The translations under genes and the position numbers were made by a program. This document shows positions 1-64,000 of a DNA stretch of 64,000 bases, piece by piece. The stretch's first letter is position 1. Each line of letters begins with the position of its first letter. Below the pieces are notes generated by a model. It worked only from the letters and a program-made list of their open reading frames with translations, was not told where the DNA came from and did no database searches. Source of the stretch: Seison nebaliae (taxonomy: Eukaryota); the NCBI GenBank assembly GCA_023231475.1, contig JALJEE010000343.1:1-64000 (forward strand). The letters run 5' to 3'.

Positions 1-99
1 TTTGCGATATCCACCTTTACGAAAGATACTTCATAGGACAGAAGTTATGACCGGTTTTATAAAAACGTAAAAGTGTCCGATTACTTTAAATTCCTACTG
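1..99. mobile_element. Probable terminal end of a Tc1/mariner-like DNA element or MITE (truncated by window start)
   Basis: Ends ...GTGTCCGATTACTTTAAATTCCTACTG followed by TA. The reverse complement begins TA|CAGT, the usual start of a Tc1-like terminal inverted repeat with a TA target duplication. The partner TIR is not in the window. Confidence 0.45.
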
Positions 100-155
100 T
101 ATATATACATATAGCTACAACATATACAATTTTTTTCGCAAATATCAACAATTAG

Positions 156-248
156 GTTGATTTCTGCTAATAACAACCTTTTTCAACGTTGAAATTACGT
201 TGATTTCTGTTTATAACAACCTTTTCCCGCAAATCAACGTTGAAAATT
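156..248. repeat. Two imperfect direct copies (~43-50 bp) containing the palindrome TCAACGTTGA; probably a transposon remnant
   Basis: GTTGATTTCTGCTAATAACAACCTTTTTCAACGTTGAAA at 156 versus GTTGATTTCTGTTTATAACAACCTTTT...TCAACGTTGAAA at 199. Confidence 0.7.
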
Positions 249-730
249 TTTTTTTGTACAGTAGGGTAAGTGTCACAATATATACCTATAAATTAACTAT
301 AAGTAGTGGTAGTACATTATATATTAGAGTTATTATAAGTTGGTAGTATGCAGTAAAATTAGAATTGGATGAAAAAATATTATTGAAAGAAAAAGAACAT
401 TTCAATTATTTTGTTTGTTTTATGCGGATTGTGCAATGATATTTTTTTCTTATTCTGATCCGATGAAATGGAAAAGAAATATAGAAAGCGGAAAAGTAGA
501 ATAAACTGCTATCGAACAATGAAAGATGTGAAAGCGGTGCAAAATGTTTTTTAGGAAAATTATGAGTTGTTCCAATTCCATCTATAGCTTGTATGATGGT
601 ATTCACGAAACAGTTTCTCATCATCTCTTATCATGAGTGGTTTATGTATACATCAGTAAAATGGAAACCGGAGCTTAATTTAATTTGTATTTAGAGGCAT
701 AAAAATTTTAAAAGTTAATTAGGAATATAC

Positions 731-2602
731 TTAACATTCCAATTGGAGTTTCTGATACGTATATAGTTTGTTGATAAAACTAATGATAGCTGTAGCGGGT
801 TGTTGTTCTTCATATTCGACAAAAAGCAAACATTCATTCTGCTTTTCTGTTTGCACAATTAACGAAAACAATTTGGCATCTTTCGATAATTGGTTGAATG
901 TTGACTTTGTATAATTATCTCCGATTTCTTCCGATATCACCGAACTTGATGATGATGGTGCCATCGACGACATTGTAACATCGATTAGTTCATTCCATGT
1001 GATCACGTTCTTGTCGGTTGATAAAGTTTTGGCTGTATTTCCTATCGTTAAATTGTTGAATAAGTCTTCAGTTTTCATACAAAGATTGTTGAAAATTACT
1101 TCGTTTAAGTTCCAATGAGTCTTCGTCAACATTCTACAATTAAACATAATTTATTTAAAGAATTTTTAAAGTGAACCTTTTATTTTCGTCGGTTAATGTT
1201 ATACCATTTAATGCTGCTTTAAAATGAACAACTGACGATTTGGCGAGTAAAGCATCTCCAGTCAATTCTTTATTTATCAGCGAATTATGTAACCGGAGTA
1301 CTTCGATAATCTTCTGGGAAATAGCTCGACCGATTGCATTAAAACCGTTCAGATTTCCCACGCCGAACGATCCAAGATAAACCACATGACATGCTAATGG
1401 ATAAATGAGAATTGTTTAGAATGATTATCTACTAACCAGCACCTTGATGCAATAAATTATAACTAATTGTTGATGATTTCATCTCGGCTTTTTTATTAAT
1501 TCCAATTTCACTCCCACTAGTATCAGTCAAATCAGGTATGACTAATTGACAAGGCAATGCCAAAGGCGTTTCAATATGTTTCAATACTAGACACGATAAA
1601 TTTTCTTCAAAATTTTATCGACGATGATTAATAATATTATGAAATAAAATTAACCGAAAATTGGTTCACTGGGACAACCTTTCAGACGAACACCTCCATT
1701 CTTCGATTCGATAAGAAAATGTCTGACAAATTCAATCGCCGGATCGACACCTTGTCTCATTTTAATGCCAGGTGGTAATTGGTTGACTTTCATTGCTAAT
1801 CCGAATGCTCCAGGGAATGAATTCGAATCTCGAATAATAAAATTTCCCGCCGCTTTATGTAACAATTGGTTGATTGCTATAAATATAATTTTTTAATATG
1901 AAAACCATTTCAATAAAGTACAAACCATTATCTCGTGAAATTTTTGGACGATACCAAATATGCTGTGTATTTTCAATTCTAGCTTCAATCGACAAATCAT
2001 CAATTCGTGTTTTCCTACTACTTACAGTGGAAGCTAATTATGATATTCATCAATGAATGATAGACAGTCAATTAAAAGAGAAACTAATTAAAAATTCTAA
2101 CCGACTCCAACTGATTCAGAGAGCAAGGTTTTTTGAACGTTCGTTGGTCCGTTCGTAATGATTCTGTTTAAGAGATGAAGTGATGATTCAAAATATGAGA
2201 AGTTGATACGAAAATGAAATTTAACTCGTTTTGTTGTTGAAATTTGTCATTCTTATCTTCAAATAATTTACAAAAATTAAATTAGTTTTTTGTGAATAAA
2301 TCAAAAAAGAAATAAATAAGAATCCTACCATAAACCGATAATCTTTTATTAAAATTATATTTAATTGAATCCTTATTACTTTGACGACGATGCTGATCAT
2401 TGAACGGATGACGGTTGGAAAAATTTTCTTTTTGACTACTATTGTCGCTACCAGAGCAACTTCTAAGCAGAGAATTATCCCGTTTAACGGATAGGCGATG
2501 TGGGGAAGGAATATTTAGAACAGTATCTTCCAATTCGAGAGAAACGGCTGCAATCTCTTTTTCGATACTATTGAGCAATTGCTCGAATTTATTGTTCATC
2601 AT
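731..2602 (-). CDS. TNS: Tensin family protein, C-terminal SH2 + PTB domains (multi-exon)
   Basis: The spliced product reads WYRPKISRDNA...GNFIIRDSNSFPGAFGLAMKV...VRHFLIE...VRLKGCPSEPIF (tensin SH2), then QGAACHVVYLGS...VHFKAALNGITLTD (tensin PTB). Introns 1134-1176, 1394-1436, 1605-1654, 1877-1925, 2034-2101 and 2164-2225 restore the frame. The exon starting at 2602 is a candidate first exon. Confidence 0.88.
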
Positions 2603-5148
2603 TTAGGAAACATTCAATGGTGTTATAAGAATTTTCCACACAATTTATCGAATTATTGCATTATTGATCTATCAATCGTGTTTAGTAGAAGAAGAGACAA
2701 GTAATGTGTGGATTAGCGCACTAAATTGAGCGTACCAAGATACAATTAGAAGAATGAGATAGAGGAAAGTAAATATAATTGTGTCATTTCGAAAGTTTTT
2801 CTCCGAAGGAGAACTGTCGCATGATTAAAGTAAATTGAAGGAGCTTTGACATGCATCAAGATAAAGTTGAGGAGAAAGAAGGAATAGTGGAAAAAGCTTA
2901 TCATCATTCGTAGAATATTGATGACATATGTGATAGATGAACTTGAAAAAGAGAAATTGAAGAAATCAGATGGCATTTGATTCATTTTTCCTAAGGATCT
3001 ATTCCTGCATTTTTTGCTGGAGCAAAAAGAAAAGGAAAACAGTGGGCTAGATTATGAATAGGTTTGAAGATGGAAAATCGTATTATTTTCTTTTCTCATT
3101 ATCAATATTACCTTAAGTAATAGAATTCGAATAGCTATCGGCATTCATGCAAAATATTCGAACGAATCCATGTTCCTTCTCTCCATTCTTTCAATGAATG
3201 CTCATCACACATTCTGTTTAGGTTGATTAATGAAGTTAGTTTGCAGTAACTTAATCCTAATTAGTCTACGATTATTTCATGTTATAAATCTTTCATCTTT
3301 CATGAATCATAAGATAAAATTCCTTTTCTTATTAACAAACTTCATCTCCCCAAAAATACATTTTCTTTATCAATTCTTTGATGTGTTGCTGATTCTCATC
3401 AATTATCGATTTCATTCAACCATTTACCTTTCTTGTTGTTGACGATAAAAATCCATCACTTACCTTTCCATATGTTCAGTTACAATTATTTAATGAAACT
3501 CGTTATTATTCTCATCATCATCGATCATTTGACTATATTCAATTAACACTATTATTGACCTATATTATATCCTCCGAATGATCCACTGAATTATCTAGTG
3601 CAATATTCGGAAAATGAAGAAAACGATGGTACGTAGAAGGTGTACGCAACACAAGTTTCTAACTAGCAACTGACTAGCAAATAATCGAGGTAGACTATTC
3701 GAATACCTAAGTGGATATATTTTTATTATTATTCGTATTATTACGCAGTAGAAATATATGATATCGATGAAATGTTTATTTGTTCATTTAAGTAGTTGCA
3801 ATATTTTAGAATTACTTTATTTCTTCATATAATTAGACATAATGTTCTTGTTCATCTGTTCATCCTCTATCATCAATACAACGTTAGGAGGAAGAGGTGG
3901 GAGAAATATATTGGTTTGTGAGGAAAAAGGTTAGAAGAACAATTCGATAATAATAATCGAATAGACATAAATATATCTTCACCACAATTATTGGAGAGAA
4001 TATGATTATTATGTAAAAGAAGAATAACACTATAAAATCTCAATATTGTAGTATTTTATTTTTCTAATGGAACATAATTTCATTTATCTCACAATTAATG
4101 TTCGTCAAGAACAGTCTCTCTAATCTAAAACCTGATCTTTTTTAAGAGTTATATAAATATTTGCATCATATCTTTTCGTACAATCACGTATATCCACCAT
4201 TATTTAACAGGAAACCGTTTTTTTTTTTAAAATCTCTCTACATAATATTGGGTGGGTGGGAAGGAAGAATTATAAATGATTATACCACAAACCACTGTCA
4301 TAATAACATCTGAGAGAATTGTCGAACACACATAACTTTCTTCACATTAACATTCCAACGTTAACAATTTCGATTGTGTTCACACTATCATCATATATCA
4401 TTTAGTTACTATGTTCGATAAATTACCATTCGTACAACTTCCTTCAAATTATTTTTGTAAGTTGACGGGAAGAGGTGGAACAAATAGAACTATTTTCAAC
4501 ACTACAGACAATTAGAGACAACAATTCGATTCAATTGCTTCTCAATATTTCCGTCTTCAATTATCAAACTCAAACGAGGACGGGTGAATGGATGATGATG
4601 ATGTTAACAGAATTCGTTTGTGAACTGTTACAAATTGAACAGACAAGATTCTTTCATTACTCTCAGACTGAGAGTCTCAGTTAGAGACAAGAATTGTTGA
4701 AATAAAAAAGTGAAATAACAAATTTATTTGTTCGATTAAATATTATGGGCATAAGAAATTTTAAGAAGTTCCACTTCAAACATTTCTCTTTTAAGAGAAT
4801 TAAGGAAATGAATAGTGTCGTGCATTTTCATGAAATTTACTGAATGCTAATTCTTGTTGATGGAAAAGAATGACAAGGCCATTAATTCTTTCTAGTGCCC
4901 CAATGAAAATTATTCTTTTCGTATCGGACTATAGAGAAATGATTAAGTAGATACTGCTTTGTTTCTCTTATTTTTTATGTTTTTAATGTTGAACATTTTT
5001 GTCCCTTATTCTTCTGATCGACAGTTACCGACATATATCGGCATATTATCGAATAATTCGATGAAGTTTAGTTAAAATTCTACGTGTTACTTATGATCAA
5101 CTATTGTGATTTATTTACTGATGGAAATTAGTTGAATTTAATGATAAC

Positions 5149-8100
5149 CTTCAATATGACAATTGTTTATCAGCTGGTGAGTTTCACATTGTTCTTTTGT
5201 TTTCATATGTTCCTTTTGTTGATCTTGTGCAATACGATGTATTTTGCTTTGTCTCGTTTTTATTATGTTATCCTCTTTCTCCATCAATTCATGTCCATTC
5301 TGGAAGATATTTATTAATTAAATTATTATGAATTAAATTAAGAAAAATTGAAAGAATAATAATGAATATAATAACTATATATGAAAGAAGTTAATGAAAA
5401 TGAAGAGAAGATTAACCAAATTTTTCGCATGTTCATTGGTGATGATGGTGCCATTAGTTGTGGCAGTTGTCTCTTTCATTTTTCTGCTTTTCAACGTATC
5501 GCTTTCGTCTTCTCTATTTGGTACGGTCTCCTTGACATATTCGGTTGACTCTCTCTCATGAGATTTCTTATCAACAATACTAAGACGTTCTTCCTCCATC
5601 AGTTTTTTTTCAGTTTCCTTCAAAAAACGTTTTCGGTTAGAATCGACTTGACCAGTTGGTCGATTGGATTGGAGGGTTTGAGCATTTGATGTAGATGATG
5701 AAGTATGGCTCATCATTTCTTGATATTGTTCCATAATTTCTTGTTTATTCTTCGAATAATCAAACGAAGCCTTTTCATCTTGGTTGACTGATCGATGGAC
5801 GTGATAGGCATCATTTAAATTTCTCTTTTTAAATTTTTTATCTTTTTCCGTATTGTACGTGACCTGTGCACCGTCGGTCGAGGCGAAAGCTTGTATGTGC
5901 AAATTGCCACCAGTTAATTCACTCTGCCGCTGTGAATAATTCGAATGCTCATCTAATGATTCCTGACAGGTTTTCATAATACATTTCGTATTAGAATCAT
6001 TATTCTCTCCATTCTTTATCAAGATGATATCGTTACATGGTCCTTGTACGATCACATCGCCATTGGGCAAATGTTTGAGGGTCATTCTTTCTGAACTGTT
6101 ATTGTTCTGCAATTGATCCTTTTCAAAAGTTCTCTTCAATTTCTCTTCAAAATTCTCATCCTTCAACAATGTCTGTTCATTTTGTCCATATTGTTGTCGT
6201 TGCCGTTGTTGTTGTTGCTGTTGTTGTTGTTGCTGTTGATGATCTTGATTATATTCATATCTTTGTCGATGCTCATCCGATTGTTGATGATGATAATATT
6301 GTTGTTGTTGTTGATGTTGATGAAATGGAGAAAGATTAGAAGAAATAGGAGAAATTTGACTCGTTCGTCTTTGTTCCTTTTGTTGATTATCATAATTTGA
6401 ATATTTTTGTTGTCTTTCACGTTCCTCTCGATATTCATAATTATAATTGAAATTCGGTGGTAATGATTGATCGTGTGTATGGACATTCATTGGTAATGTC
6501 CTATTTAAACTTTGTCCTCGATTCTGTCGACGCAATGTCGATGAAATGTAATTCTCTTGTAATTGTTTCTCCGTTTCACTCGGTCGACGATCCTGGGGAA
6601 ATGTCGACGATTCTAAACTGTATGCACGATTGTGTAAACCATTGACGTTATTCATAATCGTATGAGTACTCTCTCCTAAATTATCTCCGAAATTTGATAC
6701 GACTGTTAATGGTGCATTCTCAGTATCGTTTCCCACTGTAAAATCCGATGGCATACGACGATGCAACGAGGAGACTTGAGAGATGGGAGAGATTCCTTCA
6801 GAAATAGGTTGTCGAATTGTTGGTGAATTTAAAGGAATCGCTTCTAAACGAATGTTTCTGGATGAAGGTGGTGCTGTTCCCCGTCGAGATGATGTTATTG
6901 GTGCATGTTGTTGATATGAATATCGATCTTTATTTTGATGATTCATCATTGACGTGTATGGATTGGATTCTCGTCGATATTTCGATTTATCAACAATATC
7001 AAGTTGATTCATTCGATAATCACAAGATTGATGTCTAGGAAGATTAGTCTGACTCATTTGAGAGACACTATAACTGATATCATTCTCCTGTGGTTTCTGC
7101 AATTCACGATGATCTCTATTCGAATGATAACGATGACTATGACTATGTTTCCGTTGATGACAACAATGATGATGATGATGATGTCGATAACGTTGAGAAG
7201 TTCCACCACAATGTGAAGAACAATGATAAGAACAACAATTGGTTTGTGGAGGAACAAATAATTGTTGTTGTTGTTGTTGTTGATGGTGTATCGGTTGTGG
7301 ATGATAAATACATGGTGTCATTGGATAATAAATTGGTTGAAAATGTTCAAGTTGTTGGTCGTTGGCATATGAGGATGCTCTCAAACGACGAACATCTTTA
7401 ATTGTTTCTTTCTTCTCTTCAGTTCTAATCGGGTAATCGATCGGTCTAACTGATTGAGGTCGATTAACATAAACATGTTTCTCAGTGATTGACGATCTGG
7501 ATTTAGGAATATGATTAATCAAAGTGGATGATGTGTGATGTACTGGAGGTTTCGTTTTATCCGTTTCATATCGTCGATAAAAAGTCTCCGAATAATATTT
7601 TTTCTTTTCGACATTTTCATTTTGCTGTTGATGTTGCTGTTGATGTTGTTGTTGTTGTTGTTGATGATGTTGATGATTGTGAGTGGCCGAATATTGAGGT
7701 TGTTGGTGTTGATGTGTTCGCTTTATTTCTATTTGTGGTGGTGTATCTATGTCGATGCAACGGTTCTTATCGAACAAATGCTTCTCAAACGATTCCTCAT
7801 TTCTCATATGATTATGTTCTTGTTGGTGCATTGGTGAAGACTGATGGAAATTCTGTTCGATGATTTGCGTTTCAGACGGATGTTTCCGTTCGATGGAAGT
7901 AGTCACGTATTTCACGAGATTTCCATCAACCTTTTCCTCACTTTCCGTTACCGTATCTACTTCATGCAATAAATTTTCAAGGAGATTATCCAGTCGATTC
8001 AATTGAGATGTTGTCAATAATTTGTTTGATGTAGTTTGGGCACCGGAATCGTTCGATTTCTGAATTACAAATTGATTTTCATCGATAGTTTTCTTTGGAA

Positions 8101-8332
8101 ACTTATTCTTATCAAATTCACTCTCTCGATGTTGTTCAAATAATTTCTTCTCATGATTTTTTTGATTCGTCGAATTAAACGAATGTATATGATGTGAAGG
8201 TAGTTGCTGACGTTGCTGATGATGATGCTCTTGCTGTTGTTGTTGTTGTTGTTGTTGAATGACTGTGTGTTGACCATGTTGAGCAGTAACGTTTGTAGCA
8301 ATTATCGTTGGCTTCCTATCAATATTAGCCAT
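5149..8332 (-). CDS. Large Q/H-rich low-complexity coding exon (972 codons) plus a 151-nt exon; probably the N-terminal exons of a long tensin isoform
   Basis: 985-aa ORF. A donor at 5416 (TTG|GTTAAT) and an acceptor at 5300 join it to an open exon 5299-5149. That exon ends in phase 1 (GAAG|GTTATC), compatible with the phase-1 tensin acceptor at 2257. Confidence 0.6.
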
Positions 8333-11300
8333 AGTAGTTTTGTATCTTCTTCGAAAGTTCTTTCTTCTTTTCTTTCTATAAATTGTTTATTTCACTTCAA
8401 GATTGTTAGCAAGTTTTCTGCTCAAACTATTAGGCAAACTGCTTTACCTGATTACAGTTTCAACACTATTTCTCCTTCCAAATTCTTTTTATTTCTCTTC
8501 GATATCCTCCTCCTTCTTCTTCTTCTCTCAATCCTTAATTTTTAATTATTGTTATTATTGTTATTGTTGTTGTTATTATTAGATATGTGTGTGCAGAAGT
8601 GTTTGTAGTTTATAAGTTGATGTGTAGTTGTAAGATGATAATATTAATAGAACAAAGAATTGTTCAATTTAAAAAATGGGTGAAAAGGAATAAATTTTCG
8701 CTTCTTTCATCGACCTCCATTATCAATTTCATCATTATCGTTAGTAAATGATAGGGAGGATTTGATCGAAATTTCTCCTTTTCTTCAAAACGAATTTCTT
8801 CTCATTAAATAGACGTCGTTCCAATTATATGTAATTACAAGAGAGGTTGAATGAAGCTGCGAATGACTATTTCATAAGATGAACGTTGTTAACATCATCC
8901 CATGCGAATAAGGAGAAGAATAGTCGAATATATGGAATCGAAGGGAGGAAATACAGACAAATATGAGAAAGTTAAAATAAAAATAAAAGATAGATATTTT
9001 AGGTAATCGATTAAGAATACATGTATCCTTTTTCCAGATGCGTTCCTATTATTTAGCAACTCAACTCACAAAATCGCTCGACATACTTCATCACTTCTTC
9101 TTCCACATAACAATTTCAATCATTTCTATACGATTAGTCTCTCTTATACGGATCTATTCTCATCTTCATACGAGTAACATTTAGATACATCTTCTTATTG
9201 ATGTTGTAACCATACTGCTGATATTACATCATATCTCCCGTTTACATGTGAGTGTATTTACATTAAAGTAACGGCGAAATAGGAGAAAAAGAGAAATTAT
9301 ATTTAGTAGCTACGAGGTCGACGAACCCGACGGCAATGCCATACCAGAAGATGGATGAAGAAAGTAAAGAAAGAAATTAAAAGGCGAAACAGTGGAAAGA
9401 TGTTGTTGTTGACGATGATCATGATGATGATGAAACTGTCTAATTACGTAATAAATAAATGCTGCCCAAAATGGAAAGGATGTCGAAACTATTTTTATTG
9501 ACGACGTCTTCTCAAATTCACTTCACCGGTTTCATTTAACAAATGAAGAATTAAATCAATGAGAAACAGAGAGATCATCTTCGAAATTGGCAACTTAAAA
9601 TATAAACAAATCTCATGAGAGAGTAATTCGCTCATCAGCGCTTACTTACTACTTTTATTAGCTTCCGCTCAATCACTTTCTCTTCTCTTCGATACGACCT
9701 CTTTATCCAATTTTATTTCCATTCTCCTTCTGGTGAACTATTTGCTTAATCTATTCACTTCTCCCAAACGACCTTCACACGAAACGAACATCAATCACAT
9801 TCCTTTACGCGTTAGAAAGTGTTGGGAAACTAAATGAAATATCCTCCAATTTCTAAACAGAGATCTATCGGAATTTCTCTTTGATTTATATTTCATCGAA
9901 TCATCTGCCAGCTGATGACAGAATCATGAATACAGACTTTTAAAATTGTTGTACTTAAAAAAGAATTTAATAAAATTTTTTGAATCAAAAACAAATCAAG
10001 TTTTTTTTAGAAAAATCAACTTTTATTAGATTAACTAAACATTTACATTAAACATTGCTTTAATGTTCGATGAATTTCTTAGAAATTGCTTATGATTTTT
10101 CGAGACATTTTTTTCTTAAATATTATTTTCGAATAAACGTAAAACATTAACTAATTTGAAGATAGATAAAGAAATGAATAATTTATGTTTAAATTATTGA
10201 GAAAAAGAAAATTGGATTGAATATTTCATTCGTATTATTGAGGAATACTTCATTCACCCCCGAAACGTTAAAAGAAAGATCAACTGTTATTTCCATGAAA
10301 ATTGATTCAAACAAATTAAATTAACATATTTCATGGAAATATTAAACCGTATTCTTTTATTCCATCAATCTTCTAGAACATTTATCGGAATAAGAATGTT
10401 TTAAAAAAGGAAATAAACATTGTTCCTGTACAGCCCACACATAAACATTTCATGTAGATAGTGAATGGTATGGTGAATGGATAGGAAGATTAATGGCTAA
10501 CTCTCTAGCAAACTAAATTGTTGTGCTGTAAGAAAGAAACTTCATTCATTCGTTATATAGACGTAAATGTTCCACTTTGGAGAAATCGGATGTAACATTC
10601 CGTATGTATGACTCATCATCTGCCAATCAATGTGGAAGATAGACATGCAAATTCGTATGAATCCGAATGACTTGAAGAAATAACAATTTAACAGAAGTTT
10701 ATCACCAATACCACCCCGCCACCATTCCCATTCACTACCAGAATGTAGAAAAGAAACTTACAAATGTGGCTATCAACATTTCCCTTTAATTCTTCGGTAG
10801 ATTGAAAATATAAAACGACCGTATCATCTGGATGAAAACGGAATAAGAAGAATACTGATTCAAATCGACAGATAAATTTCTTTAAAAAGCAATTACCGTA
10901 ATTTCTTCATCAGCTCTTAAAGATAGATAAGTTTCATCGAAATTTCTTCATTTCGACACGTTTAGCTCAAACTGGTTAGATGAAGAGATGATTCATATAA
11001 TCGAACTTTCCTTTAACATTTAATGATGATTCACCTCTCTCACATCTGGTGGAAGGGGGAGGAGTAACACAGAAATTATGAAGTAACTATCCTCAAGATA
11101 TGAATTCATTACAAATATTTCTTTTCTCACACCAATCAGTGGTTATAAATATTATAAAATACATAAAGAATATATGAGAAAAAAACTAAATCTTATTTTT
11201 GAAATGAAAAACGACTTTTCTCAAATCGACAGTTCGCCGAGTCATTAGAAAGATAAATTTCGGACATCAGCACAACTAATCGTACATCAAAAAGAAAATT

Positions 11301-11677
11301 AGAAACACCATTAATTAATCATAAGATCATCATCAGACAGAGAAGGTTATTCTCCATTCAAATTGAACGTTTACATTACACTATTCATAATAATGATCTC
11401 TCCGAATAATTTTTGTCTGTTTTTGAATTCATATAAGTACTGTTAATTAATATTCCATAAATTGTTATAACAAATCGAACTATGAATTTCAGTAAAATAA
11501 TTTCAATTTCATGAAATTACTTCTCATTAATGGAAATTGTCATTATTAATATTATTAATTATATCGCTTTATTAATACATTATATTATGTCGTATTATTA
11601 ATAGAGAGAAGATTAAGGATTTCCGTCGTTTATTGAAAGAGAATTTTACTTTTAAATTCAAAACACTTTAATTAATC

Positions 11678-12660
11678 TTATTGATTTAAACGTTTTTCTT
11701 CTCTCAAACGTCGTTTCTCTTGTCGTTCAAGACGTACGGTCGTTTTTGGTCCAAGAATAATTGGTCCCCATTTCTTTCGTTCATCTGGATCACGATCATT
11801 GAAATTCTTTCTTGCTAACGATTGTAGTGAAAGGAAAGTTTTTCGATCTTGTTCGAAACTGAATGATAATGAAAAACAAAAGTTGACTCTAAAAAGAATA
11901 AGAACTTGGAGTGGATGAATGCAAGAGTAGTGCATGTCTTCCGTCCAACCAAACTACCTAATAATGCTTTTCCTTTATGGATACAATAAGGAATATCCAT
12001 TTTTTGACATAATCCTGGTAAATGAAGAACAGTCTCAATCGGTTCAACATCATGAGCAATAACAACAAGAGTTGCCTTCTTTCTCATAATCATTTTAGTG
12101 ACTTCATTCACTCCAGAAACATATGCCTTCTTCTTCTTCAATTGAACAGCTTTCTGCTCTTTCTTCTCTAACTTCTTCATTTCTTTTCGACCATCAGCAG
12201 TTTTTCTCATTTCATTTCTCTCTTGTTGTCCGATCGATTTCGATTTCGCTTCTTCTAACAATCGAGATTTTCGATGGATTTTCGATTCACCATAATGTCT
12301 CTTGATGAATTCGGTAAGGGTTTTCGCGTCTTGTTTCTCCATAGCCGTCTGAAATTGAAAGATACTTGGTGGTGTCTTCAATCGTTTCATGATAATTCGC
12401 TTCTTTCGTTGGAGACGGACGTATGTCGGCCATCGAACGAAATGTGTTAAATCTCGTTTTGGTTGGATCGACTGTCCGATACCAAAATTCACCTTCTTCC
12501 TATGGAATAACTTTTCCATCGGATTTTTCGTCTTCTCCACCTTCTTCTTCTTTGCCTTGTCGGGCATAGCAGCCACCTTTCTATTCGATCTTCCCGGATT
12601 CACCTATCGGAGACATATTGACAAATAAATGGAAAAAAAGATACAGAAGATACAAACCAT
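11678..12660 (-). CDS. RPL7A: 60S ribosomal protein L7a (eL8), divergent
   Basis: NFGIGQSIQPKRDLTHFVRWP, LVVIAHDVEPIE, MDIPYCIHKGKALLG and C-terminal NFNDR...KWG. ATG-only first exon 12658-12660; introns 12604-12657 and 11859-11905. Confidence 0.92.
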
Positions 12661-12884
12661 TTTCTTTTCTGAATAATTTGAAAACTAAATAAAAATAGTT
12701 CTTGCGAGTGTTCTAGTAAAACTTAAAATTTGAATATTGAATTTAGAACTTTTTTTCAATCACTCAAATTATTCAGAGAAGAAATTCAATAAAATACAAA
12801 ATTCAAAATAACGATAAGGTTATCTCTCATATTAACCTGTGATATTTAAATTTTGCAATTGCAATTTAATCAAATCATGTAAAG

Positions 12885-15297
12885 ATGAATTTGCAAATTC
12901 TCCCTTGTTTTAAGGATCGGAAATTACTCCGGGAGCAATACTGTCGAGATTGCTCCCTCAAATGGGGTAGTACCGAAGAAGATGAATATTCGTGTCGCTT
13001 CCAATTCTTCCGCATCTGCTTCATCGCCAAGAAAGATAAGAAACGACATTTCTTTTTTCGAACAGCCAAACAAATTCCAGAAAACATTTATTCCAATTTA
13101 ATTAAAGAAAATTTCGCAAGTCCATCAATCTCTTTAGCGCGACAACGTTCATTGGAAGAGAATTTTTATATTTTAATAATGATTAAAGATTTCTTCTATT
13201 CACTCGTTATGAATGAATTTCGAGTTTCTTCCTTCACTTACGATGGTTCTCTTGTTAACGAACTGGATACAAATCAAAAAATGTTCACAGAACATTTATT
13301 GGAATTGAGAACAGAAGATGATTCGAATTATATTCGAAAGAAAATGAGTTTAATTCGCGAAGTTCTACAAACTAATTTAGCCGTCACTTCCTCTTATTGG
13401 AAAGGTAATCATTCGTCTGATATTCGTGAATTATGTGACGTTTGTTGTTCCTCCATTTTCAATCTTCATTTCTTTTGTGGTAATTGTGGCTTGGCCGTTT
13501 GTTGTCAATGTTATGAAATGAAATTAAAATTTAATCGATGGCCAGGCACATTAGGAAGTGGAGTTGATACTTATAATTGGCCTTATTGTATTTTGACACA
13601 ACTCTCACATGACGTTAATGATGTTCATCGAACTTTTCTTTTCTCGCCAATGGAAATGATTCTACTTCTCAAAAATCTTCAATCTATTTTACCTCAATTG
13701 AAAGTTGAAAATTTTTCCTCTAACAAATTAACGTTAGTCAATGACGAATTGTTACCTAGTTCCTGGATATATCTTCCACAATTTCAACTTTTATCTTCTG
13801 ATAATAATTACATCGAAAATTCTTATCATAACGACAGAATTGAACGAATCTCAAAATTAATCAATTCCGTCACTCATATCAGTGACGATATCAGTTATTG
13901 GAATGGGAAGAATGTTCTAATTTACAAGAATGCAAAATCTGCTTTTCCTCAATCATTTAACGATCCGAATTATAAATTATTCCGGTCACATTGGTCGAAC
14001 GGTTTGCCCATCATCGTTCGAGAGTTGAATGATTCCAATAAATTTATCGATCTCTCACTTTGGTCAAGTGATCATTTGAAGAAGAAAGTTCGAAGACGAA
14101 AAGTTCCCTTAATCGATTGTTCGCAGGCCGAACATCATGTGGTGATTAAATCAACCGATTTCTTCTGGAATCATTTCAATTCGTACGGAAATTTCTTCGA
14201 TGTGAAAAAACCAATTTATAAACTCAAAGATTGGCCGACTAGTGATGATATTCTGAATTATTTGCCGGAAAATGTTCATAATTTCTTTCAATATTCTCCG
14301 TTCGCTGATTATTCGTCACGATTCGGAAATTTGAATCTTATTCGTTCGTTGGACGAAGATGATGTGGACGAATTAGATAAAGAAATGCAAAAAGAAATAT
14401 CTCGAACATTTAGAGTGGATTTGGGACCGAAATTATATGTGGCAACTTCATCTTTTTTCCAATGGAATAATGGTTCCACTGTTCTCCATTTAGATGTGTC
14501 TGATGCATGCAATGTCATGTTGAGTGTAAAAAGAGCACCGCCATTCATCCATAAACATCTCGTCGCTTATTCACTTCAATGTATAAAGAATGATTTAGAA
14601 CAATTGAAAAGTTTGAGGAAAAATTTGAGAAATATTGGTGCTCTTTGGCATATTTTCAAACCGAAAGACGCTCACAGAATTCGTCATTATCTCATAAGAC
14701 AAAAATTGAAATATGAACAATTGTTGAAAAGGAAAGGACAGAAACGAAATTCAACTAAACGAAAATGTCTAATAAACTTACAAGAAAGTGAACGGATTTC
14801 TCTTGATAATTTCCCGGAAGATTGGCAAAAACAATTATTGTTGACGAAACATCAACCAGGTGATGATCCGATTCATGATCAAAATATTTATTTAAATGAT
14901 ACTATGCTCATGGAATTGGAGAGAGATTATCATGTTCATGCTATCCCAATTATTCAATGTGTTGGTGATGCAATTTTTATTCCAGCAGGTGCTCCTCATC
15001 AAGTGAAGAATTTGGTTAATTGTGTGAAAGTGGCTGAAGATTTTCTCTCTTGTGAATTATTAGGGAATTGTTTGAAATTATCTCAAGAATTCCGATTCCT
15101 TTCATCTAACCATTTGAATCATCTCGATAAAATGGAAGTTAATTTTTTCTTATTAATTTTCATCATCTTTTCCTTTTTAGTTATTCTCATCGATTTATAA
15201 GAGTGTCAAATCATCCGTTTCGTCAATAATGAGAAATAATGGAAGGAAAGAAAACAACAATAATAAGAAAGAATCATTAAATATGTCAAAAGAATAA
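12885..15297 (+). CDS. KDM3: KDM3/JMJD1-family JmjC histone demethylase
   Basis: Zinc finger ELCDVC..IFNLHFFCGNCGLAVCCQCY; LKDWP; DLGPKLY; HLDVSDA (HxD); GALWHIF; DPIHDQ; FIPAGAPHQV. Final intron 15138-15180; last exon LFSSIYKSVK... ends at 15297. Confidence 0.92.
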
Positions 15298-15379
15298 TTT
15301 TATGATTCGATTCGATAATTTGCTGGAGTATTTTTCATTTTCTCCCATCAACATTTAGTTCGATAGTTTAACTTGTATA

Positions 15380-15679
15380 TTATCCATTTTCCCTCATGGT
15401 GATTTGAGCGAATGATAAGACAATGAGAGAAATTAATTGAATTATAATTGATAGAAATTTTTTCATGAAATAAAATTGTTTTTTTTTTATCTTAACTTCT
15501 TTCTCCATTTTCTCTATCAATTGAGACATGAATAGAATTCGTCTCGACAATTTCAGTCGTTCGATGACATGTGAAATGTCAACATCCGTATTCTCAATTT
15601 CTTTACAATAGGAAAATTCTGAGGAAATTTTTGACGAATTGTCAATACTACTATCTGTTATTGGCATCAATCTCATCAT
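15380..15679 (-). CDS. Small hypothetical protein with a C-terminal hydrophobic segment
   Basis: 99-aa ATG-initiated ORF filling most of the gap between KDM3 and Tdc; no recognisable family. Confidence 0.3.
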   Translation of the reverse strand: MMRLMPITDSSIDNSSKISSEFSYCKEIENTDVDISHVIERLKLSRRILFMSQLIEKMEKEVKIKKKQFYFMKKFLSIIIQLISLIVLSFAQITMRENG

Positions 15680-15813
15680 TTAATATTGAGAAGATAATTA
15701 GAAAATGATGAAACTCATCAAATGAGCGATAAGAGAAATTCTTTATTCATTACATATTTCATTCACTTCTCATTCGATTCATATTCTAAATAAAATATTT
15801 TACGGTTTTTCTA

Positions 15814-18567
15814 ATGCCAATTCTATTAAATTCTCCTATTCATGAACGTTCCAATGAGGATGAGGATGATGAGAAATATTCGAAAGATAGCGGTCAAGAA
15901 TCGAATGAATGGCGAGTTGGTCGTACTGATTTTGGTGCTTATGGTTCTATGGATTCACAAGAATTCCGTCGTCGTGGAAAAGAAATGATTGATTTCATCG
16001 CTGACTATTTGAGAGATATCGGGTTTAATTTCACTTTTATTGAAATGATAATGAAATATTGAATGAAATAAAGTGAACGACGAGTTTTACCTGATGTGGA
16101 ACCGGGTTATATGAAAGAGATGATGCCATTGACAGCACCATTTCATTCTGAACCATGGGATAATGTATTGAAAGATATTAACAACATAATCATGCCAGGA
16201 GTTGATTTTTATTTAAATTTAATTATAATTATTATTATTTTTTCCTTTTAGTTAACACATTGGCAACATCCACGATTCCATGCTTATTTTCCAGCAGGTA
16301 ACACATTTCCTTCAATTTTGGGAGATTTGTTACAAGCAGGCTTAGGTGTCAATGGATTCTCTTGGGCGAGTAGTCCAGCTATTACTGAATTAGAAACGAT
16401 AATGATGCAATGGCTCGGTAGTGCTATCGGATTACCATCAAGTTTTTTACCGTTCCCAAAAAATGAACGTCATCGTACAATGAGACCAAAAGATTCTCAA
16501 TCATCTCTTGCTTCATTATTGAATGAGACTGACACAGAATCGAGTGTATCAACTGATTCGGAATCTGTGAACAATTCTTCATTATCATCATCTTGTTTCG
16601 AAAAAGATGATATATTGAAGAAAAAGAATGAAACATTTATAGAGAATAAGCAAACGATGAAAGAAGATGTGAACAATAAGAGAAACTCAAAAAATAATCA
16701 TGGAGGTGGTGGTGGTGTAATTTTAGGATCAGCGAGTGAATGTATTCTCATCGCAATGATCACCGCACGACATAATCTTCTATTAGATATGGCATCACGT
16801 GTGGAGAATGATGAGAAGTATCTGCAAAGATTACAGAGAAATAGTCGTCGATGTCAAACACCGTCATCTTTACCACCAATGTCTGATGATATTATTAAGA
16901 AGAAAATCAATCCAGTTGTATCGGAATTAGTCGAACAGAAATTGTCTTCGTTAGTCGCTTATACATCGTTATATGCACATTCGTGCGTAGAAAAAGCGGC
17001 AATGATTTGTCGAGTGAAAATTAGACAATTAAATGTAGGTCTTGATTATAGTTTGGATGGGCAGACGTTGAGGAAACAAATTCAATTAGATCGTCGGAAT
17101 GGAATGATACCATTCTTCATCAGTGCTACTTTGGGTACCACTACGTGTTGTTCGTTCGACGATTTAATTTCCATTGGAGAAGTTAGTGAGAATGAACGTC
17201 TTTGGTTACACGTAGATGCAGCATATGCTGGTTCGGCTTTTATTTGTCCCGAATATCGTTATCTAATGAGGGGAATTGAAAGAGCACAATCATTCAACAT
17301 GAATCCGAACAAGTGGCTACTTTGTAATTTCGATATATCTTGTATTTGGGTGAGGAATCATTACTCGTTGACATCCGCATTGTCTGTAGATCCGATTTAT
17401 TTACGTCACGAACAAACACATAAAGTAATCGATCTCCGACATTGGGGAATTGCTCTATCTCGCCGATTTCGTTCATTAAAATTATGGTTCGTATTTCGAA
17501 CTTACGGAATAAATGGATTACGTCGCTACATTCGAGAACATGTGAGATTAGCTCGACTCTTCGCACAACAGTTGAGGAAAGATCAACGATTTTATATCGT
17601 TGCACCTGTAAAATTAGGTTTAGTCTGTTTCCGTTTCCATGACAACAATGAGAAATCTCAACAATTATTATTTCGATTGAATGACTCGGCATTACTTCAT
17701 ATGATACCAGCAATGATAGATGATGGGAAATATATGATTCGTTTTTGTGTATGTGCTCCAAATGCTGTCGATAGTGATATCGATTTTGCAGTGAATGTTA
17801 TTCGACAAATTGGCGATCAATTAGATGCTGAAGATCGAATGATGATTGATGAGAAATTGAAATTTAATAATAATTTAAATGAATCAAAAAAACAACAACA
17901 ACAACAACAACAACATCAAGAGGAGGAGGTTGGATATAAGAAGAGAACGATAACGAATAGTAATAGAAAGAAAGGATATCTTGTTCGAATGATTAGTGAT
18001 CCGAAATATCCAAATGAGAATTATAATCGTTCGACTGACAATACAATCGATGAGAATGAGCAATTGGAAGATGGTCAGATGACAAACCAAACGGAGAATG
18101 TTAATCGAAGATTTAAATCATTCTCCTTCAATCATCGAAAGAAGAATGGTTACACATGTAGTCATTGTCAAAAGAAGTTCGATATTCGAAAAAAATTCGA
18201 TATTAAATCAAACGAGACAAATCAACAAGAATTGAAACAATCGTCACAATATATGATTTTAAAAGATGAAAAACCACCATATGAAAGATTAATATCATCT
18301 CCAACTACTACATCCTTCACAACAACAACAACGATAACAAATCAATCAAATATTATTGATTCAAATCCATCAATTCCACCAACTACTCATCCCTTATCTT
18401 CTGTTCATGTGTCGCCCATGGTAACAACGACAACAATTTCTAATTCATCAATTACTCCTACCAATAATGCGACAGGACAAAATGTGAATTTAAATAAGAG
18501 TAAAAAGAAGAGTAAGAAGGGAAGTTATCTTTCGAGAAAAACGTCGATCATTATGTCAAATGAATAA
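15814..18567 (+). CDS. Tdc: PLP-dependent aromatic amino acid decarboxylase, tyrosine-decarboxylase type
   Basis: MDSQEFRRRGKEMIDFIADY, THWQHPRFHAYFPAG, WLHVDAAYAG, NMNPNKW (the NPNK PLP-lysine variant typical of Tdc rather than the NPHK of DDC), RHWGIALSRRFRSLKLWFV. Introns 16023-16073 and 16201-16251. Confidence 0.88.
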
Positions 18568-18661
18568 TATTTTTCATTTCAAACAATTTTATTCGTTAAA
18601 ATTTTTCGAATAATTTTTCATTTTCAAATTAATTATCTCAATAGTATTTCAAAGAAATCAT

Positions 18662-20222
18662 TTACATTTCTTCCAACTGTTTCTTCAACTCTAACAAACT
18701 CATTTCATTTTCTTCATTCACTTTCGGTTCGTCAATTGTGTTTTCTTCTTTCGTCATTCGATTATCATCGTTATTTGTCCCCAAATCATATTTCAGATAG
18801 ATGCCATCAGCAATTTGATTAGTTTCCGTTTTATCTTTCGTTGACTCGTCTACCAATTCGATATGATATTCATTCGTTTCATGAATAATGGTATCATTTC
18901 CATTATCTCCATTATTTCCATTATCATCATCTTTCTTCATTTCATTTATTCGATTAAACTTCTCTTTCTGTCTCTCTCGGCAATGACTATTTGGACATTC
19001 TTTATTTGGTAATAGAACCATTTCTGGAAAGAAATCCTTCAATCCATTATAGCCAATGTAGCCTCTTTTCATCTCCAATTTCATTAGATATTTCATTGCC
19101 GCTTGTACCAACAATCCTGCGACAATTCCGATCGTAGTCGGTAATGAAGCAGCACAAACACCTTCTCGTTTCAAACTTTTTTCATCTTCATTTGCTGCCA
19201 CAATTAATGGTGGACTACATTCGAAACATGCAGTAATTCCAACCTCCATAAATTGGATATGACCATTCATCGCATTTTCACTCACACCTGATTCCAACCA
19301 TATTATATCACATTCGTTACAAGCCTGAAAGATATCGATTATTTAATCAATATTAATAATCATAAGAACTTGATTGATTGAGATTCTTGCTTCAAAATTA
19401 TCGACACATCCAAGTACCAGATCGATTTCTGATTTTCCATCTTTACCTCCAATCCTATCCAATTCTCTCAATTAGTCTCTATAAAATAATTAAATAAAAA
19501 TTTAACTTTAAATCAGTAAGTAATTGATTGAAATCTGTAATATTCGTTACATTGATATGTCGTCCAATTAATTCGACATCGGGATTCACTGTACTATAAA
19601 ACATGTTCATAAAAATTCCAATTTATCAGAAGAAAAACACAAATTTAACTTCAATGTTTGAATAGCAGCGTCCACTTTACTCATTCCGATTTGAGAGGGA
19701 ATAAAGAACATTCGATTCATATTAGCCATTTCCACTTTATCATAATCATATAATATCAACTGAATTAATAAATTAAATAAATTAGTTTATAATTCATCTT
19801 CTTAAATTCTCCAACTTTTCCAATTCCACATCGAGTTAACATTTCAGCGGCAACACTGCCGACTCCTCCCACTCCGACGATGAGAACGGAATAATTTCTG
19901 ATATTCTTTTTCATCATCAATTATAATGTTCGATTGAAAAATAAAGGAAACTTGATAATTTTTTACAATGCCCATTCGCTCCAATGCTACTAGTCGACTG
20001 TAGAGAATGAAGAAATGTAAATGATTTGACGGAGAAGTGGAACCTGTAAGGATTACTATCGATCACTTCACCGGTAATATCCATTTTGTTTCTCTTCGGT
20101 TTCTCTTCATTCTTCTTCTGAATACATTTATTTTTGATGTTCTGTACAGTTTGTTCGATTTTCCCGATCTCATTCTCCAACGGTTTGAAAATTGCATCAC
20201 ATTGATCTTTCATTGATGTCAT
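18662..20222 (-). CDS. UBA5: UFM1-activating enzyme UBA5 (7 exons)
   Basis: [78 protein letters not shown]. Introns 19998-20043, 19906-19951, 19760-19815, 19594-19649, 19455-19506, 19325-19369. Confidence 0.95.
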
Positions 20223-20452
20223 TTCCTCTCAATTGTGATGACACGACGACATAAATAATTTAAGTCCAGAGAAAAATTACCCGGAATGGAATTGAAATTC
20301 AACAAAAAATTGTCTAATAAAACATATTTCTCGACAATACTTCAATTTTAAGTCATTTGGAAAGATTACACAATTTGAATCATCCAACAACAACAGTGAG
20401 AAATAACTTATTTATATTATTGGATAATTTATTTGTACAGTGGAATCTCCTG

Positions 20453-20867
20453 ATGGATTTATCCTTAAGCAAGACGAAATTTATCGCTCTAATTAGTGAC
20501 GAAGTTGATCTTATTGAATTGTTATTGAAAAAATGTAAAATGATTTTTTAAGGATTCAGTTACAGGATTTTTATTGGGCGGAATAGGAAATTTAAGTAGA
20601 GATGGTTCCACCAATTTTTTAGTCGTTAATTCAACAACGACGAATAAAGAAATCGAAGAGAAATTTTGTTCGTTTCTCAATCGGAAAGACATCGCAATTA
20701 TTCTCATCACACAATCAATCGCTGAACGGATTCGTGTTCTAGTCGATAATCATACGGATCCAATTCCAGCCATTTTAGAAATTCCATCAAAAGAGGCACC
20801 TTATGACCCTCAAAAGGATTCTATACTTCGACGTGCACAAACCATTTTTGGTAGTGATGGAATTTAA
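20453..20867 (+). CDS. ATP6V1F: V-type ATPase subunit F
   Basis: IALISDE|DSVTGFLLGGIG...RKDIAIILITQ...PAILEIPSKEAPYDPQKDSILRRA. Intron 20504-20552. Confidence 0.95.
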
Positions 20868-21015
20868 GAAGAAATTAACTTCGAAAGATCATAAATAATG
20901 CATTTCACTTTCCATCAATTTGATTAATTTTTTTTTAAATAAATGAAAATAAACAAAATTTTATTTATTCTTTTCTTAGAAACAAAGAAGTTAATATGTT
21001 CAATTATTTTATATT

Positions 21016-21536
21016 TTATCTGCAAATGAAAAATTATTATTAAGAATAAAATGAGAATACTAAACTGAACACTTGGTGCGTGTGAGGCAATTCTGGGCCA
21101 TAGATTAGCACATTCTTTCGCCACCGGTCCAGTGATGGCGGAACCTTTCATTTCTCCTTTGTTATTCACTATCACACCAGCATTATCTTCAAAATAAATG
21201 ATGGAGCCATCCTTCCTCCTCAGAGGACGTCGTTGTCTTATAACCACAGCTGGATGAATCTTTTTTCTTAATTCTGGTTTTCCTTTTTTTACCGATGCCA
21301 CCACCATATCACCAACACAAGCGGCTGGTAATCGATTTAATCTGGCTCCCCATCCATGAACGGCGATGATATACAAATTTTTCGCTCCCGTATTGTCCGC
21401 ACAATTGATGATAGCGGCAACGGGTAAACCGAGAGAAATTCGGAATTTGGCTCCTCCTGCTCCTCCTCGTCCTATCCATCCAATAAAAAGTTATTAATAA
21501 ATGGAAGTATAAAAAAGATACAAAACTTTTAGACAT
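21016..21536 (-). CDS. RPL23: 60S ribosomal protein L23 (uL14), 139 aa
   Basis: [20 protein letters not shown]...[12 protein letters not shown]...[10 protein letters not shown]...[29 protein letters not shown]. Introns 21472-21526 and 21020-21065; the last coding exon is A+TAA. Confidence 0.96.
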
Positions 21537-21749
21537 ATTTATATTTTGAAGATTTGAATTAGACCAAAAACTGCTGTTGGTGTTTGGATGTTTATTTGAA
21601 TTTGAATTTCTCTCTTTTAATATATTTTCTTTTTATTCTTTCTTACGAATGGACAATTCTTTCCATCTCAAATATATTTGACGTTATTCGAATGTTTAGC
21701 TAACATTGTAAGTCTAATGAATTGTCAGTAAAAATTGAGTTGGATATAA

Positions 21750-23965
21750 ATGGAATCGTTAATGTTTGATGTGTTGGAGAATGTTTTTGGACATAAGCAT
21801 TTCAAAAGTGATGCACAAAAAAGAGCATGTTCTTGTATGTTGTCGAGTAGTGAAAAACAAAAAAATCGGAACGACATTTATGTTTGTCTTCCAACCGGTT
21901 CTGGCAAATCATTATGTTATCAATTACCTGGAATAATTTTGCCAGGTGTTTGTCTCGTCATCTCACCATTAATTGCTCTCATCGAAGATCAAGTGAATAA
22001 ATTGAGAGAAATAGATATTCCTGTAGAAATCATCAATTCGAAAACGACGACGATTGATCGTAAGAGAATTGTTGATGATTTGAAAGTGAATTCATTAAAG
22101 AGAAGCACATCAATTACAGATTATATTGAAGTGAAAGAGACGAAGACAATTGGGAAGGAAAGAAAAGAATTTTTGAAAAAATTACGCAAATCAGACAAGA
22201 AACAATATCCAACAACTAAATTTCTATTCATCACACCAGAAATGGCTTCCACTCCAAATTTCAAAGAGATTTATAAACATCTTTTACAAACCAAAAATTT
22301 ATCATTTATTGTTGTGGATGAGGCTCATTGTGTATCGGAATGGGGTCATGATTTCCGTCCTGATTATCTCAAATTATCCACATTCCACAAATCCAATACC
22401 ATTTTAATGGCACTCACTGCAACTGCGACAACTACCGTCCGAGATGATATTAAAAAACAATTGAAATTGAAGAATTGTGAAGAATTCGCATTATCTTCGT
22501 TTAGAAGTAATTTATATTATGAAGTGAAATATAAAGAGAATTTAGAGGAACCATTAGATAATTTGAAAGAGATTATAATTAAACATTTACTCGTCAATGA
22601 CGAAACGACAAAGAAGAATAGTTGTATTGTTTATGCGAGAAAGAAAGATGATTGTAATATGATTGCGAATGAATTGAAAAATAAATTTTTAACAGATAAA
22701 TTATTGAAACATGTTCAAGTTGCTTCTTATCATTCGTCTCATAAACTCAGTGAACGAAGTCGTATTTTGAAGGAATGGATGTCAAACGATATACAAGTGG
22801 TCGTAGCAACGATCAGTTTCGGAATGGGAGTTGATAAACCAAATGTACGTTGTGTAATTCATTGGAATATTCCAAAAAATATTTCATCTTATTATCAGGA
22901 ATCTGGAAGAGCTGGTAGAGATGGTCGTAAAAGTTCTTGTATTTTATTTTATTCGAAAAACGATCGGAATTCTATGGAATTCTTATTAGAAAGAGAAGCG
23001 AAAGGAAAACGAGTAGCAGAAGAAAAGAAAAGGAAACGATCAGCCAATGGGAAACGTGTCGGTCTCAATTGGAGTGATGAAGATGAGAAGAAACTTCGCA
23101 ATTCCATCAATTCTTTCAATCAGTTATGTTTGAAATTTGGTGAAGATGTGAGAATTTGTCGACATGTCGTCTTCCAACAATATTTTGATGAAAAGACAAT
23201 TGTGACATGCCAGAAATGTTGCGACATTTGTCTAAATTCAAAATTAGTAAAAAAGAAATTCGATTCATTCAAATTAATTTCACATCAATCCAAATTTCAT
23301 AAAAGTAAATTTATTAATGGGAAATCGAATAAATATGATGGGGAAACGGCGACCGATTCTGTCGATTATGATGATCATATCGATTATTCGGATCAAGTCA
23401 ATCAAGAAGAAAGTCGAAAAGTTTTCAAATCAAATTTGGAAGTTGCTGTGAAACATTTGAAACGAACGAGAACGAGAAACGATTTGGAAAGTTCGGTTAA
23501 GGAGAGTGAATTGATCCGAGTGAATGATCTCATTCAACCACCACGTCTAATTAAAGGTTTGGCTGATAAATATCGTACGGCAACAGCTGATTTGTTATAT
23601 CAGACTTTATTAGAGTCAGGTAATGTTCAATTATGTCATAATATATCATCTATTCTACCTGCATTTTGTGAGAGGGAGAAAAGTCTAGTCTATTGTTCTC
23701 GATTAGTTGAAGGAGAATTGTGTAGGAAATCGACTTCCCTCCAATCCTATCGACATCTCTATCAACAGCTGTTGATGAATGTTAAACGGAAAAAAGATTT
23801 TTCTCAAATTTTCCATATACTCAATGAGAAGAAGGATTTATTAAATGGAATGGTTGGGAGTTCAATTGTCAAAACGAACCATCTTCAAGAAAAGAAAAGA
23901 AGAAAGAATAATCCAAAATCAACATCGCATAATGTTATGAGTTCTAACTGCTCATCATCATCATT

Positions 23966-24000
<35 letters not shown>

Positions 24001-24062
24001 GTTCATCATCATCTAGTTCTTCTTCCAGCTCTTCTAGTTCTTCATCGTCTGAATCTGATTGA
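21750..24062 (+). CDS. RECQL5: RecQ helicase, RECQL5-like, intronless, with a poly-Ser tail
   Basis: PTGSGKSLCYQLP, VVDEAHCVSEWGHDFRPDYLKL, ALTATA, VVATISFGMGVDK, YYQESGRAGRDG and the Zn-binding CRH...CQKCCDIC. Confidence 0.85.
23952..24050 (+). repeat. (TCA)n / Ser-codon microsatellite inside the RecQ CDS
   Basis: A visible tcatcatca run encoding about 30 Ser. Confidence 0.9.
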
Positions 24063-27000
24063 GAAGAGAAGTCTGAATGATTTATGATTATTGATTATAT
24101 ATCAGATTTTCTATTGTTAAACAAACAAAAAAAAAGAATCGACGGAAAGAAAGAAAGGAAGAAAGTTAATTTACAAATTTCTTTATCATTTTCTTTGAGT
24201 AGGTTGCTTGGAAAAGAGGATGAGTTGATCGAACATTATGAGAAATCAATTTCATCGCTAAACTTATATATAATATAATTTCCTCTTTAATATACACACA
24301 CAGACATATGGAGAGACATGTAGCTGAGATTCGCCACATATACGTTGAGAATGAATCGGCAGCAAATTAACAATTTTTTTTTAAATAAAAATTTCATTGT
24401 TCTCTTGAGAAATAGTTTCTTATGATGGATGTTCCCTCAAATCTTCATTTAACGAATATACATTAATAATCATATCATTCGTTCGATTATCTCATTTTAT
24501 ATGAGCAGTATCAATCTGCTATTCGTCTCCACTTCTTTAATCTCAAACAATAAACTTTTATCTGTCGATTATTATTTGTTTGATTTATTCGTCCTTATAT
24601 GATTTTACATCCATTTCCTATCGATTCATATCTTCTCATTCAATACACCATCGTCCATTTCCCTCATATGGGTATACATCTTACAGGAAATGTTGACGAT
24701 AAATTCTTTTCTATTGTCCTTCGGTCTCTAAAGAATTTCTTCTATTTCAATTATATTTTGTTGATAATTTTTGGTATTTCTTGAAAATCAATGGAATATG
24801 AGAGTTTAGTGATGGTTTCGTTGTCGGCCATTTTCTCACGCCATTATATATTCGCGAAAATCGATTGTCATTAACTTTTCTTTTCGGTCATTTCCTCAAC
24901 CAACTGGCTCTATTATGAAGATTTTTAAACTTAAAATTTTTATTTATTTTTTTATATGGGCGTCTTAATTCTATAATCGTGATATGTTTTAATCATTTTT
25001 CCATTATTACTTAATTCATCATAAGTAAATATGATAATATGTAGATAGATAGATATGTTATCTTACGATGGTAAACATTGATAATATTGTGACGTGAAAA
25101 CAATTAAACGAAGCGTTAGTGTTGGATTGAACTTCGCACCAATACAAGAGTTGTTGGAAGTTTAAAGATGAATCTTGATTGTGTAATCGATTACAGAAAG
25201 ATATTTCATTCAACCCGTTATCATTTAACATTAACGTTGTGATATTATCGTCCAAAATTCGTTTTTTTAATTTATGATATATATCTGATTGGGATTGGGT
25301 TGCAGAGATTTAAGTTATGGATTTGGTAAATAATTGCAATGTACTATTATTTGCAATGTACATTTAATGAAGATTTGCATGTTCTAGGAAAAATGATGAA
25401 AAAGGAATTTTTCGTATGGTGAAAAGCGAACGAAGAAATTTTTGGTTAACTACTTGGATATCGAGTAAATGATATATTGGGGATTTGAGTGGTTAATTTC
25501 CCGGAATTATCATAGTACATAAGTAAGTATAAATAATAAAGTTGTTTGTGAGTATACTGAGAAATTTGAAGTTTTTAAAGATGATGGAAGTTATTCAATA
25601 CTAATATTGATAATGATATCGTTAGTTTTACCAAAAAAGGTTCGTATATTTATTGTTGTATTATATTGTAAATTCGTATGTTTCACAGAATTATTGACAG
25701 GAACTATGTTTTACTCAAGTTGAACTTGTTGTAATAATTGAATAGCCTTGTTTAATAAAATTCCGTATGATCATCGAAAATCAGAAGGAAGTTAATGGAA
25801 AGAGTTTAGTGCATGGACGGAAGTAATGTAGCATAGCAACTGTTGTTAAGTGAAGAGTGTTCAATCGAAGGTCAACATTTGAATAGAGTATATGGATATA
25901 TGTCGTTATGATTATTCGACCCGGTTCGAGTGGAGGGGGTTGAGTTGTCAGAAGTATGAGAATCAATTTATTGCTTCTTATTCAACTATTGGTATACATA
26001 TTAATATAACTCTCAATAATACCGGTGTTGTATATTGTTGGCAGCATAAAGAAAATAAATAAAATAAAGTAGATTTTTCCGCGATGAGTAAAATAAATTT
26101 AATTAAAATTTATCAGATTATAATGAGTGAATGAAAAATTTATTATATTTCCTTTGAATTCAATGAATTTCAATTTTGGACTATATATGATATGCGAAAC
26201 AATAGCATAATATTAGCGCAATATTATTGAAGACAAATATCCATCTTCCATTATGAAGTGGCAGGAAATAAACTATTCCACCATTTGTATCATGATATTT
26301 ATGGGAGACGATGAGATATAAGAAAAATGGAAGAAAGAGGAATTAATTGAATTAAATAATAATATTTTTTGTGCGTGGAGATGATTTGATATTAACAACA
26401 TCAAAATTTTGTGTGTATATTAAAGAAAAATAAAAAAATAATTCGATCAATTATCTTCATATGTAATTTCCTATAGTGTTTACAGTCAACATTTATTATT
26501 CTTTTATGGTGGACGATATGATCGTGAGACATTCTATATGAAAGAAACCCATTTGAAAGAATTCCGTACGAACAACACCCAATAATTTTATTGCAATTTA
26601 TCCATCTGTTCTCCTCTCATCTTGAACAATGCCTTCACGTACGTCAATGCTACTAAACTCTTCACACGTATTAATAATTCTCCTTCAACCGGATAATTAT
26701 AGATAGAAACACTGTAGTGCTATAGAGGACGGGTATAGGATATACGTGAAATGCTTCTATTGAAGATAAATAAATAAAAAAACTCGACGCGAGAATGTTC
26801 TTTCGTTTGATTACATAATTATGTTACATTTGAATGATAAAATAATTTTAGTTTGCTATTCAAATACTGGGGTGTGCACGAGTGTAGTACCACACGTGTA
26901 GAGGATGATATATGTTTAGTGGATTGAAGACTTTAAAAATAACTAGAGGACGGTAAGGAGGAATGTCAGAAGTTTTCTCTACTAGTGAAATTTTATTTTA

Positions 27001-27275
27001 TTTCTACTTTCTTCATTACGCTGTGTTCCAACTTTCAAATGATCAATCAATTATTTAATTTTTAATTCACAATTTACTCAAACTATCAAAGAGATCATCT
27101 AACTCTTTGGCAACTTAATATTTCGTAATATAATTTATCATTTCTTCTACCTTTATATCAAATTTAATTACAATAATAACAATTAGAATAGACAACCACT
27201 GGTGATGAATCAATCAATCGAATAACTAAATATTCCATATCAGCTCCAAATAAAATATTAATACAAACGATAAGA

Positions 27276-30200
27276 ATGAGCGACATCGTTAATGAAATTC
27301 AGCGGCTCTTCTCCGACTACGTAGAGAAAACCACGAGCATAATCAATGAGCTAAGTTCAAATGGAAATACGTCGACATATGAGCCACAATGGCAGAATCC
27401 AAACAATCTAATAATTTCGGGCATTATTCTTCTAATAACTTCATTCTTCATTATTCTCATATTGATCATATGGAGAAGAAAGAGACGCAATCGCAGTTGT
27501 CATAAAATGGAAGCCATATCGAATAAAACAGATGAAAAGAAAATGATGATAAAAAAAGGTTATTATAATTCTTTTAATGGTTGTCTTTTTGGTGTTCTTA
27601 CGTATCTCATCTTCATTCACATATGTCCTAATTTTTCCTTAAATCACTTCTGTTAGATAACCCAATTGTTTGGGGACAGCTTAACTCTCATACTAATTCT
27701 ACATTGATATTATTGAGAAAATAGACACTTTTTTACTTTATGTTTTATATTTGTTTTTTACAATTGACTTACAAGTGTTCTAGACTTGTTAGAGTTTTGG
27801 GTGTTAGTCGTTTATGTAACAGAGGAAAACCGAATTTAAACGAAAATCCAATAAACATTTTTGACGGATAGGATATTGTTGGAATATATTTTTCTTTCGT
27901 CATCTGAATATAAATCTGAAGACAAATTTACCCGAACCTATTTAGATCAGAATCTTAAAAACTCAACGACTTAGAAATTTGAGGAGCGATTGTCCTTTGG
28001 AACGATTGTCGCGTAACCCCGAAAATTCATTAGATGAGATGATATCGGATATATAACTGTATATAAGTCCTTGATGACATGATAGATAAAAACTTTTCTT
28101 CTTCATATAATTCATTCTCGTTAATGAATATTTTGGATGTAAAGATAGAATGCATTTATTTAGCTAAAGATATTTCACTATTAATATATTTTTATGTAAA
28201 GAAATTACTCAAAATTAATGTGCATAACAATATTTCTATTCTTTTCTCATCTATCTATTTTTTTACTCATTTCTATATTCTGCCCAATAAAGTCATGGTA
28301 TGAGAATATAAATTTAGTTAGAAAGAAATGTACAAAATAGGGATGTTTGGGTAATATTTTGGGATATTAATCTATGGAATGATGAGATTGAACTAATTTA
28401 TGGAATAACAAATAATATTTTGACCGAATGATGATTGTTCATTTTTCTAATTTTCATTCTTTTTTTGTAGTGGTGGAAGAAGATGGGCAACATGAGAAGG
28501 AATATCCGTACGATGAACATATCGACAATTTAGAATCAAACATTAACCATCAAGAGAAATATTGGAGAAAAAGGAACACATTAGTTAATAGTGAAAGAGT
28601 CGAAGAAGGTGAAGAAGTAAAGTTGAATAATCAAGAGTCATTAGGGAGGAGAAGTGGAGAGGAGAGGAATGAAGAATCATTAAAGATGGACATGGACGAC
28701 AAGAGAATGAGTGAGATGAAATGTGAGGGCAGTCAAATTAATATGGAAGATGTAAATCCGTTTGATGGTGAAAGGGAGACGAATTGGAATGATAAAAGAA
28801 ATGGGAATAATGGAAATAGACAACAAACAAATATGAATAATAATGAGAAAGAAGAGAATAAAGAAGAATTATATGAAGAGAAGTCATGTGAAAATCATTA
28901 TCATAATAATAATTATAATAATAAGAACAATATTTATAGTAAGAATAATCAGATAGAAGAGAATATGCATAATGATGGCATGAACAAGAACGCTGAACAA
29001 AAACTGAAGATTCGTCCTACATATTCCGTTCTTGTATTACCAAGTGACGAGCAATCGGACAAATTAGTCGAGCCACTAGTGAAAGATGACTCATCAGCGA
29101 TGAAACGTAGTCATAGTTTACCATCAAGTCTAGAAAGTGATAAAAGATCGTCTCACGAAGACACTGATGATGATGTTGATGAAGTGTTAAATGTCGAAAT
29201 TCCACTGAGTCGTCTCCATTCATCGTCGACGAATCAGTCACCCCAAACAAAACAAGATACCAAAATGAATTTGTTGATTGAGAATGATACTAGTTATTAT
29301 GAGAATGGGAAGAATGTGAAGGAGGATGATGATGAAGAAGAAGATAAAAAAGAATACCATCATTCACGATCTTATCTTAGGAAAACGGATGAAATCAAAT
29401 TGGTTGATGAGATAGTCAATCAATATCCGTCAGAGTCGAAGGATATTTCAACTTCAACACGAAATGATGAATCGATGAATCAACCGGAAATCAGACATCG
29501 TAATATCCAGTCGTCATATTGTCAGAAAGAACATTCTCCAGATTATTTCCATAAACAAATGATTGATGTCAATCATTTACATAAAAATCCAAGGAATGCA
29601 AATTGGGAGAAGAACATTGAACAGAATGTATCATCTCCAAGAATAATTTTAACAAAAGAAACATTCCCAATAACAACAACAACAACAACTGGGACGACGA
29701 CTTATAGTGAATTTGATAATAAAAGGAATGAAACAAATCATTTATTGAATAATATCGATGAAAATTTAATTAATCAAGTACGATTACGTCCAAAACGAAC
29801 AACATTTCAAAATTCTAATGAGACATATCAATCTAGGAAAGAAAAATCAGAGAATACGATGAACAATACGATAGCCGATACCTTACGAAGTACAACGAGA
29901 TCTTTAGGGATTTCACCGATTCGATCTTGTCTATATAGTCAACCATCACCATCCCGTTATTCGAATTATGCGAGAGTTAATGATTATTCTAATCGATATA
30001 CATTCTGTTCAAATTATTACAATACTTCTCCTTATCGTTCTCCACAATTCACACCCATTCACACAAGAAGAACACCGTCACCGCCCATTATCAATAATCG
30101 AGTCCACACATTCCGTTCGCTGATACCAGAACACATCCTCCGTCATCGCACTCGACCATCGACTGGAATATCGACAGGAACATCATTTACACCGAAACCG

Positions 30201-30413
30201 ACGTTAATACCATCTCCTCAACAATATATACCACCTTCAATAACGAAAGCGGTGGGAGCTAAAGGTGAATATCTTCACAGGACTTTCGAGCGTCATCGAC
30301 CTGCTAGTATCTATTCAAGGACATTGAACTCGTCAATGAGTAATCAAACGAGAATGAAAAAACCGTCACAACCTCCAATCAGTAACATGGATCGATATAG
30401 ACTAGTCAATTAA
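27276..30413 (+). CDS. Hypothetical single-pass membrane protein with a long disordered cytoplasmic tail (2 exons)
   Basis: Exon 1 (27276-27558) encodes a TM segment, IISGIILLITSFFIILILIIW, followed by RRKRR. The phase-1 donor G|GTTATT at 27559 matches the phase-1 acceptor TTTTTTGTAG| at 28470, leading into the 661-aa ORF frame. Confidence 0.65.
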
Positions 30414-32273
30414 TAAAAATCAAAAAACAAAGTTTAACAACATCTCAATAAGAATGAAATGATAAAACTTATAAGTATGTAATCTCCTCACCAAATTTGG
30501 GATGACGATATGAAGTCATTTTGTCTCCCCCAAACATTTTGAGGAGATGATATTTATTAGTCGATTATTAAATAGTTTTCTTCTTTTTAACCACCCCCCT
30601 CAAAACAAATCTTTAACCATTTTAACTCGATTCTTTTTTAACAATAACTTTCTTCGAACAGCTTCATATATCAATATTTTGATCGACCAACTTATTGATT
30701 TATTTATCAAGTCAATAATCTAAGAATTTTACGAAACAATTTTTCGAATTTATTCTTTCCTTTCGCGAATTATTGGAATGTACGTAACTTCCACCGGTTT
30801 CAATTATATCTTTCTGAGAGCTTTCTTCCTTTTTCGAAAAAAATTATATTTGAGTAACCGAAATTTTATTTTCTTAATTAACGATAAGAATTCGTCCAAC
30901 ACTTATTATCTTTTTACATTTTTCTTTTCCGTTAACATTCTGTGGTTTTCAATAGAAATTATTTATTGAATGTATCCGTAAATTTTCCAGACCTGCACTC
31001 GCATATACCAAATATCGTTTATTTATCATCATGTGCACATCACCGATAGTCTCTTCAACTATCTTCTTTTTCTCTTTCAAATAAATTATACAACAATAAT
31101 AGAGACAACTTCCAAGTGCATTAATTCTCTCCGTTCGTCATTTGCCGTTCCCTTCATTTCCGTCAAAAGTATAATTTCCTGATATCTAAACAAAGAGCAG
31201 TTGGAATGATATTCGACACAAATGATGTGGTTGGTGGTGACTAAGGGAGAAAGTAACAAGGTGGAACTGATGTACGAAAGATCTGACTGTCCTCCCAACA
31301 TTTTTACAAAACACTGATAATTGTAACGATAATAAGGAGAACATCAACAGAGGAGATTGTGCAGTTATCATCATAGGAATAACAAGAATAATGTTATTAG
31401 ACTCAATGAGATGTTCATCTCCTTTCTACATTGTGAACTCAATGCGTTACATCTACAACCGGATGGCATATACTGTAGTAGTTGTTGTATTAGAACAAAT
31501 ACGAAGAAGGAAAACATTCGAAGAATTGTACGGTGCCGATGAAAACTGATGAATAAAAGACATTAAAACGTTACATGTACATGTAGATTATTTCGTAAAC
31601 CGAATAATTATATAATGAATAGATGGATAGACAATTATTTTCATTTATTTGTTGTGCAACTAATTTTGTGAAGGATTGCGCACTCCTCAATATATGAGAG
31701 CAGAAGATTATGATGAATATAATTTGGAGAAGAAAGTTTTCATCTGATAATCATTTTTAATGGAGAGACTGAAAACGGTAGAAAGTGCCTACAAGCATTT
31801 ATTAGAGAAATAGAGATAAGTTGCCAGTTCGCAAATCGACGTTACCTATAACGGTATTATGCCGCGTCTTCCCTTCAATCATTCGCTACTTACCTGCCGC
31901 TGAAAATTTTAAAAAAGAAACATGAAGTCCCCATTCTCCACCCCTCAACTACTGCATCTTCTTTATTTCCATGTTGCTTAATTAGGTTTTCTTCCTACGT
32001 TCCTTTTCCTTCCTCTGATGTGGTAGATACAAATGTAAGTTATTTGAGGGAAGGACATATCGATTATTGCAGACGGAAGATTAAACCTATACGGCACTAC
32101 AGATGATTAATGGAGAAAAGAAGAAGGAAAATTGATGAATACATTACACATTTAAATAACTAATGAATTAGACATTCTTAACCGGACAAGAAACATACGA
32201 GAAACATAATTCTGAAATCAAATAATCAATCAATATCATAACAACAACATTTCACTTCTAATCTGGTGGTCAA

Positions 32274-32735
32274 ATGACAATTCAGCAGATTAATAATATT
32301 TTCGCTTATTATGGAACTCTTTTTTTCATCATCATCTTACTCATTTATCTCTTCGTTACTTTCTTCGGAGATATCCCAAAAAACGTACCTGAAACCACCA
32401 CAGAAGAATCGTCGAGTATCAGTAAAATTAATACCGATCCCATACCACAATCAAAATATTTCGATAATATTATTTCACCACCACAACAAATCAGATTTAA
32501 TCCCATTAACATTCTCCATAAGAATGAAAAGGATCTTAGTGGTTCTTCATCCGATTCTATTAAGTTGAACGTTCGAATTCGTCAAATTGCTCGGCATTCC
32601 TCAATACCTACCAGTTTCGATACAAATTTACAAACCGATGAAAATCAAAACCATAAGAACGATATCGATAATAACGGATACAATAACAATAATAATTATA
32701 ATAATAATAATAATAGTAATAATAATAGTAATAAT

Positions 32736-32766
<31 letters not shown>

Positions 32767-35655
32767 GTAGTAATAATGACATAAGATTTAGAAGAACAGG
32801 AACATTGCATATTCAACAAACGAAATTTCGTCGTCATAATATTTCTATCCCAACTACAGTCGCTTATTCGTCGGAATTGTCAAAACCGGAAATAACAGGT
32901 CAAACTCCGTTGGTGGAAAAATGTCCATCTCGAACAAAACAATCGAACGATAGTGCGGTGAGATGTTCAACTCCATCATCTTCATATTCTATCAAATTGA
33001 ATGAAGAATATTCAGTGGGAACTGAATGTCGAAGTACATCTGATAATATATCGATCGATTTGAAAACGAGAAGTAATTTCGGATATTCTCCATCACCACC
33101 TCAAATTTCCATTAACGATGAATCGAAGAATCGACGGGAAGATACACATAAATCATTATCATCAATCAAAATTATGGGGGAAACCGATTCATCAAGTTCG
33201 ATGCAACAAGACTCATTAACATTAAAACCGAAAGGATCATTAAATGAACATCAATTGAAATTGAAAGATTTCTCTTCAATGTTAGAGATTAATGAGAAGA
33301 TTAATAAAAGAAGACCGTCCAGTACCAATCCTTTCCGAAGAATTCCCTCAATTTCTTTCCAGTTCCGTCGTCGTTCATCGAGAACGAATGTGGCAATTGA
33401 AAAAATTAAAGGATTTGCTAAGGCAACAACAGATATCGCCTTAGCCACATCTTATAACATAGCGACGGAATTACAAGAGAAAATTAATTCTAATTCGATT
33501 CATGATGCGGATTTATATATTAATGAACACTTATCAACGATCCCCAGATCGCGAATGGTCTTCTCTCAAATGAATAATCAGAATTCAATGAATGGACCAA
33601 ATACTCCCATCAGAAATAAGAGTGTGGCTGATTCTTTAGTATTAACTGATACGAATAGTTCGATAGATGATTCATATTCATCAACTTTACCATCATCTGG
33701 TATGACAATGATGAGATCTTTAAATGAGAATGAAATGAAAAAGGAACGAAAACCAACTCGTTTCCAACGAATGTTGAAAACGAAAGTGGAAAAGAAACCG
33801 ATAACCATGTCAGCGACGAAAGAGAAACATCGTCGCATGTTCGAAGTGAAAGAGCCAACACTAATCGAACCAGACGCCATCGATGTAACACCATATTGTT
33901 ACGCGCAATCCATTGGAGAGATTTATAAGAAAGTTCAAAATTTAACAAATCAACATACGAATGAAAATGAAATGAGTCAACAAATCTCCACGAAGAAAAG
34001 CGACACAAACGATAGTTTAAGTTTAAATACTCGTTCGTCATTTGACGCTACTGAATCATTAAAATCTGATGTGAGTCATAGTGAGAAGATGAATATTATT
34101 TTAGAAATTTTCGAATTGATCAATTGGATTGCAACTCATCACAGTAAATCGGTTGTGGAACAAATTTGTCAAACTGTTTTTTTATTTATTTTCTTTCCAT
34201 TTATATTTGTCAATTTATTTTTCAGTTTTCTACTCATGAAACAACGAATTTATGCGAGAAACAATTAATATTCGATGATATCCTCTTGGCAACACGTCCA
34301 TTAATCACTGAAGTCTTACCAATAACCACTTATGAAACTGATATTCATCCTTCAATTGTTTCCCTCCATTCTTTCATTTGATGAACGATATTTTTTTGTA
34401 GAAATTCACTTGTATGGTCGATATGAGTGATGTAACATTCCACTTACATTTGCATAATAATGTAGATGGAGAAACTAATTATTGTCATATATACGTACCA
34501 AGATTATATGCACAAGTTTATTTTTTTTTGTGCACATATTCTTTATAATCAATTCAAATCTTGTCAATTATTCGGATTGTTTTCTGTTAGGCAAACTGTT
34601 CATTGAATTATATTAAATCGAAAGAAGATGTTGAAGAAACGTCTTCTTTGAAAATTATTGTGAACTTTACTACCATTGAAAAATTTGATTTCATTATACA
34701 AAATATCGTTAATTTTCAATTTCATTAACGAAAACATTTCAGTATTTATCAAACTCTTTGTCTGCAGATGGATAGAGATACGAGAAAGTTTATCCAAACT
34801 AATTTTGATGAACAAATTAGAAGACGGGAACATATAGTCATCTTATCCACAAAAATGGTTTTTCCTTACTAAAATTTCAAACTAATTTAAGACGTTTATA
34901 ATTCGACAGAGGAATGATAAAGAATATAGTCTACCTTGGAATATGAATCAAACGAAGACGATCAATATCGAAATTAGTGATTGTCAAAATATTCCAGAAT
35001 GTTCAATTTTTAATTTATTTTCTTATTCAACATTTCAATTCTTATTCGTCAGTTATAACGATGATGTCTTGTATAGTCACATATGAGCAACAAGTTCTTA
35101 CAACGATAAAAAAATGTCCAATTGATAATCAAATTATTTGGAATGAATCGATGTCATTGTTAGAAATCACTTCGTAAATATTCGATTAATTGAATATGCA
35201 AATTATTTCAATAGTTCATTAAATTCAAAGAAACGTTCGACTATTAATGTGAAATTGTCTTATTTGACTTATGGAATGATAATGGAAAAGAAATTTGAAG
35301 AATTAAGAATTCCATCGAATGATTTGAAAAATCAATATAATCTCACTTTCGTCCTTGAAGAAAATAAACCGGTGATCCTAAATTTAAAAGTTTCTACTTC
35401 TTTCCTTTCAAAACATATGACATCTCATTTTCAATCGATAGATAACACAATTATGCCAGAATCAGGAGAGACGATATTCAGTGAAGGATGCAAATTCAAG
35501 TTAGCATACATTTAATTAATTAAAGAGTGGCAATGAATTTTTTGAAAGATGATAGTCATAATACAAATGAGGAAAGGATGAATGATATTAGGAAACGGAA
35601 TATGTTCCTCGGAATTGTAGTTCATTCTATGGAATCTATTAATTCCCATATGTAA
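32274..35655 (+). CDS. N-terminal TM + disordered region + SMP-like and C2-like domains; C2CD2/TMEM24-like (about 10 exons)
   Basis: TM segment YYGTLFFIIILLIYLFVTFFG. Nine short GTT..AG introns from 34176 to 35548 keep one open frame through INIEISDCQNIPE...CIVTYEQQVLTT...IIWNESMSFSL...INVKLSY (C2-like strand pattern). The family call is inferred from architecture only. Confidence 0.55.
32682..32778 (+). repeat. (AAT)n microsatellite encoding poly-Asn
   Basis: An aataataat run in frame within the ORF starting at 32274. Confidence 0.9.
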
Positions 35656-35921
35656 GTCTTTGAAGTAAATTCGATTGGTGAGAATTGGAAGGAATAACTG
35701 CTTTTCTTTTGATTCTGAAATATTCCATATAAATTTCTACAATTATCGCCATGCCATAATTTGTGCTTTTATTTCCATTAAAAAAAATGCATGACAATAT
35801 TGAATGTCGGTGGGTTGGAAGTCTGATGAGAAATGATTTGATTCCCAAATTATCAATTTTACGAATTGCCATTGCCATAATTGTTTTTTGAAATGTCCAA
35901 TACACTTTCTTTCTCATTTAG

Positions 35922-36115
35922 ATGATTTCTCATTGATTCCGGTTAAGCGAGATGAAGAATTTTATCGATGGGCTGCTCTAATCACCACATACGACGAGAA
36001 GACTAAACCAAGATTATCGTTGCGTCAGAAGAAGAAACGTTCGTCAATCATTTCGAAAACGAAAAGATCATTTACTCCCAAACGCCAACGCCAACCGGAA
36101 CGACAACTTACATAG
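35922..36115 (+). CDS. Candidate alternative terminal exon of the C2CD2-like gene, encoding a polybasic tail
   Basis: Strong acceptor CACTTTCTTTCTCATTTAG| in phase 1, compatible with the donor at 35500; encodes ...KPRLSLRQKKKRSSIISKTKRSFTPKRQ. Confidence 0.45.
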
Positions 36116-39100
36116 TAGGTCGCTGTGTTTTATCTCGTTTACATTGAAATAAATTACGAAAAGCTCGTTTGAAATGACGATTAAGGAAGGCATATAAACA
36201 CGGATTTATTCCCGATGATGAATAACCTAGCCAAGTTAAACCGTAAAATATATCTTGTGACAATCGATAATCGTTCACAAAATAATTAGGAAACGTCACA
36301 TATATGGCCATCAGTGTGAAGAAGGGCAGATAAAGTAGAATGAAAACCACCAAAACTATCATTAATGTTTGTTGAGCTTGTAATTCTCTAGCCCGAATAC
36401 CTGACGTTCGCGTACGATGTGATCTTCTCAATTTAGCAAAAGAACTTCTTAAAGATTTTTTAAATTTTTTCTTCATTTGCCATTCACCACCATCGCCGTC
36501 TCCAGTTGGAGGTAGAAGACTTGTACAACTTTTTAAATTCCTTTGATTCTTCCTTAACGTGTCGTTCGATTTACCACAGTCGCCAATACTCTCCACTTGG
36601 ACTTTTTTCGATAGTTTATCCGAATATTTCCGACGGATTGTCAATGCATTTTCGTTGCTTTTGTTCGATAATAAAACTTCAGATTTCGATCGATACCTCG
36701 TCAATATGATGGGAAGTAACGGTTGTATTTTCAATGAATTACTATCTTTTGATGATTTCTTACTATTCTCTTGAACACTCTCTTGTTTCTCATTAATCTC
36801 CGAATTTGTTATCGACACCTTTTTACTGAGAACCTCAGATTCTTCGTCAATATCCGAAGTAATCTGTTTCCGATTCTCCACAATTGACGATGCAGTTAAG
36901 GGATTGGAAGAAGTTGAGCTTAAAAATTTTCGGTTTTGTTTCAAAAATTTCCATTTAGACAATCCCACATTTAACAATGTCCCTCGAGAATTTCTTGATT
37001 CTCGAGGAGAAGTTCTCGTTGAGATTCGATTAGTGTCATCACAATCAATAATAATATATTCTTTACTATCTGATTGAGATATTTGGGAAGGAGTTGTGTC
37101 CTTTATCGTTCGATAAAGTGTACAATTATGAAAAAGTCGATTCTTTCGACTTAAAATCAATTTTCGATAAGCTGATTTGTTTCTTCCCTGAAGTGAATTC
37201 TTAGAAATTAAACGTCGATGTGAAACTTTCGATGGAAATCCTTCATAGAACGAATATACGTTCTTCCCCGGAAACATATAACCGATGAACTGGAGAAATA
37301 AATCTTTAGAACTGACAATTTCAACATATTTCTTCATGTTCTCCGAAAGAATGGTCGAATAATGAATATTCTTCACTTCGTCTAACACCGCTGGCATTGA
37401 TGGAACATCAGTTAATTGTGTTGGGCATTTCTCTTCATTTACAAAGAACTTTTGAGAATTATTATCTTCATTCGATAATTTCGTTATATCTTCAGATGAT
37501 GAAGCATTTTTTATCGATTCCACCATCGATTTATTCGTTAGTTTATTGACTTGTGGTGGTGTACTCAAACTAATCTTCCCATAAGTCGAAAGAGTCAACA
37601 TGTTATTCTTATCAATCAATGACGTCTCAATTGTTGGAATAATGGAATCTTTATTCGTCACATAATGAAATGGAGATTTTTCATTAATCGACGAATCGTC
37701 ATATTTTCGACTGGACTGAATCAGATTATTATAACCTGTTGTGACATTCGATAAATTAGTGGAAGTGGAAGAATTTTTTTGATCAATTGGACATTTCATT
37801 AAATTGGGATTAGGATATGTGTTCTGAGAGGGAGATTTTGGCATTGACAATTGAAGTAATTGTCGACTTTCTTTCAATGTGCTGGATCTCATACGTCGAG
37901 AGCCCAATTGATTCGATCTCAACAAATTCAACCATTTTTTCACTTTCATTTTACTGAACTTGAATTTTTTCGATCCATATTGAACCGAATTTTGAATATT
38001 CAAAAACAATTCCTCTTTGACTAATAATGTTATGTCGTCAGATTGACTGCGGAAACTGGTGAATGGTGTCGTATTACAATTTGTTGACTTCTTCAAATTA
38101 ATACGTTTAATTGGCGATTGATCACTACATTTCATGAGATTAATCATTGGAAGTAAAATTAATTTTCGTTGATAACAAATTGAATAATATTTCAAATGAT
38201 CATCTTCCGGTTTCAATAATCGGACAAGTTCGTCACAGTTATAACATAATCGATATTGAACATATTGTTCATATATCATCTCATAATAACATAATTGACA
38301 TCGTTCATCCATTATACTTTCGATTTGTTCGTCAGTTAAACTTTGACGTCGATCGACTGCTGATGACGAATGTCGAAGACATCGATATAATTCACATTCG
38401 GTATGACATGAGATTGATGGTCTCATTCCTCTTGTCATCATTTGTTCACTTCCCATTTTCCCAATTTCTATCAGATACATAGAACAATTAGTTTTAATAT
38501 CATTATCACTATCTATCGGAATATTTTGCCGCTTAAACGGTTTCCGTACAATACTACCGCGCTTCATATTGACGTCTGGATGACGAAGTTTTCTTATGGC
38601 ATTTTGCCAACGACTTTCTTGTGATTTAGCATGATATAATTTATGAAGTGATAAATGACTTCCAGTTGCATTAGAAGCATTCATTGATGGGAAAATCTCT
38701 TCACTTTGATTCACTTCTTCTGATTTCCTCGAAATATTTATTAACGGAATCGTATCGATAATCGGCTCGAGACTTAACGGCTGTACTATAAACTCTTTTA
38801 TTTCCGTCACTTCACCATTATTCAATGACTGTTTATTATTTGTTAGAGTATTATGACAATAACAACTGTCATCTTGCAATGCATTTAATCGATTAATAAA
38901 TTCGGAGCATTGTCGAATTTCTGTGGACATAACAGGATCGAATTGACATTTGGATGCACGTCGTTTATTCGAATAAAGATTATGTTTCGCTAAGATTGAT
39001 CGAAAAGTTATCTTTCTCGATCCATCACCGTTTAGATTGCTGTTATTATTAATGAGATTATTCATATTCATCTGCAAATTATTATTCGTTCCATCACCAT

Positions 39101-41375
39101 CATTAGCAGTGGTGGTGGTTGAAGCGAAGGTGATAAAATTATGAATATGACTCATTAATTTCTTCCTCTTATTAGCTTCCTCCAATTTCGTTATTTTCGT
39201 CACGAGATTAGAGAATTGATTCTTCTTCATTGAATTCCGATTAATATCCAAATGTAAACGTTCCATATCTTCACTCTTCTGGAAGATACTTTGTTTGTGT
39301 TGAGAAAAGAATTCTGTAATCATCGATCCTTCACTAGTCTTATCAACCGCAACCGAAATACGAGCACTCATAGGTTTCTTCACTAATTTAAATTTGGCAT
39401 TCTTCCAATATTTCCCAATCGTCCGATTCATATGAAGTGATGAATGATTTGAATAATTATTATCCATTTCATTCACTGACATTTGAGTATTCTCCTCACT
39501 TCCAATCGTATTTCTCGAATCTTCATTGATTCTTTGTCTCACTTCATTCTTTTCACTTCCATTCTCTATAGGCGTAATATGAGCCATCAAAACGTTATTA
39601 CATCGAGACATTTTCCTCAAACTTCTCGATGCCAAAGAAATGATGGATGATCGGGCAATTAACGATTTTTTCCGATCACTTATACTGTGAAGTTGACTCT
39701 CTTCATTCTCTTCTTTCTTCTTCTTTCCATTATCATTCGGTAATCTGGAACGATTCTCAATTTTTTGTAAAATTTTAAATTCCACTTGAGACGAATATCT
39801 TTTCATCGGAACCAAAACCGATTGTAATCCAACAGCTGATGATGTCGATCGTTTATATCTCATATTATTCTTCCTCGTTGTCGATTTCATTTCTTCCTCA
39901 TTCGACGAATGAGACAAATGATTCAAAGATAATTTCGATTGATTATCAATTTCATGTGATAGAATTGTCGATGTTGACGATCGATCGTCTGCTGGAGGTT
40001 CCATTTCCGAATCATATTTTCTCTCTTGATAATCGATATCGATCTTATTCTCTCGATTCGAATCATTACTCTTATTACTATTCTCATTAGATGGATAATT
40101 TCTCAGTGTTATGGATGATTGTCGATGATTATGTATAGTTATCGTAGGAATATTCATCAACGGTTCTGGTACTAAAATTGAAGATTTTTTATGTTTCGTC
40201 TGTTGTCGATAAATGAATGACGAAGTAGCCACATAACGACGATGAGAAGTGGATAAAGGTGGCTTAGTAATGCTAAAAAATTTCCATCGTCTACCAATTT
40301 TCGGATTGTTCATACTTCGTTTCTTATCCTGATTACGACCATTCAATTCGTCATTATATCCTGATACGCAGAATGATGATGATGATATTGAAGAATGATG
40401 ATGTCGATAATAATATTGTTTTTTCATATCACTTTTTTTAGCTTTGGCGGAAGTGGAATTGAATTTTTTCCGAAGAAAATCTTTTGGTGAAATAATTGAT
40501 TGAAATGAAAGTGTCGACATCGAATTTTCAGGTGAACATGCATATTCCATTAATTTTTCGTCAGTTAATAATGTTGAAGAAATATTCCAATATTCTTGTT
40601 TTTTCTGTCGTTCGATTGCTCGTTTAGAACGAATTCGTATTTGATTAATTGTTGTCAGACCAAGGAACGTCATGAGAATAAATGGTAACCAGAAAGTGAT
40701 GGTTGTGCAATAAGCGAGATATTCGGGTGAATAATAATAACATTTGAAGACAAAATTCCTGTGTAAATTGGAGGAGGATTCCATCGTCGAATTATGTTGA
40801 ATTGCTCGTAAAATTTTATTATTGTCTCGAATACTAATCACAGCTAATGGGATTGTCGTCAGAAATGAAATAATCCAACTACTACTAATCAACCAAATGA
40901 CACGTTGTCTCATACCTTGACGGAATCGGAAGGGATATTTCACCGATAAATATCGTTCGAATGTTATGGCCAATAAATGGAGAATGGAAGTTGTTGTAAA
41001 GAAAACATCGGATGATAACCAAATGAGGCATGGATAGAAACCCAAATTCCACGAATTAGATATCTAGAAAATATTATTAAGTACATTGAACAATCGATTG
41101 AAATGAATAACTTGAGAATATATGGCAAGTGGCATCGTTATTGTTGACAAAAGTAAATCAGTAGTAGATAGACTAATTATCATGGTGGTGGTTATCATTC
41201 GAATGTATTTGGCGTTACATATTGCTAGAATAACAATCAGATTGCCCAAGAACACCCAGAGTTCGATGAGAATGAGAAAGAAGAAATAAGTGTTGGTGGG
41301 CGATGGAAGTGGGGAGTGGATGAGAGTGAAAGATGATGACTCGTTGATGGTGGAAATTGGCGTGACATTAGTCAT
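36108..41375 (-). CDS. Class A aminergic GPCR (5-HT2-like), about 1,739 aa, with a giant third intracellular loop
   Basis: TM1 GNLIVILAI, TM2 SLSTTDLL, TM3 CLIWLSSDVFFTTTSILHLLAITFERY (D3.32), TM5 FWLPFILM, TM6 FILLYLPFF, TM7 TWLGYSSSGINPCLY, helix 8 FKRAF. One intron, 41064-41111. Confidence 0.9.
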
Positions 41376-43850
41376 CTTTGTACATTACTTCTATCTTGTT
41401 CATATTTCATTTGGATGTTGGGCAAAACAACGAAGTAAATTTTAAAAGGAAAGTTCAATCAGTCAATTTCCACCTCCTCCACACAATCACGACAACGTAA
41501 TCATTCCCGTTCGCTATGGAAGTTTCATGAATAAATTAGCTCAATAAATAGAGAGATTAAGATGCAACTAGATTAAATGAAAATAGAAAAATTTATTACT
41601 AATGATTGCATTTTTTTTTGGGTGAAGGAACAGAGGAGATATGACATCAATCGCATTATTGATTTGTCTATTAGATTTCTCTTTCAATTATTCATCTTCA
41701 ATGACTATCGACAACTATCTATAATTGTTTATCGAACATCGTCGTCCTTCTTTTGTTTTTCTTCGGAAGAATTCTTTATCTATCTTTCCGTTTACTACGA
41801 TTTCCTGTTTAGCTTTTTATCCAAAAACCAATCCATCAATTTCTTCCAACATTTAATGTTGGAATCATGAACATTACCAAATCGAGCTAACGATATAACA
41901 ACATATGTGAGATAAAAGACGGGGAAGTTGACTTCTGAGAAATTGGCAATGGCACAATTGACGACCAATGTACTACTTCAACAATGGCATGTGAACCATT
42001 GTTTTCTTTCTGTCTATTTATCTCCCTTAGGAATTATCAAGAACCTTAATTTTTGTTTGCATAAAACTTCGTAAATTATTTTATCAAATGAATAACAACT
42101 TCCAATGTAGAAATTGAAGAGAAATATGTCCTCTCGAATCAATTCGATATAAATAGATGGATATTTTCCATCTCATTCCATCATCATTTCGTCACCTGTC
42201 TAATCGTTTAATAATTTTATTAAAAGTAAGTGTATCGGTTAATTAGTTTGTAATGAAAAAGTTGGAACATGGAAAATCCACAGATGAATTATAAATAGAA
42301 ATATATCTTCTCCAGTAGAATAGTGGAATAAAAGTCGTTTTAGACTTCAACAAAAAAAGGAGGAGAATCGAACGATTGATATTTTGAAGAATTAAATCTA
42401 CTTTCGTATGTGCTCTCGGCGAAGAATTTCGATGTTCTTCATGTGTCTATGTCGGAAGTGTATATAAAAGAATTGTTGTTACTTATGTCGCCTATGGCAA
42501 GAGATATGAACATAATCTTATGATCATCCATATAACTAAAACACTCAGATTTATAATTACGTATCGGTCGATATAGATTCGTTCTCATGGAAAATTTTCC
42601 TCTTTTTTCTCGACTCCAATCTCCGCCATCGCCTCTTCTTCATGGTTTAAGTTCAAATTATTTTCCCCTCATATATTTATTCTACTTTTCCTCATCGTTC
42701 TCATTGCTGATAACGTGAGACGATAAGTTTATTGTCTTTTCCTAAACTGTACAATCAGGAAACAAACAGCAGTACATCTTTCTGATTCCACATACAATTT
42801 TTCGAAACTTGATTAACTATTAGAATTTGTGGAGAAGTTCGATAAGGAAATAAATCCTTCATTAATCCAATATGTTAATAATACTCCGTTTTTTTTTAAA
42901 CTGACGAAACAAATAAACTTTTAATTTATTGGACAATTCAATATTATGAGCAATTTGAATTTATTTATTTACGAATTTAAATCGTCTTCAAAGGTTAAAA
43001 TGTATAAGAATCATCTCAACGATGCAGGTGAATTGTATATTAAAAAGAGGAGAAATTAAATATTCTAAAATGAAGAAGATCCATTAAAGATATTATAATG
43101 AATTTGGTCCGATTAATAAAATAATTTATCGACTACTTTAATTTTATTCGTAATGAAGTGTATCGGAGAATTGAAGTAGAAAGTGTTCAGCATTAAATAA
43201 TGAACGATCATAGTTCAGTTGGGAATCGTCTCTACAATCCGACGTGAAAAGGAAACGCCTCCATATAGAATGTAAATACATATGATTCGGATAAAGATGA
43301 TGGAAACGATTGTTAATTTATGTAATACATTTGTGCAATTATGGGCACATATTAGCATCGAAATGCCTTTTCGTCATTCAAGTACATAAGGAATGTCATC
43401 ATGTTACTGTCGTGTAAGTCCAGTACGAAGGCGAATGAGAAAATTTGGTAAAAAAATAATTTATTGATGATCCTGCAGATGGTGTATATCTATGAAATTC
43501 TTTAACGTTTAAATATTCTCCATCGTGTAGACATTGGGAAGGATTGTCGCATGTAGTGTGGGATGATTGTAGATGGCAGAGAATTGTAGAACAGAAGAAG
43601 ATAACAGAAGAGAACGTAAAATCGTACTACATGCAAATAAACCATGGTTTATTTAGACTGAGCAAATTGTTATGTATGTGCCGTAGTATGGAGAAAGATA
43701 ATTAGGAGCAATTTGTTCAAATTCATCGTTTAATGCAGAAGATGTACACAGAAATATGAAAAGGATTTCCATTCTTCTTCTTCTCCGAGTAAAAGAAAAT
43801 CTGTGATATACATTCCCGATTGAGAGGAATTTACGAGTTGCCGAATCGAA

Positions 43851-44894
43851 CTACTGTCGTTCATTTCCAAACGAAATGATTAGATGTCGTCCCCTCATTT
43901 TTCTCATATGCCAATAATTAAGATATTTTTCGGCAGCAGCTTTACTGGGAAACTGAATAAATGCTTGATGTCTTAAGCGACCCTTACGGAAATATCGGAT
44001 ATTAATCTCATTCATTTGACACTTCATTTCATGACATAATTCCTCAATAGTTCTTTTCAATTCAATTAAACCGATGCTCCTACCCAGATTTCTGATATAC
44101 ACAACATCATTCAACTCGCCACGTCGATAATGAAATAGAAGTTTCTCAACGTTCTCCTCCTTCCTCACTAATGAACTTGTCACTGATTCCTCATTCTCGG
44201 TTGTCGAAGATAATGGTCTTTTTATGCTGACTGATGATATGGGCAATGTCGATGATAATGAAGATGGTGATGTAACTTTTGTTACTTGTGACAATGGCGA
44301 TGATGAAACTAATGAGGAAACTGGTGATGAGACTAATGATGAAAGTGATGATAATGATGATGATGATGATGATATCATTAATTCTCTTCTCTTCCAATCA
44401 TTCGACACATCATTCCCTTCTATGTTGTGTTTGAGAGTATTAATTGAATTTGGATGGATAGGTGAAGGAAATTGTTTGAGCGAGATATTCATGTTAATTT
44501 TATTAATTATCGATAATCGACCAATGTGATTCGGTTGGATTTCCAGACGTTTCCATTTGCATATGGATTGAGGAGTCTCATTCATATCCTCCTCATAATT
44601 AGTCAATATATCATCCAATTCTTCCGGTAATCTCTCCGAATTCATCACTGCTTGATTAATCCATTTGTCATTAGCATATTGCACCAATAAACGTTCATTT
44701 CCCACTTTCAATTGATGCAGATACAATAATGCCAAGCGTGCTATATTATTATTGGGGAAATGTAATAGAAAAATTAATTTGTCATCTTTCACCAAAGGAA
44801 TTAGGTCGTCCGCATGGAAATCTCTGAACAATCGCTTCCACACATCAACTCCGATCACTTGACTGACATTCGAGACTAACAGGAAATTTTCCAT
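43851..44894 (-). CDS. RNPC3: Two-RRM protein, U11/U12 snRNP 65K (RNPC3)-like, divergent
   Basis: RRM1 FPNNNIARLALLYLHQLKVGNERLLVQYA and RRM2 YRRGELNDVVYIRNL...IRYFRKGRLRHQAFIQFPSKAAAEK...LIISFG match the RNPC3 patterns (LHQLK..G..L.V.FA; Y..GEP...YVKNL; GRMKGQAF). Confidence 0.75.
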   Translation of the reverse strand: MENFLLVSNVSQVIGVDVWKRLFRDFHADDLIPLVKDDKLIFLLHFPNNNIARLALLYLHQLKVGNERLLVQYANDKWINQAVMNSERLPEELDDILTNYEEDMNETPQSICKWKRLEIQPNHIGRLSIINKINMNISLKQFPSPIHPNSINTLKHNIEGNDVSNDWKRRELMISSSSSSLSSLSSLVSSPVSSLVSSSPLSQVTKVTSPSSLSSTLPISSVSIKRPLSSTTENEESVTSSLVRKEENVEKLLFHYRRGELNDVVYIRNLGRSIGLIELKRTIEELCHEMKCQMNEINIRYFRKGRLRHQAFIQFPSKAAAEKYLNYWHMRKMRGRHLIISFGNERQ

Positions 44895-45188
44895 CGGAAA
44901 TTTATTAATTATCTTAAAATTAAATAATTCAATTTATCATCCTTCATGAGATTTGATGAGAAAAAAGAGAAATATTCTCAAAACTAAATTCTTCTTCAAC
45001 ATTTTCTCCTCCACCGAAATAATAAGCCTCTTCCAAAAAAAATTATTGAGTTATTATTATTATTGTTGTTGTTGTTGTTGCTATCCAAATAGTTTGACGT
45101 GACATAGTTGCGTAAACTTTCCGAATTATTACTTTGTATGTATATAAAGCAGAGTGTAAACTATCAAACAAATTTCAAAACTTAAATC

Positions 45189-47147
45189 ATGAACGATCAT
45201 TCTAATTGTACGACGATTATAAACGAGTTAATTGATGTGATGGATGAGAATCTGATGATCGATAATAAATATGTTATCGATTTCACTAATCTCTTTCCAT
45301 CAGATGAAGTGAAGGAGAAGAATTTAAATTTCTTCAAACAATCCATTAGCAAATCGAATAGTGAAACATTCATTCTCATCGGAACTCGAATCGAAGTGGA
45401 TGGAAGTCAATTCAAAATAATTTCTTCCATCAAATCCGAAAATGAACTTTCCGATATCAAATCTCAATTGGTCTTGTTATCGAAAGAATTGAATGTCGAT
45501 TATTTGCCAATAGTTGATGGATCAATTAAACTGATGACTGAATTTACGTCGAAAAAGAATCGAAATGTCGATCCGAATCTCCATCACAATTTAATGGAGA
45601 ATTTGAAATTTTCCGATTTGGAGAAAACTGAATATCAACTTCCTTTACTCATTCGAAAGAGAATGAAAACGGATGATTTCTTCGAAGTTCGAATTGGAGT
45701 TGTGGGAAATGTCGATGCTGGAAAATCGACAATGTTGGGCGTTCTCACACATTGTGTGTTAGATGATGGACGAGGTTTAGCTCGTCAATGTCTCTTTCGA
45801 CATAAACATGAAATAGAAACTGGACGAACATCATCAGTTGGTTATGATATTTTAGGATATTCTTCCACTGGTTGTATCGTTAATCGAATTATTGAACAAC
45901 AATCGACACATGATTGGAATTATATTTGTAAGAATTCGTCGAAAATTATCACATTCATCGATTTGGCTGGTCACGAGAAATATTTGAAGACGACAGTGTT
46001 CGGTTTAACTTCCCATCAACCTGATTATTGTATGTTGATGATTGGAGCGAATTCGGGAATTATCGGAATGACAAAAGAACATTTAGGTCTCGCTTTAGCT
46101 CTCCGTCTTCGAATATTTGTGGTAATCACCAAAATTGATATGTGTCCCGAAGATATTCGAGTTAATACGATAACTTATTTGGAGAAAATGTTAAAATCAT
46201 CTGGTTGTAAGAAACGACCAGTTGTCATTCAAAAATTACAGGATGTCATTTTTGCCGCCGAAAATATTCAAAATAATGATAAGATCTGTCCAATTTTTCA
46301 AATTTCAAATTTGAACGGAAATCAAGTCGATTTCTTAAGACTCTTCCTCAATCTCATTCCTCCATTACACGTACCACAAACGAGAAAACCGACAGAATTC
46401 GTCATCGACGAAACTTATACAGTAACTGGTGTTGGTACAGTTGTTACTGGAACTGTTTTCCAAGGACAAATTTCGGTGAACGATCATTTGTGGTTGGGAC
46501 CGGACAAATTAGGAAGTTTCCGTCAAGTTCAAATTAGATCGATCCATCGTAAACGGATGTTGGTCGATAGAACGGAAGCTGTGCAGAGTTCATGTTTAGC
46601 TTTGAAAAAGATACGACGGAACGAAGTGAGGAAAGGAATGGTGATGTTGGAGAAAGAACCGACATTTCCTGAAATAATTCCAAATGATCAAATATTGATG
46701 AGAAGTATCATTCAAGGAATTTGGGAGTTTGATGCTGAAATTTTAATTCTTCATCATCCAACAACAATTGCTGTGAAATATCAGGCAGTCATTCATTGTG
46801 GTGCCATTCGACAAACGGCAACTATTGTCCATATAGAAAAGATAAAGAAAAATCGAAAAAATGAAGTGACAACATCGATGAAGAATATGGAAGATGATGA
46901 TGATGTTAGAATAAGAACGGGAGATAAAGCAATCATCACTTTCCGATTTATCAATCGACCAGAATATATAAAGATCGGACAAACGGTTGTCTTCCGTGAA
47001 GGACGAACGAAAGCTGTCGGTTCAGTGAAGAATATTTATAATTATCTCACAAAAAAATTGCATTCCGCTTCTCGAATGACATCATATCAACGAACAATTG
47101 GACGGAAACTGGGAAATAAAAGTTCGTTTTTTTCTAAAAAAATTTAA
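45189..47147 (+). CDS. GTPBP1: GTP-binding protein 1 (eEF1A-like translational GTPase)
   Basis: [80 protein letters not shown]. Confidence 0.93.
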
Positions 47148-47256
47148 AGATTTTTTCAATTTAAAATTTTAGAAACGAACATCCAAAAGCGAAGACAGAA
47201 AAATGAAATGGATAAAAAAGTGGAAGAGCATAAATGAAAATGTCAAATTGATGAAT

Positions 47257-48766
<1,510 letters not shown>

Positions 48767-50074
48767 TGTCGTTTCAAATACAGAAAGAAAATAAGTTACT
48801 TTGAATTATGAGGAGAAATGAATTTTTACGCGCGACATCTTACTGAATTTTTGCTTTCCTAATAATTATAATGTTTATCGTGGCAATGGACAATCATGTC
48901 TATGTCTTCTTTTTCTCATTTGAGCTCTAATAAATTATATTTGAATTTTTCGCTTATACTTATTCCCCTACAAGTTAACCAAAAATATATCTTTCAGTTC
49001 TATGTCGAAATAATTTCTTCAAAATTAAAATTCTAATTCTTCTTTGAAAAACATCAACTGAATCAAAATATGTGTTGTTTCAACATCTGTTAGATTATGT
49101 TACATTGACTAATTAAATTACAAAACTCTGTCAGAAGAAACTCTAGTTTAAAAAATATTTAAGATAAATAGTTCAGAATAGTTCAGTTAGTTAAAAAGAT
49201 ATTTTAAAGCAGTAGAGTGTTCTAAAATAGTTTGTTTCTTCAAATTTGAAAATGACTTGACGAATATAAAATCTTTATAAAATAACGAGAAGAATGTAGA
49301 CGGATAATGATTGTGTCCTCCCAAATCAATTTGATAATTAAGAAAGTTGTTGAAATCAAATAAAGTTGAGCAAATAAATTTGCATATTTGGTTGTTTATT
49401 GCACCAGATGGATTAATAGGCAGGGAGAAGAATGATTTTTTATTAAAAATTATCGTATCTCAAATTGGTGTGAATAGAAGTCCCACACGATTTTTATCAC
49501 CAATCAACAATATCATTTAAAGTTCATTATGAAGAAAGCGAAGTCTTTTTTTTCACTTGGAAGGATATAAATTGGAGGAGTGATAAAAAAACCCTAAATT
49601 GTCAGTTAATGAATTACTGTTTCTCATGATCGAATGACAAGTCTCTTGAACATATCATTCATTTGAATCTCCAATAATATTTAGAAACCTTGAAAGTTCT
49701 AGAAAATTAAAAAAATTAATGATATTGATTAATTAATTAATTAATGATTCTCTCACATCTTCACTGTTTCCACTGTAGTGAAACTTTATGTTTCGTTGTC
49801 TTTCATAAAAGATTTTCTAGAATAAATATTGGTTCTTCAGTTTTATTATGTCGAGCAAATGACGTTCTTTATTCATCATTCCGAAATCATCATTCTTTAA
49901 TTTGTTTGTGAGTTACTTAAAATGTTATTCTAATTATAATAATTTCTCTATATAATAGTCGCCAACAAACTCTTCCAAAGTAAACCTGAACAAATCCCTT
50001 TCTCTATCGAACACAACATTATAAGAAGTCTTCTAATTCCTCTAAATTAGTCTCATTCCCCCCTCAGCAGGATT

Positions 50075-51599
50075 ATGAAAATCATCTTTTCTTTCATTTA
50101 TTTTCTTCTCCTATCACAGGTCGCACAATGTCGACAACGATTATTAGTCTTTGCCATGGATGGATTTAGTTGCCAATATTTAGAAAGAAAAGATTTGATA
50201 CCGAATATTTTGAAATTTTTCAGTAAATCTCTCAAAGCAAAATGTATGAAACCATCTTTTGCAACGAAAACATTCCCAAATTTCTGGTCAATGTCCACGG
50301 GTATTCTTTTATTTAATTAACTCTACTTCAACTAAAATTCAATTAAAAGGAACCTATGAGGAAACTCATGGAATTTTAGCGAATCGTTTCGTTGATCTTA
50401 AGAAGAATGCTGTGGTCAATGTTAAAACGACAAACGAAACAAAACATTATTTCTCCCAAACTCCCATGTGGGAATTGGCTGTCCAAAATGTTCTTCCTTT
50501 TTTTTTGAATTTTTGATGAGAAAATAATAAAATTTTTCAGAATAAGAAAGTTGGATCTATGAATTGGCCTGTATCGTTTGTGCCGAGGAAAGCTCAGACT
50601 CCCGACGCAAATGCTCCTCAAATTATGCAATTTAGTTATATGGGTCACTTGGACCGTGAGAGACAAGTATATCACGTTGCTCGTTGGTTCAATGATCTGG
50701 ATGTGGATTTAGGTTTGTTGTATATGAATGAACCAGATCGAACTGGTCATCAATATGGTGCACATCATCCACAAATGAATATAACAGTTTATTGTTTGTT
50801 TTCAAGAAGAATTTCATTCATTTTGTTGTGTAGTTGAAGAAAATGGATAAATTATTTAAGACGATTGTGTCATTATTGAGAAATCATGAAAATAGTAAAG
50901 ATGTTAATATCGTTCTCTTATCAGATCATGGAATGCAAGATTTGAAAGCTGAAAATCATATTCATATCGATAATTATGTATCGTTGAACGATATCAGTTT
51001 TTACGATGATGTAAGTATGGGTGTAATGTTGCACATTCATCCAAAAGAAGGAAAAGTTATTTTTTTCATTTGATTACTGAAAAAATAATTTTTATTATTA
51101 TATAATTAAATTTCAGATGGATAAAGTTTGGAATGATTTGCAGAAATTGAAGAAATATGCAAAAATTTTCAAGAAAGATTCAATTCCTGAACATTATCAT
51201 TATAAGGATAACAAAAACGCCCCACCCATTCTCGTCAATATGAAACAAGGTTACAGTATGGGAAGGAAGACGGTGGCACAAGAAGATTTCGGTGGGCATG
51301 GATACAGTAATGAGATGGATACGATGCAAGCAATTTTTATGGCTGACGGTCCCGCCTTCCAAACGGGCAGTGTAGATAAATTTGAGAATGTCAACATTTT
51401 CGGTATCATTCTCAAATTGTTAGGGGTGACGCCTTCGCCAAATAATGGGACTGAAAAAATTTGGAAGAAAGTTCTAACAAAAGATGCGTACGAGAATAAT
51501 GATGCAATTCAAACACCACTATCGGTCAACCTATTGATTCTTTTTTCATCCTTCCATTTATTATTCAGTTGTAACTTTATCAATTTATCATTGTTATGA
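50075..51599 (+). CDS. Ectonucleotide pyrophosphatase/phosphodiesterase (ENPP4/5/6/7-like) with a signal peptide and hydrophobic C-terminus
   Basis: LLVFAMDGF, TKTFPN (catalytic Thr), EETHGILAN, EPDRTGHQYG, LLSDHGM, GGHGY, FMADGPAF, PSPNNGT. Introns 50301-50349, 50490-50540, 50787-50833, 51056-51116. Confidence 0.88.
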
Positions 51600-52422
51600 T
51601 TTTGTCGACAATAAAAACAAAAGTTTTAATTAGACATTTTTCGTGAGTAGGAAATAATTGGTTTTGTTTGAATGGAAATGAACTGATTGTCGTTGTAATA
51701 AATTGAATTAATTTGTTAAATTAAACAGAAGCGATGAATGATCAGCGGGAATCAATATATTCATTATGAACTGACAATAAATTCATTGAAGAATCGCAAA
51801 ATGCTGAAGAGACGGGAAAGAAATTTATTCTTCTTATTCTTCTCATCGACAAAGATGATGATGATGAGGTTAGGAAAACAATGGAAATTAATGATTTGTT
51901 CAATCCATTCAATTGGTCGAATACGTTCCGTCGCAATATTCTCTCAATTCATTCTTACAATTGTCAGTTCAGAAGTAAATTGTTCTAATATAAAACTGAT
52001 TGGGCTTTCGAAGAATCATTCTCATATTCATATGAGTAGAATAATTCTAAATAATTTCATTTGGAAATGAAAGATTAAAAGGAGAATTTGGCAGACATCC
52101 AATTTCCAAGAAATACTTAAAACATCCGTCATTTTTTTAGTGTGCTCTTTATTTTTATCATCAAATTGAGATTCTCCATCTTGACGGGAAAAGAATCATT
52201 TGCAATACATACTATTATTTCTATTATCTTTCTATAACACTTTTCTCATCCTGTTCTCCGCTTTTTGTCTTTCCAGTCAATGATTGCGCTAATAAAAACG
52301 AAATCTTCACGACTCTCGACATTTTCCGACTGTTAGATCTCCAAAATTTTAATTATTTCTTTTCATTATCAAGATTTCCATTATTTTTCACAATAAAATT
52401 TCGTAATTTTTTTATTCAAATT

Positions 52423-53247
<825 letters not shown>

Positions 53248-53405
53248 AAATTGACCATTGACGAATGGTGAGACAATTGAGAATTTCTTTAATTTATTTT
53301 CATATTTTATTAATGAAAAACCGTTATATGTCGACAAAAATTATTATGAATGAATTTATTATTTAAAATAATTCGATAAACGAACTTATTTCTGTTCATC
53401 GGTCA

Positions 53406-54407
53406 ATGAACAACTGGAGAGAACTGACTTTTGTTCTTCTGGTCATTGTGAGAGTGACCGGAGATGAACTTTATCATTCGCTTGCTTCTAAAAAAACAAT
53501 TGTCATTGAGAAATTGGTTGAATTGGAAATTAATCTCGTTCACGATATGGCGTTCGTTATCTCTGCATATGCTATGTATGAGAATCCTCTTCTAAATGTT
53601 ACTCGTCAATTCTTAGATGAGAAATTTAGTTTTAGTCGATTAACTTACGATAATTTAGTGAATGAAATGATGATGAATGAAGACGAAACTCAAACGAATG
53701 AAGATTTCCAAAATTTCCAAAACGAAATTAACATCTACTTCCTACAACGATTTTGTAATCGATTATTAGTTCTTCTCACCGAATCGATCCATCCAAATAA
53801 AACAAAACAAGTTATGAGGAAAGATCAATGTCTTTCATCTCTGATTGATGTTCATCTCACTTATCAATCACAAGACATTGACGACATATTCAATTTCAAT
53901 ACATTTGCTCTAATTCAATTCAAATCAATCTTAACACTTAATGCTCCTGCATTAAAATCAGAATTACCTCAACTAATCGATTTCCAACAAATTCATTCCA
54001 TCCCTCACAAACTGGTCAATGACGAATACTTCTTTAAAATCGTTAATTGTAACATCGAATGGTTACGACATTTGATCGATGAAGTTTCAGATGAGATGAA
54101 CAATTTGAAGAAAGATTTCCAATATCAAATTGCAGAAGAGAGAGCGATACATCCCCATAATGAAGGTTCGGAACATCTGCGCGTAACTATTGACGATTTG
54201 ATCGAATTAGATATTAATAATGTGGAAGAGAATTATGCGAATGAACAAGCAGAACATATCAACTCCGAAAAATTTCATATTACTCGTTCAATACTCATCG
54301 ACACTTTGGGATGTGCTACTACTTTATTTTTATTTGCTGCAGTTCCTTTCCTATCCTATGGAGTTTATATTTGTTTAAAAAGAAGAAAACTGAAAATTGA
54401 TGAATGA
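53406..54407 (+). CDS. Hypothetical type I membrane protein (signal peptide + C-terminal TM)
   Basis: 333-aa ORF with N-terminal LTFVLLVIVRVTG and C-terminal TLFLFAAVPFLSYGVYICL followed by KRRK. Confidence 0.7.
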   Translation: MNNWRELTFVLLVIVRVTGDELYHSLASKKTIVIEKLVELEINLVHDMAFVISAYAMYENPLLNVTRQFLDEKFSFSRLTYDNLVNEMMMNEDETQTNEDFQNFQNEINIYFLQRFCNRLLVLLTESIHPNKTKQVMRKDQCLSSLIDVHLTYQSQDIDDIFNFNTFALIQFKSILTLNAPALKSELPQLIDFQQIHSIPHKLVNDEYFFKIVNCNIEWLRHLIDEVSDEMNNLKKDFQYQIAEERAIHPHNEGSEHLRVTIDDLIELDINNVEENYANEQAEHINSEKFHITRSILIDTLGCATTLFLFAAVPFLSYGVYICLKRRKLKIDE

Positions 54408-54475
54408 AATCAATAAGAGATTCGTAAAATTTTATACATAAATCATAAATTAACAATTTAATTATGAAATTAAGT

Positions 54476-55597
54476 TTAGACATGTAAGGAAATATTCTTT
54501 TTTTCAGCAAATAAATCTTTCGTATTTTTTGCATAACCGATCGATCCTTCTTTCATGATGATGACATCGGACTCCGTTAACTTTTTTCCGTCGAACGGAT
54601 TCTTTCCACTTTTCTTAATTAAATTCTCATAAGCCGAATAAAGTATGACATGTCCACTCGATCTCAATACACAACATTTATGTTTATTAGTCAAGATATC
54701 TTTCGTTAATGCACAACGATAACGATGTTTTCTTCCAATTAACGATTTCTTTTTCTCTTTTTCATCTAATGGACATTCCTCAAATTTCACTTCTATCAAA
54801 CGACTCAACTTTATTTTCTTTCCACTCATCGGACAACGAACATGTTTATCGATCTTCTTCGACAATTCCACATCATTCACCGGATCCTTATCCGCATCTC
54901 TCAACATTGATGGTAACCAAAAACTGGGTAATTGATTCGAATATTTTCCTTTCATATTCGATAAAGGTTTCTCACTCGTCGTTTTCGTGTCTTGCCAATT
55001 GGCTTCCTTCAGTAATTTCTCACTACCCAAATCTTCTCCATCTCGATAATATTTTGGCATAGAACGAACTGTACAAGTGACATCAGATGATCGTTCTTCA
55101 ATTGATTGGGATTCATCGATATTTATAGAATTTAATGATTTATTGAGATGTCTCTGTTTTCCGAACATTTTCTCCGCAATATCGATATTGTCAATTAGAG
55201 TATTCGTTCGTTGATCGTTGTCTTTTTGGAAGAAAAGATTCTTATTCGTTTCAATAAATTTCTCAACTTTCTCCACTTTCTTCTGATTCTTTTCCGATTC
55301 CTTCTCTTTTAATCTCTTCAATTTCAATCGATTTTGCTGATTCTGATCCTGTTTAATTCGTTCTTTCTCATGTAGAATATATTCGATTATCGCTTCCTTA
55401 TCATATAAATATCCGTCTTCAGTTATCATCGGATGTTGACATGGTTGTAATGTCATATTGCAACAATCGAATTCTTTCACTGACGCTGCAGTCAATCTCT
55501 CTTTCTTCAATCCATAACCACATTGTTCCGAATCTTTCTTTCGCTCATGATAAGTGTAGACTGTACCCGCAGTCGAATTCTTCGCATGTCGAGTCAT
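54476..55597 (-). CDS. NOSIP: Nitric oxide synthase-interacting protein
   Basis: MTRHAKNSTAGTVYTYHERKKD, SVKEFDCCNMTLQPC, GYLYDKEAIIEYI, LPSFWLPS, CPMSGK, RYRCALTKDIL. Confidence 0.95.
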   Translation of the reverse strand: MTRHAKNSTAGTVYTYHERKKDSEQCGYGLKKERLTAASVKEFDCCNMTLQPCQHPMITEDGYLYDKEAIIEYILHEKERIKQDQNQQNRLKLKRLKEKESEKNQKKVEKVEKFIETNKNLFFQKDNDQRTNTLIDNIDIAEKMFGKQRHLNKSLNSINIDESQSIEERSSDVTCTVRSMPKYYRDGEDLGSEKLLKEANWQDTKTTSEKPLSNMKGKYSNQLPSFWLPSMLRDADKDPVNDVELSKKIDKHVRCPMSGKKIKLSRLIEVKFEECPLDEKEKKKSLIGRKHRYRCALTKDILTNKHKCCVLRSSGHVILYSAYENLIKKSGKNPFDGKKLTESDVIIMKEGSIGYAKNTKDLFAEKKNISLHV

Positions 55598-55899
55598 TAT
55601 TCAATATTTATTATTCAAAAAATCATTCACAATTCCATCAGATATCGTGTCATTCCGAACAATTAATTTGGTTGATCATGAAATTAAACAATTTATGGTT
55701 ATTTAATATCCTGTCCAATATCCATCTCCCAAAAGTAAATTGTTGGATGAAATGAAGAAGAGAAGGCCGGAAAGTGGAATTTGGAGAATTTTTCAAAATT
55801 AAATTTTTAGCCGAAATTTTTTTTTATATTTTTTTCTTCTTTTTTATATTTTTTTCTTCTTTTGTTTATTTTTATTCTCTTCTCATTAGCTGATACATA

Positions 55900-55942
55900 T
55901 ATCATTATCATTATCATCATTATCATTATCATTATCATTACC
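55900..55942. repeat. (ATTATC)n simple repeat
   Basis: atcattatcattatcatcattatcattatcattatcattacc, in intergenic DNA. Confidence 0.8.
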
Positions 55943-56245
55943 ATCCTTCTCGTTGTATATGTTTTCTTCAACCTCCATAAAGAATGATTTGAAGAGAATA
56001 GAATGCTCACGAGAAAGAAGCGAAGACGAAAAGTGTCAAAAGTTCATTAAAATTCAATTGGAAAGAATCGAGTTATAAACGAACGTGTTACCATATTAAC
56101 AAACCTTTAGAATAGACGCTACTTTAATCGTCTAATTGATGAAGTGAGAGAGAGAGAAAGAGAGAGAAAAAAAAGAAAGAAATTGACAGTGTTTGCAACT
56201 CGTTTTGTTTAATTTAACGACACCGTTCCATCGTCGAATGGAAAG

Positions 56246-59200
56246 ATGATCGAATCATATGATAATACGATGGAAGAAATGAAGGAAATCGTTCGATGTT
56301 GTTCCTCCAACGTTTGTAACGGCGAAAATAACGAAGAAGATGAGCAGGAAGTGAAGATGAAAGTGGAGAATAAAATTGAAATAAAAATTATCGAATGTTT
56401 CCGCGGTGATTCATCGACGAAATTCTCGTTCGGTTTCTCAGTTTTCGGTGGGAGTGACACGAGTCACCCGCCAACTATTTGTCATATCGAATCGACTAAT
56501 CATTTATTCCGTCAACAAAAATCATCATTGGAGAGATTGAAAGAAGGTGACATTATTCTTTCCATTAATGGAATTCCAACGTCCAATTCGACAAGAGAAG
56601 AAATCATCAAAAAAATCCGTTTATCTGGTTCTATGTGTCGATTGAAAGTGAAAAGTGATGAACGTTATAGTTATGATTTAAAGAAAACTAATCTTCTCAA
56701 ACAACAACAACAACAATTGAATGAATCAACTTCGATTGTGGATGATGAATCGTCGAATTTGAAGAAACATCATAATATTTATGATAAATCAACCACCGAA
56801 CAACTCAATCAACAATGTCATTTTCAATTGAATTGTCAAATTCCTTCCATCTCCAATGACGACGATTCATTAGATACGATTTCATTGAATGATTATTGTC
56901 CAAATGATAAAAACGAAAACGAATCCAATCTTCCCGACGACCAAAACAACAACAACAACATTTATAATTCAAATAGTTCGTGTCAGTCGATGGAGAATCC
57001 GGTACAATCTCCAATCATTGATGCATTAAAATCAATCAACGGAAATGAAACTATTTATGATGATTATGAGATGTTGTTGAGTTCGATAAATTCTATAAAA
57101 TATGATGATAATTCCAATAGAGAATCGATGGAATTATATAAAAATTTCATATTTTCCGGTGTTCCTTTACTGAGTTCGATCGGGAAGTTTCCCGACGACA
57201 ATAAGAACCAAAATGATGATCACGAATTTAGTATGCCATATATGAACAAGAATAATAATCATGAGAGAAATGATTCATTCAAAAGTGAATCGAGTTCAAT
57301 AAAGACTTTACGACCGAAATCTTTACGAATTAATTCGTCACTCGAACATTCGGAGAGTGTCCAATATTTCACTGACCAATTAGTCAAATCGAATAATTTC
57401 AATGGAGATACGAAAGCAATGTTCTTCAATAAACAGAACTCATTTACTCAGTTGGTAGCACAACGATTTATTAGTAAGATATTGGATGATGAGATGGAAG
57501 TGATGGAGAATAATGAAATTAAATTTTTGAATTGTTTAAGGAAAGTTTTCCGTCATTTCAACTTCTCTAATCAAATTAATCCCACTTACATCTCAATGAA
57601 CGAAATAGTTGATGGTCGATTATTCGACATGGCGAAAGCATCGACCGAATTGGAGAGTGCACAGAATCGTATCATCGATTTCACCACTCAATATGTGGGA
57701 CGATATTTGGAAGAAGGTAAATATGAGACGAATGCCAGACATCTTTTTGGTTGTTATTTATTATCATTAAATCTGGAATTGGATCGTTTGAGGAAGAAGT
57801 ATTTATTTGATTGTATGATGGAAGAATATCAGATATATCTCCAACAAAAGAAAGAAAATTCCACAATGTGGAATAAAAAAATGATTGAGGAGAAGATTGA
57901 GAATATTCTTCAAAATAAATCGAATGAACTTAAAGAGAATATCCAACATAATTTTCAACTTCCCACTTTCGTTCAACATATGGGCACAGTTCCCATCATC
58001 ACCGAACTGATATCGATGAGAGAGATTCGTGATAGTTATGAAAGTTTAGTAAGTGAACGTATAGAATTTATGGAGATATCATACGATAACGATAATGTCG
58101 ATGATGACAACATCCTTTCTACTTCACCTTTATTCGATACGAGATTGAATAGAAACGAATTGAATTTAAAAAATAAATCGATAAATCTTTTCAGTTCTGA
58201 TGGTTTGGTATCGATTCAACTCCAACGGAAATGTATCGCAACAATCAACGAACAACCGATAAGTAAATTGCGTCGTCAATGGAAGAATTTCTCTGTTCAT
58301 TTGAGACGGAAAGAGCCTCATATCTTATTCTTTTTAGTGAATGATAATGGAGAATATCCGTTTTTCTATAAAGAAATTCAAACAATTAATGACGCTATAA
58401 ATATCACATCATTACGATTACTTCATTCAATCTCTTCCATCATCGATTTACAATTTAATGGAAATAAATTAAATAAATTCTCTAATTCACTCTCTTCATC
58501 TTATAATCACCACCACCAACAACAACAACAACAACAGCCATTATTGCAAAGCCAATTGAAATGTATAAATGGAGTAACTTATCGTTTTCGTCCAATTAAT
58601 AATCAGATTAATAACGATCAATTGATTCAATGGAATTATTTGAATAATTTAATTTCATCATTAGTCTCTCCATTGCCTCAATTGAATTATGATACAATAC
58701 TACAATTATTCTTAATGATTCTAACAAAGAATACAAATGTCCAAATTACAAATGATTCTATTGATCCAAATCAATTGTTCAATCCGATTCATTTGATCGA
58801 TTATTTCCTGAATAAATGTCAATCGATAACTGTTGATGGAATGAACGGTTCCAACGACTTATCATCATTAACATCGAACGATATTGAATTGATAAAAGAT
58901 TTCCAACAATATCGTCATCAAAATTACGATTATTATTTCTATGAGAATTTAACTCAATTCAAATATTCTCCGTCGGTTGATATTGGCGATTCCGGTTGTT
59001 CAATTCATTCAGATACTCAAATGTCTTCCAATTCTTCTTCCTTCCTAAATATTAATCATTTAACTCCCGATAATATATCATCTTTTCGCACGTTCACCGC
59101 TGAAATAATGAAGAAGAATAATCATTTGAATAACGATTTAGTCCGTCGATTATTTTCACGTATAACTTCCATTATCGATCGACAAAATAAACGTTTCAGT

Positions 59201-60864
59201 TCGTTAATCGCTGACATTGTACAGAATGAAACAAATGTTATTAATAACAAAAATTCTGTTTTCCCACAAAATCATTTGTCGACTGGTCATGAAGTGAATG
59301 AATCGGAACTCATCAATAATTTACCTGCTGCTAATATTCGATTGAATTCTGCTATGGATAAAATTGATGTAAATATTTTTGGTTGTGATAATAATTGTTC
59401 GATGACACATAATCTTTTCACTTTCCCTTCAGCCATCAATAACACTCAATTGATTGATGAAACATCAGATATCCAACAATTAATCCAATCATTAAGAATC
59501 CATTTAATCACTTCAATTCGCTCTCATAAACAACGATTAATGAGAGATTTTCGATTCGTTAAAGATCTGATGGATATGATCGAACATATCCGTCAAATCA
59601 TCACCGTCAAATTACCTCAAACGTCGTCGACTGAGAAATTCTTCACGAAAAATTTCTCACCATCATCTAACCGTCGTCAATTGGATAAACAATCGACGAA
59701 TAATAATCGAATTTCTTATGGTTCCGATAACCTGCAAAAGACATCCATTCGTCTCAAATCGCCATTCACTAAGAACATCTCTCCATATCATTTGAGAATC
59801 ATAAAGAAGAAAGAGAAATCGGTGAAAAATGAAGATAATCACGATCATCAAAACAGTACAAGTTTGCAGGATTTGCCTCTACAAACCGTCGAAGATACAT
59901 CAGGAATTAATTTGAATAAACCATTCAAAATGAATGATGTTCTCATTCCTGAATTAAGTTTCAATTTCTTCTCAATTCAATTTCTATTTTTTTCTTTCAG
60001 ACAATTCGATGAATTTCACTCAAACAAAATCCGAAGGAAAATCCAGATCTTTCCATACCATCACTGAGAAAAGCGATCCAACATTCAACGTTCTAGTCTC
60101 TAACATCAATTTGAATGGTAATTCGAAATCCGGATCCTCCCATAGTATTCTCTCAGGTTTTTTTATGTTTTTAAATTTTAATTATAAATTTTAATTTTTT
60201 AATTTTTTAATTTTAATTTTATATTGGAAATTCAGGAAGTTCCACAGGAAACGTCAACAAGATAGTGACACGTCTTCAGTTGAAATTGCAGAAATTGAAA
60301 CAAAGAAATTGGAAATCACTTCAAATAATTCCACAAACGATAACTCTTCAAGAGAATGAGGAATCAAATGGAAATAAAACGGAAACGAATGAAAAAGACA
60401 AAGATTATTTGGATATTTATGATAACATTCTCAGTCTCTATTACCAATATCTTTATCTCATCATTCACGACACCGTCCTCTCCTCCACCAAATTCACAAC
60501 GAATCGAACTCTCAATCTCCTCCACAAATTCTTCTCCATCACATCGTCGACAGATGAGAAATCGAATAATAAAATCAGAAATTTATTAATTAAACGAATT
60601 CAATCGCCAATGTCACAACTCGTTTTATCGAAAGAATTCAATTTCATAGAAATCATTTCGAAATCATTCAACGACGAAGTTTTCTTCTTTCATTCAAATT
60701 TTTCTCATTTTTTCTATTTTCAGATTTCTCGCTTCAACAAATACGAATCCATCCTCATGGAATATATCCAATATTTGGAACATGTAAAAAAATCATCAGA
60801 CGGTTCTTTGTCGGTGGATGGTGAACATAACATTATTTTGGATAAGATTCTTTCTCTCTTATAA
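56246..60864 (+). CDS. PSD/EFA6-like protein: PDZ + degenerate Sec7 + PH + C-terminal coiled coil
   Basis: PDZ: FGFSVFGG...LKEGDIILSING. Sec7-like: NSFTQLVAQRF...LRKVFRHF...HLFGCYLLSLNLEL...YESLVSERIEF. EFA6-type PH: LQRKCIATINEQPISKLRRQWKNF. C-terminal ISRFNKYESIL. Introns 59958-60000, 60157-60235, 60679-60723. Confidence 0.7.
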
Positions 60865-61147
60865 TTTTTTTTGTAAAAAAAATGGAAATATTGTACATTT
60901 GTTTGGAGTTTATGGATCGAATTCCCAATAATGTAATTTCGTTAAGACATTTCCTTCATCGTTTTCTACATCTGAAACAAACAGATTAACAAATTAAAGT
61001 TTTCGTCCCCCCAAAAAAAAAGAAAAATAATAGAATATTTCTCTTTATCGACAATCTATTCAGAATTTATAGAAGATAAAATCATTTTATTAACGGAATT
61101 CTTCTTTCAAATAATAATTCTTCTTTTATTCTACTCTAAATTAAACA

Positions 61148-63312
61148 ATGCAACGTAAATTAGTGAACGGGGAATTATCTTTCCGCTTCAAAATAGAAAG
61201 TGAGCCTAATCTCCTCATTACTCATACGGCTGATGACGTTTCCAATCTGGATTATCAGAATAAATGGGTAAGTGATTTGGATGATTTCTTCAAAATTACC
61301 ATTTTCACTTTATTACCCATTTTTGCTATCATCCCCACCAATCCAAAATGTAAATTGCCTGACACCACTCCAACAATCGACGTTATCATTCAAGTACAAC
61401 GTGCTAAAATCTATCCTATCGATCGAAGTTTTCACTTTTCTCTCATTCGAATTTCTATTCAGAATTTCTTTAGCATTGAGACGAATTGAAAAGAATATGA
61501 GAACTGTCGATCTTTATTTAACAACATTAACTGATGATTGCGCGGAAGATTTGGAGGTTCAATCTGAAATATTTCCATTTTAATAATTTAATTATTTTCA
61601 ACTTTTAATCTCTCAAAATTATTCCGGTTCGATTTTATTGTTAATAGGATCGTTATTGTGCTAAAAGAATTAGTTCATATTATAACAAACAAAATTGTAA
61701 GCAAATTGTTATGAGACTGGACAATAATTCTATCGATACCACACGACTAAAAAGTGAATTCTTCCGTAAAATACAATTATGTCCTTTAATGAAGTTCATT
61801 AAATCCAATCAGAAATTAATTCAGTTACAAATAATTTAGAACAGATATGAGAAAACCCAAATTCCACAAACGAACACTTCGAAGACCAGTTAAAGCGCGA
61901 CTCTTCAATTATCTCCTCAAATTCCTTCATATGTTATTCAAGAAGCCAGTTGTGAATTTTGATGAGCAGACGGTTTTAGGAGTAGAGTTTAGAAAACGAA
62001 TTCGAACGGTATTAATTGGAGAATTACCCGATTTTTTAGGGTCCCAAATAAACCGTTTAAAACATGGTAATATAAAAAAATGTAAAGTTCGTTCATTAAA
62101 AATGACATGTATCGATGCTGATGATTTAAGAAATATGGCTGGTGAATGGGCAGTCTTCTTAAAAGAAAGAACAGATGACGTTTTCCGCATCTGTTCCAAA
62201 GGAAAAATTATTCCGACTAAAAAAATGTCGTTGGACAAACAATATAATTGGGTAGAAATTAGTGTGAATAATTTGAATAAACAATATCTGGGAAACGAAA
62301 TAATTATTAAACGAGTTGACATCCATTATTTCGAACCGAGATTAATGCACCAATGGGTAGATAGTCATGTAGAAGTTGCTGAGCTCAGTTACCGCAACAT
62401 TCTCGAAATTGATGTTTATCTCGAAAATTTCTTCAAAGAAGAAATGGATATCGCTCTCAAATTTCAATGTCGTAATTTTCCTTTTCGAAAAGAACAATTC
62501 ACCACTCTATCTCATCAAGGAACGAAAAAATTCATTTTAATTATATCTCATCCACATATGAAGAAGGATCGGAAACTGAAGAAACTTAAGGAAATAATTT
62601 GTCAAAGTTTTATTCAAATTTATTACTTAAATTTATTATTATTTAATAATTTAATTAATTTAATTCTTCCAGTTACAGTGATGGAACATCATAGAAGAAA
62701 TATGATTTCTTTTCGAAATATTCGTCTTCCTGTAGAATTGCTTACATTGACATCAGCCATCCCAAAACTATGTACTTGTCAATATTTCTGTAGTTGTATT
62801 GTTCATTTTAATATTTTTTTCCTTAATCTTAATTCAAATCTTATTAGTGTGCAGTGGATAAATTGACATTCTTTACTGGAAGTTTCCGATTAAAACCAAC
62901 AGCAACTGATGATGAACATTCGTTGAGACAACGTCTAAATGATGCGAAAAAGAAATCATTGGAATTAATAGCTGATGATAGAAAAAATCATATCTGTAAC
63001 ATTACCGCCGTCCATATTATGGATGCGACGGAATTGATTTCGAGCGGTATGAAGAAATATATAAAAGAATCGATTCGTGGATTAGAAGTAGAACATTCGT
63101 CTCATCCATTACTCAACGATTTAACACAACTCGTTGTTGATAGTAATTATACAGGAATAATTAAACGAAGTATTATGAAAAATAATAAATATTTTATTAC
63201 CGTTCTCAACATGATTTACATCGTTCCTATGATACTTTTCGCGTTTGGAATGCAGAAAGCCGTTTGTGGATTCTTTTGGCCGTCAATTCTCCATTTGGGA
63301 ATTAGAAGTTAA
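61148..63312 (+). CDS. Hypothetical multi-exon protein with a C-terminal TM segment
   Basis: The ORFs at 61148, 61272, 61847 and 62854 join in frame through GTT..AG introns 61428-61473, 61557-61647, 61794-61839, about 62607-62672 and about 62793-62854. No recognisable family. Confidence 0.6.
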
Positions 63313-63593
63313 TAATTACTTAAGAAATTTCTCTCATTTCTCATATTTAATTCCATCACAAAATTTTTAGGAGACAAAAAGTTCTTTTTATTTCCTCATT
63401 CAATTTCTAATTCATTATTAAAGGAAACGGATAACGACCAGCGATCTATATATAAATAACATTCTCTTTTTTCTCAACCTTCCGACGTTGTGGGCAAGAT
63501 TAAGAGAATATGGACAAACGAGACATATAATCGACTAAAGTTAAAATAGATTTAATGAAGAATTTGAGGTTGAAAGAAAACTAAAATAAAAAT

Positions 63594-64000
63594 TTATACA
63601 TTTAATCGAATTGATGGCATTCCTACTTGTCGTGTTTTCCGAGGTAGTCTCTCACATAATCCATCTGCTTTCGCCGAATAAGTTCGTTTATCCGTTCTCT
63701 TCAAATAATCCAAATGTCGTTGTCGTTGTTGATTAAGATGATTTTTTACATCCCATCTCAATTTCGAATGTTTCTCAGTTCCAATCAACGGATATTGTTT
63801 CCAACATTGGGCATAACCTTGATATCGTGTAACTGGATCTTGTCGTTTCGTATTCGTTCCAGGACATCGACGACCAGATACTGGTCGCTGAATAATACAC
63901 GATTGTTGATTGGTATAATCGTTATTGTTATTGTTACCAAATTGTGAGACATCATTAGCGGTAGACAACGAAGTTGCCGATTTATGACTACTTATCAATT
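63594..64000 (-). CDS. HYLS1: HYLS1-like centriolar protein, 3' part (5' end outside the window)
   Basis: KRQDPVTRYQGYAQCWKQYPLIGTEKHSKLRWDVKNHL matches the HYLS1 C-terminal box (DPV..Y..Y...W.....PGE..R..LRW.VR). Confidence 0.7.
   Translation of the reverse strand, partial: LISSHKSATSLSTANDVSQFGNNNNNDYTNQQSCIIQRPVSGRRCPGTNTKRQDPVTRYQGYAQCWKQYPLIGTEKHSKLRWDVKNHLNQQRQRHLDYLKRTDKRTYSAKADGLCERLPRKTRQVGMPSIRLNV

Follow-up and report, generated by a model that had tools for sequence, protein, structure and literature searches.

Introns that start with GTT in a 64,000-nt window of the Seison nebaliae genome

Introduction

Few features of animal splicing are as stable as the sequence with which U1 pairs and the presence of a purine at intron position +3, and animal introns usually start with GTA or GTG. 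A donor shift to GUU is already known outside animals: in Entamoeba, the sole documented genome-wide case of +3 U that we found, the accessible text of the source describes a change in U1 from ACUUAC to ACAAAC, with the U6 ACAGA box unchanged (bioRxiv 10.1101/2022.06.08.495308). According to the same source, known donor transformations occurred chiefly in lineages that have few introns and strict signals, so that only a small number of sites needed to change (bioRxiv 10.1101/2022.06.08.495308). Among animals, Fritillaria borealis is reported, in the part of the preprint available, to have genome-wide changed splice signals that are handled by the major spliceosome, and to have lost U6 m6A (bioRxiv 10.1101/2025.08.15.670264). 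Studies of METTL16 and SNRNP27K, again as far as their accessible sections go, distinguish two donor classes, NN//GURAG and AG//GU; when U6 lacks m6A the preference for A at +4 is lost and the exon end is weighted, and loss of METTL16 shifts use from GURAG to exon-read sites (PMC11732430, PMC10581693, PMC11347140).

Here we analyse 64,000 nt of one contig of Seison nebaliae (hereafter the window), the single source of all intron counts given below. S. nebaliae is a tiny marine animal related to rotifers, and proteins encoded in the window match public S. nebaliae proteins with full identity. Its introns in the window start almost uniformly with GTT, a pattern for which no report, in Seison or any other animal, was found in the literature searched, which covered few subscription papers. 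The initial annotation of this DNA had put the pattern forward as a candidate for an undescribed system. As a kind it has precedents: Entamoeba has GUU donors and a U1 that evolved together with them (bioRxiv 10.1101/2022.06.08.495308), and in Fritillaria splice sites have altered genome-wide along with the disappearance of U6 m6A (bioRxiv 10.1101/2025.08.15.670264).

Results

Removal from mRNA is documented for 27 distinct gaps of at least 30 nt in published transcript alignments, taken from the transcript-to-genome table (Table 1). A single slide position yields GT-AG in each gap; 27/27 are GT-AG and 26/27 start GTT, and the junctions are independent of motif choice because they were taken from transcripts. 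A further 13 introns, which that table does not cover, were fixed by homology, and 12 of these start GTT. The combined set thus displays GTT in 38/40 and GT-AG in 40/40 introns, confirming that the near-uniform GTT donors observed in the window are real. Introns are narrow in size (about 41-80 nt, with a median of 49.5 nt for the 40). Several introns occur per gene.

Table 1. The 40 introns of the window, with donor (last two exon bases|first six intron bases) and basis of each junction. P0001 and P0122 are publicly annotated proteins; the C2H2 register of the Fezf-like introns is our own judgement.
Position	Strand	Gene or transcript	Donor	Length (nt)	Basis	Remark
1134..1176	-	SH2-domain (tensin-like)	AG|GTTCAC	43	transcript gap	
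1394..1436	-	SH2-domain (tensin-like)	TG|GTTAGT	43	transcript gap	
1605..1654	-	SH2-domain (tensin-like)	CG|GTTAAT	50	transcript gap	
1877..1925	-	SH2-domain (tensin-like)	TG|GTTTGT	49	transcript gap	
2034..2101	-	SH2-domain (tensin-like)	CG|GTTAGA	68	transcript gap	outside initial annotation's set
2164..2225	-	SH2-domain (tensin-like)	GA|GTTAAA	62	transcript gap	outside initial annotation's set
2257..2328	-	short isoform	TG|GTAGGA	72	transcript gap	one of two non-GTT donors
2257..5148	-	long isoform	AG|GTTATC	2892	transcript gap	
5300..5416	-		TG|GTTAAT	117	transcript gap	
11859..11905	-	RPL7A intron 2	AA|GTTCTT	47	transcript gap	
12604..12657	-	RPL7A intron 1	TG|GTTTGT	54	transcript gap	
15138..15180	+	JmjC (KDM3-like)	AA|GTTAAT	43	frame-keeping GT-AG candidate	alternative acceptor giving 64 nt; no alternative donor
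16023..16073	+	Tdc intron 1	GG|GTTTAA	51	spliced model = P0001	
16201..16251	+	Tdc intron 2	GA|GTTGAT	51	spliced model = P0001	
19325..19369	-	UBA5-like (ThiF) intron 6	AA|GTTCTT	45	transcript gap	
19455..19506	-	UBA5-like intron 5	AA|GTTAAA	52	transcript gap	
19594..19649	-	UBA5-like intron 4	AA|GTTAAA	56	transcript gap	
19760..19815	-	UBA5-like intron 3	AA|GTTGGA	56	transcript gap	
19906..19951	-	UBA5-like intron 2	AA|GTTTCC	46	transcript gap	AAG acceptor; one isoform retains intron
19998..20043	-	UBA5-like intron 1	AG|GTTCCA	46	transcript gap	
20504..20552	+	ATP6V1F	AA|GTTGAT	49	homology and frame	other frame-keeping candidates exist; exact junction probable, set by the human sequence
21020..21065	-	RPL23 last intron	CA|GTTTAG	46	transcript gap	
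21472..21526	-	RPL23 intron 1	AA|GTTTTG	55	transcript gap	
31066..31109	-	unnamed transcript	AA|GTTGTC	44	transcript gap	AAG acceptor; outside initial annotation's set
41064..41111	-	GPCR	AA|GTTATT	48	flanking 7tm_1 halves and frame	
47480..47550	-	RNF121-like intron 5	AC|GTTCGT	71	transcript gap	one isoform retains intron
47967..48015	-	RNF121-like intron 4	GA|GTTAAT	49	transcript gap	
48124..48174	-	RNF121-like intron 3	AG|GTTCAT	51	transcript gap	
48451..48493	-	RNF121-like intron 2	AA|GTTCAT	43	transcript gap	
48680..48733	-	RNF121-like intron 1	GA|GTTAGA	54	transcript gap	in held-out set
50301..50349	+	ENPP intron 1	GG|GTATTC	49	P0122	second non-GTT donor
50490..50540	+	ENPP intron 2	AT|GTTCTT	51	P0122	
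50787..50833	+	ENPP intron 3	CA|GTTTAT	47	P0122	
51056..51116	+	ENPP intron 4	AA|GTTATT	61	P0122	
52576..52620	+	Fezf-like zinc finger	AA|GTTCTT	45	C2H2 register kept	
52693..52756	+	Fezf-like	AA|GTTTTT	64	C2H2 register kept	
52864..52904	+	Fezf-like	CG|GTTCCT	41	C2H2 register kept	alternative in-frame donor at 52855, likewise GTT
53027..53074	+	Fezf-like	AA|GTTACA	48	C2H2 register kept	
59958..60000	+	PDZ-domain gene, 3' end	AA|GTTTCA	43	transcript gap	outside initial annotation's set
60157..60235	+		AG|GTTTTT	79	transcript gap	outside initial annotation's set

The initial annotation had listed 31 introns and reported a GTT start for 30. All 31 were rebuilt with an identical count, and its hand counts among the 30 GTT introns (+5 G in 5, +6 T in 20, last exon base A in 19 and G in 9) proved exact. 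Eighteen of the 31 boundaries match published transcript-alignment gaps to the base, and six more agree with annotated public proteins: removing both introns from the Tdc model gives a protein identical to the public one (P0001, 883/883 aa), and exons of the public ENPP protein (P0122) map onto all four junctions. In nine held-out, transcript-supported introns from outside that list the GTT rule was followed by eight.

Four sequencing runs aligned to positions 9000-28900 yielded 0 spliced joints; the presumed RNA run is probably DNA, and two runs had no aligned reads. In a blind survey of GTN-to-YAG spacing across the whole window no GTN displayed a clear peak, a test that is underpowered because only ~40 true introns lie among 2344 GTT words (of 5677 GTN words). 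A homolog search with the RRM protein encoded at 43854-44894 matched only itself.

Position +3 is T in 26 of the 27 introns defined by transcripts, where composition alone would give about half (intronic T fraction 0.50, p 2e-7), and in 38/40 of the combined set (T fraction 0.49, p 5e-10); within the window +3 T exceeds the level set by background composition. Neither G nor C occurs at this position (0/40). At unused sense-strand GT sites nearby GTT accounts for 49/156, compared with 38/40 real donors (Fisher p 5e-14). The last exon base is a purine in 38/40 introns (A 23, G 15; p 0.001 for -1 G), and purine|GTT describes 36/40 donors, most often as A|GTT (AA|GTT 17/40). A also occupies -2 in 24/40 (p 0.001), consistent with the A-rich exon ends described earlier, and both GTA exceptions carry G at -1. 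Within the intron, G at +5 is a weak signal (8/40 versus 6.5% background, p 0.004), T at +4 is depleted (11/40, p 0.004), and T at +6 is at background level (22/40, p 0.29; 12/27 in the transcript set and 2/9 in the held-out introns). From the consensus A|GTTnnT first proposed, GTT survives, whereas the +6 T and the restriction of the last exon base to A do not; the donor signal is R|GTT, with +4 and +6 nearly free. The view that these donors lie outside the metazoan pattern is upheld, with GURAG in 0/40, AG|GU in 5/40 and neither -1 G nor +5 G in 22/40; 35/40 fit neither of the classes to which 98.7% of human donors are assigned in the accessible text of the relevant studies (PMC11732430, PMC10581693, PMC11347140). 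The canonical pairing register is nonetheless still visible in the excess of A at -2, of G at -1 and of G at +5, and real donors and unused GTT sites differ clearly in their canonical-register pairing score (p 1e-6).

Behind the donor is a T-rich tract at +8..+14 (T 0.65 versus 0.54 in the best shuffle window, p 0.0005, 39 introns). A 3' polypyrimidine tract is absent, pyrimidines making up 0.59 of positions -13..-4 and 0.61 in shuffles, and four simple branch-like words near the 3' end are not enriched over shuffles (p 0.1-0.5). AAG acceptors are found in 10/40 introns. The motifs of U12-type (minor) introns, an RTATCCT donor and a CCTTRAY branch point, each occur in 0/40, and this class was rejected. 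In a second, low-depth lineage one of these introns contains, 4 nt in, the word GTGAGT, which could be a canonical donor there.

An Rfam search of the 64-kb window gave no match of any kind, and thus no U1, U5 or U6 snRNA gene. In a published BUSCO table covering 25 syndermatans Seison alone has METTL16 entered as missing; the gene is found in the remaining 24, including both acanthocephalans, in line with the METTL16 change that the initial annotation had suggested. The entry is weak evidence, however: of 954 BUSCO genes 356 are absent in Seison, including 76 that the acanthocephalan used for comparison does have, and rapid evolution can hide a gene from detection. Loss of SNRNP27K or PRP8, also considered there, finds no support in the same table, which lists both as complete together with core U2, U5 and tri-snRNP proteins. 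SNRNP40, SPF45, ZMAT5 and ZCRB1 are listed as missing; no LUC7 or U1-protein rows were matched in the table.

A bdelloid Tdc alignment used to scan metagenomes matched 80 loci. Five were inspected: two insect-like loci with introns (L003 and L005) and three without visible introns. The position of Tdc intron 2 is common to both insect-like loci, where the intron starts GTGAGT or GTAAAA. No rotifer or acanthocephalan introns were present among the five, and the remaining loci match at about 40%, in one piece each.

Discussion

The presence of T at +3 in 38/40 introns indicates that the splicing machinery likely reads intron starts differently. Our preferred explanation, held tentatively and at somewhat less than an even chance, is that these are short GT-AG introns of the major spliceosome, recognized by a predicted U1 with A opposite +3 and a predicted U6 without m6A. 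Lack of the U6 modification, which the missing METTL16 entry for Seison favours, would deprive donor positions +4 A and +5 G of weight and shift recognition to the exon end, as happens when METTL16 is mutated in worms, plants or fission yeast (PMC11732430, PMC10581693, PMC11347140). According to the accessible text of these studies, worm sites gained on METTL16 loss include AA//GUUGU and UG//GUUG, and +4 may stay mixed when SNRNP27K is kept (PMC11732430, PMC10581693, PMC11347140). As loss of U6 m6A alone leaves +3 unfixed, a partner base would have to select U there; the simplest such change, in keeping with the altered U1 of Entamoeba, would be pseudouridine to A at U1 position 6, allowing a short helix to run without interruption from -2 to +3. 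Because purine|GTT, which is shared by 23/49 unused GTT sites nearby, contains too little information, the remainder would come from the U-rich tract downstream of the donor and from the restricted length of the introns.

Several observations weigh against this explanation. In the accessible part of the survey U1 is unaltered in most donor-changed lineages, including 69/69 Saccharomycotina candidates, Thecamonas and Mamiellales (bioRxiv 10.1101/2022.06.08.495308), and in Fritillaria, the one animal precedent, its 5' end is described as strictly conserved (bioRxiv 10.1101/2025.08.15.670264). Loss of METTL16 predicts U at +4, yet T is depleted at this position. An edited U1 does score higher in pairing with Seison donors, but the test is circular because the edit was derived from the same donors. 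The possible canonical donor GTGAGT in the second lineage likewise speaks against the explanation. The broader proposal, that Seison is the first animal with a re-coded intron start, in which a rewritten U1 5' end reads purine|GUU, METTL16 and U6 m6A have been lost, and, across a genome rich in introns, thousands of ancestral GURAG donors have become GUU, is possible, with our expectation leaning against it.

Alternatively, a standard U1 may tolerate the +3 mismatch, with U selected later at U6 through a U-G wobble with unmethylated ACAGA or through a changed box base. The accessible sources lend this some credit: ACAGA can pair with +2..+6 of GUUUGU (bioRxiv 10.1101/2022.06.08.495308), Fritillaria donors changed with U1 unchanged and U6 m6A lost (bioRxiv 10.1101/2025.08.15.670264), U1 is reported as invariant in 227 Saccharomycotina candidates (PMC11732430, PMC10581693, PMC11347140), and the missing METTL16 entry for Seison points the same way. 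We nevertheless consider selection at U6 less likely than not, as G at +5 and U at both +4 and +6 should then be pronounced, yet they were seen in 8, 11 and 22 of 40 introns, respectively, with +4 T below background; furthermore, a G opposite +3 should accept the C that never occurs there. Reading of GUU chiefly by protein rather than by snRNA pairing, through a diverged U1C, LUC7 or PRP8 aided by a factor of the TIA-1/Nam8 type bound to the U-rich tract, is improbable. TIA-1 and Nam8 bind U-rich tracts, which suits the one at +8..+14, and the low information past +3 is also compatible with such a mechanism. In the available text on Entamoeba U1C is strongly diverged and TIA-1/Nam8 are said to act at non-consensus donors (bioRxiv 10.1101/2022.06.08.495308), and the BUSCO table lists SNRNP40 and SPF45 as missing in Seison, but PRP8 as complete. 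The residual biases at -2, -1 and +5, in addition, fit snRNA pairing.

Recognition of atypical human donors by U1 in a +1 shifted register was reportedly described by Roca and Krainer in 2009. A standard U1 in this register would account for A at -1 and U at +3, and A|GTT is indeed the commonest form in Seison; as an explanation of the present donors it is, however, very improbable. Human donors of this type resemble those of Seison in having -1 A and a +3 pyrimidine, but, as far as the accessible text shows, they are rare and need G at +6, a +6 C control losing binding (PMC4856993), whereas in Seison GTT is near-universal, +6 G is at background (2/40), GTTRRG occurs in 0/40 and -2 C in 5/40. 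Shifted-register scores distinguish real donors from unused GTT sites with p 0.063 only, against 1e-6 for canonical scores, and in this sample the shifted register is largely refuted. It is scarcely credible that +3 is merely relaxed in T-rich introns, that the introns are copies of a GTT-starting mobile element, or that they are annotation artefacts, and for the window these readings are refuted. In their favour, the introns are 49% T, GTT makes up 2344/5677 GTN words and the blind spacing test gave no clear peak; +3 T nevertheless stands at 95%, while +4 T is depleted. An introner-type family was rejected since the 40 introns share no sequence beyond AT-rich words of 12-13 nt (no match >13 nt) and one Tdc intron occupies a codon that is also interrupted in the insect-like loci; derivation of junctions from transcripts argues against artefacts.

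An animal that is rich in introns, has U fixed at +3 and shows almost no signal at +4..+6 would constitute a natural experiment, bearing on which component reads +3 and on whether U6 m6A (METTL16) can be lost before the donor code is rewritten. Gene-finding programs trained with GURAG donors may mis-score the Seison genome.

The described systems, as represented in the accessible texts, differ from Seison in distinct ways. Shifts linked to METTL16 or SNRNP27K concern +4 and favour U there, whereas in Seison +3 U is fixed and +4 U depleted (PMC11732430, PMC10581693, PMC11347140). Fritillaria is likewise an animal with changed splice signals, but it retains METTL16 and an unaltered U1 5' end, has a duplicated U2AF, and lacks GT-AG borders in 95% of its introns (bioRxiv 10.1101/2025.08.15.670264); in Seison GT-AG is kept in 40/40 introns and METTL16 is listed as missing. 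Entamoeba shares near-universal +3 U, GT-AG borders and short AT-rich introns with Seison, but is intron-poor, with a strict donor of 6-7 nt that is GUUUGU in 88-90% of cases, and E. invadens has a fixed branch point (bioRxiv 10.1101/2022.06.08.495308), whereas none of the four simple branch-like words was enriched in the Seison introns. By contrast, GTTTGT accounts for 2/40 Seison donors, which carry signal at the exon end and are hardly constrained at +4..+6, and the host is an animal with several introns per gene.

Donor sites

Intron boundaries were taken from assembled transcripts mapped to the published Seison nebaliae assembly, as tabulated in the portion covered of PMC8351084 supplementary file 2. 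At least 65 rows refer to the matching contig, of which 19 were used; the others lay beyond base 64,000 (26), lacked a gap of ≥30 nt (19) or repeated another row's introns (1). Chosen without regard to motif, these rows gave at least 27 distinct gaps of ≥30 nt; all 27 are GT-AG with a single possible slide position, 26 starting GTT and one GTAGGA. The exon and intron lengths of the UBA5-like gene, read from sequence, match one row exactly. A further 13 introns from the initial annotation, absent from the rows listed, were set by frame and homology, and 12 start GTT and one GTATTC; public protein annotation agrees for six, while the other seven, which lean partly on presumed homologue sequences, form the weaker part of the set.

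Across the 40 introns +3 is T in 38 and A in two, and never G or C. The excess over intronic T, by which the initial annotation proposed to judge the pattern, holds within the window (38/40 vs 49% in intron interiors, p = 5e-10), and in the transcript set alone (26/27, p = 2e-7). Of the GT sites close to these junctions that go unused, 49/156 are GTT, compared with 38/40 real donors (p = 5e-14). The initial annotation had read the donor as A|GTTnnT in nearly every intron. Its counts for its own 31 introns were reproduced exactly and GTT recurs in 8/9 transcript-supported introns outside that list; +6 T does not (2/9; 22/40 overall, no excess over background, p = 0.29), and the signal is thus purine|GTT (36/40). 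The last exon base is A in 23, G in 15 and another base in two, with A at −2 in 24. Position +4 (A 14, T 11, C 10, G 5) is depleted in T relative to background (p = 0.004), and +5 G is a minority (8/40), yet above the 6.5% background (p = 0.004). Both −1 G and +5 G are absent in 22/40 donors. GURAG donors number 0/40 and AG|GU 5/40, set against 53.6% and 45.1% in the human data (PMC11732430, in part) and 44% and 32% in Caenorhabditis elegans (PMC11347140, in part).

The remainder of the intron

Introns are short (median 49.5 nt), with a T-rich tract at +8 to +14 (T fraction 0.65; p = 0.0005 by permutation, corrected for the choice of window). Neither pyrimidine enrichment upstream of the acceptor nor enriched branch-like words were found in the 40 introns; the pyrimidine-rich part is the 5′ rather than the 3′ end. 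AAG acceptors (10/40), together with the purine-rich 3′ ends of some introns, hint that reading by U2AF is altered too. The first introns of RPL7A and RPL23 have in common a 12-nt word starting TTTGTATCTT, exactly at the donor, possibly a common regulatory element; the 10-mer has one further copy in the window, on the opposite strand.

Genes in the window

The window is AT-rich and carries many genes. Seison nebaliae is an epizoic member of Seisonidea, placed inside Syndermata (rotifers and acanthocephalans) in the part covered of PMC8351084, and the reading frames for tyrosine decarboxylase (Tdc) and ENPP match public proteins labelled as this species at 100% identity. Detected domains include SH2, JmjC, ThiF, 7tm_1 and Phosphodiest; the RNF121-like and Fezf-like fragments tried gave no domain match. 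The names tensin, KDM3, UBA5, RNF121 and Fezf, in part those of the initial annotation, are putative; the analysis itself identified domains only. An Rfam search of the window found zero RNA genes. Intron density is highly uneven, as long intron-free frames adjoin genes interrupted every 50–300 nt.

Positions of features in the window
Feature	Position	Strand	Observation
SH2-domain gene, two upstream exon sets	2257-2670; 5149-8950	-	One acceptor in common; short form uses GTAGGA, sole transcript-supported non-GTT donor
Open frames without intron	5378-8386; 21750-24059; 36111-41063; 45186-47144; 56213-60064		650-1650 codons
RPL7A first-intron word	12646-12657	-	
RPL23 first-intron word	21511-21524	-	
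Low-depth contig matches	19250-21560		
Donor with second-lineage differences	19506		
Introns kept in one assembled isoform	19906-19951; 21020-21065; 47480-47550	-	Each spliced out in another
Introns with purine-rich 3′ end (examples)	19906-19951; 31066-31109		
RRM protein	43854-44894	-	Intronless, 347 aa

A second lineage

Two lineages within S. nebaliae are reported in the part covered of PMC8351084. Low-depth contigs, ∼85–87% identical in exons (four DNA runs, 80% likeness), point to a second lineage within the same runs. Among the rows listed they extend 3 to 8 bases into 5 of the 9 introns of this interval and break off or skip at that point, the pattern predicted for a retained GTT followed by drifting sequence; this is a weak hint that GTT is conserved. 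At 19506 the bases beyond +3 are unlike the window's, and a GTGAGT word 4 nt further in could be the second lineage's donor. One of its UBA5-like introns is ∼96 nt, compared with 56.

Interpretation of the donor shift

The donor shift is real. Base composition predicts ∼50% T at +3 against the 95% observed; copying of one intron family is rejected, as introns have in common only words of at most 12–13 nt, and U12 features occur in 0/40. A U1 register shifted by +1 requires +6 G (PMC4856993, in part), present in 2/40. Scoring in the canonical register distinguishes genuine donors from GTT sites left unused (p = 1e-6), which scoring in the shifted register fails to do (p = 0.063). Counting against the GTT reading, blind spacing analysis of the whole window revealed no clear peak, although its power is judged too low. 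Two insect-like loci from a metagenome scan carry an intron at the position of the Tdc intron that follows the IMPG codon, with donors GTGAGT and GTAAAA; +3 is a purine in the first five homology-fixed donors of one locus (L005) and the sole homology-fixed donor of the other (L003). In a small comparison of two loci, this means that in-place conversion occurred at one or more ancestral donors.

Loss of U6 m6A moves usage away from GURAG donors and towards those recognised through the exon end, according to the parts covered of PMC11732430, PMC10581693 and PMC11347140, and would yield a free +4, weak +5 G and A- or purine-rich exon ends. The +4 U it predicts is depleted here (p = 0.004), and it leaves +3 unexplained, so that something else must select U there. 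The proteins the initial annotation suspected divide in the BUSCO rows listed in PMC12256650: METTL16 is listed as absent from Seison and present in each of the 24 other syndermatans, and SNRNP27K and PRP8 are complete, as are PRP6, PRP3, PRP31, PRP38B, SF3B1, SF3A3, ZMAT2 and Sm proteins. SNRNP40, SPF45, ZMAT5 and ZCRB1 are listed as missing, and U1 proteins and LUC7 have no entry among these rows. These absences have to be read against the base rate: the table scores 356/954 genes as absent from Seison, including 76 whose absence Neoechinorhynchus does not share (PMC12256650, in part). The RRM protein best matches RBM40/RNPC3 (U11/U12-65K) and RBM41 among solved structures (E 1.6e-6), an atlas lead is U1A-like with high confidence, and a sequence search yielded no passing homolog; as the minor-spliceosome proteins ZMAT5 and ZCRB1 are listed missing, it may be remnant or repurposed.

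A compensated U1 would read +3 U, with U6 unmethylated. We tentatively rank this reading first because Entamoeba combines genome-wide +3 U with a matching U1 change and a standard U6 box (bioRxiv 10.1101/2022.06.08.495308, in part), and because a Watson-Crick A would account for exclusive U better than a wobble G, which should take C too. A close rival, in itself unlikely, would place the reading of +3 on the U6 side with U1 standard; U1 remained standard in yeasts, Thecamonas and Mamiellales (bioRxiv 10.1101/2022.06.08.495308 and PMC10581693, parts covered) and in Fritillaria, the sole animal precedent (bioRxiv 10.1101/2025.08.15.670264, in part). Recognition led by proteins and aided by the U-rich tract ranks third and is improbable.

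No description of Seison splice sites was found in the papers and preprint texts searched. A subsequent publication reported to annotate genomes of Syndermata could bear on novelty. The GTT pattern is absent from the portions covered of PMC8351084, PMC10125929, PMC12256650, PMC7310846, PMC10639083, PMC11347168, PMC10599564 and bioRxiv 10.64898/2026.06.08.730799, and Entamoeba is the only published case of genome-wide +3 U found. As far as searched, such a shift has no precedent among animals whose introns are GT-AG. Donor shifts themselves are of a known kind, of which Seison is a variant.
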